A model generated the notes under the pieces. It did not search any database. It worked only from the letters and a program-made list of their open reading frames with translations, and was not told where the DNA came from. A stretch of DNA of 64,000 bases from an uncultured delta proteobacterium (GTDB lineage Bacteria > Desulfobacterota > WTBG01 > CAIYCZ01), in contig CAWDOY010000009.1 in NCBI GenBank assembly GCA_963803975.1, forward strand, positions 64,001 to 128,000. The letters are read 5' to 3'. The position numbers and the translations under genes are program-made. Positions within the stretch are counted from its first letter, which is position 1. Every line of letters begins with the position of its first letter. Positions 1-64,000 of the stretch are shown one piece after another.

Positions 1-245
1 GACTGCCCCATGACCTCAACACGCACACGGAAGCTCTTTTTCTCGATCTCGCGGAGCTTGGGCCCGATTTCCGAGTAATCAATTGGATCATACGGGAGCG
101 TTGCAGCACTTCGTGCAATTGAATTTGAATAGACACCTGAGACTGCCAGAGTGTCATTCGCTGCAAAGACGCTGGTGCATATTGTGGGGATCATTAGCAA
201 AATAACTAAAAACAGATACATGTAAATATTATCCAACTTTTTCAT
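1..245 (-). CDS. Secreted protein, probable M14 zinc carboxypeptidase (N-terminal part, runs off window)
   Basis: Manual translation MKKLDNIYMYLFLVILLMIPTICTSVFAAND...PYDPIDYSEIGPKLREIEKKSFRVRVEVMGQS. Signal peptide, AGGAGG RBS, and a Y-x-E-I...V-E-V-x-G-x-S pattern like the start of the M14 domain. Confidence 0.5.
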   Translation of the reverse strand, partial: MKKLDNIYMYLFLVILLMIPTICTSVFAANDTLAVSGVYSNSIARSAATLPYDPIDYSEIGPKLREIEKKSFRVRVEVMGQ

Positions 246-513
246 ACCCACACCTCCTGTTATGTGACTTTATAAAACTAAAAAACCGGAATTTATAGAG
301 AACTTCCCTTTGGATGAAGAAGAAACGGGGTCTGGTCTTGGATTGTCAGCTATGCTGCGCTTCAACCTTTGTTATTATTTTGCTGACGGTAGTATAGTGA
401 ATTTGCAGGGAGGTACCGGGGTCCTCTCATCCTCTCCTGCCTCGCAAGCCGCACCTTGCAGCAGGAAGATTCACCAACTAAAATTTATGCAATAATGCAA
501 TACTAAAGGCAGC

Positions 514-1248
514 TTATACCTTGCCGCACACCGGGCAGTCGGGAATTTTTTTCTGCGGCAGTTCCATGAACTCCATGGCAGCGCCGTCCCAGATAAGCAT
601 CCTTCCCATGAGATTCGTCCCCACACCGCTCAGGTATTTAATTGCTTCAAGTGCTTCGAGGCAGCCGATAACGCCGGCAGTTGCGCCGACAATGGGAAAC
701 AGGGTCTTGGGCAGGGTGCCCGTGTGCATGCACCAGAGGCAGGGTGTTTCCGGAGGCTTGATGAAGGTGATCTGGCCCCGCATGCCGTACACGCCGGCGT
801 GTATCATGGCAGTTTGGGTCCTGACCGCGTATTTGTTGAGTATCTGGCGGGTTTCAAAGTTATCAAGGCAGTCAACGATGAGATCAACCGTGCCGATGAC
901 TGCCTCAGTATTCGCATCAGTTATTTCCTCAGCGACCGGCTCAACTTTTATTTCGGGATTGAGCCGTGTGAGTGTTTCCTGGGCAGAGAGCGCCTTGTTT
1001 TTGTTAATGCGGGAATCGTCGTGGAGTATCTGGCGGTTGAGGTTGGAAAGTTCCAGGGTGCCGCAGTCAGCGATGCGGATGGTGCCCACACCGGCAACAG
1101 CAAGATACATGGAGAGCGGGCTCCCCAAGCCTCCCGCACCGGCGATAAAAACTTTTGCGTTTTTTACGCGCTGCTGCGCTTCCTCTCCCCACCCGGGGAA
1201 TATCATCTGCCGCTGATAGCGGTTGCGTTCGCTCTCTGATAAGGGCAT
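514..1248 (-). CDS. ThiF/MoeB/HesA family adenylyltransferase
   Basis: RYQRQ, GAGGLGS, SNLNRQILH, DCLDN, PCLWC and CPVC motifs. Confidence 0.93.
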   Translation of the reverse strand: MPLSESERNRYQRQMIFPGWGEEAQQRVKNAKVFIAGAGGLGSPLSMYLAVAGVGTIRIADCGTLELSNLNRQILHDDSRINKNKALSAQETLTRLNPEIKVEPVAEEITDANTEAVIGTVDLIVDCLDNFETRQILNKYAVRTQTAMIHAGVYGMRGQITFIKPPETPCLWCMHTGTLPKTLFPIVGATAGVIGCLEALEAIKYLSGVGTNLMGRMLIWDGAAMEFMELPQKKIPDCPVCGKV

Positions 1249-1255
1249 ACGATAC

Positions 1256-1363
1256 GTTTCAAGTTTAAGGTTTAAAGCTTGAAGTTTAAAGTTTGCAGTT
1301 CAAGGTTTAAGGTTTAATTAATTGTATCTTTGAACCTGAAACATGCAACCCGAAACGTTAACC
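1256..1363. repeat. Inverted array of degenerate 7-nt tandem repeats (GTTTAAG-type)
   Basis: Nine units gtttcaa/gtttaag/gtttaaa/gcttgaa/gtttaaa/gtttgca/gttcaag/gtttaag/gtttaat (1256-1318), then five inverted units tttgaac/ctgaaac/atgcaac/ccgaaac/gttaacc (1329-1363). Confidence 0.9.
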
Positions 1364-1671
1364 GTTCCCCCTCCAATAATCAGGCCGAACCACAACAGGT
1401 CACCATCTTTCAGCTTTGTCTTTAGCCCGTCGGGATAATCCAGCACCCACTGAATACGGCTTTTATTCAGATAGAGGTTGGGGGTCTTGTAGGGCTTGCC
1501 GTCAAGGATGCCCTCTGCGTAAACATGCTGGCCAAATTTAGCGCCATATTTTTTTATGACCTCTTCAATAAAGTCCTCTACCGTTGTTCCTGCCGTGATG
1601 GTAAAGGTCTCCTGTTCCTTATTGGTAATGCTCAGCACAGTGGTAAAATATTTACAGGTTACGGCGGGCAT
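1318..1671 (-). CDS. MoaD/ThiS family ubiquitin-like sulfur carrier
   Basis: Beta-grasp pattern ending GLKTKLKDGD...IIGGG, adjacent to ThiF, AGGT RBS. The C-terminal tail past GGG is uncertain. Confidence 0.8.
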   Translation of the reverse strand: MPAVTCKYFTTVLSITNKEQETFTITAGTTVEDFIEEVIKKYGAKFGQHVYAEGILDGKPYKTPNLYLNKSRIQWVLDYPDGLKTKLKDGDLLWFGLIIGGGTVNVSGCMFQVQRYN

Positions 1672-1913
1672 TGTTTCTACCTCCCAGAATATAGATATAA
1701 ACGCAAGAGCGCATACTTATTATTATACACATTTTCTCTGCATGTCAATTGGCATGTAAGCAGAATGAGCGGTTACGGGAGCATCTCTGCCGGCCATTGA
1801 CACACATGCGGAAAACGCAGCAGAATATAACAAAACAAATTATTGACACGTATTTTTAGTTATGTTACTTGTGAATTCAGTCACTATATAGTATTAATAT
1901 TATATTATAAATC

Positions 1914-2000
1914 TGGTCTTCCGAGCCGCTCACGCATAAGTAGGCGGCCGAAAAGGCTGAGGACAAAAACTTCAGCCCGCCGTGTTTGCGAAGGAAGCCT
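1914..2000 (+). ncRNA. Moco/Wco (molybdenum/tungsten cofactor) riboswitch-like RNA
   Basis: TCCGAGC...TAAG...GAAA...CCGTGTTTGCGAAGGAAG resembles the Moco RNA motif consensus as recalled. Helices cttcc/ggaag, gccgc/gcggc and ggctgagg/cttcagcc. Lies upstream of an AOR operon and overlaps a terminator. Confidence 0.65.
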
Positions 2001-2048
2001 GAAGAGTACAGCTGCATTGTGCAGCTTACTTTTCAGGCTTTTTCTTTT
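1996..2048 (+). terminator. Intrinsic terminator in the AOR leader (expression platform)
   Basis: agcctgaagagta-cagctgc...gcagct-tacttttcaggct followed by ttttctttt. Confidence 0.8.
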
Positions 2049-2181
2049 GGTACTTGGGGGATATTTAAAAAGTTACATGTGAAAGGAGGTGCAGTTTTAT
2101 TGTTTTTGTGGGAAGCCTGCGGGAAGCGGGCTGCAGTAGTTAACCAACATCTGTTACAGTTTTTGAAAAGGGAGAATAATT

Positions 2182-2682
2182 ATGAGTAACGGAAAAGCCC
2201 TGGTATACAACCAGGAAAAATGTACTGGATGCAGAAGCTGCGTCGTCGGCTGTTCTCTCTATCATGATGGCGAGTGCGGGAAAGTGGTTTCCCGGGTTGC
2301 CGTCGTGAGGAACGAGAGATTCGGAGAATCCTTTGTCGTCGGCTGCGACATGTGCACTGACGCGCCCTGCGCAGCAGTGTGCCCAACCGGCGCATGCGCC
2401 ATGGACACGGTCGCAGGCATCACCAAAATAAATGCCGATAAGTGCATCGGCTGCAAGGAATGCGCAATGGCCTGCCCCTTTGGTGTAATCAATATGCACT
2501 ATAAAACCGGAAAGGCTTTCAAGTGTGACCTCTGTGAAGGCCGTGATGCCGGTCCCGTTTGTGCTGACTGGTGCCCGAGCGGCGCAATAACCTATACAAG
2601 CCCCAATATTGCGTTCAAGGCCAAGCGCCGGGTAAAGCTTATGGAACGCTTAGAAGCTGCGAAAGCTGGAGAGGAGGGTTAA
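2182..2682 (+). CDS. 4Fe-4S dicluster ferredoxin-like subunit of AOR
   Basis: CTGCRSC, CDMC..PCAAVCP, CIGCKECAMACP and CDLC..CADWCP motifs; GGAG RBS. Confidence 0.92.
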   Translation: MSNGKALVYNQEKCTGCRSCVVGCSLYHDGECGKVVSRVAVVRNERFGESFVVGCDMCTDAPCAAVCPTGACAMDTVAGITKINADKCIGCKECAMACPFGVINMHYKTGKAFKCDLCEGRDAGPVCADWCPSGAITYTSPNIAFKAKRRVKLMERLEAAKAGEEG

Positions 2683-2686
2683 AACT

Positions 2687-4651
2687 ATGTATGGATGGGC
2701 TGGACAAAGACTACGCGTAGACCTTTCAACGGGAACAATAACCAAAGAGCCTCTCTCCTATGAGTATCGCCGCAAATGGATAGGCGGACGGGGCTTTAAC
2801 TCTGACATCATTTATAATGAAGTACCGGCGAACCTGGATCCGTTTGATCCTAAAGCGCGGGTGTGCTTTGGCGTGGGCCCGGTCAGCGGCACCGCTGCTC
2901 CTTCAACAGGACGCGTGACCGTTACCTGCAAGAGCCCGCTCACCGGCGGATTCGGTGACTCCAACATGGGCGGTCACTGGGGCGCAGAGCTGAAATATGC
3001 CGGCTATGATCAGATTGTCGTTCAGGGCCGGGCAAAACATCCGGTCTATATCTGGGTCGATGATGACAAGGTCGAGATCCGTGATGCACGCCACCTGTGG
3101 GGCAAATTCCCCCGCGAGGCAGACCAGATGATAAAAGAAGAGCTGGGCGACGAGGACATTCACATTGTGCTCATCGGGCCGGCCGGCGAAAACATGGTGC
3201 GGTTTGCCTGCACCTTTAACGATGTGTGGCGCGCTGCAGGAAGAACCGGACACGGCGGCGTCATCGGCTCCAAGAACCTGAAGGGCATTGCGGTCCGTGG
3301 TTCCGGCACCGTTAAAATTGCCAATCCCAAAGCCATGATGGATGTCTGCAACCGGCTGAGACAGACTTTTAAGCCCGACCCCATGAAGATCGGTCTCTAT
3401 GAGTTCGGCAGCCTGTGCCTCATTAACGTTGCCAACCGCGACGGCTGGTTCCCCTGGAGAAATTTTCAGGGCGGCGCACACCCGCTGGCAAACAACATGT
3501 CAGGCGAGACCCATGCCAAGACCGTGCTCAAGCACCGTGAAGGCTGCTTTGCCTGCCCGATCTGCTGCGGCCGATTCACCCACATTAAAGAAGGCAAATG
3601 GGCCGGTGAAGAGTTCGGCGGACCTGAATATGAACATGCAGTTCCGACCGGACCGCGCGTTGGCATAATTGAAGATGCCAATGATATCTGGCACAATGCC
3701 CGCTTAACCAACGACTACGGCATGGACGGTATCGAGACCGGCGGTGTAATATCAGCGGCAATGGAATGGTATGAAAAGGGCCTCATCACCACCAAAGAGA
3801 CCGGCGGACTGGAGCTTGAGTGGGGCAACGCGGAAGTCGTGGATAAGCTTATCCCCATGATTGCAACACGCAAGGGCTTCGGCGCAATCCTCGCCGAAGG
3901 CGCTGACCGGGCTTCTGACAAACTGGGACTCGGTGATAAAGGACACTATTATACCCTCACCACCCGCGGCATGACGCTGCCGGGCGATGACCCGCGCGGC
4001 CTTGGTTTCGGCTACGGGCTCTCTTTTGCAATGGGCACCCGCGGCGGCTGCGACCATCTCCGGTCACTGTGCTGCCTCGAGCTCTCCGGCGCCCTTTATC
4101 CGGGCCTCAACACCAAGATTCTCGGTGATGAGCGGCCCAATAAGCCGGTCACCACGGTAGGAAAACCCTACATGGTCTTCTATGAAGAGAACCAGAAAGC
4201 GACCACAGATTGTCTGCAGGTCTGCTGCTTCACCACCCACTGGTCATATGCGGTTCTCACGCCTGACCAGGTGGAATACCTGAATGCCGTTACCGGGCTT
4301 GACTTCACCGAGGAAGAGTTCCAGGAAATCGGCGAGCGCGTCTACAACCTGGAACGCGCCTACTGGGCACGCCAGATGTCCGGCGCCCGGGAAGACGTTG
4401 TGCCGGAGCGGTTTACCACTGAGCCGATGCCCCAGGGCGTTGACTATCAGACCAATGTCGGCGTTGTGTTCCCCTTAAGCGAAATGCTGAAAAAGTACTA
4501 CAAGTATCGTGAGTATGAGCCCGGAACAGGATTCCCCGGCGAGCGGAAGCTGAAACAGCTCGGCCTTGACTACGTGGCAAAGGATCTTGCCCCGCTGCGC
4601 AGCAAGTACCTGTCTGAGTCTGAGAAGAAAAAGAAAAAATACTACTATTAA
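2687..4651 (+). CDS. Aldehyde:ferredoxin oxidoreductase family (tungsten-type AOR/WOR) catalytic subunit
   Basis: KSPLTGG..DSNMGG, IGPAGEN, RAAGRTG.G...GSKNLK, CFACPICC, GPEYE, GMDGIE, RGGCDHLR. Confidence 0.95.
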   Translation: MYGWAGQRLRVDLSTGTITKEPLSYEYRRKWIGGRGFNSDIIYNEVPANLDPFDPKARVCFGVGPVSGTAAPSTGRVTVTCKSPLTGGFGDSNMGGHWGAELKYAGYDQIVVQGRAKHPVYIWVDDDKVEIRDARHLWGKFPREADQMIKEELGDEDIHIVLIGPAGENMVRFACTFNDVWRAAGRTGHGGVIGSKNLKGIAVRGSGTVKIANPKAMMDVCNRLRQTFKPDPMKIGLYEFGSLCLINVANRDGWFPWRNFQGGAHPLANNMSGETHAKTVLKHREGCFACPICCGRFTHIKEGKWAGEEFGGPEYEHAVPTGPRVGIIEDANDIWHNARLTNDYGMDGIETGGVISAAMEWYEKGLITTKETGGLELEWGNAEVVDKLIPMIATRKGFGAILAEGADRASDKLGLGDKGHYYTLTTRGMTLPGDDPRGLGFGYGLSFAMGTRGGCDHLRSLCCLELSGALYPGLNTKILGDERPNKPVTTVGKPYMVFYEENQKATTDCLQVCCFTTHWSYAVLTPDQVEYLNAVTGLDFTEEEFQEIGERVYNLERAYWARQMSGAREDVVPERFTTEPMPQGVDYQTNVGVVFPLSEMLKKYYKYREYEPGTGFPGERKLKQLGLDYVAKDLAPLRSKYLSESEKKKKKYYY

Positions 4652-4683
4652 TCAGCATTGAGTTGAAGGGAGGTCATGAGAAT

Positions 4684-4926
4684 ATGGCTATTATGACAAA
4701 AGCACAGGCCAAAAATTTCGCCGAGATGGATGACTTCATGCTCGAGCTTTGCGACTTTTTAAAAAGCAAGAGCGTCATCGACGCTACCACCCACCGCAGC
4801 ATCCTGCTGAAAGGCTTTTCCCGAATGGTTGACTGCCTGCAGGAAAAGAAGGTGATTAGCGCCAGGGAAGCCAAAGAGGCTATGGATAAAGGGTTTACCT
4901 CGCTGGTATACGCTTTAGCGAAATAG
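4684..4926 (+). CDS. Small hypothetical protein with an internal two-fold repeat
   Basis: GGAGGT RBS; co-oriented directly after AOR and before a terminator. Confidence 0.7.
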   Translation: MAIMTKAQAKNFAEMDDFMLELCDFLKSKSVIDATTHRSILLKGFSRMVDCLQEKKVISAREAKEAMDKGFTSLVYALAK

Positions 4927-4949
4927 CGCTCCGTTTCGGTAACACGAAC

Positions 4950-5010
4950 AAAAAAAGGCCTGGAACCATTTGTTTACCATATCAGTAACAAAGGTTTCAG
5001 GCCTTTTTTT
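4950..5010. terminator. Intrinsic terminator hairpin
   Basis: aaaaaaaggcctggaacc...ggtttcaggccttttttt. Confidence 0.85.
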
Positions 5011-5033
5011 ATCTTGAAAATCTGCAAGAACTT

Positions 5034-5127
5034 GGTAAAAAAGGTAAAGAGGTAGAAAGGTTAAGAGGTGAAAAGGTGTATTGTTTTTTTATCTGTTAGC
5101 CTCTTGACCTCTTAGCCTTTTTGCCTA
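5034..5127. repeat. Inverted array of degenerate 8-nt repeats (AGGTNAAG-type) upstream of batC
   Basis: aggtaaag/aggtagaa/aggttaag/aggtgaaa, then ttagcctc/ttgacctc/ttagcctt/tttgccta. Confidence 0.85.
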
Positions 5128-5140
5128 TTATTATTAAAGT

Positions 5141-6042
5141 ATGTTTATGCGAAGAGTAATTTTTCTTATTGCCTTGTTTATATATGCTCTGGGGGATGCT
5201 GCGTACTGCGCTTCCCTCTACGATACCGTGAAAAAGGGCAACCGGCTCTACCAGGATGGAAAATTTGACGAGGCGCTCAAGACCTACGTCGATGGCCAGA
5301 TAGAGCATGCTGATGACCTTGCCTTAAAATATAATATAGCCGCCTCCCACTATAAAACAAAAAACTACGACGAGGCAGTGAAAGGGTATCTCGATGTTGC
5401 CGCATCTGCCAAAGATGCAGGGCTGCAGGAAAAGTCTCTCTATAACTGCGGCAATGCCCTGTACCAGCAGGGAAAACTTGAGGAATCCATAGAATATTAC
5501 AAAAAAGCTCTCGGGCTTAATCCTGATGACCAGGACGCCAAGCACAATCTTGAGTTCGTGCAGGAAGAGTTGAAGAAGCGCAAGAGCGAAGCTAAGAAGA
5601 CAGAGCAAAAACAGCAGCAGGAACAACAACAGCAAAAGCAGGACGAAAATAAACAGCAGCAAAACCAGCAGAACGATCAGCAGGGCCAGCAGCAGGAGCA
5701 GAATAACCAGCAGCAACAGGCCCAACAGCAAAGGGAGAAAAAAAGGAGCAAGAGAAAGCAGCTCAGCAGAAACAGCAGCAGGAACAGAAAGAAGAGCAAG
5801 CCCGGGCCGGCGAACAGAAGCCCGAAGAACAAAAGCAGGCGCAGGGCCAGCTGGGCACCGCAGATAAAAAAGAAGGCGAAAAACAAGACGAAGCTCAGGC
5901 AGTGCCGCAGCAGGCACGGCAGATGACCAAAGAAGAAGCTCAGCAGTTGCTCAACAGCATTGAAGAAAACCGGGGCAAGTTTGCCAAAAAGAAAGCGCAG
6001 GAAGAAGCTGCCGGGCAGTACCGGCCGGAAAAGGATTGGTAG
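5141..6042 (+). CDS. batC: BatC-like TPR protein with Gln-rich linker (frameshift near 5740, likely sequencing error)
   Basis: TPRs (YNIAA, YNCGNALY, DAKHNLE), poly-Q linker; second frame ends MTKEEAQQLLNSIEE...EKDW. Confidence 0.75.
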
Positions 6043-6049
6043 TTAAAGA

Positions 6050-6175
6050 AAGGCAAAAGGCACAAAGGCAACAGGCACAAAGTTAATAGTAAAATAATTG
6101 AGAGCAGGCATCGAGGCACAAAGGCATAAGGCACAGAGCGACAAAGGCGCAGGCAAAGATGCAGAAGGCACAAAG
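6050..6175 (+). repeat. Left arm: AGGCACAA-type degenerate tandem repeats
   Basis: About 10 aggca(c/t/a)aa units running up to the ATG at 6176. Confidence 0.9.
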
Positions 6176-6535
6176 ATGAAAACGTTTCGTGATCTTATAG
6201 TTTGGCAAAAAGCCATGCAACTGGTAACGGACACCTATCAGATAACCCTTAATTTTCCTAAAGAGGAGCTTTATGGACTCACCTCTCAAATAAGGCGCTG
6301 CTCCATATCGATTCCCAGTAATATGGCTGAAGGATATGGAAGAAATTCAACAGAGGACTATCTGCGCTTTCTGAAAATATCCCGGGGTTCACTGTATGAA
6401 TTGCAGACCCAGATAGAAATCGCCTTCAATTTACACTATATAAAAAAAGAAGATTTTGATCGAATGAATGAAGCAGGCAGAGAAATTGAGCGCATGGTAA
6501 GCAGCCTGATCATTAAAATCAACCAGGCAAAATAA
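6176..6535 (+). CDS. Four helix bundle protein (23S rRNA IVP-like, PF05635/TIGR02436 type)
   Basis: MKTFRDLIVWQKAM...FPKEELYGLTSQIRRCSISIPSNMAEGYGR...FLKISRGSLYELQTQ is the family signature; 119 aa. Confidence 0.93.
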   Translation: MKTFRDLIVWQKAMQLVTDTYQITLNFPKEELYGLTSQIRRCSISIPSNMAEGYGRNSTEDYLRFLKISRGSLYELQTQIEIAFNLHYIKKEDFDRMNEAGREIERMVSSLIIKINQAK

Positions 6536-6658
6536 CTCTGTGCCTCTGTGCCTGCCACGAGCGGTGAGCCACTCGGCCTTGAGCTCGTGTCCGAAAGGCG
6601 CGTCGAACCGTAGAGGGACCTTATGCTTTGTGCCTTCTGCCTTATGCCTTTGTGCCTC
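6536..6658 (-). repeat. Right arm: inverted TTGTGCCT-type repeats with an embedded REP-like insert
   Basis: 6638-6658 is the exact reverse complement of 6113-6133, and 6626-6640 of 6161-6175. A cggtgagc...gtcgaaccg insert lies at about 6562-6610. Confidence 0.9.
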
Positions 6659-6669
6659 ATAATAAACTT

Positions 6670-8448
6670 ATGAAACAACTATCCGCCTTACTTATCACCA
6701 TTTTTCTTCTGCTCTACGCGGCGCCGGCAGTAATAGCCGCCGAGACTTCCCTCTCCATCTCGCTGGACCGGGACACAGCGACCCTGGCAGACTCTATAAA
6801 TCTTACCATCTCCGTTGAAGGGGCAAGCGGCGAGCCGCAGCTGCCGTCCTCCCCGGCGTTTGAAACAGTACGCCAGGGCAGCTCTTCCCGGATGCAGATA
6901 ATAAACGGGAAGATATCTTCCAGCGTTGATTACAGCTATGCCCTCTACCCGAAGAAGGAAGGGGTTTTCACCATCGGCCCCGCAACCCTTGATAACAACG
7001 GATCCATGCTCACCAGCAACACGGTCAGCATTACCATTCAAAAGGCGGCAGTGAGCGAAAAGCGGAACGAGGATGTGTTTGTGACTGCGGAAGTGGACAA
7101 TCAAAATCCCTATGTGAATGAGCAGATCATCTATACCTTCAAGTTCTATTACCGGGGGAGAGTTGCCAATGCCCGCATGACAGAGTCTCCGTCGTTTGAA
7201 GGGTTCATAGCCGAGCTGTTGGGAAAGGAGCGCGAGTATCAGACCACTATAAATGGCCGGCAGTTTATGGTGACGGAAATAAAGCAGGCGCTGTTCCCCA
7301 TAAAGCCCGGACCCCTGACCATCTCTCCCTCAGCGCTGCAGTGCAGCGTGGCAGTGAGAAGACAGCGCCGGGGCGGGACTTTTAACGACCCGTTCTTTGA
7401 TGATTCTTTCTTCGGCTTTTCCCAGACCGAGTCGAAGATGCTGCGCACCTCACCTCTGGAAGTAACGGTCAGGCCTTTGCCTGAAGAGGGGAAACCGCGG
7501 GATTTTGCCAACCTCGTCGGAGAGTTCAAGGCTGCCGCGGAGATAAGCAAAAAGAAGCTGGAGGCGGGAGAGTCTGCTACCCTCACCCTCACGCTCACCG
7601 GGCAGGGCAACCTGAAAAATTCCCCGGCTCTCAGACTTGAAAATCTGGACGGCTTCAAGGTCTATGATGACAAGCCATCATTCGAGCCGCAGGTTGCGGA
7701 TGGACGCATCGGCGGTAAACTGATCATAAAAAAAGCGCTGGTGCCCTTGAAGGAGGGAACGCTCCAGGTTCCGCCGGTTGCAGTTGCCTATTTTAATCCC
7801 CACTCAGGCGCTTATGAAACAACGCGGACTGAGGCGCAGATTCTGGAAGTTTTACCGGCAAAGGAGAAGGAAAAGCTCCCCATTGCTGAAGCTGAAAAGC
7901 AAGCTGCCGGAAAACAGGAGATTAAAATACTGGGGAAGGATATACTGCCCATTCACACCGCACTGAACGTGCTGTCACCCGAGCCGCTTAATCCTCTCTC
8001 ATGGCCGGCAGCAGCTCTGCTCTTTGTTCCTCTGCTGGGCTTCTCTGCCTGCCTTCTGGTTAAACAGCGCAGGCTTCGATACAGCGACGGCACCGGCCTG
8101 GCCCGCGGCAAAAACGCTCACAAGAATTTCAGTAAAAAACTGACGCTGGTGAAAAAGCTGCATCATCATGACGAGGAAGCCTTTTACCGTAATGCTTCAA
8201 AAGCTTTAAAAGATTTTATCGGCGATAAGCTGAATATTGTCGGCAGCGCTTTGACCGCGGCGGAAATTGAAAGAAGGCTTTCAGCGCTGAACCTTGGAGA
8301 GTCCTGTATCCGGGAATTGAAAAGAATAATAGAGCTGCTGGAGGCAGGACAGTTTGCTTTTCAAAAATATACGCCTGAAGAACGCGAAGCTATGGTTGAC
8401 GCCATGAAGAAAGCGGCCCGGGAGATCGACCGAAAGATTAAACAGTAG
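6670..8448 (+). CDS. batD: BatD family protein
   Basis: Signal peptide, SSSRMQIING, YVNEQIIYT, VRPLP, VGEF, YFNP..GAYE, then a C-terminal TM segment; context between batC and batE. Confidence 0.85.
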   Translation: MKQLSALLITIFLLLYAAPAVIAAETSLSISLDRDTATLADSINLTISVEGASGEPQLPSSPAFETVRQGSSSRMQIINGKISSSVDYSYALYPKKEGVFTIGPATLDNNGSMLTSNTVSITIQKAAVSEKRNEDVFVTAEVDNQNPYVNEQIIYTFKFYYRGRVANARMTESPSFEGFIAELLGKEREYQTTINGRQFMVTEIKQALFPIKPGPLTISPSALQCSVAVRRQRRGGTFNDPFFDDSFFGFSQTESKMLRTSPLEVTVRPLPEEGKPRDFANLVGEFKAAAEISKKKLEAGESATLTLTLTGQGNLKNSPALRLENLDGFKVYDDKPSFEPQVADGRIGGKLIIKKALVPLKEGTLQVPPVAVAYFNPHSGAYETTRTEAQILEVLPAKEKEKLPIAEAEKQAAGKQEIKILGKDILPIHTALNVLSPEPLNPLSWPAAALLFVPLLGFSACLLVKQRRLRYSDGTGLARGKNAHKNFSKKLTLVKKLHHHDEEAFYRNASKALKDFIGDKLNIVGSALTAAEIERRLSALNLGESCIRELKRIIELLEAGQFAFQKYTPEEREAMVDAMKKAAREIDRKIKQ

Positions 8449-8537
8449 GCAAAGAGGTAAAGGGAAGAGGTGAAAAGGTTGATAATTCTCAAACGGTAAC
8501 CTTTTAGCCTTTTGGCCTCTTAACCTATTCACCTTCT
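8447..8537. repeat. Inverted array of 8-nt repeats (AGGTNAAA-type) at the batD/batE junction
   Basis: aggcaaag/aggtaaag/aggtgaaa/aggttga, then taaccttt/tagccttt/tggcctct/taacctat/tcaccttc. Confidence 0.85.
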
Positions 8538-8551
8538 CATTATATCCAACT

Positions 8552-9340
8552 ATGAAAAAGCTGCTATCTTTAATTTTATTAACTGCACTGGCAGTCGGCG
8601 TGCTTTACGCGGCAGCGCGTGCCCAGGACAAAAACAGTGAAGAGGCCGACACCTCGCATATGTTTCTGCAGGCTACCCAGGCATACAAGGACGGCGCTTT
8701 TGACAAGGCAGCCGCTCTTTATGAAAAGCTCCTGGCACAGGGCATTGTCAATGGCAGCATGTTCTACAATCTTGGCAACGCGTACCTGAAAGCCGGAAAG
8801 ATCGGCAAGGCGCTGGTTAACTACCGGCGCGCCGATATTTTTATGCCCCGCAATGAGGACCTGCAGGCAAACATCCAGTACACCCTGCAGCTCACAACCG
8901 ATAAAATTGAAGGCCGCGAGCCGTACGCGTATGCAAAAAACTTCTGCTTCTGGTACTCAAAGCTCAACGTCAGGGAGCTGGCCATCCTGTTTCTGATTTT
9001 CAATCTTATACTGTGGGGACTCGCCATAGCGCGGCTCTTTTATAGCGGGGAATATCTCTGGCTTGCTCTCTCTGTCTCCATAGCCTGCGCCATTCTGCTC
9101 GGCATATCCTCCGGTATTAAGCTGTATTCATTTTATTACAGCCCCACCGGTGTTGTCACGGCAAAGGAGATCACGGTCCGGTCCGGGGGCAGCCGTAATG
9201 ACACCGCCCTCTTCCAGCTCCATGAGGGAGCAGAGTTTGACTGGCTGGATGAAAGCAGCGGCTGGGTTAAAATCAAGCTGCGCGATGGGAAAAAAGGCTG
9301 GGTACAGAAAGATACCGTGGATAAGGTTGCCGTGGAGTGA
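8552..9340 (+). CDS. batE: BatE-like TPR/TM/SH3b protein
   Basis: YNLGNAY TPR, two TM helices, C-terminal VRSG..LFQLHEG..WVKI..GKKGWV. Confidence 0.85.
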   Translation: MKKLLSLILLTALAVGVLYAAARAQDKNSEEADTSHMFLQATQAYKDGAFDKAAALYEKLLAQGIVNGSMFYNLGNAYLKAGKIGKALVNYRRADIFMPRNEDLQANIQYTLQLTTDKIEGREPYAYAKNFCFWYSKLNVRELAILFLIFNLILWGLAIARLFYSGEYLWLALSVSIACAILLGISSGIKLYSFYYSPTGVVTAKEITVRSGGSRNDTALFQLHEGAEFDWLDESSGWVKIKLRDGKKGWVQKDTVDKVAVE

Positions 9341-9393
9341 GCGCTTTTCGGGCAGTAAACATCTCAGGATGACGGCAGAAGAAATGGCACTGC

Positions 9394-9435
9394 TTAAAAA
9401 GGGGTAACGCGATGGAAAGCGTTACCCCTTTTTAA
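9394..9435. terminator. Bidirectional terminator
   Basis: aaaaaggggtaacgc...gcgttaccccttttt between convergent genes. Confidence 0.85.
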
Positions 9436-9479
9436 TTAAATATTAACGTATCTGCAAGCCTTACCGGCTATGAGGTTTT

Positions 9480-10191
9480 TTAGTCATCCTGACGGTCCTC
9501 GCCCCAGATACCGAACAAAAGGTAGTCGCAATACGTTACGTTGACGGCAGTGAACACGTAGAAAAGAAGTGCCAGACCACGCATGATGGTGCGGTCACTT
9601 TCATATTTTGCAATAAGAGACGAATCCGGTACAGCTTCTCCCTCCTCAGCGCAGATATAGTATGTCTGGTATATGGCAAATGATGTGAATAAAGAAGCCA
9701 GCCAGAAGTCGAGATACATTAACACGCAATCATATCTTCCGGGAAATAAACCAGATAGTCCACAAAATAGATAAACGATACCAGCGAAACAGCCCAGAAT
9801 TCAAGCGATGCAAATGTCCAGGGGGTTAAACAGCCGGGGGCAACCGGATCAGTGACAGCCGCCAGCCTGATCAAATTGTCTTTGATCATTTGCTTAATTT
9901 CATCTGCAGGCTTGATGCCTTTGGCCCTTTCAAGAAGCAGGGAGAACGCTTCGTCATTAGTGCTCCATCAAGGCCAGAAGCTCCAGTGCCGCGCGCTGCA
10001 CAGCCTGCGCATCAGGCGCCTGATTATTTTTCAATGCAGGCAGCTGCAAACGGAGAAATTGCAGCAAGTTTCTCCACAAGCTCTTTCTCATCCAGGACCG
10101 GCATTTTATTTCCCTGTGCAGCCAGGGCCGTGCTGAAGGGTATGAGTACCATTAATAATGAAACATAGGTGGCGATGCATTTTTTAAACAT
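9480..10191 (-). CDS. Hypothetical exported/membrane protein, frameshifted
   Basis: Starts MFKKCIATYVSLLMVLIPFSTALAAQ (signal peptide); the frame breaks, and a hydrophobic C-terminal ORF occupies 9480-9725. Confidence 0.35.
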
Positions 10192-10455
10192 GGTTCTTTC
10201 CTTTCGATCAAAAATAGTTACCTTCAGGGATTAATTTATTTATTATTTCTAATGGCACAATAAAGCCGGCTTCTCAGCATACCTCCTTTCAATCTCTATT
10301 GCTTCCATTTTTTAGTGTTTTTATACCCGTGGAAAAGTCTGTTTTGTATGAGGTATTACTATATCATGAGATTGAAAGTTGTTCAATTATTTTAAAGCAT
10401 TATTTTAAAGTTCTTAACTTGACACGACACAGCAATTCAGATATTCTTTTTTACA

Positions 10456-10620
10456 GCCAGGTAACCCGCACGGGTTTTAATAGGGAAGATGGTGCGACTC
10501 CATCGCGGACCCGCCGCTGTAACCGGGGACGAAAGCCATGAGAAAGCCACTGTGCCGTATAGCGGCACGGGAAGGAATGGCGAGTAGACTGATCCGGAAG
10601 CCAGAAGACCTGCCGGCAGC
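10456..10620 (+). ncRNA. Cobalamin (B12) riboswitch
   Basis: AATAGGGAA, GGTG..ACTCC, CCCGCCGCTGTAA, GCCACTG, GGGAAGG and AGCCAGAAGACCTGCC B12-box. TTGACA lies upstream at 10419. Confidence 0.95.
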
Positions 10621-10686
10621 ACAGAGACCGCTATCCGTCGTGGAACACGGGCAGCTTTCAATGCACACATCAGGATGAAAAACGGC

Positions 10687-10723
10687 ATCCCCTGATCTCT
10701 CACGCGAGGTCAGGGGATTTTTT
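10687..10723 (+). terminator. Terminator downstream of the B12 riboswitch
   Basis: atcccctgatctc...gaggtcaggggattttt. Confidence 0.75.
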
Positions 10724-10753
10724 GTCTTTAAATCTGTTTCCCGGAGCACCGGA

Positions 10754-11205
10754 TATGCTGCTTGCGCACATCAGCACTTGGATGGTAAAAAGACGGCTCG
10801 GCAAAATCGCCTATTGCTTTACCGGCTTTCCTGCGCTCTCCTGTCGATGCAGCGGCGATTACGGGATATATGTCAACATCCCGTTCTGTCACAGCCGCTG
10901 CACCTTCTGTCCGTTTTACAAGGAGCTGTACCGGGAGGACCTGAAAAACCGCTATGTCACGGCACTGGCAGAGGAAATAAAGACCGCGGATATTTCCGGC
11001 ACTCCCTGGTTCATCTATTTCGGGGGCGGCACACCCAACGTGCTCAGCACTGAGGACCTGTCCGCTATCGTTGGCGCGCTGCGGGAAAAAATCACCATTC
11101 GCGACATGGGCATCGAGCTGAGCCCTGCTCTGCTCACGCCGGACTACATCCGCTGCCTGCGCAGCCTCGGCTTTTCCAAGATAAGCATCGGCATCCAGAG
11201 TTTTT
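10754..11205 (+). pseudogene. HemN-like radical SAM, N-terminal fragment only
   Basis: IYVNIPFCHSRCTFCPF, YFGGGTP, KISIGIQSF, then an abrupt switch to CbiQ-like sequence. Confidence 0.75.
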
Positions 11206-12330
11206 CCACCACGCCCAGGCGGCTCTGCCGGTGCTGCGAAACCTTAAAGTACCCAAACTCATGGTTGAACTGATGGGCCTTGTCTGCGGGTATATCTTTG
11301 TTCGGGACTGCCGATGCCATGTATACCGCGCAGTCTTCACTGCGGGATACACAACATGTGAGCTCCGGATACCGCTCACTTTCAGGCATTGCATCATCCC
11401 TGTTCATCCGTTCCTACAAGCGGGGGCACGACCTGTATAGTGCCCTCGAAGCAGGGGGTATGACGGCGAGATCAATGTGCTGGAGCAACACTATCGGCCC
11501 GTACCGTGGAAATATGCTGCGGTAATTTTCTACGAATGCGCCTGGTAGCAGCTGCAGTAATGCTGATCTTACAGGGGAGCAGCTGATTGGCAATGTCATC
11601 CAGGAAGCGCAGCATCTCTTACCGTATCGACGGCACGTACGCGCGGAAAGCCATCAGGGTAAAATTGCGCAGGGGCAGAAGATCGCTGTGCTAGGATCAC
11701 TCGGGCAGCGAAATTGACGCTCTTTCTGAATTTAACGGGGTTTTGAGGCCGCAGAACGGACAGCTTCTTTGCAAGGGACGCGACGTAGAATACAAGCGGC
11801 AGGTCTCACCGAGCTTCGCAAAAGCGTGGCATTGCGGTTCAGGACCCTGACGCGCAGCTTTTTTCCGCCAGCGTGTACCAGGAGGTTTCATTCGGCGCTA
11901 TGAATATGACAGCTTCCCGAAGCTGTGGTGCGCAGGCGCGTGGATGCAGCGCTGTGCAGTACGATATCTTCCACTGACAGATGAAGCGACTATTCCTGAG
12001 CTACGGCGAAAAAGGTGTTTCGATTGCCGATATCCTGGTCATGGAACCTGAAATCAGCATCTTTGACGAACCCACTGCGTGCGGCCTGCAACACTCTGCA
12101 GACATGGAATTCAGCGAACTGAAAAAGGGAGGACGCTGCTCGCCCACCCATGGTGAGAAAAACCGTGATGGAGGAAGCTGTTTATCAAATGGTGTCGCGA
12201 AGGCTCATCAGCCAGGAGAAAGTTTATCAGATTTTGAAAAACTGCTGCGGAATACAGGTCTTGAAAAACCCTGCTTTGGAAATCTATGCAAAGCGCGAAA
12301 TCCGGGGCATCCATGAATCTGCACGGCCGC
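11205..12330 (+). pseudogene. Degraded cobalt ECF transporter cbiQ (C-terminal half) and cbiO
   Basis: Fragments TTP..LRNLKVPKLMVE..YIF, SLFIRSY..LYSALEA and LSYGEK.VSIA.ILVMEPE..IFDEPTA lie in several frames with stops. Confidence 0.65.
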
Positions 12331-12407
12331 CAAAAACAAAAGACCGGCTTTTTGCAATGGCAGGAAATGGTGCACCCGTGCTGCGGTAATTTTGTGTCAG
12401 CGCTGTT

Positions 12408-14539
12408 TTATTTCGTCGGCGTCAGGAGGTAGCTGTTCACATCCTCAATCCACTTCCATTCTGTTCCTTCACCACTATCAATCACCGCGGTAAAGTCAAG
12501 CTGCGCAGGATGCTCGCCATCAATGACCAGGGTGCTCGTTGACGGCCGCAGTACGGGAAGCAGATGGGGAAAGTCCGAGGCTGAGATGCTTACGCGCACC
12601 CGGTGCCCGGCCTTGAACACGCAGTCCATGGGCCAGAGCTCAATCGCGTACGGGTAAAGCTCTCCGGCTTTTATGGGCCGGGGATTTTTATCCGGCATGT
12701 CATAGAACGGGTCAAAGGGCGTATAGGACGGATCAGTGCGGTGCTCGGTCGCCACGAGGAAGTTCACGCCGGGTCATAGGGCCGGTGCCAGGCGCTGAGC
12801 CATCCGGAGGTGATATTTTTTGCCCTGCCGTCGGGAAACACATCGTTTACTTCTATCACCCACTGCACATCCTCCCGGTCCATGAGATCAAGAAGCGAGG
12901 TTGGTATCGACATTGAATATTTTTTTTATCAGCCCAATGGTCTTCTGCACCGCCTCCTGCTTGAGCGGCCGGTCAAAGGCGGTGCGCGCCCAGAAGGAGA
13001 GCAGCAGCGGGCCGGCTATTTCCAGGTCCTGCTGCAGCGGCTCGGTGGTGAAGGTAAGAACTCCTGTTTCATCCCGGCGCTCATCGATGAAGGCATCCTG
13101 CCAGGTGGTGGACATGCGGCCGCCCCATCGCACCTGCGAGCGCGACTGTTTCGCCGTGCAGCCGGTCAGGATTATGAATCAGCACGGGCGTGTCTTCACC
13201 GGCATCAAGGCCGGAAACATTTTCTGACAGCAAATAATTAAAGTCGCTGTTTGCGACTGAGAACCAGTCATTCTGAATCATGGAGGGCTTCTGCCTGGTG
13301 AGGAATAACGTCTGGCTCTTGAGGCGCGCGGCAGGAAGCGGCCAGGATTTTTCCGCGCGCCACTTCTCCGCTCCCATCACGTACAGCAGCACCGGAAACT
13401 CTGCCATGAACGGGTCGGCAACCCCTTTTATCTTCCAGTCAAACCACCGCGCCTGAATGCTGCCTTCCATGAAGCCGTCGATGCCGCTCCAGAGCGCGCC
13501 GTCGCCGTGGTACCAGGGGCCCACGACAAGTGACTTGTCCGCTGCCGCGTGTTGTGACAGCCCGAAGGAATAATTGTTGAGCGTGCCGCGCAGGAACAGG
13601 TCAAACCACCCGCTGGCAAGAAAAACCGGGAGCTTTTCCGGTATAACAAAATCACCCTGCAGAAAATCCCAGCCTGCCGCAGGCTTTTCCGGCCAGTAGA
13701 TCATGGGGGACCGTGTTTCATAGAACAGGCCGTCCTGCGCGTGTTCGTAATCCATGATCCAGCCAAGGTGCGTTGCTATCTGCTCGCGGTGGCTCTGCTC
13801 AATGGCCGCTGCTTCTTCAAGCACGTCCTCGTCCGGAAACAGCCCCGCGTCTTCAAGCAGCAGCGGGGTTTTGAGGGCGCCCATGTCAATCCCGAATATC
13901 CAGATGGGTATAAACCCGAGATCAAGATTTCCGCCCTGCATCACAATGTCCCGGTACGCGTCACTCAGGGTCTCTATGGGCATGATGGCTTTCAGGTGCA
14001 GCGGCACGCCGCTCTCATCCCGTGCGACCCGTCCGGCTGCCAGCATCTGGATAATGCCGCAGTAGGACGGCCCGATCATGCCCACCCTGCCGTCAGACCA
14101 GCTCTGCAGGGGAATCCACTCATCGATAATGTGAACAATATCATTCTGCTCGACAAGATCAAACGATACCCACTGGCCCGCAGAAGACCCGGTGCCGCGG
14201 ATGTCAACCACCATGACCGTGTATTCATGACTGAGCAGGTTTTCAACGTAGGGCAGGAAATATTCCCTGCGGTAGGGAGTGGCAAGCAGTATGACCGGCA
14301 GCTTTTTGTCCGGGATCAGGCCGGATAATGGTTGCCCACAGATCAGTTGCGGGCTGGTCTTTGAAACCGGGAACCGGTATGCGCACGTTCAGGTCCAGGA
14401 CATAATTTACCAGTCCGCGCTCATTGAGCCGCTCCCGTATCTTGCGCTCGACGCCGGAAGAAAGGTTAAGCGCAGACGCAGGGGCAGCAGCTGCTCCCGT
14501 GATGATAATGGCTATGAGATAAAGATACAATTTGCGCAT
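12408..14539 (-). CDS. Secreted CocE/NonD family hydrolase (split into four ORFs by frameshifts)
   Basis: Signal peptide, VDIRGTGSSAG, GMIGPSY, ASGWFD, VGPWYHG, FTTEPL, FKAGHRVRVSIS..DFPH. Confidence 0.85.
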
Positions 14540-14648
14540 GGACGTATATACGCAGCAGGATAATTGAACAGAGCCGGGCAGTAATGCGGCCGGCGTCACT
14601 GAGCCTGCCTGAATCACCGGCGGGTTGTCCGCATAGCGGATGTGCCTG

Positions 14649-15683
14649 TTACCGGGGACTGCCGGAGAGCAGAAGGTTAAGTGCCGGCACCATAATGTGC
14701 AGCCCGTATTGGGCAATAATTTTTATTACAGGGCTTTCATTAAAAAGGGCGGTTAATTGTTCTCCTTTTTTGTAATACAGTTTTATGAGATCCCTGCCCA
14801 TCGAACTTTTAGCCAGCACCGTGTCCCGTATATGCCGCATTGCTGCAAGCTGTGGATTGCCCTCTCCCAGCAGAGCAGTCGCCGCACAAATCCGCCGAAA
14901 CTGTTTAAGGAAATCTACCGTGCTCGATAGTATCCGGCACTGCTGTTCCTGCCTGGTAATGCCCGGAGAGTTATCGCCCGGCTGCACCGGCGCCGGGTAG
15001 GTGTCATACCAGCCGAACTGGGTATGATTGCCGCCTTCAATTGCCACGAACTCGGTATCCGGCGGCAGGTCTGCCCGGGATGCTTCAATTTTAGCGGGAG
15101 TGGCCAGACCATCGTCAGTCCCGGAAATAGATATAACTTTCAGGTCTTTGTCCCTGAGACTGAAGACCGGGGATGGATAGGCTGCCCACAGGACGACCCC
15201 TTTAACCTTGTCGGTGAAATCTTTAGCATACGAACACGCCATGGTCCCTCCCAGGGAATGGCCGCCTATGACCCATGTTTCAATGCTCTGGTAATCATTT
15301 ATTACTACATTAGCCCGTTCAGGGCTCAGAATTGCAAGGTCCCCAACCATCTTTACAATCACGGCCAGATACCCTTGCGCTGCAATGGCCTGCATGGTCG
15401 GGGCATATGAACGCGGATCAACATAAGCGCCGGGATAAAAGATAAAACCGGTTTTGGGATTCTTATCTTTTGGCGCAAAGGCATAATAAAAATTTGAACC
15501 CTCCGGCCACTCCGGCACGATTACCGTTTTTACCGTAACCTTGCAGGTGGATTCCAACGCCTCCACCGCCTCCGGCAGCGGGGGGAAGCTTGCCGGCGTT
15601 TCATCGGCAGCCCCGGGAGTGCCCGCGCCAAATAAGAGAAGCAGCAGAGCTAAAAAAGCACCAGCGAAATTTTTTGTCTTCAT
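14649..15683 (-). CDS. Secreted alpha/beta hydrolase with C-terminal CFI-box-like domain
   Basis: FYPGA.VDP..Y, GGHSLGG, G.DDG, IEGGNH.QFG.Y; tail CAATALLG...RDTVL...G..LIKLYY. Confidence 0.85.
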   Translation of the reverse strand: MKTKNFAGAFLALLLLLFGAGTPGAADETPASFPPLPEAVEALESTCKVTVKTVIVPEWPEGSNFYYAFAPKDKNPKTGFIFYPGAYVDPRSYAPTMQAIAAQGYLAVIVKMVGDLAILSPERANVVINDYQSIETWVIGGHSLGGTMACSYAKDFTDKVKGVVLWAAYPSPVFSLRDKDLKVISISGTDDGLATPAKIEASRADLPPDTEFVAIEGGNHTQFGWYDTYPAPVQPGDNSPGITRQEQQCRILSSTVDFLKQFRRICAATALLGEGNPQLAAMRHIRDTVLAKSSMGRDLIKLYYKKGEQLTALFNESPVIKIIAQYGLHIMVPALNLLLSGSPR

Positions 15684-15750
15684 ATAAGTCCTCAGTACAA
15701 GGGTTACAGGTGTTCTGCTGCGGGGTCTCACGCGCCTCTCTCAAAGAAAA

Positions 15751-15778
15751 ACAGCCTGCCCTTTGCGAGGCAGGCTGT
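15751..15778 (-). terminator. Terminator hairpin
   Basis: acagcctgcc...gcaggctgt with an A-run on its left (U-tract on the minus strand). Confidence 0.6.
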
Positions 15779-15788
15779 ACCGCGCAAT

Positions 15789-16214
15789 TTATAATTCAAT
15801 GGCTTCCTGCTTATGAGCTGCGTAATCGAGCAGGACCACTTTTTTCGGGACAATCCTGATAAGCACGTAGGCGGGGTCCGTGGGCCCGGTCTTCCAGTAC
15901 GCGGTCCACTTCTCCTTCCAGTACTGCTTGCGGGTTGCGTCATCGGTGACGATTTCAGCTTTTCCCAGAGCTGAAACGCTGCTGTGGTCAGCGGGGCGGT
16001 AGACAAACACGCTGGCGCTGGGATTTTTCTTGATTTCCTTCAGCTTGTTTGACTGGGCGCCGGTGGCAAAGTAGAACACCAGGTCCTCTTTGAGCGGCAG
16101 GTTTTCCATCATCCTGCCCTTGGGTATCCCGTTCTCGTCAATGGTGATAAGATTTGAGTACTGATAGGTTCCCACGAACTCCACAATCTGTTTACGCAAT
16201 CCTTCCTGAGCCAT
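15789..16214 (-). CDS. Pyridoxamine 5'-phosphate oxidase-like / general stress protein 26
   Basis: LITIDENG.P..R.M, FAT...S.K..EI..NP, G.AEIV.D, YW..GP.DP.Y.LI; AGGAGG RBS. Confidence 0.85.
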   Translation of the reverse strand: MAQEGLRKQIVEFVGTYQYSNLITIDENGIPKGRMMENLPLKEDLVFYFATGAQSNKLKEIKKNPSASVFVYRPADHSSVSALGKAEIVTDDATRKQYWKEKWTAYWKTGPTDPAYVLIRIVPKKVVLLDYAAHKQEAIEL

Positions 16215-16292
16215 ACTGAATCCTCCTGTTAATATTATTTTTCTACAGTCAGTTCCTGACTAACCCGTTCTCTCTGCACGTTTCCTGATTGT

Positions 16293-16673
16293 TTAAACTC
16301 CGGTAAACAGCTCGTGTACCTGGAGCAGACGATTAAGCTTTTTATCAAGTGACCAAATCTGTGCATTATTTCTGCGAGCTGCACATACTATTGCAGCATC
16401 AATTAAACCCACACCTCTTGCAGTCAGTTTATGTTCTGAAGAGTACTGCCCAGCCTCAATCCAGATACCCTGTTCATCTCCTTTGGGAATATTGTGCCAA
16501 TATGATTTAATTATCTCTCGTTCCTTTTTATTGAGAGCGCCCTGCAAGAGTTCTCCAAAAATACATTCGACCCCCAGAACCTGCCGGTTTTCGAGGAGCG
16601 CTTCTAGAAGAAAAAATATCGGGGAGTTGTGCTTGAGAAATTCAATCCAGACAGAAGTATCAACAATAATCAT
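16293..16673 (-). CDS. vapC: VapC/PIN domain toxin
   Basis: IIVDTSVWIEFL, ELLQG, GLIDAAI, WSLDK; overlaps the antitoxin stop codon. Confidence 0.9.
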   Translation of the reverse strand: MIIVDTSVWIEFLKHNSPIFFLLEALLENRQVLGVECIFGELLQGALNKKEREIIKSYWHNIPKGDEQGIWIEAGQYSSEHKLTARGVGLIDAAIVCAARRNNAQIWSLDKKLNRLLQVHELFTGV

Positions 16674-16885
16674 CGTTTTCGATTTAAGGCGCGAACATTT
16701 GTTGCTGAATAATCTGCTTTGAATTTCAGCGGGGTTTTCTCGATGGATTTATTTAATGCTTTTATTTTTTTAAGGCACACCCATTCATTTAACGCCACAA
16801 CGAGACTATCGGTCAAAGTCTTACCGGGCGCGTGGTGCCTTATTTCATTGATTATTTTATCAGGGATTAATGCAGTAACCTTCAT
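16670..16885 (-). CDS. VapB/DUF2191-like antitoxin
   Basis: MKVTALIPDKII.E....GKTLT..L..AL.EW; 4-nt overlap with the PIN gene. Confidence 0.8.
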   Translation of the reverse strand: MKVTALIPDKIINEIRHHAPGKTLTDSLVVALNEWVCLKKIKALNKSIEKTPLKFKADYSATNVRALNRKR

Positions 16886-16892
16886 ACGATAA

Positions 16893-16921
16893 AGCATACG
16901 ATACAGATTCGTATCTGTCAA
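16893..16921 (-). promoter_or_regulatory. Sigma70 promoter of the vapBC pair, probably leaderless, with repeats
   Basis: TTGACA-17-TATGCT, ATG 7 nt downstream; TATCGTATG occurs twice. Confidence 0.65.
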
Positions 16922-16962
16922 TCAGTTTTAGAATTCCTTCAATTCACGCCCCTGAAGCACCA

Positions 16963-16992
16963 CGGGCAGCGGCCCTTTAAGACCGCTGCCCG
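16963..16992. terminator. GC-rich hairpin
   Basis: cgggcagcgg/ccgctgcccg 10-bp stem; no clear U-tract. Confidence 0.35.
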
Positions 16993-17170
16993 GTAAACTG
17001 CAATCTATGTATTCAGATATAATGCCAGGATAATGTCAATACTTTATTACGATTGCCTGACCCTCTGTGCTCCCTGACAAGAAGAGACTGACTTCTTTTG
17101 GAAAGCATAAGTGGCGGGCAAAAAAATGATAGCAGGAAAATGCAGGGACATCCCGTATAAAAAATTCTTT

Positions 17171-17584
17171 CTAACTCTGCATTATCTGCGGCTCTTTCGC
17201 AGCACGGCGATACGACAGGCTTCGCTCAATACGCAGCATTTCATCTTCATACTGACGGCAGGTGAGTGAAAAAAAGGACAGATATGCTTCCTCATTCCTG
17301 CAGGCAAGCCGCCGTCCGGAAAGCGCTTCAAATGCAAGAATCGGATCGCTGGTGTTCAGTACGACAATATCAATATTGTCATACTGAAGCGCGTCCTGGC
17401 ACAGCCCGACAACCTCAGCCAGCATATCAGGTGTTGGCCGCTCGGAGAGGTGCACCGCAATATCTATGTCAGCAGTATCCCTGATAAGAATGCCATCTTG
17501 AGACGAACCGAACAGCAGTGCAAAGTCTATCTTATTATGCTGCTGCAGGGCAGTCCCCAGCGCTTCGATACTAAATTCCCTCAT
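17171..17584 (-). CDS. Minimal nucleotidyltransferase (MntA-like)
   Basis: FALLFGS......DIDIAV, IDIVVLN..DP.L.FE. Confidence 0.85.
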   Translation of the reverse strand: MREFSIEALGTALQQHNKIDFALLFGSSQDGILIRDTADIDIAVHLSERPTPDMLAEVVGLCQDALQYDNIDIVVLNTSDPILAFEALSGRRLACRNEEAYLSFFSLTCRQYEDEMLRIERSLSYRRAAKEPQIMQS

Positions 17585-17683
17585 ACTTAAATTGCTCCAA
17601 TGAAACAGGGAAATATTCCTGCAGTTTCGTTATAATTGCAAATGATTATAGGGTATAATATCGAAAAAAGTAAACATAATTTT

Positions 17684-17745
17684 AGGGGTTAGGGGGCGGA
17701 AGGCGGGGTTAGGGGTTAGGGGTTCGTGTTTCGTGCATCGGGGCA
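17684..17745 (+). repeat. Solo arm of 7-nt repeats (AGGGGTT)
   Basis: aggggtt units decaying to cgtgttt/cgtgcat. Confidence 0.6.
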
Positions 17746-18242
17746 CTGGTCACCCGTCCTCTGATCCGCATCCCGAAGCCTTACGGAGGTTGGACGAGCC
17801 ACAATTCAATGAAGCGGGGGCTCTCACTGCGGGCGGCCGGGGCCGTCTTCTTTGTCAGCGGCGCGACGTTCACCATACTTTGCTATGCAATACCCTGCGA
17901 AGGTAATCAGCGCGGCAAAGGCAATAATTAAAATGCAGATTAGTGCGATGGCGAGAATCAAGCGTAATTGTGTGCCAGTTAAAAATCGTATGGCGGCCGG
18001 GTGCACAGTCCTTGCTCATCCCGGACTCCCCTGTGTTCATAACAGAATGACACTGTTTGTCAAGAAACCGGACATGCGCCCGCATTTTCACTTCACGGGA
18101 TTACGGGCAATTAAAAAACACCGTCTATTAAATTTAAAAGCAAAAAAGCTCCCGCCAGCGAACACGCTGGTAGAAGCTTTCAATTTTTTCTTTCTGTACA
18201 TTCCCCCGCTGTTCGCGGCTAACGAACCGGTGGCCCGTGTTC

Positions 18243-18476
18243 TTACTTTGTCATATTTTTATAGAGGGCAAAATGCGTGGGACAGGTACAGATGTGCTGT
18301 TCTCCGTAAAAAATCCGGTAGGGGCAGTCGCTGTTTCTTTTATTGACAAAAAGCTCCTCGTCGCCGGCCTTGCCGCAGGCTTCGCACGCCCCGTGCCCGG
18401 TTGACAGGCAGGACAATCCCTTGTGGCACTTGACTGTTTTTTTGAGGACTTCTTCCGGTACCAGTTGTTTCATCAT
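18243..18476 (-). CDS. Small Cys-rich hypothetical protein
   Basis: GAGGAGG RBS; C..C..CxxC..CPY..CTCP. Confidence 0.6.
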   Translation of the reverse strand: MMKQLVPEEVLKKTVKCHKGLSCLSTGHGACEACGKAGDEELFVNKRNSDCPYRIFYGEQHICTCPTHFALYKNMTK

Positions 18477-18528
18477 CCCTCCCTCTTCTTTCATCAGCAG
18501 TCAGCGGGAAGGCTACAGGCATTGAGCC

Positions 18529-18563
18529 GGGATTGCCGCGTCGCCTTCGCGCCTCGCAATGAC
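18529..18563. repeat. REP-like element gattgccgcg...ctcgcaatgac
   Basis: Same motif recurs at about 40060-40085. Confidence 0.6.
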
Positions 18564-18847
18564 CGTATAAATAATAAAAGTTGTAAGCATTTATATCAAA
18601 CCTCAGTTCAATGTAAACAAAAAATTGCGCTCCGCCGGCCATCAGCTTGAATCTATCCGCTTTCAGAAATAAGCTATTAGAATAAAGGCTTTCAATGCAG
18701 GCTTGCCGGCTCACATAAAATCAGAAATACAGGATACCAGAACGCTGCGGCTTTCCTTTTTTTTACCCCTTTTACCTTGACTAAAAATAAAAGTTACGAT
18801 AGTGTGAAATCTTTTAATTTCTATCAGGTCTGCAGCCATATTTCCCT

Positions 18848-20344
18848 ATGGAAGAAAAGAAGGAATTTCTCAAGCAGAGAATAAAGAAGCTCCAGGATCT
18901 GCGGGATCAGGGCATCAACCCCTACCCCAATGATTTCCGGGTGCAGCACACCACGCAGGAGCTGATCGACCGGTTCGCCGGCAAAACCCCCGAGGAGGTT
19001 CAGGAGTCAGGCGCTGTCTTTGTGATCGCCGGCCGCGTCATGTCAATGCGCGACTTTGGAAAATCAACCTTCATCCATCTCCAGGACCGCAAGGGCCGCA
19101 TCCAGGCATATCTGCGCAAAGACAAGCTGGGCGCAGACACCTACCAGATGGTAAAAAAGATGGTTGATATGGGCGACTTCCTGGGGATAACCGGCACGGC
19201 GTTTGTAACCCACTCCGGGGAGCTGACCATTTTAGCTGATGCATGCACGCTCCTGAGCAAATCCCTGCAGCCGCTTCCTGAGAAATGGCACGGGCTCCAG
19301 GACATTGAGCTGCGCTACCGGCAGCGCTACCTTGACCTGATTGTTAATCCCCAGGCGCGCGCCACCTTCCAGGTGCGCAGCCGCGTTATCAACCTGATCA
19401 GGGAATTTCTCTGCCAGCGCGACTTTGTGGAAGTGGAAACCCCGATGATGCAGTCAATCCCCGGCGGCGCGACCGCGCGGCCGTTTAAAACCCATCATAA
19501 TGCTCTGGACATGGACCTGTACCTGCGGATCGCGCCCGAGCTCTATCTGAAGCGGCTGGTGGTGGGGGGATTTGAGCGCGTCTTTGAAATCAACCGCAAT
19601 TTCCGCAACGAGGGCATCTCCACCCAGCACAACCCTGAATTTACCATGCTTGAGTTCTACCAGGCCTATGCTACCTACGAAGACCTGATGGCGCTTACCG
19701 AGGAGCTGTTCTCGTTTATCAGCCTGCAGCTCTTTGGCACCGGCAAAATTACCTGCCAGGGTATTGAGATAGATTTCACCCCGCCCTGGGCCAGAATGAC
19801 GCTCAAGGAGGCAGCTGCCCGCTACGGCTCCATAGACGCTCGTGATCTTGATGACCGGGAAAAGGCTGTTGTCCACGCACAGCGGCTCGGCGTTGCGCTT
19901 AACGGGGATGAGCCGCTGGGAGAAATCGTGACCGGGATTTTTGAGCAGGTGGCAGAAGAACAGCTGGTGCAGCCGACCTTTATCACCCAGTATCCGCTTG
20001 AAGTATCGCCGCTGGCACGAAAGAACGAGGCCAACCCGCAGGTGACCGACCGCTTTGAGCTCTATATCATGGGGCGGGAAATCGCCAATGCCTTCTCTGA
20101 GCTGAATGACCCTGAAGACCAGCGCCGGCGTTTCACGGAGCAGGCGCAGGCCAAGCAGAAGGTGGAGGGACAGGTCACTGAAATCGACGAAGACTATATC
20201 TGCGCGCTGGAGCACGGCATGCCGCCGGCTGCCGGTGAAGGCATCGGCATTGACCGGCTGGTCATGCTGCTGACTGATTCGCCGTCAATCCGGGATGTGA
20301 TACTGTTCCCGCTGCTGCGCGCTGAAAAGCAACAGGAAACGTAA
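18848..20344 (+). CDS. lysS: Lysine--tRNA ligase (class II)
   Basis: PLPEKWHGL, RYRQRY, EVETPMM, FRNEG, HNPEF, GMPP..G.GIGIDRL. Confidence 0.98.
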   Translation: MEEKKEFLKQRIKKLQDLRDQGINPYPNDFRVQHTTQELIDRFAGKTPEEVQESGAVFVIAGRVMSMRDFGKSTFIHLQDRKGRIQAYLRKDKLGADTYQMVKKMVDMGDFLGITGTAFVTHSGELTILADACTLLSKSLQPLPEKWHGLQDIELRYRQRYLDLIVNPQARATFQVRSRVINLIREFLCQRDFVEVETPMMQSIPGGATARPFKTHHNALDMDLYLRIAPELYLKRLVVGGFERVFEINRNFRNEGISTQHNPEFTMLEFYQAYATYEDLMALTEELFSFISLQLFGTGKITCQGIEIDFTPPWARMTLKEAAARYGSIDARDLDDREKAVVHAQRLGVALNGDEPLGEIVTGIFEQVAEEQLVQPTFITQYPLEVSPLARKNEANPQVTDRFELYIMGREIANAFSELNDPEDQRRRFTEQAQAKQKVEGQVTEIDEDYICALEHGMPPAAGEGIGIDRLVMLLTDSPSIRDVILFPLLRAEKQQET

Positions 20345-20347
20345 AAG

Positions 20348-21589
20348 ATGCGCTATGAACTGTATATCGGCCTGCGCTACCTCAGGGCCAAGCGCCGGCA
20401 GACCTTTATATCAATCATTACCCTGATCTCCATCTCCGGCGTTGCCATCGGCGTGATGGCGCTCATCCTGGTGCTCGGGGTTATGACCGGCTTCACCGAT
20501 GACCTGCGGGAAAAGATTCTCGGGACCAACTCGCACCTGGTTATCTCCAAATTCGGCGCCAACCTGAATGACTACCGGCAGGTCATGGAAAAAATCCGCG
20601 GCTGCCCCGGCGTGGTGGCCTCAACCCCGTTTATCCTGTTCCAGGGGATGCTCTCTTCCGGCACCAATGTCTCGGGAGTGGTGCTGCGCGGCATTGACGC
20701 TGCCACCGCCCCTGCGGTCATCAGGATACAAGAAACCCTGGTTGAAGGAAGGCTCGATCAGCTGGAAAAAGAGCAGCCCTCTTCTGACGGCAGCAAGCTG
20801 CCGGGAATCATTATCGGAAAAGAGCTGTCAAAGCTGCTCGGGGTCGGCCTGGGAGAGCCGCTCACGGTTATCTCCCCCTCGGGGCTTATCAGCCCCAGCG
20901 GCCTCATGCCCCGCTGGAAAAAGTTTTTTGTCGTGGGCATCTTTGAATCAGGCATGTATGAATATGACACCACCCTCGCCTACATATCCATGAAGAACGC
21001 CCAGAGCTTTCTGAAAATGGCTGACGAGGCGACCGGGGTGGAAGTGAAGGTCTCTGATATTTATCAGGTGAAAACTTTTGCTGATGCAATCAGGAACAAA
21101 ATAGGGCTTTCATACCTGGTGCGGGACTGGATGGAGATGCACCGCAACCTCTACTCGGCGCTGAAGCTTGAAAAGACCGCCATGTCCATCATTTTAATTC
21201 TCATCATCCTGGTGGCTGCATTTAATATCATTGGCACGCTTATCATGGTGGTGCATGACAAGAACCGGGATATCGCCATATTGAAATCCATGGGAGCGAC
21301 CTCTGCCGCCGTCATGCGCATCTTTGTCATTCAGGGCCTGATAATCGGCGTGTTTGGCACTGCCCTCGGCCTTACCGGAGGGTATCTTCTGGCATTCCTC
21401 CAGAACCATTACCATATCGTGGGCCTGTCTCAGGATATTTACTACATACCGAACCTGACGGTTAAGACCAGCTTCATTGATACCCTCTGGGTTTCTTTAG
21501 CAGCGGTTCTGATAACCTTTCTGGCAACCATTTATCCGTCACGGCAGGCAGCGCGCCTGGACCCTGCAGAGGCGCTCAGGTATGAATAG
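20348..21589 (+). CDS. lolC: Lipoprotein-releasing ABC permease LolC/E
   Basis: IGLRYLRAKRR, AAFNII, DIAILKSMGA, YPSRQAARLDP..ALRYE. Confidence 0.93.
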   Translation: MRYELYIGLRYLRAKRRQTFISIITLISISGVAIGVMALILVLGVMTGFTDDLREKILGTNSHLVISKFGANLNDYRQVMEKIRGCPGVVASTPFILFQGMLSSGTNVSGVVLRGIDAATAPAVIRIQETLVEGRLDQLEKEQPSSDGSKLPGIIIGKELSKLLGVGLGEPLTVISPSGLISPSGLMPRWKKFFVVGIFESGMYEYDTTLAYISMKNAQSFLKMADEATGVEVKVSDIYQVKTFADAIRNKIGLSYLVRDWMEMHRNLYSALKLEKTAMSIILILIILVAAFNIIGTLIMVVHDKNRDIAILKSMGATSAAVMRIFVIQGLIIGVFGTALGLTGGYLLAFLQNHYHIVGLSQDIYYIPNLTVKTSFIDTLWVSLAAVLITFLATIYPSRQAARLDPAEALRYE

Positions 21590-22295
21590 GGCGGCGGCAG
21601 GAGGCGGGGACTATATCCTCCAGGTCAAAAACCTGGACAAAAGCTATTTCAGCAACCAGAAAAAAACTGATGTTTTGAAAGAGGTTGCGCTTGAGGTGCG
21701 GCGGGGAGAGGCCCTTGCTATCGTCGGCCCCTCGGGTGTGGGAAAGAGCACCCTGCTGCACATTCTGGGGACCATTGACCGGCCCACGGCCGGTCACGTG
21801 TACTATGATGGAATAGATATTTTTGCCATGCCGGAAGAGGCGCTGGCGGGGTTTCGCAATAAAAGGCTTGGCTTCATCTTTCAGTTCCATCACCTGCTGC
21901 CTGAGTTCAGTGCTCTGGAAAATGCCGCCATGCCTGCGCTTATCAGCGGCCTTGACCGGAAAACAGCTGAAAACCGCGCGCGGGAGATACTTTCCCGGCT
22001 CGGCCTTGAAGAGCGGCTGACGCACAAGCCCGGGGAGATGTCCGGCGGCGAGCAGCAGCGGGTGGCTGTGGCCCGGGCGCTCATCATGAAACCGGACGTG
22101 GTCCTTGCAGATGAACCGACCGGCAACCTGGACACCCACACCGGGGAGGAAGTATTTAATTTGATACTTGAATTAAACGCCGAACTTGGGATAACATTCA
22201 TTATTGTGACACATAATGAAAACCTGTCAAAAAAGATGCAGCGCTGCATCACCCTGCTCGATGGCCAGGTTGTAGAAAAATCGCCTTCAGCTTAA
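21582..22295 (+). CDS. lolD: Lipoprotein-releasing ABC ATPase
   Basis: GPSGVGKS, GFIFQFHHLL, SGGEQQR, ADEPTGNLD. Confidence 0.95.
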   Translation: MNRAAAGGGDYILQVKNLDKSYFSNQKKTDVLKEVALEVRRGEALAIVGPSGVGKSTLLHILGTIDRPTAGHVYYDGIDIFAMPEEALAGFRNKRLGFIFQFHHLLPEFSALENAAMPALISGLDRKTAENRAREILSRLGLEERLTHKPGEMSGGEQQRVAVARALIMKPDVVLADEPTGNLDTHTGEEVFNLILELNAELGITFIIVTHNENLSKKMQRCITLLDGQVVEKSPSA

Positions 22296-22310
22296 AAGGA
22301 ATTTTATCAG

Positions 22311-25107
22311 GTGAAATGTTTGCAGATTTTAAAAAGAATATCGGGCGGCCTTTTGATCGGCATGCTGGCAGTGTGCGCCGTGCCCCCTGCTGCGCTCTCA
22401 GCGGTCAGGGTTGCGATCCTGCCGTTTGCAATCAACGCTGAAGAAAATCTCAGCTACCTGCAGCAGGCAATTCCCCAGATGCTTGCCACGCGGCTGGAAA
22501 GCCGGGGAGACATCTCGACCGTGGAAAAGGCGCTGCTGCTGCAGCATACGGCCCGGCTGGGAGAGAGAAAAATTGAGGAAGGGACGGCCAAACGCATCGG
22601 AGCAGAGCTGGGCGCAGATTTTGTTGTCATGGGCAGCCTCAGCAAAATCGGCAGCCAGGTGACTATTGACGCCACGCTCATTAACACCCGGGACCAGGTG
22701 CCGGTGCAGAGACTTGCGAGCACCACGGAAGGGCTCAGCGGCATACCCGCAAAAGTAAAAGAGCTTGCCAACTCCCTCTATTACAGGATTTCAGGCAAGC
22801 AGGCAGTTACCAAAATTATCATTACCGGCAACAAATATATCGAGCAGGACGCCATCATGCTCTCCATATTGACCAAGCCGGGTGATATGTACTCACCGGA
22901 ACAGCTCCAGGAAGATCTGAAGCGCATCTACAAGCTGGGCTACTTTGAAGACGTTACCGTGTCCAGCGCTGACAGTGACGAGGGAAAAGAGGTAACCTTC
23001 CAGGTCGTAGAGCGGCCGACCATCAAGGAAATCCAGATTCAGGGCAACAAAAGCGTCAAGCTTGAAGACATGCAAAAGGTTATGGAGACTAAAATCAGGA
23101 CCGTGCTTGATCTCAACAAGGTGACCGGCGATGTGTCCCGGATCAGGAAGCTCTATACTGACAAGGGGTTCTATAATGTGAGCATATTTTATAAGCTCAA
23201 AGCCATCTCAAGCGAGGAAACCGGGGTGGTGTTCCAGATTGCCGAGGGCAAAACAAGCAAGGTTAAGAAAGTCATCTTTACCGGGAATAAGGCCATCCCC
23301 TCCAAGGCGCTGAAAAAAATAATGGCCACGCGGGAAAAGAACATCCTCTCCTTCATTACCAGCGCCGGCATGTACAAAGAGGATGATCTGGAAAAGGATG
23401 TAGACCGCGTCATGGGCTACTACTACGGCCATGGCTACCTTCAGGTAAAGGTTGACCGGCCCGCGGTGGACTTTAAAGAGGACGGCATTTATATTACCTT
23501 CAACGTGTTTGAAGGCAACCAGTTCACCATCGGCAGCGTCGACATGCAGGGGGATTTGATCCGCGACAAGGCCTTCTTCCTCTCGAAAATAAAATCAACG
23601 CCGGGGAAAGTTTTTAACAGCACCGTACTGAATGATGACCTGCTGGTAATCAAAGGGCGTTTATTCTGTGGAGGGATACGCTTTTGCCGATGTCACACCG
23701 CTCACTGATATCAAGCAGGAAGAGAAAAAGGTGAATCTCACCTACAGCGTTGAAAAGGGAGAAAAAACCTATCTGGAAAAGATTAAAATCACCGGCAATA
23801 CCCGGACCCGCGATAATGTCATCCGCCGCGAGCTGCGCCTCACGGAAGGTTCTATCTATAATTCCAAGGAGCTCGATCGCAGCAAACAGGAAGTGAACAA
23901 TCTGGGGTTTTTCGAGGAAGTCAAGCTCAACCCTGAGCCGGGCAGCGCTCCCAACAAGGTTAACCTCAACGTGGAAGTAAAAGAGCGGCCGACCGGCTCC
24001 TTCAGCATCGGCGCGGGCTACAGCTCGGCTGACAGCATCATGGGCATGTTCCAGATATCCCAGAACAACTTCCGGGGCAAGGGCCAGCAGCTTTCCCTCA
24101 TGGCAAATATCGGCGGCCGCTCTTCCCGCTATGATATTTCTTTTACCGAACCCTGGTGGCGCGGCACCAGGACCTCGGTCGGTTTTGACCTGTACAATAC
24201 GTCCCGCTGGTACGAGGATTTCGAGCAGAGCTCAATCGGGCTTAATCTTCGCATGGGTAAACCTCTTGAGCGCTTTGATTATACCCGCGTGAACTACTCC
24301 TACCGTTTTGAGCAGGTGGATATTAGTAACGTGGATAATGATGCATCCCTTGCCATCCAGGAGCAGGAGGGCACCAGCACCACCGGGGCGGTTACCGGCA
24401 CCATAGTGCGCGATTCCCGGGATGACCGCTTTATAACCCGCAAGGGCTCCTTTCACAGCTTTACCGCAGAGATGGCAGGCATTGCCGGATCGAACAAGTT
24501 CGTGGGACTGATAGCCAGCTCCGCCAAGTACATTCCCTGGCGCTGGGATACGGTGTTTATGGTGAGGGGAACCGTGGGGTACCTGTTCGGCTATGGCGGC
24601 AAGGATGTCCCCCTCTCAGATAAGTTTTTCCTCGGAGGCCTTGACTCCATGCGCGGTTTCGAGGCCCGGACCCTGGGCCCGAAGAAAAAGCGACCCGAAA
24701 AAAAAGGTCTTATCTATGTAGAGAACGGTAAACCCTATATAAACGAAGACTATGACAGGAATGATAACTATAATGATAACTATTATAATAATGACTATTA
24801 TTACTATGACGACAATAAGGACTATGACACGGTGGGCGGCTGCAAGGAGATATTTTTCAACTTCGAATACCAGTTCCCCATCATGAAGGAAGCGGGTATC
24901 CGCGGCGTCGTATTTACCGATATTGGCAATGCGTACCGGCAGAGCGAGGGGTATCTTTCAGACCTGCGCTATGATTTCGGCGTCGGCGTCAGGTGGTTTT
25001 CGCCCTTTGGCCCGCTGCGCGTCGAGTGGGGCATAAACCCGTCCCCGATATCCAAGTATGATGAGAAGTCGAGCAACTTTGAGTTTTCCATGGGAAATAC
25101 CTTTTAA
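22311..25107 (+). CDS. bamA: Outer membrane protein assembly factor BamA with extra N-terminal domain (frameshift near 23660)
   Basis: POTRA repeats, GNTRTRD.VIRRE, VKERPTG, MRGF, SPFGPLR, terminal F. Confidence 0.92.
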
Positions 25108-25133
25108 CCCAGCAACAGGAGGATCAACGCATC

Positions 25134-25667
25134 ATGAAAAAAGCTACGGTAGTATTGGCAGCTCTGGTCATAACAGCATTCACCCTTGCCAGTGCAGGTG
25201 CATCCGACCTGAAGATCGGGTACGTGGACCTGCAGAAGGCCCTGAATGAAAGCACGGTAGGCAAAAAAGCCAAGGAAAAGTTTACGGCGGAAGTGAAGAA
25301 AGCAGAGTCTGAAATTACCCGCAAAAAAGAAGAGCTGGAACGGCTCGGCGGCTCACTGGAAAAACAGGGCTCCATGCTCAAGGATGACGTAAAAGCGGAA
25401 AAGGAAAAAGAATTTATCCAGATGCAGAAGGAATACGAGCGTAAGGTCAAGGACTACAAGGATGAGCTGCAGATCAAGGACGCACAGCTCACCCGGGGCA
25501 TACTTTCCGATCTGGTTGACATTATTAAAAAGTACGGTAAAGAAAATAGCTATACCATCGTCTTTGAGCGGAGTGAAACCGTGCTCCTCTATGCAACAGA
25601 TGGTCTGGATATCACCGACAAAATTATTTCGATATACGACTCCCAGGGCTCGTCCAAGAAAAAATAG
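25134..25667 (+). CDS. skp: OmpH/Skp chaperone
   Basis: [11 protein letters not shown], coiled coil, LYA...DIT; located between bamA and lpxD. Confidence 0.92.
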
Positions 25668-25687
25668 CGCGTACGCAGGGGGCATCA

Positions 25688-26731
25688 ATGGAAAAATCCC
25701 TGAAGGAACTTGCCGAGCTGGTCGGCGCAGAGGTGGCCGGCGACGGCTCGGTGCTCATCAGCGGGGTGGCAGGTATAGAGGCTGCCGGGGCCGGCCATAT
25801 AAGCTTTATTGCCAACCCTAAGTATCTCAGTAAAGGGGCAGCCACCGGGGCCTCGGCAATTATCTGCAGTCCTGAAGTCGCCATTGCTGGTAAGCCGCTT
25901 CTGAAAATTGCCAACCCCTACCTCGCCTATGCGAAAATTGTACGCCTTTTTCATCCGCGGCCGCAGCAGAGCGGCGTTATAGATGAGCGGGCGATCGTCG
26001 GCACGGGCGTCCGGCTTGGCCGGAAGGTAACCCTGTATCCGTTTGTGGTGATTGGCGATGGCTGCGTTCTTGAGGACGGGGTCACCATTTACCCCCACTG
26101 CTTTCTGGGAAATAATGTTACGGTTGGGGAACAAACGCTCATCTACCCCAACGTGACGGTTCGCGAGCGCTGTATCATCGGCAAGCGGGTTATTATCCAT
26201 CCGGGGACCGTGATCGGCAGCGACGGGTTCGGCTTTGCCAAAGATGGCGCAGAATATTACAAAATACCCCAGGTGGGCATAGTCCAGATTGATGATGATG
26301 TGGAAATCGGCGCCGGCAATACCATTGACCGGGCAGCCATGGGCAGGACCTGGCTCCAGCGGGGAGTTAAAACCGACAATCTGGTGCACATCGCCCATAA
26401 TGTCACGGTCGGGGAAGACTCGATTCTGGTGGCACAGGTGGGAGTTTCCGGGAGCACCAGCATTGGCAAGCGCGTAACGCTTGCCGGCCAGGTGGGTGTG
26501 GTGGGGCATATCACCATCGGCGATGATGCCATTGCGGGAGCAAAAACCGGGATATCCGGCAATGTCCCGGCCCGGCAGGTGGTGTCAGGCTACCCGCACA
26601 TGCCGCACCGCGACTGGCTGAAATCCTCGCGCACCATTCCCAAACTGCCGGAAATGAGGATGACCTTGAAAAAGCTGGAAGATAAAGTAGAGCGCCTTGA
26701 ATCCATGCTGCAAGAGCTCAAAGGGAGATGA
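25688..26731 (+). CDS. lpxD: UDP-3-O-acyl-glucosamine N-acyltransferase
   Basis: Hexapeptide repeats, [24 protein letters not shown]. Confidence 0.96.
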
Positions 26732-26735
26732 TTAC

Positions 26736-27209
26736 GTGTTAGACATTAAGGAAATAATGGAATACCTCCCGCACCGCTATCCGTTTCTCTTAATTGACCG
26801 GGTTCTGGAACTGGAGCCAAACAAGCGCATCGTTGCCATTAAAAATGTAACGATTAATGAACCGTTCTTTCAGGGCCATTTCCCCGGCCAGCCCATTATG
26901 CCGGGCGTGCTGCTCATCGAAGCAATGGCCCAGGCCTGGGGGGTGCTGGCTATACGCTCAACCGGGCAAAAGGTAAAGAGTGCGGATGTACTGTTTATTG
27001 GCATCGACAAGGCCCGGTTTCGGCGGCCGGTCCTCCCGGGAGACCAGGTGCGCTTTGAGCTGGAAAGCATAGGCCTCAAACGCCAGATCTGGAAATTTCG
27101 CGGCAGGGCCCTGGTGGACGGGAACCTCGTGGCCGAAGCAGAACTTATGGCTACCATGGCTGCTACGCATATAGTGAAGGAAGAAAGCGCTCCAGGGGAG
27201 CCGGAGTAG
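26736..27209 (+). CDS. fabZ: 3-hydroxyacyl-ACP dehydratase
   Basis: [34 protein letters not shown] start inferred. Confidence 0.96.
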
Positions 27210-27264
27210 CAACAGCACGGTGGTTACGTGTTTGCAGAGCACCGTTAATGAGACCTGAAGACCG

Positions 27265-28059
27265 ATGACACAGAAAAAACAGAGCACCATACATCAAACT
27301 GCCATCGTCAGCAAAAGCGCTGAAATCGGCGCTGGTGTTGAGATCGGGGCCTATACCCTGATCGGCGATGAGGTCCGGATTGGCAACGACACCACTGTGG
27401 GGTCCCATGTGGTGATTGAAAAGTTTACCACCATTGGCGAGCGGTGCAGAATTTTTCAGTTCTGCTCCATCGGTGAAATTCCCCAGGACCTGAAGTTCAA
27501 GGCGGATGCCCGGACCGAGCTCGTAATCGGCAATGACAATACCTTCCGCGAGTTTGTGACTATTAACCGGGGAACTCCCGGCGGCGGCGGCAAAACAGTT
27601 CTCGGAAATAATATTTTCCTCATGGCCTACGCCCATGTGGCCCATGACTGTAGGATTGGAAATCAGGTTATCATAGCAAACTCAGCAAGCCTTGCCGGCC
27701 ACATCCATATCGAGGACTGTGCCATCCTCGGCGGGCTGGTCGGCGTGCACCAGTTTGTCCATATCGGCTCCTATGCAATGATCGGCGGACTGACCGGGGT
27801 ATCAAAAGATGTGCCCCCGTACATGATGGCGGTCGGCGAGCGCGCCAAGCTCTATGGTATCAACCTCACCGGACTGAAGCGGCGCGGGTTTTCTGAGGAT
27901 TCTATCAGGGAGCTGAAAACAGCCTATAGGATTATTTTTCGCTCAGGGCTTACCCTCAGCAAAGCATTTGAAAAGATTGCGGAAGAAAACCTCACCACCC
28001 CCGAAGTCCAGCACCTTGTTTCCTTTATCAAAAATTCAGAGCGGGGTATCATCCGGTAG
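27265..28059 (+). CDS. lpxA: UDP-N-acetylglucosamine acyltransferase
   Basis: PQDLKF, REFVTI.RGT, HVAHDC, VHQF, N..GLKRRGF. Confidence 0.96.
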   Translation: MTQKKQSTIHQTAIVSKSAEIGAGVEIGAYTLIGDEVRIGNDTTVGSHVVIEKFTTIGERCRIFQFCSIGEIPQDLKFKADARTELVIGNDNTFREFVTINRGTPGGGGKTVLGNNIFLMAYAHVAHDCRIGNQVIIANSASLAGHIHIEDCAILGGLVGVHQFVHIGSYAMIGGLTGVSKDVPPYMMAVGERAKLYGINLTGLKRRGFSEDSIRELKTAYRIIFRSGLTLSKAFEKIAEENLTTPEVQHLVSFIKNSERGIIR

Positions 28060-29013
28060 ATGGCGGCAATAAAAGCCGGCGTCATCGGCGTCGGCTATCT
28101 GGGTAAATTTCATGCTGAAAAGTACGCCAACTCACCCGACGCAGAGCTGGTCGGCGTGGTGGATACGGATCAGGACCGCAGCCGTGAGATAGCAGCGCGC
28201 TACGGCGTGCAGGCCTGCACTGACTACCGGGACCTGTTCGGCAGGGTTCAGGCGGTGAGCATCGTCGTTCCGACCCCGCTGCACCATGCTATAGCGCGGG
28301 AGTGTCTGCAGCAGGGGATTGACGTGCTCCTGGAAAAGCCCATGACCACAACCCTTGCCGAGGCGGATGAGCTGATCGAGATTGCCCGGTCAAAACAGCT
28401 CGTACTGCAGGTTGGTCACCTTGAGCGCTTTAACGCAGCCCTGCTCGCCATCAAGGATGTTCTGAAAAAGCCGCTGTTTATCGAGTCGCACCGCATTGCG
28501 CCGTTTAAGGAGCGCGGCATAGAGGTTGATGTTATCCTTGATCTCATGATTCACGATATCGACATTATTTTAAACCTGGTTAATGCGCCGGTCACGCACA
28601 TCAATGCCGTCGGGGTTCCCATCCTGACCTCAAAAAACGACATCGCTAATGTCCGGCTGCAGTTTGCCACCGGCTGTATTGCCAATGTGACGGCAAGCAG
28701 GATATCTGTCAAGGAGATGCGAAAAATCCGCCTCTTTCAGAATGATGCCTACCTGTCAATAGACTTTGCCGCCCAGGCAGTGGAGGTGTTCAGAAAACTG
28801 CCCAGCGCAGAAAGCGACGGCATGCCGAACATTACCTATGACCGGATTGAGATTGAGCAGGGAGACTCGCTGGAGCAGGAAATAAAAGCGTTTCTCAAGG
28901 CGGTGCGCAACCGCGAGCAGCCGGAAGTTCCCGGCGAGGCCGGGCGCAACGCCCTCAAAGTCGCGCTCGAGATTGTTGAGCAGATACAGGCCAGCCAGGC
29001 TGCCATTAACTAA
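28060..29013 (+). CDS. Gfo/Idh/MocA oxidoreductase, GnnA-like
   Basis: GVIGVGYLG.FHA, LLEKP, QVGHLERFN, DVILDLMIHDID; located between lpxA and lpxB. Confidence 0.85.
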   Translation: MAAIKAGVIGVGYLGKFHAEKYANSPDAELVGVVDTDQDRSREIAARYGVQACTDYRDLFGRVQAVSIVVPTPLHHAIARECLQQGIDVLLEKPMTTTLAEADELIEIARSKQLVLQVGHLERFNAALLAIKDVLKKPLFIESHRIAPFKERGIEVDVILDLMIHDIDIILNLVNAPVTHINAVGVPILTSKNDIANVRLQFATGCIANVTASRISVKEMRKIRLFQNDAYLSIDFAAQAVEVFRKLPSAESDGMPNITYDRIEIEQGDSLEQEIKAFLKAVRNREQPEVPGEAGRNALKVALEIVEQIQASQAAIN

Positions 29014-29134
29014 ATCATTGCTGCGAGTGCTATAATCAGCTATTGTAAAACCTTAGCTTACGGGCTATGGTTTTTTTGTTTTTCAGGATACTATCATTAC
29101 CCCTGAAACAGATTTTCATTGCAGTTAATCGGAA

Positions 29135-30329
29135 ATGTCTCAAACCACTTCCCCCGGCACCATAGCGGCTGGTTCCAAAAAGATTCTCCTGGTTGCGGGA
29201 GAGGCTTCCGCTGACCTCCATGGTTCGCATGTGGTGCGTGAGCTGAAAAGGATTGATCCCTCAGTTCATCTGTACGGCATCGGTGGCGACGAGCTGCGCC
29301 GGGCAGGCATGGAGATTCTTTTTGATGCCCGGGACCTTTCTGTGGTAGGGATTGTTGAGGTCGTCTCCCGCCTGCCGCACATCAGAAAGGTCTTCAATAC
29401 GCTCAAGCAGCAGATTGAAGAGGCGCCGCCGGGGCTTCTTAATCCTGCTTGATTACCCGGACTTTAACCTGCGCCTGGCTGCAGTTGCGAAAAAGCATAA
29501 GGTGCCGGTTCTCTACTATATCAGCCCGCAGATCTGGGCGTGGCGGCAGGGGCGGGTAAAAAAGATCGCGCGTATTGTGGACCAGATGGCAGTGGTCTTC
29601 CCGTTTGAGGTGCCGCTGTATGAAAAAGAAGGGGTGCCGGTGCAGTTTGTCGGCCACCCCCTGCTGGATCGGGAAATCCCGGCGTTTGACAGTGCCGGCA
29701 GCCTGGAGGCGTTTGGCATGAAACCGGGCTGGCCGGTGATCGGCCTGCTGCCGGGAAGCAGGAAATCTGAAATCGAGCGGCTGCTGCCGGTTATGCTTGC
29801 TGCAGCACAACGCATCCAAAAAGAGTACCCGATGGCGCAGTTTATCATCCCGGTTGCTCCCGGCATCCGCAGAGAAGAAATAGCAACATGGGTTGCGCAG
29901 AAAAATGTTCCGGTCACAGTGGTGGAAAACCAGCTCCACCGGGCCCTGCAGGTCTGCAGCCTGGTGCTGGTGGCATCGGGCACCGCAACCCTTGAAACAG
30001 CGCTGATGAAAAAACCGATGATCATCCTGTATAAGATTTCTTTTCTTACCTATCTTATCGGGCGCCTCATGATCCGCGTGCCCTGCATCGGGCTGGCAAA
30101 TATAGTTGCCGGCACGCAGGTGGTGCCGGAGCTGATCCAGGCAGATGCATCAGCGCAGCGCATTGCCGGGGAAGCCCTGGCCCTGCTTAAGAGCCCTGAG
30201 CGCCTGGCTGCCATGGAAAGGGACCTGGGGCGGATCCGGGAACGGCTCGGCGCACCGGGAGCATCGGCACGGGTGGCCCGCATTGCCTATGACATGCTCA
30301 GTAAAGGCCATAATGCAGTTAGGCGTTAA
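29135..30329 (+). CDS. lpxB: Lipid-A-disaccharide synthase (frameshift near 29435)
   Basis: VAGEASAD, DYPDFN, YISPQIWAWR, FVGHPL, LPGSR, SGTATLE. Confidence 0.93.
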
Positions 30330-30380
30330 GCTTTCAGCAAAAACAACTTGAGCTGAACGCTGACTGGCTGAACGCTGAAC
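30315..30380. repeat. Inverted 7-nt repeat array (GCTGAAC-type) at the lpxB/msbA junction
   Basis: gcgttaa/gctttca/gc, then gctgaac/gctgact/gctgaac/gctgaac. Confidence 0.7.
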
Positions 30381-30390
30381 ATCATATAGT

Positions 30391-32154
30391 ATGCTCAAAG
30401 AAAGCGTTAACCTCTATATTCGTCTGTTTCAGTTTGTAAAACCTCACTGGCGCATGCTGCTGCTGGCAGGGATCTGCATGCTGCCCCTGGCCCTGTCATC
30501 AGCAGGCCTTGCCTACCTGGTAAAGCCGGCACTCGATGATATCTTTTTTAAAAAAAACCTCACCATGCTGCGCATGGTACCGCTGGCGATCATAATCCTT
30601 TACGCCATCAGGGGCGTTTTTGATTACAGCCATGCCTATTTTATGGGCTTTGTCGGCAACCGCATTATCGCAGATATCCGGGAGAAGGTGTACGTTCACC
30701 TGCAGAGCCTGTCGCTTTCGTTCTTTGCCAAAAATCCCACCGGCGTGCTGATGGCGCGCATTACCAACGATGTCAACATCCTCCAGGCATCTATTTCCAA
30801 TGTCATTATCAGCTTCTTTAAAGATCTGTTCACCATCGCCGGCCTGGTGGGCGTGCTCTTTTACCAGGACTGGAAGCTTGCCTGCATTGCATTCCTCATT
30901 ATGCCCTGGGTCCTCATCCCGATTCAGCGCTTTGGCAAAAAGAGCAGACGGTTCAGTACCCGCGGCCAGGAAAAGGTCGGCAAAATTGCCACGCTGCTGC
31001 ATGAAGCCATCACCGGGTGCCGCATCGTGAAAGCATTCGGCATGGAAGACTACGAGGCGCAGCGCTTTTCTGAGGAAAATTTCCGGCTCTTCAGAATCCG
31101 CCTCAAACGGCTGCGCATCAGGGCCCTCTCCTCCCCGCTCATGGAGCTCATCGGCGGCATTGCCGGTGCTGCGGTCGTATTTTACGGCGGCTACAGCGTG
31201 ATCAAGGGAACGTCAACGCCGGGCACATTTTTCTCCTTTGTGACCGCGCTGCTGCTGCTCTATGACCCGGTGAGAAATTTAAGCACGTCCTACCAGGACA
31301 TCCAGGAGGGGCTGGCAGGTGCGGTGAGGGTTTTTCAGGTGCTTGACAGCGTGCCGGAGATACAAGACAAGGAAGGCGCGCTGGCACTGCCCCCGGTACA
31401 AGGCGCAGTCAGCTTTCGCAGCGTCAGCTTTGGGTATGACCAGCATCTGGTGCTGCATGACATCGGGCTTGAGGTACGGCCGGGAGAAATTATCGCCATC
31501 GTCGGCACGACCGGCGCGGGAAAAACCACCCTGGTAAACCTCATCCCGCGCTTCTATGATGTTACCCGTGGCGCCATTGTCATAGACGGCTTTGATATAC
31601 GAGATATTACCATGCGCTCGCTCCGGTCGCAGATTGCCCTGGTCAGCCAGCAGACCATCCTGTTTAACGACACCGTGCGCAGCAACATCGCCTACGGTAA
31701 CACTGCTCCGCCGGAGGATAAAATTATTGAAGCTGCCCGCGCTGCCCATGCCAGCGACTTTATTGGCGAGCTTCCCGAAGGATATGACACCATTATCGGG
31801 GAGGCGGGGGTGAAGCTCTCCGGCGGCCAGCGCCAGCGCATGGCTATTGCCCGGGCGCTGTTTAAGAATGCCCCCATCCTGATACTTGATGAGGCGACCT
31901 CCGCGCTTGACAGCAAGTCCGAGGAGGAGGTGCAGCTGGCGCTGGAAAACCTCATGAAAAACCGCACCACCTTCATTGTTGCCCATCGCCTGTCCACCAT
32001 TCGCAAGGCGCACCGGATTGTGGTGCTGTCCCACGGCAGAATCGTTGAGCAGGGAACCCACGATGAGCTCTTCAGCCGGGGCGGAGAATACCAGAAGCTC
32101 TATGCCTACTATTTCCAGGAACAGGTGAAAAAGCCTCTTATTGGGAACGCTTGA
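30391..32154 (+). CDS. msbA: Lipid A export ABC transporter
   Basis: Six-TM domain plus G.TGAGKT, LSGGQRQR, LDEATSALD; operon context. Confidence 0.92.
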   Translation: MLKESVNLYIRLFQFVKPHWRMLLLAGICMLPLALSSAGLAYLVKPALDDIFFKKNLTMLRMVPLAIIILYAIRGVFDYSHAYFMGFVGNRIIADIREKVYVHLQSLSLSFFAKNPTGVLMARITNDVNILQASISNVIISFFKDLFTIAGLVGVLFYQDWKLACIAFLIMPWVLIPIQRFGKKSRRFSTRGQEKVGKIATLLHEAITGCRIVKAFGMEDYEAQRFSEENFRLFRIRLKRLRIRALSSPLMELIGGIAGAAVVFYGGYSVIKGTSTPGTFFSFVTALLLLYDPVRNLSTSYQDIQEGLAGAVRVFQVLDSVPEIQDKEGALALPPVQGAVSFRSVSFGYDQHLVLHDIGLEVRPGEIIAIVGTTGAGKTTLVNLIPRFYDVTRGAIVIDGFDIRDITMRSLRSQIALVSQQTILFNDTVRSNIAYGNTAPPEDKIIEAARAAHASDFIGELPEGYDTIIGEAGVKLSGGQRQRMAIARALFKNAPILILDEATSALDSKSEEEVQLALENLMKNRTTFIVAHRLSTIRKAHRIVVLSHGRIVEQGTHDELFSRGGEYQKLYAYYFQEQVKKPLIGNA

Positions 32155-32168
32155 GGGAGCTGCCGCGC

Positions 32169-33494
32169 ATGTATATACTATATAACAGCATGCTCTATCT
32201 GGTGACGATTCTCTTTCTGCCCCTGTTTATCCTGCTGCTCATTATCAACAAGCGCTATCGTGACGGACTGCTGCAGAAACTCGGGGTTATCCGCTGGAAC
32301 GATGTGAGCGCATTCAGCGGCAGCCGCCCGGTCTGGGTGCACGCGGTATCAGTCGGTGAAGTGATGGCGGCGCTGCCCCTGGTGAGGGAGCTGAAGCGCG
32401 CTTTTCCCCGGCAGCCCATCCTGCTGTCCACTGCCACCGCAACCGGGAAAGCTACTGCAGAGCGCAGCTCACAGTTTATAGACCGCGTTATTTTTTTTCC
32501 TTTTGACTATCCCTGGTGCAGCCGGCTCTTTATTTCCCGGTTTCAGCCGCTTGCCTTTATCGCCCTTGAAACCGAGCTGTGGCCCAATTTCCTGCGGGAG
32601 CTTAACCGGCGAAACATTCCCGCAGTGATGGTGAGCGGCCGAATCTCCAGCCGCTCATTCCCCCGCTACCGGATGTTTAAGTTTTTCTTCCAGCGGGTGC
32701 TGGCGAACCTGACCTGCTGCTGCATGCAGTCTTCCGCTGACGCGCAGCGCCTCATTGAGCTGGGAGCTGAGCCGGCCGCGGTGCGGGTCACGGGAAATCT
32801 CAAGTTCGATCAGGCGCTGCCTGAGGTGAGCCGCGAGCTTACGGAAAAGCTCTGCCGCGACCTTAACCTGAAACCGGAGCAGCCGGTCTTTATCGCCGGC
32901 AGCACGCACAAGGGTGAGGAAGAGATCATCCTTGCCGCTTTCCGCGAGCTGAAAAAAAATTTCTCCGGGCTGGTTCTTATCCTTGCCCCGCGCCATCCCG
33001 GCCGGTTTGACGAGGTGGCGGCCCTGATACAGGAGACAGGGATGCCCTTCAGCAGAAAAACCGCTCTCAGCGCTGCTGCTGCGGGGCCCGGTGATGTGAT
33101 CCTGCTTGATACCATCGGCGAGCTGGCAACCCTGTACAGCATCGCAACCATAGTCTTTATCGGCGGCAGCCTCGTGCCGGTGGGCGGGCACAATCTGCTT
33201 GAGGCTGCGGTATTTAAAAAGCCGGTGCTGTTCGGGCCGCACATGGACAGCTGCGCTGAGATCGCCGACGCTTTGCAGCACAATGGCGGCGGGATAGAGG
33301 TGGCGGATCAGGCAGGGCTCATTAAACAGGCCCGGCTGCTTCTTTCTGACCGGGGTTTGCGGGAATCAGCAGGGGCTCACGCATACCAGGTTATCGCGGA
33401 CAACAGCGGCGCCCTGCAGAAAAGCATGGACGTTCTGAAGCCGATTATCGAGCAGCAGGCAGCGCGCGCCAGCTCTGCGCCGCATACACCATAA
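32169..33494 (+). CDS. waaA: Kdo transferase
   Basis: WVHAVSVGE, ETELWPN, TGNLKFD, GSTH.GE, APRHP.R, DTIGEL, GGHN.LE. Confidence 0.95.
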   Translation: MYILYNSMLYLVTILFLPLFILLLIINKRYRDGLLQKLGVIRWNDVSAFSGSRPVWVHAVSVGEVMAALPLVRELKRAFPRQPILLSTATATGKATAERSSQFIDRVIFFPFDYPWCSRLFISRFQPLAFIALETELWPNFLRELNRRNIPAVMVSGRISSRSFPRYRMFKFFFQRVLANLTCCCMQSSADAQRLIELGAEPAAVRVTGNLKFDQALPEVSRELTEKLCRDLNLKPEQPVFIAGSTHKGEEEIILAAFRELKKNFSGLVLILAPRHPGRFDEVAALIQETGMPFSRKTALSAAAAGPGDVILLDTIGELATLYSIATIVFIGGSLVPVGGHNLLEAAVFKKPVLFGPHMDSCAEIADALQHNGGGIEVADQAGLIKQARLLLSDRGLRESAGAHAYQVIADNSGALQKSMDVLKPIIEQQAARASSAPHTP

Positions 33495-33516
33495 AACCGG
33501 GACAGCTCTTTCAGCA

Positions 33517-34638
33517 TTGCACATGAACATACGATCATCTATTGAGCAGCTCATCACCATGCAAAAGCCGGGAGCACTACTCAGCCTCGCGCTCGTTCCG
33601 CTCGCCTGCGCTTCCTATATCTTTCAAGGCGTGGTCTGGCTGCGCCGGTTGCTCTACGAAAAAGAAATTTTTAAGAGCTATCGCCTGCCCTGCCCGGTCT
33701 TGAGCATTGGCAATATCACGGTTGGCGGCACCGGGAAGACGCCGGCGGTATATCATATCGCCCGGCACTTGAAAGATGCGGGTTACCGGGTGGCAATACT
33801 CTGCAGGGGCTACCGTGCACAGGACCCGGGCCAGGGCCTGGTGGTCGCGGACGGCAGCCGCGTGCTGGCAGGGCCGGAACAGGCAGGCGATGAGCCATTC
33901 ATGCTGGCGCAAAAGCTTCGCGATGTGCCGGTGCTCGCGGGCAGAGACCGGGTTTCCCTGGGCCAGCGGGCAGTGCGTGATTTTGCCGCTCAGGTTATTA
34001 TTATTGATGACGGATTTCATTATTTCCGGCTACAGCGCGACCTTGACATCGTGCTCATCAATTCCCGCAACCCTTTTGGCAACGGCTATCTCCTGCCGCG
34101 CGGAACCCTGCGGGAGCCGATCTCATCAATAGGGCGTGCCCGGCTCATCATGCTCAGCAAGGTTGACCAGACAACCAATGCAGCCGGGCTGGAAAAAACC
34201 ATACAGAAGTATAATCCGCGAGCCCCCATCTTTAACGCCTCGCTTCAGGCGCAGGCTTTCAGGAGCACGGCAAACGATGAGACACTGTCTCTTGCGGCGC
34301 TTCAAGGGCAAGCGGGCAACAGCAGTCTGCAGCATAGGTGACCCGGACATCCTTTTTCTCCCTGCTCGAATCACTCGGCGTAACCATAACCGCGCGGCTC
34401 GCCTTCCCCGACCACCACTGGTACGATGAGGCTGATTACCGGGTGATTAACCAATCCGGGGGCAATGCGGATTTTATTATTACTACTGAAAAAGATATTG
34501 CCAAACTGGATGAAACTATGTTAGGTAAGCGTAAAATTCTTTGCTCTGCAAACCAGGATGCAGGTTGCCGGGGAAGAGCAGTTTTTTAAAACAATCCGCG
34601 CCTGTGTGGCTGAGCTGATTACTGCAGAACAACACTAA
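33517..34638 (+). CDS. lpxK: Tetraacyldisaccharide 4'-kinase (frameshifted near 34305 and 34545)
   Basis: GNITVGGTGKTP, RGY, GDEP, DDGF, LLPRG.LRE, FPDHH, TTEKD. Confidence 0.92.
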
Positions 34639-34659
34639 TCATCAGGAAAGGGGTACGCG

Positions 34660-35256
34660 ATGAGACAAAGGACTGGAACCGCAATCTTATTACTGGCACT
34701 GCTGGGCCTTCTATGGGCCTGCCCCTCACTGCAGGCAGCAGATGAAGGGCCGCTTTCCGCAAAGGGAACAAAACAGCTCGGTGTTAATATCGGCTACGGC
34801 TATTCGTTCAGCTCCAACGAGTGATATCCGCTTTGCACCGGTGTCTCCTTATTTCGGCTATGTATTCACTGACCCGGTCGGCACGGGCTGGTACCGGGGC
34901 ACCGGCGAGTGCATCGTAGAGGGTGATTTCAATTATGTATTTAAACACCAGAAGCGCTATGCCGCCGGCATTACCCTGATGGGGCGCTATAATCTGCTGT
35001 CAAAGCATGAAAGCTGGCGGCCCTATGTGCAGGCCGGGTTCGGCATGGTCGGCACCAACCTTTCGATGCGCGACTTCGGCGTCGGATTTCAACTTTTCCT
35101 CCAATGTCGGTGCCGGCATCCAGTATTTCTGGAACCCCTGCAATGCAGTAAATTTTGAATGGCGCTTCAAGCATATCTCCAATGCCGGCACTTGATGATG
35201 ATAATGACGGGCTCAACATGAGCATACTGATGGTGGGATATTCCCATACCTTTTGA
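34660..35256 (+). CDS. PagL-like lipid A deacylase / acyloxyacyl hydrolase beta-barrel (three frameshifts)
   Basis: Signal peptide, PYVQAGFG, FNF...GAG, RFKHISNAG...N.GLN, terminal F. Confidence 0.75.
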
Positions 35257-35292
35257 TAAGAAATTATTCATAGCTGAATTTAGTGAAGCACA

Positions 35293-35325
35293 GGGGATTC
35301 ACAATACGGGTGAATCCCTTTTTTT
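35293..35325 (+). terminator. Terminator of the envelope operon
   Basis: gggattcac...gtgaatccc followed by ttttttt. Confidence 0.85.
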
Positions 35326-35338
35326 GCAGACGATACTA

Positions 35339-35486
35339 AGGTTGTTGAAAAAATAATCTTTTCCAGGCTGGTCAAAAACATCCAGATGCAAGGCGCGCGA
35401 AATCCTGAGGAATGAGGCGTACTGTACCGTACGTCGCAATGACGAAGGATGAGCGCAACGCAGCAGATGGGTTTTTTCAACAGCCT
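35339..35486 (+). mobile_element. MITE-like family A, copy 1
   Basis: About 148 bp with ends aggttgttgaaaaa/tttttcaacagcct; highly similar to 51518-51666 and 63372-63519. Confidence 0.85.
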
Positions 35487-35511
35487 GCTGTAACCCGGAC
35501 GGTTCATGCAC

Positions 35512-37468
35512 ATGCGAAGAAATATAGCCTTTGACCAGGAGCTTAACCCGCAGCAGCTTGCCGTGGTGCAATCGGGCGACGGCCCGGTGCTGGTAATTGC
35601 CGGCGCCGGCAGCGGCAAGACCAGAACCCTTACCTACCGGGTGTCCTATCTGATTGAGCGGGGAGTTGATCCCTACCGGATACTGCTGGTCACCTTCACC
35701 AATAAGGCTGCACGCGAAATGCTGTCGCGCGTTGCAGCGCTGGTGCCCTCTGATATCGGCAAGCTCTGGGGCGGCACCTTTCACCACATCGCCAACCGCA
35801 TCCTGCGCGTTAATGCGGCGCGCATCGGGCTGCAGCCGAACTTTACCATCCTTGACCAGCAGGACGCTGGCGATCTTCTCAACTCGTGTTATACCGACCT
35901 GGGGTATAAGAAGAAAAACAGCCTCCTGCCCCAGGGCGCGGTGCTCGCGCGCATCTTCAGCCTTGCCCGCAATACCCGGACTGCGGTTGAGCAGCTCCTG
36001 GAGCGGCGCTATCCTTATTTTATTGAGCACCTGGGCGACATTCAGGCTATCTATAAACACTACGCGGAGAAAAAGAAAAAGCTCAACCTGGTTGATTTTG
36101 ATGACCTGCTCACCTGCTGGCTGCAGCTCATGGAGGAAGACCCGTCGCTGCGCGAGTTTTACGCCCAGCGCTTTCAGCACATCCTGGTGGATGAATACCA
36201 GGACACCAATAAGCTCCAGGCGGATATCATCGACGCCGTGGCCGGCACGCAGCAGAACCTCATGGTGGTGGGCGATGACTCGCAGAGCATTTACGCGTTC
36301 CGGGGAGCAAACTTCGCCAATATCATGGATTTCCCGCGCCGCTACCCGACAGCAAAAATTTTCAAGCTTGAGTACAACTACCGCTCCTCCCCCGAGATCC
36401 TGCAGCTTGCAAACCAGAGCATCACCCGCAATGAAAAGCAGTTTCACAAGGAGCTGAAGGCCCAGCGCAAGAGCGGCGTGCAGCCTTCAGGCCTGCTGTT
36501 TGACACCGTGATCCAGCAGGCCTGCGGCGTTACCGACAAAATCAGGGAATTTATAGCGCAGGGCATTCATCCGGGGGAGATAGCGGTCCTGTACCGGGCA
36601 CACTACCACTCCATGGAGCTGCAGATGCAGCTCACCCGCACCGGCATCCCGTTTGAAATCCGCTCGGGCATCCGCTTTTTTGAGCAGGCCCATATAAAGG
36701 ACATTGCCTCCTATCTGCGGCTCCTGATCAATCCCTTTGATGAGGTGGCGTGGAAGCGCATCCTGCAGCTGCTGCCTAAAATCGGGGACGGTGCGCGCGC
36801 AAAAGATCTGGGATGCGCTATCCGCTGCCGAAAGCCCGCTCGAAGCCTGCCTCAGCGGGAACCTGGAGGCAGTGGTTCCTGCTGCTGCCCGGCCCTACTG
36901 GGAACAGCTGTGCAGCGTGATGCGGCCGCTGGTGCAGCTGGGGCCGGAGACGTCGCCGGGAATACTCATCAAGACCGTCTTTGAGGGCGGCTATGAAGAA
37001 TACCTGCGCATTAAATATCATGACCCCGCAGGCCGTGCCGAAGATATCGAGCGCTTCATGGATTTTGCGTACCACTATGACCGCCTGGAGGACTTTCTGG
37101 CAGAGCTTGCCCTGCTGACCAGTGTCACTGCGGAAAATGTACCGGCAGAAGAAGACCGGGAGACGGTGAAGCTCAGCACCATCCACCAGGCAAAGGGGCT
37201 TGAGTGGCCAATAGTGTTCATCATCTCCCTTGCCGAGGGCAGCTTTCCCAATCCGAAGAACATTGACTCCCAGGATGACGAGGAAGAGGAGCGCCGGCTG
37301 TTTTATGTTGCGGTTACCCGGGCCAAGGATTATCTGTTCCTGTGCAGCCCCCTCCACAGCGATCACCACGGGGCCGTGACCATGATGAAACCCTCGCGCT
37401 TTGTCCGGGAAATACCGGAGCAGTGTTTTGAACGGCAGTATTTCCCCGGCGACAGCAGCTACTTTTAG
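35512..37468 (+). CDS. UvrD/PcrA/Rep-family SF1A helicase (frameshift near 36790)
   Basis: AGAGSGKT, TFTNKAA, GTFH, VDEYQD, VGDDSQSIY, NYRS, STIHQAKGLEW, EERRLFYVAVTRA. Confidence 0.93.
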
Positions 37469-37510
37469 TCTCTTAAGACTGAAATTTCTTGCAAAAATGG
37501 AAAGACAAAG

Positions 37511-37666
37511 TTAAAATCTGGAACTCAGGAAATCAGGAAAATTTTGTTTTTACCTTTGTGAGTTCCTGTCAGCTGTGAGCTCAGTCGAATCGAGTTCCAA
37601 ATTCAATCTTCTTTGTTTCTTTTTAGTCTTTGCGGTTAACTTTGGTTCCGGCTTGTCCGGGTTAGG
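37511..37666 (+). repeat. Dispersed repeat family B, copy 1
   Basis: About 155 bp ending ttggttccggcttgtccgggttagg; a reverse-complement near-copy lies at 58075-58223. Confidence 0.85.
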
Positions 37667-37702
37667 TTGTTAAAAAATAGTTTTCCCCCAGGAGAAAAAC
37701 CA

Positions 37703-39680
37703 GTGTACCAGGCAAAGGCAGTCCTGTTTTTCGAAGGTCAAAAACTGATTTCCGGCGTGTGCCTTGATGACAGCGGAAGCCGCCTCCATGTCTATACCGC
37801 TGCCGGCAGGGAGATGAACGTTACGATAAACAGGGTCCTCCACTTTTCCTCCTACCTCCTTGACCTTTCTTCATCAAAAGACGCGCTCCTGAAAAAAATA
37901 AAAGCTCTCGAGCAGAAGCAGGAAGAGCTCAAGCGCCAGGTGGATGTTAAGTCACTGTGGGAGATGCTCACGGATGAGGGCGAGGTCTTTGATACCGGCT
38001 ATCTGGCAACCATGGTCTTCGGGGAAACGACAGACTCAGACTGCGGCGCGGCAGTGCTGCGCGCACTGTTAGAGGAGCGCACCCGGTTCAAACTGGCGGG
38101 CAAGCAGTTTCAGATCAACACCCCGGAGCAGATTGAAGCGCTGCTCACCAAGCGCCGCCGCGAAGCCCAGCGCCAATGCGATATCGAGGAGGGAAGCATC
38201 TGGCTTGAGTCAGTCCTGCAGGGGAAAAAAACGTCCGGTGCTCGGGAGAGCTCATTTCTGAAGCTTCTTCGGGACTACGTCGTGTTTGGCAGCGACGCAG
38301 CTGATTATCAGCTGATACGGGAAATGCTTGATCAGGCAAAGATTATCGACCCGAAGGCGTGCTTTGACCTGCTGGTAGAGCACGGCGTCTTTGACGCAGA
38401 TGAAAACCTGAGCCTTGAGCGCTATCAGATCCCCGTGCACTGGCCGCGGCAGGTGCTGGAAGAAGTCGACGGGCTCGCACGGCAGGTGCCGGACGGCGCA
38501 GCGCGGCGGGACCTTACCCATCTCAGGATTGTTTCCATTGATGACGCGTTCACCAGAGACATAGACGATGCCATCAGCTTTGAACGCAAAGACGGCTGCC
38601 TGCAGCTGGGCATTCACATAACCGATGCTGCATCCATCATCAAACCTGAATGCAGACTTGACCGCGAGGCTGCTAAACGGGCTACTTCTATTTACCTGCC
38701 TGAGGGAAAAATCCCCATGCTGCCCCCTGATCTCTCAGAGGGACTGCTGAGCCTTAAAGAAGGAGAAAACCGCCCTGCGCTGAGCTTTCTGGTCAAACTC
38801 AGTGATGCCGGAGATATAATCGATTCTGAAATCTGTTTAAGCATTATCCGGGTCGCGAAAAAAATGACCTATGACGAGGTGGACGCGGAAATCGCACAGA
38901 ACTCCCCGTTCGCAGAACTCTATCGCCTGACCTCAGCCCTCATGGAGAAGAGAAAAAGCGCCGGTGCCCTCATCCTTTCAATCCCTGAACTGCAGATAGT
39001 TGTTGACCAGGAGAAGCACATCGCGCTTTCAATCCGCGAGCGCAATGCCCCGAGCCAGGTTGTTGTCGCCGAGTGCATGATACTTGCAAACCATCTGGCA
39101 GCCCGGCTGTTCAGGGAGCGGGGTGTCCCTGCGTTGTACCGGAAGCAGGCCCAGCCGCGGGAACGCATAGACATGCCTGACGGCGGGTCACTGCTACCAC
39201 CTGTACCGCCAGAGGAAGCTCCTGGGCAGGGTGGATCTGGGCATTGAGCCGGGTCCCCATTACATGCTCGGCCTTGACCTCTATACCACCATAACCTCGC
39301 CGATGAGAAAATATTATGACCTGGTGATGCAGCGCCAGATGAAGAGCCTGCTGGGAGGAGGGCCTCCCGTGTACGGGAAGCATGACTTGAAAAACATGGT
39401 GAGCGAGGTTGATCCGCGCCTTGCCAAAGCTGGTCTTGTCTCGCAGGAACGGGAGCGCTACTGGGTGCTGAAATATCTACAGGATCAGGTCGGGCAGCCA
39501 TTAACCGCACTGGTGCTGGAGAAGCGAATGCGCGGCTACAGCATCCTTCTCTATGATTATCAGCTGGAAGTGAACCTCTCCGCAGCCGACGGCACAGCGC
39601 TTGCGCCCGGTGAAACCATTACCGTGGTCCTTGAAAAAGCTGATCCCTTCAACGGAACCTTAAAAGTAGCTCTCCGCTGA
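37703..39680 (+). CDS. RNB-domain exoribonuclease (RNase II/R family; frameshift near 39200)
   Basis: SIDD..T.DIDDA, IHITD, SIYLP..KIPMLP, ECMILAN, LG...YT..TSP.R.Y.DL..QRQ. Confidence 0.9.
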
Positions 39681-39806
39681 CACACCCTTTTTTCACTCCA
39701 TTATATTAATACGGATTACGGCGGGAGAATTAAAAATAGAAGAAGACGGATCACCAGCTCAAAGAGTCGAAGCGCAAAACAAAGACTGACAGCCGGGAAA
39801 AGCAAT

Positions 39807-40123
39807 TTGACAACGTCGTAAAAACTCCCCCTGCTGTCTTTGCGAGCATCTGACCCCGGCGCTGCGCTTCGGGGTTGTTCATGAAAGAAACAAGTCTCGG
39901 GAGACCCCTCTTACATCCCCCCTTGGCAAGGGGGGAAACAGGGGGGTGTCATTGCATACATGAACCACCTGCACAATGTTTTTGAATTGTGCATGAACGG
40001 AAGTTTCTTAGGAGGAGTGAAACGACGAAGCAATCCCAGGGAATTTCAGAAAGTTGTGAGATTGCCGCGCTTCGCTCGCAATGACAAATTGTTCGTTTTT
40101 TCGACTTTTTACGACGTCATCAA
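39807..40123. mobile_element. Composite MITE with nested REP-like hairpins
   Basis: Terminal inverted repeats ttgacaacgtcgtaaaaa/tttttacgacgtcatcaa enclosing cccccttggcaagggggg and gaagcaatc...gattgccgcg...ctcgcaatgac. Confidence 0.7.
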
Positions 40124-40132
40124 TTTTACGTT

Positions 40133-40171
40133 AAAAAAAAGGCAGAGCCAGGTATGACTCTGCCTTTTTTT
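40133..40171. terminator. Bidirectional terminator
   Basis: aaaaaaaaggcagag...ctctgccttttttt. Confidence 0.88.
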
Positions 40172-40181
40172 AGTCAACACT

Positions 40182-42455
40182 TTAACTATAGCTGAAAGTA
40201 AGCTGCGCTGGTTCGGAAGCCGTGTCAAGGTCAACAAGGGCGCTGCCGCCGTTTACCAGATGCCCGAAGAGCAGCTCGTCAGCGAGCCGGTCCTTGATCT
40301 CTGTCTGAATCAGGCGGGCCAGGGGGCGTGCGCCGTAGATGGGGTCATAGCCGTGGTTGGCAAGCCAGGTGCGGGCAGCAGGCGAAAGAGAGAGCTGCAC
40401 CTTCTTCACGCCCAGCTGCTCATTGAGCTCGGCAATAAACTTGTCCACAATCTTCTGCATGATCTCGATATTCAGCGCGTGGAAAGTAATTATCCCGTCA
40501 AGGCGGTTGCGGAATTCAGGGTTAAATAATTTTTCTATGGCCTTTAATCCCTTGTCGCCTTTATCTTCCGCGACCGTGGCGCCAAAGCCGAGCGTTGCCG
40601 CGCTCATCTCCCGTGCTCCGGCGTTTGAGGTCATGAGCAGTATCACGTGCCGGAAGTCCGCGGTCTTGCCGTTGTTGTCGGTGAGGGTCGCGTGATCCAT
40701 CACCTGCAGCAATATATTAAATATGTCCGGGTGCGCTTTTTCAATTTCATCAAGAAGCAGCACGGTGTAGGGATTCTTGCGGATGGCATCAGTCAGGAGG
40801 CCTCCCTGGTCAAAGCCGACATAGCCGGGCGGCGCGCCGATGAGCCGCGACACCGTGTGCTTTTCCATGTACTCGCTCATGTCAAAGCGCTGGAAGTGCA
40901 CGCCCAGCACGGCTGCCAGCTGCTTTGCCACTTCGGTCTTGCCCACGCCGGTGGGGCCGATAAAGAGAAATGAGCCGATGGGCTTCTCCGGAATGCTCAG
41001 GCCGGCCCGGGAGCGCTTGATGGCCGTGACCATGTTCTTGATCGCGTCATCCTGGCCGAAGACCCGTTTCTTCAGCTCCTCGTCAAGGTTCTGCAGCTGC
41101 AGCTTGTCAGAGGTGGAGACGCTGCGCGCCGGAACCTTTGCTATCCGGGCAACGACTTTTTCAATGTCCTGGGTGGTGATTTTTTTGCGGTGCTTGTAGG
41201 CCGGGCTCACTTTGAATATCGAGCCGGTCTCGTCAATCACGTCAATGGCCTTGTCCGGCAAATAGCGGTTGGTGATGTGCTTGGCTGAGAGCTCTGCTGC
41301 CGCCTTGATGGCCTGCGGCGTGTAGATAACATCGTGGTGCTCTTCGTAGCAGGATTTGAGGCCTTTCAGTATCTCAATGGTCTCGTCAACGCTCGGCTCG
41401 GAGATTTCAATCTTCTGGAAGCGGCGCGACAGGGCCCGGTCTTTCTCAAAATAGTTTTTATATTCTTCGTAGGTGGTGGTGCCGATGCAGCGCAGGTTGC
41501 CGGAGACCAGGGCCGGCTTCAGAATATTTGAAGCGTCCATGGACCCGCCGCTCGTGGCACCCGCGCCGACAATGGTATGAATTTCATCAATGGCAAGTAT
41601 GACGCCCGGCTTGTTGTTCAGCTCGGTAATCACGCCTTTGAGCCGTGCCTCAAAATCCCCCCGGAACTTGGTGCCTGCCAGCAGCGCGCCCATGTCAAGA
41701 GAGTATATTTCAGTGTTGTGAAAAGCCGTCGGCACTTCCTCATGAACAATCTTTAATGCCAGGCCTTCAACAATCGCGGTTTTTCCCACCCCCGGATCAC
41801 CCACAAAGATGGGGTTGTTTTTCAGCCGGCGGCCCAGCACCTGAATGGTGCGCTCAAGCTCCGCCTGCCGGCCGATGAGGGGATCGATCTTTCCTGCCCG
41901 GGCCTTCTCAATAAGATTTACCGTAAACTTTTCCAGCATCCCGCCGCGCTTCTGCTGCGCTTTTCGGTCATGGCGTGTTTCCGCCTCGCGCTCATCAATG
42001 TCGTCCTGCCACTCATCCTCGCCGGTCTGCGAGACACCGTGGGAGATATAATTTAAAATATCGAGCCGCGTGATGCCCTGCTGCGCGAGAAAATAGACCG
42101 CGTAGCTCTGCTCTTCCGCGAACAGCGCCGCGAGAATGTCTCCGGCATCAACTTCCTTTTTCTCGGCAGCCTGGACATGCAGGATGGCCCGCTGCAGGAC
42201 CCGCTGGACGCCCATGGTCTGGACAATCTCCCGGCCGTCCTGCTCCGGCAGCGCTTTCACATGCCGGGAGAAGAAATCTTGAAGCTGCTGCTTCAGCTCC
42301 TTTATGTCAGCACCGCAGTTGCGAAGTATTCGGCTTCCCACCGGGTCATGGAGCAGAGCGTACAAGATATGCTCAACCGTGAGCATCTCGTGATGCCTGG
42401 TTTTTGCTTCCCTGATTGCGGTGGCAAATGCTATTTCCAGTTCCTTACTAATCAT
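40182..42455 (-). CDS. clpA: ATP-dependent Clp protease ATPase ClpA
   Basis: Two AAA+ modules ([16 protein letters not shown]), no middle coiled coil, LGF loop, next to clpS. Confidence 0.96.
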
Positions 42456-42770
42456 TTATGCCTCTTCCATGCTGCACTTGAGAGGAAACCCGCGCTCTTT
42501 TGAAATATGCGCTACCATCGCGACCTTGGTTTCTGCAATCTCTGCAGTGTAGATGCCGCACATGCCGATTCCCTTCTCATGGACATTGAGCATTATCTGC
42601 GCTGCTTCTGCGGGTGGTTTATGAAACACTGACTCCAGCACCTGCACCACAAAGTCCATGGTCGTGTAATCATCATTGTGCAGCAGAACTTTATATTGCC
42701 GCGGCTCATCGATCCGCTCTTCGCCGCGGGTTGCTATATGCTCTTTTAACTGGGTAAGCTCCTTGCTCAT
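42456..42770 (-). CDS. clpS: Clp adaptor ClpS
   Basis: YKVLLHNDDYTTMDFVV, IML.VH..G, EIAETK, FPL.C.ME. Confidence 0.97.
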   Translation of the reverse strand: MSKELTQLKEHIATRGEERIDEPRQYKVLLHNDDYTTMDFVVQVLESVFHKPPAEAAQIMLNVHEKGIGMCGIYTAEIAETKVAMVAHISKERGFPLKCSMEEA

Positions 42771-42880
42771 ATCCTTCGCGCGACCGGCTCTTTTGCAAAA
42801 TCAACGATAAAGTATAATAATCTCTCTTGTACTATTAAATTATACACTAAAGGTTTGATGGAAGTCAACGGCTTGACCGG
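42765..42880 (-). promoter_or_regulatory. clpS promoter/leader (TTGACT-18-TATAAT), copy 1 of a triplicated segment
   Basis: Direct copies at 43610-43825 and 44411-44450. Confidence 0.8.
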
Positions 42881-43109
42881 GGAGTATAAAATTTGTTGGA
42901 CAATTGGAAGAAAAACTGGGTAGAGTATTGAAACCGCAAAAAGGCGGGAGACCAAAGAAGCAGAAAAACTAGTATGATGTCCCCGGATTTATTATTTTCA
43001 TACCTTCACTTGCGTTTTCCTAGTTTACTATTTTTTAAGTGAGGAGATATCTTCATGACTATCATTGTATCACACGGTAGTTTTAGTGCGCAGCAGGTGG
43101 ATATCATCT

Positions 43110-43500
43110 GATTTTGAAATGGAAAATTATTTACAGAACACATTCGGAAATATCTGCAATCGCTGTCTATGCAGCGGCTAGAACTCGTTGGTGCAGCCAC
43201 CGAGATGATTTTCAACCAGACTCAGAGCGATATAGATGTGGCAGTTGATTTCAAGGGAAATGAACGACTGTTCGAAAGTTACTTCGATTTGAGACAGCAG
43301 TTAGAACACAGTTTCGGGAGAAGGCTGTATGTTATGCACAGTAAAGCGCTGCAGATCCTATGTGAACAATCGATTGATTGAGACATGGTGAACTCGATGA
43401 GTGTACTAAATATTCTGAATGATCGAGTACAGACTGAATTCGGGCTTTCATTTGAGCAGTAAGCAACGATTTTTATTGGACTAGCGATGAGGAATATCAA
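43110..43500 (+). pseudogene. Degraded MNT-HEPN (DUF86) toxin-antitoxin remnant
   Basis: RLELVG.A...F...SDIDV.V.F...F.SYF.L...LE..FGR, followed by a stop-interrupted G.SFEQ fragment. Confidence 0.55.
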
Positions 43501-43609
43501 GCTCTACTGGAGACAATGCGGATAAAACTTCGCGAAGGGTACAATAAATCTGTAATCCTTGCGCGGGTTCAATCAGATGAGAGATTGACAGACTTAATAC
43601 TTTCTGCGA

Positions 43610-43825
43610 GCTCATATCCTTCGCGCGACCCACTCGTTTTCAAAATAACGATAACGTATAAAAATCTCTCTTGTACAGTTCAAGGGGACTCTAAAAATAG
43701 AATTTTCACCGGGCTCAATGAATGCAACCTATTTTTTTATTCCCTCTGTTCAGCGCAAATCAAATTATTAGAGGTACCCTTAAATTATACACTAAAGGTT
43801 TGATGGAAGTCAACGGATTGACCGG
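43610..43825 (-). repeat. Copy 2 of the clpS promoter/leader including ATGAGC, interrupted by a MITE
   Basis: gctcatatccttcgcgcgacc...tctctcttgtac and ttaaattatacactaaaggtttgatggaagtcaacgg match copy 1. Confidence 0.9.
43682..43781. mobile_element. About 100-bp MITE-like insertion
   Basis: Absent from copy 1; imperfect ends aaggggactctaaaaat/attattagaggtaccctt. Confidence 0.7.
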
Positions 43826-43909
43826 TGATGCTGTAGCCGACCATGTCGGTAAAGATGACCAAGCCGCAGATGAAGCTGATGTAGAGGCAATGCATGACAA
43901 GTGGTTTTC

Positions 43910-44122
43910 TTATAAATATTTTTTAAAGTCCTCAATACTGAGGCCTGCATCTCTAACTATACCTGCCATGGTAAAGGAATTGATTGGATTTGTCCGCGGG
44001 ATGGTAATAATTCGCTCTCCATTAGTCATCGTTATATGTTTACCCTGTCTCGCAACCCAAAAACCCGCTTTCTTGAAAGCGTTAACTGCTCGCTGGTGGC
44101 TGATACCGGAGAGTTTCGGCAT
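43910..44122 (-). CDS. hicA: HicA family toxin
   Basis: MPKL.G......AF.K.GF...RQGKHI.M......IP. Confidence 0.88.
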   Translation of the reverse strand: MPKLSGISHQRAVNAFKKAGFWVARQGKHITMTNGERIITIPRTNPINSFTMAGIVRDAGLSIEDFKKYL

Positions 44123-44125
44123 GAA

Positions 44126-44320
44126 TTATCCTACTTCCACATAACGGGCCTTCTTGCCTTTGCTTAATCCCTCGACAGTTGCGAGATATGCCTCTATGGC
44201 ATCTTTAATGTTTTCCAAAGCATCTTCTTCGGTTTGTCCCTGTGACCAGCACCCCGGCAAACCGGGGGCCCACACAGCATACCCCTCGTCTGTTTTTTTA
44301 AGAGTTACTTTGTATCTCAT
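44126..44320 (-). CDS. hicB: HicB family antitoxin (short)
   Basis: GYAVW.P.LPGCWSQG.T.E.AL.NI.DAI..YL; GGAG RBS. Confidence 0.9.
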   Translation of the reverse strand: MRYKVTLKKTDEGYAVWAPGLPGCWSQGQTEEDALENIKDAIEAYLATVEGLSKGKKARYVEVG

Positions 44321-44410
44321 AGTGATGCTCCTGAGGGCAGGTTAGTAGTAGCAAAATCGTGCCCGGTTAAACCAGGTTGCTTTCTTTATTTTATTATACG
44401 TCATAAAATG

Positions 44411-44450
44411 AAATTATACACCAAAGGTTTGCGGCAAGTCAACGGATTGA
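44411..44450 (-). promoter_or_regulatory. Copy 3 (core) of the clpS promoter, pointing into hicBA
   Basis: aaattatacaccaaaggtttgcggcaagtcaacggattga keeps both the TTGACT and TATAAT boxes. Confidence 0.75.
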
Positions 44451-44678
44451 GACCCCACCATTAAGGAGGGGGTATTGACAGGAAAACTTATTACTGGGAA
44501 TATTTGCTTTGATTTTAATTGGTTTATAAAAATGATTTTTTGCTGGCTGGCTGAAAATGTACTCTGAAGTGCTGTGCAAAAGAGCCAGTTCAAATTCAAG
44601 TTTTTACAGAGGAGCTTATCCATCTGAAGTACTCTGAGGATAAACAAAAAAACAGAGGCCAATTTCCACAGGAAAACA

Positions 44679-44708
44679 TTGACACTCTTTACTTCTCACT
44701 TATATAAT
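44679..44708 (+). promoter_or_regulatory. Consensus sigma70 promoter
   Basis: TTGACA-18-TATAAT. Confidence 0.75.
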
Positions 44709-44778
44709 TCTGCCAAACGCAGAATAAGCATAAAAAAACAATGTTAGGTCGATGCTCCGCACAGAGATAATAAGGTAA

Positions 44779-45498
44779 TTGATGAAAATTGTAACATGGA
44801 ATTGCAATGGTGCATTTAGAAATAAATTTCAGCACATATCACAGCTTGAAGCTGATATTTTAATAATTCAAGAATGTGAGAATCCTGAATCAATATCAAA
44901 GAAGAATGAAAGTTATCATCAATTTGCAAGAAATACATTGTGGTGTGGATCAAATAATAACAAAGGACTTGGAGTATTTGCCAGTGATGGAATAGCCCTG
45001 AATAAATTAGAATGGAACCATTTGTGGCGAGGACGCTCACTTCAATGGTTTTTACCGTTCAGGATTAATGATAAACAAACTATTCTTGCTGTATGGAATC
45101 ATCATGCAGATGCTAAAGCATTTCCATACATCGGTCAGTTTTGGTTGTTTATACAAAACAACAGGCAAGAATTCAAAAATCTTATCATCGCAGGAGATTT
45201 TAATAGCAATTCAAACTGGGATAAATGGGATCGTTGGTAGAACCATTCTGACTGTATAATCGAGTTGAAAGAAAACAATATTGAAAGTGTATATCACACA
45301 GTATTTAATGTAGAGCAGGGATCAGAGAAAATTAATACATTCTTCTCACATAGAGATCAAAATAAAGGTTATCATATCGATTACGTCTTTGGAGATAGAG
45401 GCGTTATAAATAAAACTAAAACATTTAATATTTTTGACTTTAACGATTGGAAAGAATACAGCGATCATGTTCCTGTTGTATGGGAATTCGAAGAGTGA
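44779..45498 (+). pseudogene. Endonuclease/exonuclease/phosphatase family gene with in-frame TAG at 45238-45240
   Basis: KIVTWNCN, DILIIQEC, AGDFNSN, YHIDYVF, SDHVP. Both ORFs are in the same frame; AT-rich. Confidence 0.85.
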
Positions 45499-45646
45499 CC
45501 TAAAAACTGTTTCAACTCGAATCGACTATTGTCAAACTACTGCTACACTGTTGTCATATTCAATCACAGGGTAAGATAGGGGTCACATTGACCCCTGTGG
45601 CCCTCCCCTCTGGCCCTGCTTAGGAACACATTTATGCGCGACGGTT

Positions 45647-45668
45647 TCGCGGCTGAAGCCGCTCCTAC
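45647..45668 (-). repeat. GTAG-type REP
   Basis: GTAGGAGCGGCTTCAGCCGCGA on the minus strand. Confidence 0.65.
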
Positions 45669-45732
45669 AGAAGGACAACGTATCTTTGGAACAACCTGAG
45701 AGAAAAATCCGCAGATTTATACAGGTAGAAAT

Positions 45733-47069
45733 CTAATAGAGTGTGGTGAGCTGTGCGCCCTTGAAATAATGAGAAAGGATTTCCTCGCAGGTCTTCCCCT
45801 GCTCTGCCATGCCGGCGGCTCCGATCTGGCACAGGCCCACGCCGTGCCCCCAGCCTGCGCCATGCAGGGTAAAACCGGCAGGAACATCTCCGGCGCTGCC
45901 ATAGGGCTCAACGATAAACGCCGAGCTGAGCAGATGGGTGGAGGAGAGAATGCGCCTGATCTCAAGCTCTTTGCCGATAATTTTTTCCTGTTGGGTGCCG
46001 CACACTCTCATTTTAAAAAGCCTTCCCGAAGGACCGCGCTCAAGGGGCACGAGTGCCCGTATCTCGCCAAAGTCAACGCCGGTTTTTGACAGGAGCAGCG
46101 CGCGCAGCTCTTCCTGCGGCAGATCAATCCGCCAGCGGAAAAAATCTTTGGTCTCGCAGTCAAAATCAGGAAGTATTTTTTTTATAACTGTTTTGTCTTC
46201 GATATTACAGTATGCCGCAGGCCGTGACATGATAAACTGGCGCGCATCCTCTTCGCTCATGACCGGAGAGGACGGCTCTTGCGCGTCAGTAGTACTTTCC
46301 AGGTACGGGACCGGCGTATCATCCCAGGCAACAGAAAATTTTTCTGTTATTCCTCCGCAGCACTTTGAGTAGCGCGCGTCACAGATTTCATTATTATATA
46401 CCAGGACCTGTCCCCGCGTCTCTTTCATCGCCTGTTCTGCCGCGGTGTTTATCCGCCCCAGGCCCTGGTAGCGCTGGCAGTGGTCATCCGCGCACACGTC
46501 AAAATCCCGGTGCGCTTCACGGCCGGTCCAGGAAATAACTTCAGCTGCAGCTGTAATCCGCCTTGTGGCCTGCGGGCTGCTCTGTATCTTTCCGGCCGAG
46601 CTGATTTAAGAGCCAGCTTCTGGAGCAGATGCAGTGGGCTTTTAAAAACTCTATTCTGTTCTCCGGGCTCATCTCGGATGCTATGACGCTTGCAAGGTAG
46701 GTCTCAAGATAAATGCTGTTGATGGCAATGATGCGCCCCGGAGAGGGCATCATCAAATGCAGCGCTCCCTTGAACTTCTGGACCAGCGACCGCTCCCAGT
46801 GAAAAAGTTTACCGATCTTCACCTCATGCAGGGTAAATAATGCGCTCTCAGGAACTGCTGGCGTGAGCTGCAGACTGCGGCGCGATGAATCCGGGCGCCG
46901 TCCGAATGGTAAGGCACAGAAGCTCTCCCTCGCAGAAGACCCGGTATGCTCCCGGCTTGAGGACTATATTCTCAAGATGAAATTCTCCCAGCAGCTCAAA
47001 GCTGATCTCAGGAACATCTTCAATAAGACCAACAGCGATAATTGGTTCTTTCTGTGGCAGAGCCGTCAT
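45733..47069 (-). CDS. SpoIID/LytB domain protein (two frameshifts)
   Basis: LETYL.SVI.SEM, LKAH...SRS, CADDHCQRYQG, RYSKCCGG, GAGWGHGVGLCQIGA, IL.HYF. Confidence 0.9.
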
Positions 47070-47075
47070 TTCAAT

Positions 47076-47165
47076 TTCCCATTCCCTGTTGCCTATTGCC
47101 TGACTGCCTGTTGCCTTTTTCCATCATTCACTGCAATCCGCACTAACCCCCAATCCCCAACCCCG
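47076..47165. repeat. Two stacked 7-nt repeat arms at the DUF4922/spoIID junction
   Basis: tgcctat/tgcctgac/tgcctgt and ccccaat/ccccaac. Confidence 0.6.
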
Positions 47166-48168
47166 AGAAAACTTCCGGTCCCTGACACACTTCCCGGAAT
47201 ATCTCAAGAATCATTTCCCGGTCAAGCCTGTCAAAGTCCTCCCGCCGAGGAAGTATCAGAAGCCCGCCGACATCAACCGCTCCGGGGCTGATCACCATCT
47301 TTTCCGGGTCATCTTTAAAATAGCAGGCCGGCCGGTGCGCCTTGCGGGGAAAGAGTATGCCGTAATAGGTTCCGCTGCTGCCCGCAATGATGACATTCAC
47401 CATGGCTTCCTCTTCACCTGCACATGCTGCGGGCAGCGAGCAGAGCACGCGGCTAAACCGTTCCTGTAAAAAATCCGGGCTTTTCGTCTTGCAGATAAAT
47501 ACTGAGCGAAAATCAGGGTATCCGATGAAGCACGTCCCCTGCGGGCTTTCTTCAATTTTTTGCAGCACCGGGCTGCCGCTCTCTTCTTCTATGAGTCTTT
47601 TAATCTGCTCGACCAGCGGGATGGCGCCGGCAGGTGCCATCTGAAAATGCAGGTGGTCCGGGGCGGATGCTCCGCAGGCAGGGCCGTTATAGAAGGCAAT
47701 GAAGCTGAAATCAAGCTCTCTCGTCAGCGCGATCATGGCCGGCAGCGCCGGCTCGATTCTCTGCAGGCAGTGCTCAGTATGGGAGATGACCAGGTGATCA
47801 GGGAAAGAGCGGCGCGGGATTATTTAAAATAAGCCACTCGTCCCGATACAGCAGGCGCGCGCTGCTCGGCGGGGAGATTCTGCAGGCAGAGAAAGCAGGG
47901 CCGCTTGCTGATTGACTCTTTATCAACCGGAGACCGGGCGCTTATAATTCTTCCGGGATTGCACTGAAGCGTTATTGCAAGGTCATTTAACTGCAGCGTT
48001 CCTGAAAAGAGCCTGCTTCAGGAGCGCGTGCGCTTTTTTAAGCTCTGGCCAGTTTTCAAGCTGCTGCGCTATGAGCGCGCGCACTGCATCAGTTAAAGAC
48101 CGGGACGGTGTATCAGTGAGATACGGGGCGAGCGCTGCTTCATCAAGCAGCAGGTTTTCTAAGCTCAC
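47143..48168 (-). CDS. DUF4922 family (HIT-like phosphorylase fold), frameshifted
   Basis: QCNP.RI, PCFLC..NLP, YNGP.CGASAPDHLHFQ, PR..HRP, SPGAVD.GG. Confidence 0.75.
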
Positions 48169-49638
48169 GTCACACCCTTTCCTGCCTTGATTCTCTCTGC
48201 TATTTCCGTGGTTCTCAGTCCGTCCTTGTAAAAAGCGTAGCAATTCTCCTGCTCATGGGAGAGGTTTGCGTCAGAGTTTCCTTCCCAGCGCCGGCACAAA
48301 TACAGGGGCTTAAAAATTCTGCCGACCCGGTACTCGCGGGAAATCCGCAGCGCCATTGCGTAATCCTCGCCGTAGCTGACATTGGGAAACGGGTGCTTGC
48401 GCAGAAGGCTTGCGGGAAACGCGCGCGGCGCGCCGATGCCGTGGACCCTGAGCAGGTTGTTGCGGCCGTTCTCCTCGGTCCACTCCCGGTGCTCCACGAG
48501 CCCCGGCGGAATCTCCTGCAGGGAAAAATTCACCACCCGGTAGGTGCCGACCACCATGCCGTACTGCCCTTCCTGCAGCATGGCTATGACCGCGGCAAGA
48601 GTCCCGTCATCCGCGTACAGGTCATCTGAATCAAGCTGGCAGACATAGCGGCCGCACTGCGGCGACATAATGGCCTCATTCCAGCACCCGCCAATGCCAA
48701 GGTCAGTGCGCTGCAGGAATTATATGCACCACCCGCGCATCTTTTGCTGCGAGTTCCTCAACCCGCTCGCCGGTTTTGTCCGTTGAATGGTTCTGCACCA
48801 CGATGACGTTAAAGGGAAATGCGGTCTTCTGCCCGAGAGCGCTTGCAATGGCATCGGCTATGGTCTTCTCCCGGTTGCGCACCGGTATGACCACGCTTGC
48901 CTCAACCGGATACGCGGATGCGTCATGAGGAACCGTTCTGCATGAGGGCCTGACGTACGCCCCGATCTCTTTTAAATGCTCGGTCGCCAGCGCCTCCATC
49001 TCCTGCTGGTATGCCACGCGCGCCGGGTCAACATAATCAAAGAGCGACCTGGTTACATCTTTGCGATAATCCTTTGCCGCTATGGAGAGCGGCTCAGGTA
49101 TGCGCGCCACTCCCGCACTGCGGGAAATTCTCAGGCGCAGCTCATAGAGGCCGCCCCAGCGGGTGTCCTGCAGGGGGCCGTACTGCTCCCGTGCCGCCTC
49201 GCAAGACTCTTTTCTGAAGAGCATCAGGGGCCCGAAAAAAAAGTCATCCCGTATGCTCCCCTGCTGGTAGTCAATAGTTTCCCGCACCAGAGACCGGTTT
49301 TCTTCATAATAATCCGCGTAACAGAGTCCCGCATCTGCTTCCTGCGCCCGCTGCAGCAGCCGCTCAATACCTTCCTTGAAAATTCTTACGCCGCGGGGTT
49401 TGGGAATCATCAGCACGAACGGGCACGGCTGCGCTTTTTCCAGAGCCTGTTCCAGCGCGTTTCCGCCCAGGGGAAATGATGCAGTAACGATATCGAAGCT
49501 GCCTGATACGACAGAGGCCGCATCAGGTCTTGAGAGGATAATTATTTTTTCAATGAGGGGATGATTATTGAGATCATTAAGGAGTGCGGGGTCGGGAGGA
49601 GCGTCATCTGCACAAATAATAGCGGCGATAGGGTTCAT
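48165..49638 (-). CDS. Glycosyltransferase family 2 (frameshift near 48705)
   Basis: SIRDDF.FG, ASVVIPVRNR, NHSTD, LGIGGCWN, QLDSDDLY, SYGEDY. Confidence 0.85.
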
Positions 49639-49646
49639 GGCATTAT

Positions 49647-49719
49647 AGCTTTCAGCATTCAGCTGTCAGCATAAAAATATTACCATCAACTGAAAGCTGA
49701 TTGCTGATAGCTGACAGCT
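49647..49719. repeat. Inverted 7-nt repeat array (GCTGANA-type) at the WD40/GT2 junction
   Basis: agctttc/agcattc/agctgtc, then actgaaa/gctgatt/gctgata/gctgaca. Confidence 0.85.
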
Positions 49720-51492
49720 ATTTTAATTTCCACAAGAGTGCAGGTTCCGTCATCAGAGCCGGCAATGAGATACTGGTTGTTCGGGCTGAACTGGACAGAT
49801 TCAACACTGTTGGTGTGGCCGTAAAGCTTTTTTATGACCTCGCCTTTCTCCATGTCCCAGATATAGATACCATTATCTCCGGACCCTGTTGCGAGGTACT
49901 GGCCGTCAGAGCTTATTGCCAGGCACCAGTGGGGATCTTCATTCTCTTTCAGCACTTTGACCGCTGTCCCCTTTTCCGCATCCCACACCCTGATGGTATT
50001 ATCATCGGAAGCTGATATCAGGTGCCTGCCGTCAGGCGTGTAGATTACAGACCACACATAACCGCTGTGGCCCTTCAGGCTGCGCAGGGTTTTCCCATCT
50101 TTGACGTTCCAGATTTTTATCTGGTTGTCCCAGGAGCCTGAGGCAAGAAACTGGCCGTCCGGGCTGTACGCCAGAGTCCAGACATAGCTTGCGTGGCCGC
50201 GCAATGTTTTAACCGTGGTGCCTGACTCTACATCCCATATTTTTATGGTATTATCATCTGCTCCCGAGGCAAGATATTTTCCGTCAGGGCTGAACTGGAC
50301 AGTCACCACATAGTCCTCATGCTCCTTAAGGGTTTTAATCTCCTGCCAGGACGTCGCATCCCATATCTTTATGGTTTCATCGTCAGAGGCTGATGCCAGG
50401 AGCTTTCCATCAGGGCTGAAGCAGATGCAGTTGACATCATCCGTATGGCTTTCGAGCTCCTTAATGAGGGCGCCGCTTTTAATGTCCCACACCCGGATGC
50501 CGCCGTCCTTTGAAGCGGAAACAAACTGGTCCCCCCGGGGATGAAACTGGGCTGACCAGACAAACCGGGTAAAACCGTCAATCGTTTTTACCGGCGTTTT
50601 CTTCTCTATGTCCCAGATTTTTATGGTGCAGTCCCGCGAACCCGACGCAAAGTGTTTGCCGTCAGGGTTGATGCTCAGCGACCAGATAAATCCCGTATGC
50701 CCCTTGTAGGTCCGCACTTCCCGGCCGGTGGCAAGGTTCCACATTTTAATGGTGCCGTCATCAGAGCTTGAGAACAGGAACTTTCCGTCAGACGTATAGC
50801 TGACGGCAATCACGTAATCCCGGTGACCGGAAAGCGTCTGCACATCTTTGCCGGTCTGCCACATCCCATAGTTTCACCGTCATATCATCTGAGGCGGATG
50901 CGATATATTTTCCGTCCGGGCTGAACGCGATTGCCTCAATGATGTTGGTGTGCCCTTCAAAGGACTTGATAAGCTTGCCGGTCTTTAAGTCCCAGAGCTT
51001 GATGGTGTCGTCATCCGAGCCTGATGCCAGGAACTGCCGGTCAGGGCTGAAGCGCACCGAGGTCACGCCATTAGCGTGGCCGCGCAGGGTCATGACCGCC
51101 TTGCCGGTCTTTACATCCCAGAGTTTTATAGTGGCATCATCTGAGCCTGAGGCCAGCAGTTTTCCGTCAGAGCTGAAGCGCACCGTTGTCACATCATTGG
51201 TGTGGCCCCGCAGGGTTGTCACTGCCTTGTTGGTCTTTAAATCCCAGAGTTTGATGGTGTCATCATCCGAGCCGGATGCAAGCAGTTTTCCGTCAGGGCT
51301 GAAGCTGATCGAGACTACGAAATCCGTGTGGCCGGCCAGCAAGGCCTTTTCCTTATATGTTTCTGTATCCAGCAGGTATATGCCGATAGACGTGGCAACC
51401 GCCAGGGTCTTGCCGTCAGGGGAATACTTTACGTTGAAAATCCAGCCCTTGCCGAAGGTGCGCACGGGTGTGCTCTTAATTTTTAGTGCCAT
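49686..51492 (-). CDS. WD40 repeat protein, about 14 repeats (frameshift near 50860)
   Basis: Repeated GH..V..V.FSPDG..LASGS.D.TIK.WD. Confidence 0.93.
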
Positions 51493-51517
51493 AGGGTTTC
51501 TCTTACAGAAGATAACC

Positions 51518-51666
51518 AGGCTGTTGAAAAACACCCATCTGCTGCGTTGCGCTCATCCTTCGTCATTGCGACGTACGGTAATGTACGACTCATTCCTCAG
51601 GATTTCGCGCGCCTTGCATCTGAATGTTTTTGACCAGCCTGGGGAAAACTACCTTTTCAACAACCG
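51518..51666 (-). mobile_element. MITE-like family A, copy 2
   Basis: Reverse complement of 35339-35486 with few differences. Confidence 0.85.
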
Positions 51667-51667
51667 T

Positions 51668-52943
51668 TTAAGGAGTCAGAGAGTTAAGGAGTTGCAGGAG
51701 TTTAAGCATTATTAACTCCGTCACTCCGGAACTCCCGAACTCTGCAACTGCAATTATATGTGTCTTTTCTGCTTTAAACTTTGCTATTTCATCACTGCCG
51801 AAGCCAAGCTCCTTCAATACTTCTTCATTGTGCTGGCCGAGCGTGGGTGGAGCAGCCGTTACCTCAGCCGGTGTTTTGGAAAACTTGATCGGGGCGCCGG
51901 TTACCTTGATTTTGCCGCACTTGGGGTGATCAATCTCGACCAGCATATCCCGGGCAATAACCTGCGGATCGGCAAAAATCCGGTCAATGGTGTAAATAGG
52001 CCCGCAGGGAACGCCGGCCTTGTCCAGGATGTCAAGCCACTGATCCATGGTTTTGGTGGCGATCACCGGGTTGATAATTTCAACTACCTCTTTGCGGTTT
52101 TTCACCCGCTGGGCGTTGGTGGCAAACTTCGGGTCACTGACAATGTTCTGCAGGCCGGTTGCCTCGCAGAATTTTTGCCAGAGGTTATCATTGCCCACGG
52201 CAATATTGATATAGGCGTCTTGTGGCCTTGAAGGCCTGATAGGGAACAATGAGCGGATGGCCGGAGCCGATTTTTTCCGGCACATCGCCTGCTGTCAGGT
52301 ACCGGCCAGCCTGATAGGTAAGCCAGGAAACCTGTCCGTCAAGCATTGAGGCATCAACCATCTGGCCTTCGCCGGTGCGCTGCCGGTGATACAGTGCGGT
52401 GAGAATACCGATGGCGGCAAACATGCCGGTTGCAATGTCGGTAACCGCCACGCCGACTTTTATTGGCGGCCCGCCCGGCTCGCCGGTGATCCCCATGATG
52501 CCGCCCATTCCCTGCAGCACCTGGTCAAAACCGGGGCGCTCGCGGTAGGGGCCGGTCTGGCCGAACCCGGAGATGGAGCAGTAGATGATTTTCGGGTTTA
52601 TCTTCTTGACGCTCTCATAGTCAAGGCCGAGCCGGTCCATGGCACCGGGGCGGTTGGTTTCAAGAAGCACGTCCGCCTTTTCAAGCATCTTGTTAATAAT
52701 GGATTTGGCATCCTTGCTCTTCAGATTAAGGGAGATGCTCTTTTTGTTGCGGTTGACGCTTAAAAAATAAGCGCTCTCTCCTTCAACAAAGGGCGGGCCC
52801 CATGCCCGCGAGTCATCACCTGAGCCCGGTGGCTCTACCTTGATAACCTCAGCTCCCATATCAGCCAGGAGCATGGTGCAGTAAGGGCCTGCCAGTGCCC
52901 GTGAAAAATCAATTATTTTAATACCTTCCAGTGCGCGTGCCAT
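51668..52943 (-). CDS. CaiB/BaiF family III CoA-transferase (frameshift near 52225; true C-terminus probably near 51755)
   Basis: LAGPYC..LAD.GAEVIKVE, NRNKKS, SGFGQTGP, D.ATG, PP.LGQH. Confidence 0.92.
51671..51752. repeat. Inverted 8-nt repeat array (AGGAGTTN-type)
   Basis: aggagtca/gagagtta/aggagttg/aggagttt, then taactccg/tcactccg/gaactccc/gaactctg. Confidence 0.85.
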
Positions 52944-53115
52944 ATACCTGTTCCGCCTTCCATCTGAATTGAGTCATATACCCCTATGACATAACTACCC
53001 GTAATAAGTTTTTAACTATATGAATATGGATGAAAATTGTCAACCCATTTTAGACCGAAAGTAAAAACGCGAACGGGCGCATGCCCCTGCTATCGCGCTT
53101 CAACAGCCGGCGGCC

Positions 53116-54393
53116 TCACCTGAAAGTGCTTTGCAATATATCAAGCAGCAGCCTGATGTTTAAAAATGTTACGATAGCGGCAAGCAGCAAGAGGATGCAA
53201 TTATCTATACGGGAATTTTTATAGGGACCCATTACCTTTTCTGCTGCGGTTAAATAAATCTGCAGGAAAACGGTGATCGGCAGCTGCATGCTCAAAAACA
53301 CCTGGGATAGAATCAGTCCCTGGAATGGTTTTTCAATAAAAAAAATCATTACGGTTGCGGCACAAAGAGTAATGACGACACCGGTTCTTGAAGAGGGGGA
53401 GCCAATATCATAGGGCTTGCCAAAAATTCCAGAAAATATTGAGCCGCCTGCAAGACCGGCGGTTACGGTCGAGGAAATTCCTGAAAAAAGAAGGGCCAGA
53501 GCAAACACCAGTGCGGCTGAGCTGCCCAGCAGCGGCTTCAGCATCTCCTGTGCCTGCTGAAGCTCGCTCACCTTAATGGACCGGGTGAAAAAAATTGCAG
53601 CAGCCACCAGTATCATGGCGCTGTTTATAGCCCACCCCACCCCCATGGAAAAAAGTGTGTCGAGAAATTCGTACTTGAGCTGCCTCCTGATCGTTTCAAT
53701 GTCCTTAAGGTTCCACTGCCTGCTCTGAATGACTTCGGAATGCAGAAACAGGTTGTGCGGCATAACCACAGCTCCCAGGACGCTCATGAGCAGCATGATG
53801 GAGCCATCCGGTATGACGGGCACGACCCATCCGACAGCAGCCTTTTTCCAGTCTATGGCAATAAGGCTCAGCTCGAATAAAAAGGCGAGGCCGATCAGGG
53901 AGACAAAGCCGATAATCAGCTTTTCAAGGCTGTTGTAGGAGTTCGCAAACAGCATCCACAGAACCAGCAGCGCAGTTAAGACCGCGCCTGCTGCTATGGG
54001 AAGGCTAAAGATCATGTTAAGGGCTATCGCCCCGCCGAGTATTTCCGCGAGCGCCGTTGAAATTGCGGCAAGCACTGCGGTGCCAAGCACGGTCCGGGAC
54101 ACAGCAGGCTTGAGATGGATGGTTGCTGCCTCGGAAATGCACAATCCAGTGGCGATGCCCAAGTGCGCGGCATTGTGCTGCAGGAAAATAAGCATCACCG
54201 TTGACAGGGTCACTACCCAGAGAAGCTCATAGCCGTAGAATGACCCGGTCGCCATGTTGGCTGCCCAGTTCCCCGGGTCAATAAATCCGACCGTAACCAG
54301 GAGCCCCGGGCCGATATATTTTAGAAATTCAAGGATGCCGAACCGGGGCGTCGGTGTTTCGTTAACGCTTTCCCTGTTTTGAAAACGAGACAT
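53116..54393 (-). CDS. mntH: Nramp family divalent metal transporter
   Basis: GFIDPGNW, LAEILGGAI, GAVVMPHNLFLHS, SQ..LS.QLP. Confidence 0.93.
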   Translation of the reverse strand: MSRFQNRESVNETPTPRFGILEFLKYIGPGLLVTVGFIDPGNWAANMATGSFYGYELLWVVTLSTVMLIFLQHNAAHLGIATGLCISEAATIHLKPAVSRTVLGTAVLAAISTALAEILGGAIALNMIFSLPIAAGAVLTALLVLWMLFANSYNSLEKLIIGFVSLIGLAFLFELSLIAIDWKKAAVGWVVPVIPDGSIMLLMSVLGAVVMPHNLFLHSEVIQSRQWNLKDIETIRRQLKYEFLDTLFSMGVGWAINSAMILVAAAIFFTRSIKVSELQQAQEMLKPLLGSSAALVFALALLFSGISSTVTAGLAGGSIFSGIFGKPYDIGSPSSRTGVVITLCAATVMIFFIEKPFQGLILSQVFLSMQLPITVFLQIYLTAAEKVMGPYKNSRIDNCILLLLAAIVTFLNIRLLLDILQSTFR

Positions 54394-54516
54394 GGCGCTC
54401 TTCAATCCCTTTTCACATATAAAAACCATCCCCGCGGTACGCTGCAGGAAATTAGCCGGGCGAATAATTACAGATATACTTTTTCTCGCGCTTTCTTTCA
54501 ATATAAAACAGAAAAT

Positions 54517-54568
54517 TGCAAGACGAAGGATGAGCGCAACAAAGCAGACAGGTGTTTTTCAACAGCCT
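54517..54568 (+). mobile_element. MITE-like family A, partial copy
   Basis: gacgaaggatgagcgcaac..gcaga..ggtgtttttcaacagcct. Confidence 0.75.
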
Positions 54569-54617
54569 GTTAATGGCTAGGAGCCATCATCCTTTACTTT
54601 TTACTGCACGCATCCTA

Positions 54618-54645
54618 TTGACACAAAATTAATTTATTCTATAGT
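54618..54645 (+). promoter_or_regulatory. Sigma70-like promoter, ATG 7 nt downstream (possibly leaderless)
   Basis: TTGACA-16-TATAGT; no SD before the ATG at 54653. Confidence 0.5.
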
Positions 54646-54652
54646 GTAGTCC

Positions 54653-56478
54653 ATGCGCATCGTACTCCTCTATCCGCCGCCATGGAAAATTCCTGCCCCC
54701 GGTGAAAACCCGGAGCGTTCAGGAGAAGGCCCTCCATCGAACTGGCATGCGAGTTATTCCTTTGACGGTGACACCCTGCACATCCCCTGCGGGCTGCTGA
54801 GCCTCGCAGCGCAGGCTCGCCATGCCGGCCATGAGGTGACGGTCCTCAACCTCTACACGTTTGCGTGGCGCGATGTCTGCCGGATCATTGAGTGTTTTCC
54901 TGCTGACCTGTACGGACTCTCCTGCTTCACATCCAACCGCAGGGGCGTACTCTCAACAGCGCGGCTGGTCCGCAGCACCTATCCCCATGCTCATATTACG
55001 GTCGGCGGCCCCCATGCTTCAGCCCTTCCCCGGGAGATGCTTGAGCACTGCGCGGCCATAGACACGGTGGTGATCGACGAGGGAGAAGAGACGTTTAAAG
55101 ACCTCTTGGCGCGGCTTGAAGCCGGGCAGCCTGCGCAAAATATTCCCGGCATTGCATGGAGAGAGGCAGAAGAAATAAAGGTCGCTGCACCGCGTGCCCT
55201 GATTAATGATCTTGATGCGCTGGTGTCATCGTTTCGCTATTATGATGATTATATTGCACTCACCTCCCGGGGATGCGACTATGCCTGCACCTTCTGCGCA
55301 GCGCCCTTCCTGTGGCAGGGAAAAACCCGCTTTCATTCCGCAGGCTACGTCCTTGACCTGCTGGAACAGCTGGTCAAGCGAGCCACGGGCATAAAGCCAT
55401 TGCCTTTAAAGATGACACCTTTACCGCTGACCGGGAGCGCGTTCTTCAAATCTGCCGCGGCATTGAGAAGCGCGGGCTGAATCTGCTCTGGAGCTGTGAC
55501 ACCCGCGCGGACGCTCTTGATGAAGAGCTGCTCGCTGCAATGCGCAGGGCCGGCTGCCAGCGCGTAAGCCTTGGTGTTGAATCAGCAGCCCCGGAGATTT
55601 TACGGGCGCTTAACAAGCGCATTGCTCCCGCGGAAGTCCTTGCTGCAACAGCGATGGCAAAAAAATTCGGTTTTGAGATACGCTACTATTTGATAGCCGG
55701 CAGCCGCGAAGAAACCGCAGAAACGCTTGCGGAAACGTTTCAATTTATACAGGAGGCTCTGCCCACGCAATACATTTTCAATCCGTTCACCATCCTGCCG
55801 GGAACAAAAGAGTATATGATTGCCGAGCGGGACGGACGCATACAGCCCGAACAGTTCTTCTCTGATGATTTTATCGAATGCACCCCCGCGCCTGCCGACC
55901 CGGCGCTGCAGCGCATGATGGAAAATCTGCAGGCTAATCCCGGCGTGCGCAGCGCGTGGCATTACAGCGCGGCTGAGCGGCGCGCAATCCTTGAACGTTT
56001 TCCGGATGTTCATGCTGTGTACATGGACCTTGGCGCTGCGCTCTATGGCGAGGGAAACCTTACCGAAGCAGAGAACCTGGTGCGAAAATCACTGGCTATG
56101 GGCTACCCTCTTCCGGGGCTCTGCTACAATTACCTTGCCTGCATTGCCTATGCGCAGGGCAATCTCAAGGCAGCGATGGAATATCTTATCCAGGCGCGCG
56201 AACAGGGTTTTCACCAGGTGGTCGAAACAAATCTGCAGTCAGTACAGGAGTGGCTGAAAGCTGACGGGCTTCGCAGCAGCCGAACGCTTAACCTTGTTGC
56301 CGGACACTCTTTTGAGATAACCTGCCGCAGGCAGCAGCCGGTCACGCCGGCACCGATAACCATTCATGATCCGCGTTTGCCGGCAGATGCAGCGCCCCTG
56401 GTGGTGGTGCCGGTTGACAGCGTTCTCTGGCAGCGGCAGGGAGGTGCCAGATGTTTAAGGCGCTCAACATACCCCTGA
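54653..56478 (+). CDS. B12-binding radical SAM protein with C-terminal TPR (frameshift near 55385)
   Basis: GGPHA, EGEE, TSRGCDYACTFC, DDTF, GC..VSLGVES, TPR-like tail. Confidence 0.88.
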
Positions 56479-58068
56479 CCATCGGTTTCTTTCTGCTCTG
56501 TTTCTGGACCATAGCGCTGCTCTTCTCCTACAGCCGCCCTGCTTCCCCGGCAAAACCCGCCGCCGGAACCGGGGTGCGCTGGCTGCTGCGCTGCGTGTGC
56601 CTGCTGTTCCTTGCCACCTATCTCTATCAGGCCACCTGGCAGCTGGCCGGATTCGGCCGGCCCGCGTTCATGGACTTCATGCGCAAGTACAGCCGCCGGC
56701 CCGTTAATCCCGCAAAAGAGATGGCCCGGGGCAGCATCCTTGACCGCAACGGCGTAGAGCTTGCGGTCAATGCCCGCTCTGACAACCTGCTCCGCAGGTA
56801 TCCCTATGGCCGGGGCTTCTGCCATCTCATCGGCTACGCAGACCCGATGTTTGGTCTGTCGGGACTGGAAGCTGCTGACAATGCGTTCCTGAACGGCTCA
56901 AGCCTCTCCTCTCCTGATGAGCTGGGCAGGTTCAGCATGAACATCCTTAACCACCGCACCGCAGAGGGCAATGATCTTATCCTTACCATAGATGCCCGGC
57001 TGCAGAAAACAGCGGCAGCCCTGCTGCGCAACAGGCCCGGCGCCATTGTGGCCATACAGCCGCAGGACGGCTCAGTGCTGGCGCTGGTCAGCGCCCCTGC
57101 TTTCAGTCCGGAAGACCTTGAGGCATCACTGTTCAGTGATGAAAGAAAAAACAGTTCGCCGCTTCTGAACCGTGCTGTCCAGGGGCTGTATCCTCCTGGT
57201 TCAATAATTAAAATTATGGTTGCAGCAGGTGCTGTGGAGGGCGGTTTTTCTGATCTTCTGGACTGCCCGGCCCAGGGCTACACGCCGCCGGGGCCGCATC
57301 ACCGGCCAATCCGGGACCATGAATATTATGAATACCAGCGCCGTGATGAAACCTGGCAGGGATGGGGCCGCATCGGGCTGGAGGAAGGGTTTGCCCGTTC
57401 TTCCAATGTGTTTTTCGCCCAGCTGGGAGTAAAACTCGGCAGCCGGCAGCTGAACAAAGCTGCCGAGCGCTTCCTGTTCAATAAGCCGCTGGTGCTCTTT
57501 GAAGGGTCATCAGGAACTATTTCAGTAAAGCAAAGCTTCTGGCCCGTGGTGAGCCCGGAAGATCCGGGAAGCCTTGCCCAGCAATCAATCGGCCAGGGAG
57601 CTTTGCTGGTGACGCCCCTGCACATGGCGCTGCTTGCGGCCGCGATTGCCCGTGACGGCGTAGCTCTATGCCCCGCGCCTGGCAATGCGGACACCGCCCC
57701 GCCTGCTCGATAGAATAATGGATTACGGAGTCGCGGAAAAGCTGAAGCAGCTCATGCGCTACACCGTGGAGCACGGCACTGCTCAGGGCGCAAATATAAA
57801 GGGCTTGAACATCGCGGGGAAAACCGGCACTGCCCAGGCTTCAGAAGGCGCTGACCATTCGTGGTTTGTGTGCTTTGCTCCCCTGGAGCGGCCCGCTATC
57901 GCGCTGGCAGTGCTTATTGAACACGGCGGATACGGCGCGGCCTCTGCATTGCCGGTGGCAGCCGAACTCGTCAGGAAGGCAAAAAAACTGGGGCTGCTGG
58001 AGCCCGAAGCTGCTCCTCCGGCGGAAACTAAAAATAAAACCTCAAGGAAAAATTCTAAATCCAAATAA
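56451..58068 (+). CDS. Class B penicillin-binding protein, PbpA-like (frameshift near 57675)
   Basis: RGSILDRNG, R.YP, LNRA.QG.YPPGS..K, SSN, IGQG, GKTGT. Confidence 0.9.
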
Positions 58069-58266
58069 CTAAATCCTAAACCGGACAAACCGGAACCAAA
58101 GTTAACCACATAGACTAAAAAAGAAGATTGAATCTGGAACTCGATTCGACTGAGCCATCGCTGGCAGGAACTCACAAAGAAAAAAACAATACTTTCCTGA
58201 TTTCTTGAGTTCCAGATTTTTAATTTTAAATTCAGTTTAGTGCTTCGGATTTCGAATTTCGGATTT
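58050..58266. repeat. Inverted 7-nt array (AAATCCN-type) enclosing family B copy 2 (58075-58223)
   Basis: aaattct/aaatcca/aataact/aaatcct ... tttagtg/cttcgga/tttcgaa/tttcgga. Confidence 0.8.
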
Positions 58267-58276
58267 ATCAAAGCTT

Positions 58277-59627
58277 ATGGTTCGCGCACAAGTTACCAAA
58301 TTTACCATCATTGATGCCTGGAGATTCCGCCGCCAGGAACGCTCGCTTTTTTTCTGGTCATTCCTGGCGATACTGGTGGGGTACGTGCTGGTGGTGGTCC
58401 GCAAAACCGGGCGCATTCCGGCTCGATTGGCAGGACTATCTGCCGCTGCTGGTCTATCTTGGCGCCATGCTCTTCATCCACCTGATACTGGTGCTGTTAA
58501 AGTTTCGCGGCGACCCGCTGCTGCTTGCCGCGGTCTTTTTCCTTGCCGGGTTCGGCATGCTTACCCAGTTTCGCATGGGGACCTTTGAGATTATCATCTC
58601 GGACCGGCTTTCAAACTATGCCTTCCCCGCAGGCCTTGCCCTCATGCTCATCGTCACCGTTCTCTTCAGGAGAGGGCGGTTTCGCGTCCTGCGGCCGCTG
58701 GCCATACCCTGCGCGCTGCTGGCGGCAATTCTCCTGGGAGCGATTCTTTTCCTCGGCCAGCGCTACCGGGGCGCACTGTTTATGCCGGGGTATATCAACC
58801 CGGCAGATCTCATAAAAATCCTGCTGATGATTTTTCTTGCCGGCTATTTTGCGCGCTGGCAGAAGGAAGGCGAGCATGCGCCTGTTGGTGTCACCTCCCT
58901 GGTTCCGATGCTGCTGCTCTGGGCAGTGCCCATGGGGCTGCTCGTGCTGCAGCGCGATCTCGGCATGCTGGTGCTGCTCAACGCCGTGCTGCTCGTTCTT
59001 GCGGTTGTGGCAACCGGCCGCATCAGCTATCTGTTTGTTGGGGTTCTTGGCGCGGGAATACTCGGCGGAGTCATGTTTCTTTTTTCTGCGCACGGCCAGG
59101 CGCGGTTTACGGCGTGGCTTACTCCCTTTGCCGATCCGACCGGCAAAAGCTGGCAGATACTGCAGGCCCTGTCAGCCATGTATTCCGGCGGATTGTGGGG
59201 TGTGGGTCTGGGCGGCGGTTCCCCCCAGTTCATCCCCATCGCATCATCTGACTTCATCTATGCCGTCATTGGCGAGGAACTGGGTTATGCCGGGTGCGGC
59301 ATCGTGCTCGTGTTCTACCTGGTGCTCTTCTTCCGCGGCTACCAGATCGCGGCCCGCATTGCTGCACCCTTCGGCAGGCTGCTTGCCACAGGGATTGTGA
59401 CGACCCTGGCATTTCAGACGCTCTTAAATATCGGCGGCGTGATCAAGGCGCTGCCGCTCACGGGCATAACGCTTCCGTTCATCAGCCACGGCGGAAGCAG
59501 CCTTTTAACCACATTTCTCGGGGTGGGACTGCTGCTGGCAATTTCCGAGCGGGAAACTGAAACAAGGAAAATAATCGAGAGGCCAAAAGCTGCTAAAGCT
59601 AAAAGGAAGCGGGCGACGGAGGGCTAA
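58277..59627 (+). CDS. SEDS family RodA/FtsW protein (frameshift near 58410)
   Basis: QRDLG, R..AW..PF, Q..Q.L, G.GLG.G, SDFIY..IGEELG, PLTGITLPFISHGGSS. Confidence 0.92.
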
Positions 59628-59630
59628 GCT

Positions 59631-59867
59631 TCAACGGTTTCTGTCCTCCCGGAGCAGCTCGCTGCTGTCGCTATGATATATCTGTTCTTTCTTCAGCTTT
59701 TTCCGGATGGCCCGCGCAATGCCGACAACATCAATAGCGGCACGCTGAGCACCGTGTTCAATAAGCTCCTTTAATTCCTGCTGCAGCGACCTGTTGCGCT
59801 TTTTAGCTGCAGCCTTGAGCTTAGCGAGCGCTGCAGATGAAATATTCCGTATAAGAACATTAGGCAT
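59631..59867 (-). CDS. FitA-like ribbon-helix-helix antitoxin (no adjacent toxin)
   Basis: M.NVLIRNI.....LK..A....RSLQQEL...DSSELLREDR.R. Confidence 0.8.
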   Translation of the reverse strand: MPNVLIRNISSAALAKLKAAAKKRNRSLQQELKELIEHGAQRAAIDVVGIARAIRKKLKKEQIYHSDSSELLREDRNR

Positions 59868-59893
59868 AACGATTCACCCTGCACTGTATAATG

Positions 59894-59912
59894 TGCTATC
59901 ACGATGATAGCA
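59894..59912. promoter_or_regulatory. Operator-like palindrome TGCTATCA-N3-TGATAGCA
   Basis: Perfect 8-bp inverted repeat about 27 nt upstream of the FitA-like start. Confidence 0.65.
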
Positions 59913-59932
59913 TGTTGACCGGTATCCTGCTG

Positions 59933-59964
59933 GGAAGCCCCTCACTGTGGGCGGGGAGTTTCAC
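59933..59964 (+). mobile_element. IS200/IS605-like right-end remnant
   Basis: gaagcccc...ggggagtttcac hairpin ending in TCAC; no transposase nearby. Confidence 0.45.
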
Positions 59965-60045
59965 TAAAATATAGCTTGACACTTACTCGGATTAAAAGGA
60001 AAATTTAAAAAAATATATTAACAGGTTATGTCAGCGAGGTAGAGG

Positions 60046-60240
60046 ATGAATTGTTTTACGTTAGTTGAGAAGGCAGAACAGTATTCAGGTAAATATGTTG
60101 CTATAAAATCATTTAAATCAAAAAAAGTAATTTGCTCCGGTGACAACCCTGCTCAAGTGGTAAGAAATGCCAGAAAAAAAGGGGCAAAGGACCCGGTAGT
60201 CTTTTTTGTACCTGAAAAAGATGTAGTGTACATATACTAA
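60046..60240 (+). CDS. DUF5678-like small protein
   Basis: YSGKYVAI....VI.SG......A..KG...P....VP. Confidence 0.7.
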   Translation: MNCFTLVEKAEQYSGKYVAIKSFKSKKVICSGDNPAQVVRNARKKGAKDPVVFFVPEKDVVYIY

Positions 60241-60659
60241 TGCCAATAAGAAACTGTCCACTCACCTGCCGGCCCGGCGGATATTATAGTGCTTACCTTC
60301 CCATTAGAATAATCAATCCACATACTAAAAAAAGCCAAAGAACACTTGCGCTGATTGATACAGGCGCAGACGAGTGTGTTATTCCTTCACGCCTGGCTGA
60401 AATCTTGGGGCACAAGCTGGAGGCGGGTGATGCAAAACCGGTAAGCACCGGCAATGACCGCGCAATAGCCTATTCTCATACAACAACCATTAAAATTTAC
60501 CACCCGGCAACGGGTGTGCTAATAGATACTATTGCAAATACACCGATAGATTTTATGCCTGTTGAAACGGTATTATTAGGGGTAAAAAGCTTCCTGAGCA
60601 ACTACAGACTCATCATAGATTATCCTGCCCAGAATTTTTCATTAATAAAGGCAAAGTAG
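60240..60659 (+). CDS. Retropepsin-like (clan AA) aspartyl protease
   Basis: ALIDTGAD...IP..LA..LG and LLG...FL motifs; overlaps the upstream stop codon. Confidence 0.82.
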   Translation: MPIRNCPLTCRPGGYYSAYLPIRIINPHTKKSQRTLALIDTGADECVIPSRLAEILGHKLEAGDAKPVSTGNDRAIAYSHTTTIKIYHPATGVLIDTIANTPIDFMPVETVLLGVKSFLSNYRLIIDYPAQNFSLIKAK

Positions 60660-60817
60660 GTCAAGCCATCAAAATCGTGCTCATGCACACACCCACAAAA
60701 TAATTCAAAGCTGGAGCCTTTGCTTTCCTGCTTATCTGCATTATATAATTTTAATAAGCTTAATTAGCATTTCTTATGGTGGGACTACTTACTGGTCTAT
60801 CTTAAAAAACAAGTATC

Positions 60818-61555
60818 CTATTTTTTCTGCCCCCGCTCCCAGATTTGAATCTGGCGCATGCCTTTCTCCTTCTGGGTATAGTCCCGCATCACAATGCGTG
60901 AAGGCGTTACTTTGGTTACTATCTTGGTCTCTTTAATCGCCTGCAGAAGCTCCGGGGTCATCTTCAGGGGAAGGGTCGGCATGTAGATGTCAAGTGCCTC
61001 CTCAAAACCAGGGTCTTTATTTTTAAGAACCTGCGCGGTGCCCACCACCTGAATGCTGAGCGGCTCTTTAAAGTAGTTATGGTGCTCAAGCTGCTTCACA
61101 TAGGCAAGCGACACGTTCTTGTTGGCTGCCATCTGAAACAGCTTCTCGGTCTGCTTCTCGGACATGGCATAGAAGGTGAGCGTTTTGGGGTCTATCACAA
61201 ACTCAATGACCGTTGAAAGCGGTTTATTATCATAGGCTGTGCTGAGCACGTAAATCTCCCGGTAGTCACCCTTGCCTTTAACAATTTCTGCAATGCGCTT
61301 CTCGATCTCTTCACGCGGCAGAGCGCCGGTTTTACTCTTTTTCAAAGTCATGGTGGCGGCGGTGTAGGCATCCACCCCGTTGTACACATGGCATTCCTGG
61401 CACTTTATATCTTTATCATAGGCCGGGTGCGCGGGCGGCACCTTGGTTGCCTTGGTATAGAGATATTTGGGGCCGCCTTTTTCCGCGGCAGGGCAGTAAC
61501 CGGCAGTAAGCACCAGCACAGCGACGAACATTAGCAACAAACAGAACTTTTTCAT
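60818..61555 (-). CDS. Exported protein with CxxCH heme motif and pyridoxamine-oxidase-like domain
   Basis: Signal peptide, CQECH, VLST...KP, K..Q...N..VSL, Q..G.A; GGAGG RBS. Confidence 0.7.
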   Translation of the reverse strand: MKKFCLLLMFVAVLVLTAGYCPAAEKGGPKYLYTKATKVPPAHPAYDKDIKCQECHVYNGVDAYTAATMTLKKSKTGALPREEIEKRIAEIVKGKGDYREIYVLSTAYDNKPLSTVIEFVIDPKTLTFYAMSEKQTEKLFQMAANKNVSLAYVKQLEHHNYFKEPLSIQVVGTAQVLKNKDPGFEEALDIYMPTLPLKMTPELLQAIKETKIVTKVTPSRIVMRDYTQKEKGMRQIQIWERGQKK

Positions 61556-61584
61556 GGAACCTCCTTTTTGAAAAGATGATTTAA

Positions 61585-61665
61585 AGCTGTCAGCTATCAG
61601 CAGCCTTCAGCGTTTATTAATTTCTTTTCACCTTTCACCTTCCACGTTTCACTTTTCACTTTTCT
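61585..61665. repeat. Two unrelated 7-nt repeat arms downstream of pgm
   Basis: agctgtc/agctatc/agccttc and cttttca/cctttca/ccttcca/cgtttca/cttttca. Confidence 0.7.
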
Positions 61666-61698
61666 CAATTAATTTCACTGGCCGCAAATTTTATTTTC

Positions 61699-63350
61699 CT
61701 AAACCCCTGCCGCCTTAAATGTTGCGCTGACGATTGCCTGGGCTTCTTCGATGATGCGGGCAAGGTGCTCTTTACCCTTAAAACTTTCAGCATACAGCTT
61801 ATAAATATCCTCGGTGCCGGAAGGCCGGGCAGCAAACCAGCCGTTTTCAGTGACCACTTTGAGCCCGCCGATGGACGCGTTATTGCCGGGCGCCCTGGTC
61901 AGCGTGGCGGCTATTTTTTCTCCGGCAAGCGTCGCGGCAGTGATGTTCTCCGGAGAAAGTTTTTCCAGCACTTCCTTTTGCGCCGCTGTTGCCGGTGCAT
62001 CTATCCGCTCGTACACCGGATCGCCAAACCGTTGCGTCAGCTCCTGGTAGTGTTCGCCGGGATCTTTCCCGGTCCGGGCGGTTATTTCCGCGGCCAGCAG
62101 GCTCATAATGAACCCGTCCTTATCTGTTGTCCAGACCGTGCCATCCCTGCGCAGAAAGGATGCTCCGGCACTCTCCTCCCCGCCAAACCCGTAGGAGCCG
62201 TCCAGCAATCCATCCACAAACCACTTAAACCCGACCGGCACCTCGGACAGTTTTCTCCCCAGATGCTGTGCGACCCGGTCGATCATGCTGCTGCTCACCA
62301 GGGTCTTCCCCACTGCCGCATCCTTCTTCCAGCCGCTGCGGTTCTGAAACAAATACCAGATCGCAACCGCTAAATAGTGGTTCGGGTTCATGAGGCCGGC
62401 GCTGCGGGTGACGATTCCGTGCCGGTCAAAGTCCGGGTCATTGCCAAAGGCAATGTCATAGGTATCTTTAAGCCGAATAAGGCCCGCCATGGCAAAAGGC
62501 GATGAGCAGTCCATTCTGATTTTTCCGTCCTTGTCAACGGTCATGAATCTGAAGGTGGGTCAGCGGCACTATTCATCTCGTCAATCTGGAGCCGGTAGTG
62601 CTCTGCAATCGGCTTCCAGAAGGCAAGCCCGGCACCGCCGAGCGCGTCGGCGCCGATTTTCAGGCCCGAGGAGCGGATTGCTTCCATGTCAACGATGTTT
62701 GCCAGGTCTCTGACATAGGGCATTATATAATCATACGTGCGGGTGGTTGCGGAATGCAGCGCGCGCTCGTACGGGATTCGCTTTATCTCCCGGTTGCCTG
62801 CCTTAAGGAATTCATTTGCCCTGTTCTCAATCCAGCGCGTGATGATGGTATCGGCCGGGCCTCCCTGGGGAGGGTTGTATTTAAAACCGCCGTTATCAGG
62901 GGGGTTATGAGACGGGGTGATGACAATGCCGTCAGCAAAGCCGGATGTTCTGTTGCGGTTAAAGGTGAGGATGGCGTGGGATATGACCGGCGTCGGAGTG
63001 AAGCCCGAGCCCTGGTGAATCATGACTTCCACCCCGTTTGCCGCAAGCACTTCCAGCGCGGTCGCGTGGGCCGGCTCTGAAAGGGCGTGCGTGTCCATGC
63101 CCAGAAACAGGGGGCCGGTAATGCCCTGCTCTTTGCGATAGCAGCAGATTGCCTGGGTGATGGCAAGGATGTGGTCTTCATTAAAGCTGTGTTTAAGAGA
63201 AACGCCGCGATGCCCTGATGTGCCGAAGGCCACGCGCTGCTCAGGCTGCGAGACATCCGGATGCATGGTGTAGTATGCACTCACCAGCCGGGGAACATCT
63301 ATAAGCATCGAGATCGGAGCAGGCTTTCCTGCTAACGGATGAACTGACAT
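61699..63350 (-). CDS. pgm: Phosphoglucomutase (frameshift near 62545)
   Basis: [32 protein letters not shown]. Confidence 0.95.
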
Positions 63351-63371
63351 GGATGCACCTTTCACACTAAC

Positions 63372-63519
63372 AGGCTGTTGAAAAACACCCATCTGCTGCG
63401 TTGCGCTCACCCCTCGTCATTGCGGCGTACCGAGAAGTACGCCTCATTCCTCATGATGTCGCGTGCCTTGCATCTGAATGTTTTTGACCAGCCTGAAGAA
63501 AACAACGTTTTAACAGCCT
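63372..63519 (-). mobile_element. MITE-like family A, copy 3
   Basis: aggctgttgaaaaacacccatctgctgcgttgcgctca...ttttaacagcct. Confidence 0.85.
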
Positions 63520-63537
63520 TCTAAATAATCCTGCCGG

Positions 63538-63999
63538 TTAGTCTATCTCCGGCATGAGCGTCCACTTGATAAACCAGACTCCTGTCTCGGGCGCTCTGTC
63601 CAGGCGTACGATTCCGCCGTTTTGAAATTTTACCACGATCCGGTCCGTAGAGCCGGTTATTAAATAACTCACCAGTCGTTCCATAAACGGCAAATGGCCG
63701 ACGAGCATGACGTTCTCAACGCCGGGCAGGCCTTTAGCTGCCAGGGCTACGTCATCCAGCGGGTCCAAACCGCTTGCTTCATGAACACCCCCCGGCGGTT
63801 TCAGAAAATAGGCCATGATGTCAGCAGTCTGGCGTGCCCGGGTTTTGCCGCTGTGCTGTATAAGATCAACTTCTATCTTATGACCCGCTGCATCCCTGGC
63901 AATGCGCTCCACCGTATCCCGCCCTTCATCAGTGAGCGGGCACTCAGGGTCAATCTCCTTTGGCACGCTGGTGCCGTGCTGGACAAGAAAAAGCGCCAT
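63538..63999 (-). CDS. sixA: Phosphohistidine phosphatase SixA
   Basis: LFLVQHG, HSGK.RA.QTA, MLVGHLP. Confidence 0.88.
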   Translation of the reverse strand: MALFLVQHGTSVPKEIDPECPLTDEGRDTVERIARDAAGHKIEVDLIQHSGKTRARQTADIMAYFLKPPGGVHEASGLDPLDDVALAAKGLPGVENVMLVGHLPFMERLVSYLITGSTDRIVVKFQNGGIVRLDRAPETGVWFIKWTLMPEID

Positions 64000-64000
64000 A

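Follow-up and report, generated by a model that had tools for sequence, protein, structure and literature searches.

Inverted 7-8-nt arrays at gene junctions of an uncultured delta proteobacterium are of the kind that flanks four-helix-bundle genes and are likely cassettes that lack the gene

The STRR of cyanobacteria are tandem 7-nt units found mainly between genes. REP and BIME elements consist of a conserved palindrome of 20-40 nt with a fixed terminal motif and are linked to a RAYT/Y1 transposase, while MITEs and other IS-derived elements show a target-site duplication and conserved terminal repeats in common with a transposase-encoding partner. Avd assists retrohoming in diversity-generating retroelements. 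The intervening sequences (IVS) of the 23S rRNA genes of Coxiella and Leptospira, as the main text of PMC4990558 describes them, have an S23p ORF in a loop that base-paired terminal inverted repeats close off; in Coxiella, tandem heptamers of variable copy number stand upstream of this ORF and RNase III cuts the stem, and the ORF-bearing IVS have spread horizontally and patchily. Rehm et al. described heptamer repeats with the units GGGAATC in Xanthomonas and GGGGA(C/T)T in Nostoc, one unit per genome, which they read as G-quadruplex motifs and found mostly conserved between two species. In Xanthomonas, 70-75 inverted pairs per genome lie between aligned ORFs, with a purine-rich arm past the stop codon and its complement ahead of the start, and the terms 'four helix' and 'intervening' are absent from the main text (PMC4692102). 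Inverted heptamer pairs with a single unit per genome are, as this main text shows, already published. In Beggiatoaceae, MacGregor reported runs of the heptamer TAACTGA just ahead of start codons; according to the main text these are strain-specific direct repeats and possible regulator sites, for which a mobile origin was considered (PMC4679880). In published views, heptamer repeats are either quadruplex motifs or sites for regulators, and S23p is an oddity of rRNA IVS with unknown function. In the main texts covered, mostly outside subscription journals, we found no report that connects four-helix-bundle (FHB) genes with inverted heptamer arms at places other than rRNA.

We analysed a stretch of 64,000 nt (the window) in which an original prediction had placed seven paired and three solo arrays of 7-8-nt units. 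All ten were recovered where it placed them and with the units it assigned. The features of the window are:

1256..1363, minus strand: empty inverted pair, GTTTAAG units, moaD-family/moeB junction (fold z -2.3)
5034..5127, plus strand: empty inverted pair, AGGTNAAG units, upstream of the batC-like gene (fold z -6.8)
6043..6175, plus strand: 5' arm of the filled cassette, two blocks of AGGCAC(A/AG) units
6176..6535, plus strand: FHB gene, TIGR02436, S23p/IVP family, 119 aa
6536..6660, plus strand: 3' arm of the filled cassette, TGTGCCT units, split by a palindromic insert of ~65 nt (6555-6620)
8447..8537, plus strand: empty inverted pair, AGGTNAAG units, batD-batE junction (fold z -3.0)
17684..17724, plus strand: solo 5'-type arm, GGGGTTA units, in a divergent region past mntA; shorter in G001
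30315..30380, plus strand: empty inverted pair, TCAGC/GCTGA units, lpxB-msbA junction (fold z -2.3)
37500..37667, plus strand: 168-nt dispersed non-coding element, 15 near-full copies, absent from the earlier list
47076..47164, minus strand: stack of two 5'-type arm blocks with no partner (fold z -1.7)
49647..49719, minus strand: empty inverted pair, TCAGC/GCTGA units (fold z -4.2)
51668..51752, minus strand: empty inverted pair, GGAGTT 8-nt units (fold z -4.6)
58050..58266, plus strand: AAATCCN arms around a 138-nt dispersed element (58088-58225), pbp2-ftsW junction
61585..61665, minus strand: chimeric pair, GTGAAA-type 5' arm against GCTGA-type 3' arm

These arrays are real and go beyond chance. 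Genome-wide the tandem arrays number 391, whereas two block shuffles gave 25 and 17, and at the strictest threshold 43 lag-7 and 50 lag-8 arrays compare with 0-10 at lags 4-6 and 9-13. Array pairs separated by a gap of at most 100 nt are inverted in 29 cases and direct in 2, with no inverted pair in the block shuffles. The lag-7/8 scan with inverted-repeat search that the original prediction had proposed gave, with a strict detector, 52 inverted sites in the whole genome against 0, 0, 0, 2 and 0 in five shuffles, and 0-2 at each of four control lag pairs. Just two of the seven listed pairs (49647 and 51671) pass this detector, the others being more degenerate, yet predicted to fold into hairpins (z range -2.3 to -6.8). 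Arms are present at 276 of 2,881 gene junctions, about one in ten (17-36 in shuffles), and only 92 of 574 array blocks lie deep within called genes; the arrays thus resemble STRR in being tandem 7-nt units of mainly intergenic location. Units of 8 nt are as frequent as those of 7 nt, and some FHB loci have 9-nt units. No Rfam family was detected on any array, nor did we find a palindrome common to all unit families.

Within the window, the description of the paired arrays as empty holds for every listed pair except 58050-58266, whose 138-nt insert (non-coding, 14 near-full copies) forms one family with the 37500..37667 element, itself replaced in G001. As for the supposed solo arms, 17684 is indeed one; 47076..47164 is a two-unit stack, with a GGGGTT block and then an AGGCA block in sense-strand order, and 61585..61665 is a mismatched pair whose arms do not pair (z -0.95). 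Read from the sequence, six of the seven pairs end ~8-15 nt before the next start codon, close to the ~7-14 nt proposed; the exception is 51671, kept ~170 nt away by an intervening dispersed repeat of 149 nt that has 86 near-full copies. The upstream reading frame enters an arm at 1256, where the short arm forms part of the moaD frame, and by ORF call also at 49647 and 51671.

The same junctions vary in content among the three nearest relatives (G001-G003), and the turnover of arms is fast: at three of six comparable window sites a same-genus genome has a different unit. The pair at 1256 is near-identical in G001, of the same unit family in G002 and absent from G003. Counterparts of 5034..5127 have GCGGATT arms in G001, nested GGGTT and AGGT arms in G002 and none in G003, and in a sediment run this site continues with a different unit from position 5041 on. 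At the batD-batE junction G001 has outer GGGTTCAAG and inner GCGGAAT arms and G002 has GGGGTCAAG arms, while most other relatives are armless. The lpxB-msbA junction keeps the TCAGC/GCTGA family, with more units, in G001, has other content including a 37500-type element in G002, and has no arms in G003. Other units replace 47076..47164 in G001 and G002, with none in G003; 49647..49719 corresponds to TCAGC/GCTGA arms plus an adjoining REP-like insert in G001 and to GTTGCG-type arms in G002; and both G001 and G002 have TCAGC arms at the junction of 51668..51752. Between pbp2 and ftsW, G002 has a short GCTGA arm and the genes abut in G003, and 61585..61665 is replaced in G001 and absent in G002. 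The starts of batC and batE have also diverged, which hints at co-conversion of coding flanks.

The filled cassette lies between batC-like and batD-like genes, which in G003 are joined by an 18-nt junction without it. Its protein belongs to TIGR02436 (134.7 bits, cut-off 24) and matches PDB 2gsc (E 2e-26); against Avd it scores 28.7 bits (E 1e-6), below the cut-off of 80. No reverse transcriptase (RT) or template repeat stands beside the gene, RT matches lying on other contigs. As in an IVS, terminal inverted repeats enclose the ORF, and the cassette (6043-6660) is predicted to fold as a single long stem around it (z -4.7); its flanks are protein genes rather than a 23S rRNA gene, and no rRNA match occurs within the window. 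The insert at 6555-6620 has three near-full copies in the genome.

All six intact FHB genes of this genome lie in inverted arms, each gene with a unit of its own. Where matched arms are separated by 200-1500 nt, FHB was the only protein cargo found between them (10 spans; two others cover two separate sites). A strict inverted-arm test is passed by 50 of the 104 FHB loci of this class, by 49 of 78 in other phyla, and by only 2 of 733 small genes of this genome, both of them FHB; the FHB genes of two cyanobacteria are likewise flanked by heptamer arms. Each FHB clade keeps its own unit, across phyla. GGCA(C/T/A) arms, the type of this window's AGGCAC cassette, stand on both sides of 13/20 close homologues with at least 63% identity and of 3/58 below it, and arm similarity climbs with protein identity, from a cosine of 0.05 (<30%) to 0.53 (70-85%), with 30 of 38 FHB pairs at >=60% identity occupying different junctions. 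Across 41 genomes array density follows FHB count (rho 0.58), and 10 of 11 FHB-free genomes have at most 4 arrays per Mb. A unit-specific genome test held for two of three patterns (p 0.018, 0.027 and 0.61); against the cassette reading, G031 has 136 GAGT-triplet matches yet no FHB match.

The arrays are inverted 7-8-nt arms of the same kind as those flanking FHB genes. In one of its two readings the original prediction had taken them for cargo-less versions (scars or landing sites) of the element at 6043-6669, and it had suggested looking for four-helix-bundle cargo at orthologous junctions, and this comparison supports it: five junctions that are arms-only here are FHB-filled in G001 or G002, and at one of these five (C3:239361-239573) the arms persist in this genome along with ~50 nt from the 3' end of the gene. 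In at least two cases (three counting a paralogue pair) the FHB cassettes that different relatives have at one junction are unrelated. No empty site of the window itself was seen filled in the three nearest relatives, only one of seven junctions filled in distant relatives is armed here, and no contig joint skipping the FHB gene appeared in the contigs of three DNA runs and one RNA run, of 20 holders. Since the hairpins are built like the arms that wrap FHB genes and differ between relatives, they are likely gene-less leftovers rather than tuned regulators. We thus favour, with a probability of roughly 60%, the reading that the empty pairs are FHB cassettes minus the gene, still copied between junctions by arm-guided recombination; the cassette itself is likely an IVS-like, widespread, mobile element.

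Nested arms point to such copying. Newer arms lie within shared older ones, and all seven GCGGAAT hairpins recovered from G001 have outer arms of GGGT(T/C)C type, two of them, at non-homologous loci, matching in 112 of 126 columns (89%) up to the outer arms; this genome has a nested hairpin in seven copies with unrelated flanks. At co-oriented junctions with both arm types the 5'-type arm comes ahead of the 3'-type arm in 53 of 60 cases, with polarity learned from other genomes. Intergenic identity to G001 falls below 0.9 at 13 of 16 armed and 1 of 11 arm-free junctions (p=0.0003; this and the other p-values are overstated, since the G001 loci were picked for having arms and kin are non-independent). 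Sequence comparison groups only 23 of the 88 sites, into eight clusters of which three are plain segmental duplications. Automatic labels of 36 sites (22 same, 7 different, 7 none) were discounted after a check by eye, in which several rows turned out to be coding sequence picked up falsely, and several of those labelled 'same' or 'none' to be replacements or nested sites. For coding flanks beside replaced arms, at the seven changed sites only, co-conversion gave p=0.06 downstream and 0.36 upstream.

In the favoured reading, a cassette would arrive by horizontal transfer and land inside a hairpin loop that is already present or, in rare cases, at a junction without arms, and its gene would be lost through deletion between the arms. 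The inner part would then be copied to sites having the same outer unit, and stacks and chimeras would result where the event is one-sided; slippage would alter unit number, and selection would confine all this between stop codon and ribosome-binding site. Some replaced sites, such as C47:135898, have no common outer arm, so that the homology step needs extra events there. The lack of an attached transposase or recombinase, of a visible target duplication and of a clean pre-insertion allele also counts against this reading. More tentatively, the cassettes may represent a transposase-free mobile class across phyla, in which FHB clades recognise their own 7-9-nt code, home into hairpin loops and seed hundreds of non-autonomous empty copies. 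Such a class would explain together the 23S IVS, the cyanobacterial STRR and a long-standing puzzle, the excess of heptamer repeats in bacterial genomes. With the repeats linked to S23p, the protein acquires a candidate job, binding or moving its cognate unit, and the repeats acquire a life cycle; protein-unit pairs that occur naturally, both matched and mismatched, offer a test of specificity.

A rather unlikely alternative is that FHB itself recognises the cognate unit and drives mobility through RNA: within the operon transcript the arms would form a stem, its loop would be freed by RNase III, and a borrowed RT would recopy that loop into another hairpin. The Coxiella IVS, with heptamers upstream of its S23p ORF and an RNase III cut in the stem, offers a precedent (PMC4990558). 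The predicted single stem around the gene, the weak Avd similarity, the constancy of the unit within a protein clade across phyla (63-69% identity) alongside turnover of empty sites within a genus, and a slight G-U excess on the sense strand (129/1424 against 90/1388 pairs) are all consistent with it. However, physical linkage alone can explain the match of unit and clade, the sense strand has no folding advantage over the antisense (27/46, p=0.30; Wilcoxon 0.12), and in the assembly we found no dedicated RT, only frameshifted, broken pieces that we take, from their sequence, to be of group II intron type.

A quite improbable alternative is that the hairpins are mRNA elements which the host selects for an effect on the following cistron, be it on its stability, its processing or its translation, and into which FHB genes drift. 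Arms do lie close to the stop codon, the first 5' arm being no more than 30 nt away at 90 of 131 junctions, and in many cases close to the start too (58 of 126), matched pairs are predicted to fold well, and the Xanthomonas repeats are mostly transcribed and conserved in place, according to the main text (PMC4692102). Most relatives are nevertheless bare at the same junctions, the unit tracks the FHB clade, and unpairable chimeras and solo arms are common. Nor was the expected enrichment at intra-operon or co-oriented junctions established, with classes resting on our own gene calls in a frameshift-rich assembly: paired sites gave 41/49 against a background of 72% (p=0.05) and, when the detector was relaxed, 46/59 (p=0.21); counting every type of arm, 206/2195 co-oriented, 38/363 divergent and 32/323 convergent junctions are armed (p=0.55). 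The proposed periodic RNA structure that would act on the cistron downstream is likewise unsupported, given the missing sense-strand advantage, relatives that have a swapped unit or none at the corresponding junction, and unmatched arms at 22 of 53 two-sided junctions (detector of this analysis). Least probable is a local origin by slippage and hairpin-templated arm-to-arm copying with no mobile element, which fits the unit-number variants seen in populations (a 56-nt deletion between units at 6072-6129 in run X1) and between G000 and G001, and the 65 of 88 sites without a close copy, but as sole cause is largely refuted by abrupt stacks of different units, the 89%-identical nested hairpins at unrelated loci and the few unit families common to FHB clades of other phyla; the claim that the arrays are unlike slippage products thus stands for their origin, slippage remaining as a modifier.

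Gene-less FHB cassettes, our preferred reading, share with REP/BIME elements and MITEs the form of non-coding intergenic hairpins with dispersed near-identical copies. Unlike them, they have no fixed terminal sequence, the arms being periodic and interchangeable; their ends vary by unit family, with no conserved ends shared with a transposase-encoding partner, and neither an adjoining transposase nor, by eye, a target duplication was seen, armed and unarmed alleles differing over the whole spacer so that no clean pre-insertion allele is present. FHB and the Avd of diversity-generating retroelements fall in a related four-helix-bundle fold family by a weak match, below the Avd cut-off. The heptamer runs close to start codons recall TAACTGA of Beggiatoaceae, whose description in the main text is without cargo gene, nesting or exchange (PMC4679880). 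Like the Xanthomonas and Nostoc repeats, as the main text gives them, the arrays form inverted heptamer pairs between aligned ORFs; unlike those, at least 10 unit families coexist here, most of them quadruplex-incapable, and sites are swapped within a genus (PMC4692102). From the 23S IVS the cassettes differ in lying at protein-gene junctions, in having many unit types per genome and in that empty copies far outnumber filled ones. They resemble the IVS, as far as its main text describes it, in the TIGR02436/2gsc protein family, the gene in a stem-loop, the upstream heptamers and the patchy spread (PMC4990558).

The arrays of inverted 7- and 8-nt repeats are real and mostly as first described. 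All ten array stretches listed in the original prediction are present in the window, and in the genome-wide lag scan that it proposed lags 7 and 8 predominate, with 391 arrays genome-wide versus 25 and 17 in shuffles. Nearby pairs (within 100 nt) are inverted in 29 cases and direct in 2 genome-wide, and a site detector returned 52 inverted sites, whereas each of five shuffles and four other lag pairs gave 0-2. Of the seven pairs listed in the window, two pass this detector; the remaining five are more degenerate, yet are predicted to fold as hairpins. The description of paired arrays as empty fails at 58050, where the arms enclose a 138-nt dispersed element. The supposed solo arm at 61585 is in fact a mismatched pair, predicted not to fold, and the placement just before the next start codon fails at 51671, where the start is far off. 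A preference for co-oriented junctions is weak at paired sites (41/49, p=0.05; second count 46/59, p=0.21), and for arms of any kind there is none (9.4% of co-oriented, 10.5% of divergent and 9.9% of convergent junctions). Within junctions, arms are unevenly placed: the first 5'-type arm begins within 30 nt of the stop codon in 90 of 131 cases.

Features in the window
6176-6535: gene for a four-helix-bundle protein (FHB; TIGR02436), by profile match; related to PDB 2gsc
35339-35489, 51517-51665 and 63371-63518: REP/MITE-like repeat, 149 nt, sequence copies
37500-37667 and 58088-58225: dispersed element, 140-170 nt, 14-15 copies

The source assembly (G000; 4.25 Mb, 57 contigs, the window being C9:64001-128000) is represented in sediment and freshwater sequencing runs. 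Because frameshifts, probably assembly errors, split many genes across the whole window (bamA, lpxB, lpxK, uvrD, rnb, pbp2, pgm and others), gene calls are approximate; single-base gaps at 2176 and 5731 were corrected by read data. A cobalamin riboswitch (RF00174, 113 bits) lies at 10441-10631, upstream of a radical SAM gene. The 149-nt repeat, with 86 near-full copies in G000 and many in its relatives of the same genus (G001) and family (G002), inserts next to arms. The dispersed element looks, from its sequence, to be built of 9-nt periodic arms, and occurs within heptamer arms, including at the junction where an FHB remnant persists (see below). At 1318-1671 (minus strand), a repeat arm encodes 14 residues beyond the GGG motif of a MoaD/SAMP-like protein; the protein of a further near relative (G003) likewise extends a little beyond the glycines, and the C-terminus may therefore be processed.

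All six intact FHB genes of G000, which also holds remnants, lie between inverted arms, each with a different unit. A strict inverted-arm test is passed by 50 of 104 scorable FHB loci in the class (30 genomes; 109 loci in all, of which 5 lie at contig edges), by 49 of 78 scorable loci among 80 homologues from many phyla, and by 2 of 733 small genes of G000, both FHB. Both arms have a periodic 4-mer in common at 79/104 FHB loci, versus 25% of mismatched loci. Three cassettes (L095, L098, L130) have 9-nt units, and the period range is therefore 7-9. One 17-kb stretch of a single contig (L082, G037:C23:61274-78546) contains six FHB cassettes whose arms differ; at another locus (L049, G003:C4) the cassette is flanked by two ORFs, one presumably ending like a DGR-type target and the other, we assume, resembling Avd.

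The unit follows the protein clade. Greater FHB identity goes with greater arm similarity, and of the 38 cassette pairs with FHB identity of 60% or more, 30 lie at different junctions. Homologues of the window FHB at 63% identity or more have AGGCAC-type arms in 13/20 cases, compared with 3/58 below 63%; the former are labelled Desulfobacteraceae, Pirellulales, Nitrospirae, Chitinophagaceae, Sumerlaeota, Gemmatimonadales and others. Among 41 genomes, kin not being independent, the density of three array patterns correlates with FHB count (rho 0.58), G031 being a clear exception, and two of the three patterns pass a per-unit genome test subject to the same kinship.

The proposal that empty arrays are cargo-less cassettes is supported by five junctions, filled by FHB in G001/G002 and arms-only in G000; none of the window's own empty sites was found filled in G001-G003. 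The five lie upstream of what we take, by N-termini, to be a DHH/CBS protein gene, valS, fumC, ribH and yggT. At the first, G000 still has GTTTAAG arms, as in the relative's cassette, and a remnant of ~50 nt from the 3' end of the FHB gene; at the other four, units differ from those of the relatives' cassettes. At two more junctions the arms persist while the FHB between them is decayed or interrupted, two hold unrelated FHB genes (G000 C44 vs G001 C202; C15 vs G002 C1), and a third (G000 C33 vs G003 C45) holds a paralogue pair. Two FHB loci (G003 C3a, G001 C89) map on one side only, to arm-free places. Where more distant relatives are filled, 1 of 7 mappable junctions is armed in G000 (background 164/1480). 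The FHB proteins of L042 (G002:C48) and L054 (G001:C220), at the same junction, are 99% identical across two genera, which suggests recent transfer; in G003 this junction is occupied by an unrelated FHB, and its arms differ too.

Arms also turn over. Among six window pairs readable in G001, the unit family is retained at 1256, 30315 and 49647 and different at 5034, 8447 and 51671; G003 is without arms at 1256, 5034, 6043, 8447, 30315 and 58050. Most of 30 batD loci compared have tightly coupled genes. Intergenic identity to G001 falls below 0.9 at 13/16 armed versus 1/11 arm-free junctions, in loci chosen for G001 arms, and breaks between the two alleles, on visual inspection, coincide with or lie close to the stop codon and the ribosome-binding site. 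The first 70 nt of batC (5141-5210) and batE (8552-8620) are sharply diverged from G001, exactly beside the replaced arms, the remainder being 92-98% identical; over seven changed sites, a wider comparison of coding flanks gave p=0.06 downstream and 0.36 upstream. Population contigs at window sites show unit-number changes and other units, and no contig joint lacking the FHB gene was seen among them.

When arm polarity is set by the FHB cassettes of other genomes, the order is 5'-then-3' at 53 of the 60 co-oriented junctions that have both arm types, and at 22 of these 53 the arms are unmatched. Units are stacked at 25/206 armed co-oriented junctions. In all seven GCGGAAT hairpins recovered from G001, the outer arms are of GGGT(T/C)C type; in G000, several of these sites carry either just those outer arms or an AGGT hairpin. 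The G001 batD-batE hairpin matches one at a non-homologous locus in 112/126 columns, and the match ends at the outer arms. In G000, a nested hairpin has seven copies (81-91% identity, unrelated flanks), and 23 of 88 sites cluster by sequence, three clusters being segmental duplications.

Junctions occur filled, empty, differently armed and bare, and hairpins occur nested; the arrays are probably a cassette of the type of the 23S rRNA intervening sequence (IVS), with non-autonomous derivatives. The order of events and a homology-guided copying step are what we infer. In the simplest account, a cassette with its own arms and FHB gene would enter existing hairpins and then lose the gene, and the inner part would be copied between sites with common outer arms, slippage being superimposed. 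Copying may alternatively pass through RNA, by RNase III excision, a borrowed reverse transcriptase and FHB as chaperone; against this, a search of the G000 assembly for reverse transcriptases gave only broken pieces, which we take to be group II intron-like, and predicted folding has no sense-strand bias. That the IVS-type cassette is a categorically new, protein-coded repeat-homing system we consider unlikely. A host-regulatory role of the hairpins found no support in the comparisons of folding, junction class and relatives' arms.

Supplements aside, we found no paper uniting heptamer pairs, start-codon runs and S23p IVS, and no description of nesting or unit-clade linkage of heptamer arms. 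The pairs, runs and IVS are each known separately. In Coxiella, IVS heptamers lie upstream of the S23p ORF, inside an RNase III-cut stem (PMC4990558), and Beggiatoaceae have TAACTGA runs ahead of start codons (MacGregor, PMC4679880). In Xanthomonas, inverted GGGAATC pairs lie between aligned ORFs (Rehm et al., PMC4692102), with the same polarity as the arms described here.

Follow-up and report, generated by a model that had tools for sequence, protein, structure and literature searches.

A four-helix-bundle gene enclosed by inverted octamer arrays in a bat operon spacer: a candidate cassette without a mobility enzyme

Results

Genes and repeat arms of the batC/batD spacer

The DNA analyzed (the window) is a stretch of 64,000 nucleotides from contig CAWDOY010000009.1 of an uncultured delta proteobacterium. 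The original prediction, made from these letters alone, had placed a 119-amino acid four-helix-bundle gene at the batC/batD junction between inverted arrays of the word AGGCACAA, and its coordinates proved exact (Table 1). Both perfect reverse-complement matches named there were recovered, one of 21 nt (6113–6133 versus 6638–6658) and one of 15 nt (6161–6175 versus 6626–6640); in agreement with it, the interval 6043–6669 contains no transposase, integrase, reverse transcriptase or other mobility enzyme gene. The longest perfect inverted match obtained in 2000 base shuffles of both flanks was 12 nt, as compared with the 21 nt present. In total, the left arm comprises 10 AGGCA cores and the right arm 6 TGCCT cores, each arm being divided into two blocks, and the inner left block covers the putative ribosome-binding site of the four-helix-bundle gene.

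Table 1. Position of the genes and repeat features at and around the batC/batD spacer (numbering of the window).
Feature	Position	Strand	Evidence or remark
Gene-less inverted arm pair, AAGAGGT-type word	5037–5129		Precedes batC; G001 carries a replacement
batC-like TPR gene, upstream host gene	5141–6042	+	BatC-like TPR model match, below cut-off
Outer left arm, 4 AGGCA-core units	6051–6082	+	Begins 8 nt past the batC stop
Inner left arm, 6 AGGCA-core units	6104–6175	+	Reaches the ATG; spans the likely ribosome-binding site
Four-helix-bundle gene PF05635/TIGR02436, 119 aa, residues Y54, Y62, E105	6176–6535	+	HMM match, structure model
Proximal right arm, 2 inverted units	6536–6553	+	Immediately past the four-helix gene stop
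Nested palindromic mini-elements interrupting the right arm	6554–6619		Inner unit of ~30 nt at 6570–6599
Distal right arm, 4 inverted TGCCT cores	6620–6659	+	Ends ~10 nt short of the batD ATG
batD, downstream host gene	6670–8448	+	BatD model match
Gene-less inverted arm pair, AAGAGGT type	8451–8540		batD/batE spacer; other nested arms in G001 and G002

The neighboring genes match BatC-like TPR (below cut-off), BatD and TPR-SH3 (BatE-like) models. Arrays occur in three spacers of the bat operon, including that between batC and batD, and two gene-less arm pairs of the AAGAGGT type flank other bat genes. In the assembly, batC is frameshifted by one base missing near 5731–5741; because the related genome G001 and contigs of four sequencing runs have this base, its loss is either an assembly error or a private mutation.

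The right arm is interrupted by an insert of ~65 nt that is unrelated to the arms, is built of three nested palindromic layers and is a separate mini-element. TGAGC directly precedes its inner unit at this site and at 8 of the 12 further matches in the genome, and the insert is also found in G001 with substitutions. It may resemble the small dispersed repeats of cyanobacteria. Similar small hairpins often break up AGGCA arrays.

An Rfam scan of 4800–9500 yielded five weak matches, all far under their gathering scores, and no rRNA match; promoter and terminator counts stayed at chance level, and no tRNA or tmRNA was found in the window. At 51517–51665, directly before a gene-less GGAGTT arm pair (51668–51742), lies an element of ~150 nt, probably a MITE, with dozens of 91–95% identical copies in G001.

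The encoded four-helix-bundle protein

The open reading frame matched PF05635 (140.5 bits versus a cut-off of 33.8 bits, 2.8e-41) and TIGR02436 (134.7 versus 24 bits, 1.4e-39); the bAvd and Avd models remained under their cut-offs (28.7 versus 80 bits and 28.4 versus 40 bits). The predicted structure consists of four helices (pLDDT 96.8) and superimposes on Xcc0516 (2GSC) with a TM score of 0.93 and on Avd (4DWL) with a TM score of 0.80 at a sequence identity of 12–13%. The closest solved structure, 2GSC, has five chains, and by analogy the window protein likely forms a five-subunit ring; an oligomer prediction with four copies scored 0.26 (mark 0.42). The PF05635 family is termed uncharacterized in two reports (bioRxiv 2024.02.27.582315; PMC10053308).

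Inverted arrays and their words in the protein family

Inverted arrays around homologous genes, which the original prediction implied, proved to be strongly enriched. From 203 loci, 162 genes with full flanks were obtained, and the inverted alignment of the flanks beat 30 shuffles in 126 of them versus 17 of 177 control ORFs, taken as other ORFs of the same loci. Alignment scores of ≥18 were reached by 126 inverted, 19 direct and 6 cross-locus alignments.

Words were called from a larger set (333 loci, 254 genes with usable flanks, 212 words) that leans towards relatives of the window protein. Their period was 7, 8 or 9 nt in 162, 47 and 3 cases, respectively, and AG was present in 174; word phase was fixed by an AG-first rule. 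Removal of near-duplicates left 200 words, of which 184 were analyzed after dropping those not starting with RG. Each PF05635 subfamily has its own word of 7–8 nt, mostly containing AG. Words were alike at ≥4 of 5 variable positions in 3–4% of the pairs with 20–50% amino acid identity, in 31% at 60–70% identity and in 63% at 70–80%. Words resembling AGGCACAA recur in the clade of the window gene, in records assigned to Desulfobacterales, Bacteroidota, Verrucomicrobiota and Sumerlaeota, whereas four-fold sites of the genes in this clade are ~30% identical across phyla, near random (e.g. 7/29). The arms outlast synonymous sites, and the non-coding arms must therefore be constrained. Pairing and homogenization could do part of this, but recognition of the word by the protein would explain it more simply.

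Links between protein residues and word bases

Mutual information evaluated against tree-local permutations (z 4.1–4.8, family-wise thresholds 3.9–4.2) picked residues 54, 59, 62 and 63 for base +3, and residues 105 and 74 for the last bases of the word. On all branches of a FastTree tree, from which the tested columns had been removed, the link between Y62 and G at +3 was borne by 21.4 versus 1.5 out of 31 edge-disjoint contrasts (median p of 1e-5), the columns having been chosen from the same data. Likewise, G, A or N at position 105 went with T at −1 (11.1 versus 1.4 contrasts, p = 0.012, all branches). T59 and Y/F74 failed the contrast test as code positions. When supported branches only were used, 1–8 contrast pairs remained among those listed, a number insufficient for a test, and none of the associations was significant.

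A held-out set comprised 62 genes with flanks, 49 with a called word and 46 that entered the tests, for which p-values ignore kinship. Here, Y62 was again associated with G at +3 (5/7 versus 9/39, p = 0.020, uncorrected for kinship and with only seven Y62 genes), as was E or Q at position 105 with A at −1 (5/7 versus 8/39, p = 0.014, likewise uncorrected). C or S at position 54 accompanied C at +3 in 6/17 versus 0/29 genes (p = 0.0013), a rule added after the first 32 genes had been seen; Y54 was not replicated as a code position (p = 0.18). The window protein (Y62, E105) fits its 8-base word AGGCACAA. Xcc0516 also has Y at position 62; this would agree with G at +3, but the GGGAATC repeat at its gene can be read in more than one phase. 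The original prediction had suggested that the product might bind the periodic repeats, and the covariation of protein and repeat points to such binding. Thus, the protein likely recognizes its own word, whereas the exact residue-to-base code is provisional.

Presence, absence and replacement among related genomes

The gene is not a stable member of bat operons. In 41 related genomes, batD was located in 30, and a four-helix-bundle gene precedes it only in the genome studied here (G000) and in G001. A comparison of the junctions for empty alleles, which the original prediction had proposed, gave 22 of 26 resolved batC/batD junctions of ≤108 nt, the one in G003, a member of the same family, measuring ~20 nt; no PF05635 relic was detected at the other bat junctions (33 loci searched besides G000 and G001). 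In G002, the last inverted unit alone remains before batD, behind a foreign arm. The batC contig of G001 retains the outer left arm and then enters foreign arms, while its batD contig carries the gene, an arrangement that may represent two alleles or a nested insertion. In contigs of sediment strains, foreign arms begin after 6064 and after 6069, and one contig has a foreign right arm ahead of the surviving last unit and batD; the outer left arm (6051–6082) is retained in G001 and in strain contigs with differing interior. Strain contigs thus retain the outer repeat unit while the interior is replaced. The expectation that the unit is gained, lost and swapped was borne out by these alleles. 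The batC/batD junctions of G012 and G016 carry insertions of 416 and 437 nt; one contains a structured palindromic element, and the other contains inverted heptamer arrays around an interior without a PF05635 match.

Eight array-bearing spacers were compared with their counterparts in G001 (flanks 88–98% identical). Six differed wholly, one retained its arms with most of the ORF lost, and one (batC/batD) looks polymorphic; as the spacers were picked for holding a gene or an array, this outcome should not be read as a rate. Positions 1750–5041 of the window served as a partial control; they aligned unbroken with G001 at 95% through ordinary spacers, and the array spacer at 1256–1317 was retained as well. 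The alignment breaks at 5041–5209, 6082–6154 and 8449–8620. The replacement tracts stop at the nearest conserved sequence and take in the whole signal peptides of batC and batE; that the replaced blocks end at the mature sequences would be in keeping with recombination in which DNA of a diverged donor was exchanged at the closest conserved anchors on either side.

The starts of batC (5141–5209) and batE (8552–8620) encoding these signal peptides are wholly different in G001, and the mature parts are ~95–98% identical; the replaced blocks end at or near the predicted cleavage site, beside a swapped repeat spacer. The signal peptide of batD, which lies behind a retained arm, is nearly unchanged.

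No consistent directional gradient of co-conversion was seen around seven swapped sites. Within G000, the duplicated loci C33 and C19 have flanks that are 89–90% identical, different words and ORFs alike at 223 of 294 nt. Contigs also show repeat-mediated length changes, namely a 56-nt skip (6072–6129) and a 16-nt duplication. With regard to nested arm order, a strict genome scan gave one testable nest of two families, nesting being otherwise seen by eye. Neither a target-site duplication nor a fixed insertion point was identified among the empty alleles compared, which come from distant relatives or are occupied by other arms.

Discussion

The cassette and its proposed mode of replacement

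We favor, with a probability of roughly 0.55, the reading that gene and arms form a cassette that lacks a mobility enzyme and is present, absent or replaced among relatives; its protein, likely a ring, likely binds the cassette's own word of 7–8 bases, and host recombination is the likely means by which the unit moves. Each subunit interface would read one repeat unit, much as Avd reads RNA bases that are flipped out between its protomers. Residues near 54–63 would contact base +3, and residue 105 the base before AG. Bound to the purine-rich arm over its own ribosome site, the protein could autoregulate its gene, and it might also open or shield the hairpin. DNA of a diverged donor would take the place of whatever lies between the closest conserved flanking sequences, and its point of entry would often fall within an older hairpin; later, the ORF would be lost by decay or deletion, and the empty arms left behind might still serve resident proteins as binding sites. 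As a guess, spread may be favored by protection of hairpin DNA or mRNA from host nucleases.

A bolder version, to which we give somewhat less than even odds, would make the cassette a new class of enzyme-free selfish element, in which a programmable pentameric reader of nucleic acid with a residue-to-base code binds the heptamer or octamer arms of its own cassette, shields or opens their hairpin and in this way drives the replacement of older operon-spacer hairpins. At the same tentative level, its debris would be the inverted 7–8-nt arrays of Xanthomonas, cyanobacteria and many phyla, and rRNA intervening sequences (IVSs) and the Avd proteins of diversity-generating retroelements (DGRs) would be offshoots.

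Pairing of the arms and processing of the transcript

The original prediction had proposed that the arms pair on the bat transcript and loop out the ORF. In a more explicit form, which we regard as unlikely, the arms would exist for RNA processing, RNase III cutting the stem and releasing the ORF as in 23S rRNA IVSs. The region 6040–6672 folds with z = −5.1 against 20 shuffles, and ~50 arm-to-arm pairs are expected in total, the 21-bp helix having a mean pairing probability of 0.32; a nested register is equally stable (−193.3 versus −193.7 kcal/mol in slightly different windows), so the pairing register is not unique. An RNase III gene is present in the genome, RNase III cuts a Coxiella IVS that combines the same gene family with heptamers (PMC4990558), and by crude ORF calls both neighbors run in the same direction as the homologue in 85 of 112 resolved cases. 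Such co-orientation suggests the transcript as a substrate, as does the position of the arm right at the start codon, though neither is decisive.

Selection for an mRNA stem found no support. Mismatches of the G·U type on the sense strand were fewer than those of the A·C type (317 versus 408 in 171 loci; 426 versus 503 by unit), a slight excess of the latter that may be compositional, and duplex energies were equal on both strands (92 versus 91 loci). The suggested excision was not borne out either: no contig joined 6042 to 6670 in eight runs, two of them RNA runs with little or no cover of the four-helix ORF, and contigs cannot show RNA ends. Moreover, a cut without religation would split the operon mRNA, and processing of the transcript leaves the covariation of word and protein as well as the gene-less arm pairs unexplained.

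Gene-less arm pairs and the host genome

The genome contains 10 PF05635 matches, six of them over the cut-off. Eight copies were viewed by eye. Inverted arrays surround all six strong ones and the decayed copy at C19, and their word differs from copy to copy. The remaining one (G000:C14:111429–111641) is a longer four-helix-bundle gene with an inverted pair of GTGGAC-type arrays inside its reading frame. Of 450 neighboring array pairs, 62 were inverted (random rate 3.6%), and no gene lies within 39 inverted pairs, which have 37 distinct left arms. The genome thus holds a minimum of 37 gene-less arm pairs, far more than gene-filled ones. The purine arm comes first in 34 of the 39, and the same polarity was found in 80 of 90 two-orientation clusters of hand-defined word families.

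These gene-less pairs might instead form a host regulatory network, in which the proteins bind them in trans and tune the stability or translation of operon mRNAs, turnover being a by-product. This is about as improbable as release of an IVS from the transcript. In its favor, a resident gene has a matching word for 24 of the 37 empty pairs (a decayed gene in seven of these 24), ~40 further AGGCA doublets share one cognate gene, and 21 of 23 resolved empty pairs lie between co-directional genes (background 73%) and none between divergent ones, the other 14 being unresolved. Repeat sites are stable in Xanthomonas (PMC4692102). On the other hand, words at orthologous spacers were swapped between 95%-identical relatives, the neighboring genes are functionally unrelated, and decayed gene copies are common.

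Relation to known systems

In its architecture, the cassette corresponds to an IVS with an ORF, but one that resides in mRNA spacers. According to PMC4990558, the IVS of Coxiella burnetii has a 28-bp stem that is cut by RNase III, tandem heptamers (GACAGAT) just before the start codon of S23p, and an S23p that is probably not made in vivo. In this Coxiella IVS, as described there, and in the window, an ORF of the PF05635 family is looped between terminal inverted repeats. Unlike an IVS, the window cassette lies at the batC/batD mRNA spacer and not within a 16S or 23S rRNA gene; unlike that of Coxiella, it has an intact, conserved ORF and many gene-less siblings. The rRNA IVS looks like one special landing site of a wider cassette. 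In the literature covered, which took in neither most subscription journals nor bioRxiv supplements, no paper linked PF05635 genes to flanking arrays outside the Coxiella IVS.

Intergenic GGGAATC 7-mers of Xanthomonas form 70–75 convergent inverted pairs per genome and are also found in Nostoc (PMC4692102); an array of them overlaps the start of xcc0516, the gene whose product is 2GSC. There, these repeats are read as G-quadruplex candidates at conserved sites and such repeats are called poorly studied; the main text mentions neither S23 nor a helix bundle and links the repeats to no protein. Most words described here cannot form quadruplexes, and, unlike the GGGAATC repeats, their sites turn over. 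The same paper gives a higher conservation of Xanthomonas repeat sites between two species than of controls (90% versus ~70%), which argues against rapid swapping everywhere and against general mobility.

The four-helix fold is shared with DGR Avd, whose pentamer grips flipped-out RNA bases in inter-subunit crevices, with the same residues used repeatedly by the protomers (bioRxiv 2023.10.23.563531; 8UB7). Unlike a DGR, the window cassette has no reverse transcriptase, TR or VR, and its protein scores below the Avd cut-offs. A retro-mobile cassette, in which the ring, bound to its RNA arms, enlists a reverse transcriptase of the host that copies the unit into new spacers, is quite improbable: the fold belongs to a reverse transcriptase cofactor, and the genome encodes a reverse transcriptase domain at C50 that exceeds the cut-off and another, split, at C47, but none lies beside the cassette, precise ends were not found, and the replacement tracts, which extend into downstream signal peptides, fit DNA recombination. 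Least probable of all, nothing would recognize the words, the arrays arising by slippage, being homogenized by pairing and hitch-hiking with the gene; the repeat-mediated length changes and the non-significant contrasts on supported branches suit this, but the near-universal AG, the period of 7–8, the persistence of words beyond synonymous sites and the residue–base links replicated in held-out genes speak against it.

If the favored reading of a recombining cassette with a word-binding protein holds, it offers a testable ligand for a protein family that has solved structures and no known function and occurs in many phyla, often in several copies per genome. It would also provide a possible source for the over-represented intergenic heptamer repeats treated in PMC4692102, and rRNA IVSs that carry an ORF would become just one of the places where a general cassette can land. 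Should the code hold, a 119-residue ring with retargetable specificity might serve as an RNA- or ssDNA-binding tool. The batC/batD locus is a good example with polymorphic alleles.

Like REP/REPIN-RAYT systems and MITEs, the element has one gene-bearing form and many gene-less hairpin relatives in intergenic spacers; unlike these, it has no HUH or DDE transposase, and the arms in the window are periodic arrays and not one palindrome. The enclosed gene is PF05635 and not a Y1 HUH gene, of which eight matches occur elsewhere in the genome. Identity with an rRNA IVS, Avd or RAYT was rejected by location, score cut-offs and the enclosed gene, and the unit is probably not an IS. RAYT and GxxExxY genes were also rejected as mobilizers; their flanks are of other types, the exceptions being a single Y1 gene with short runs and a GxxExxY gene within an inverted repeat pair. 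The former (G000:C9:38831–39915) encodes a RAYT-like Y1 transposase of 337 amino acids and has short outward-facing 7-mer runs beside GGGGTC motifs. The latter (G000:C11:215–565, PD-(D/E)XK) lies inside its own inverted short-repeat arms, a parallel cassette with a nuclease fold.
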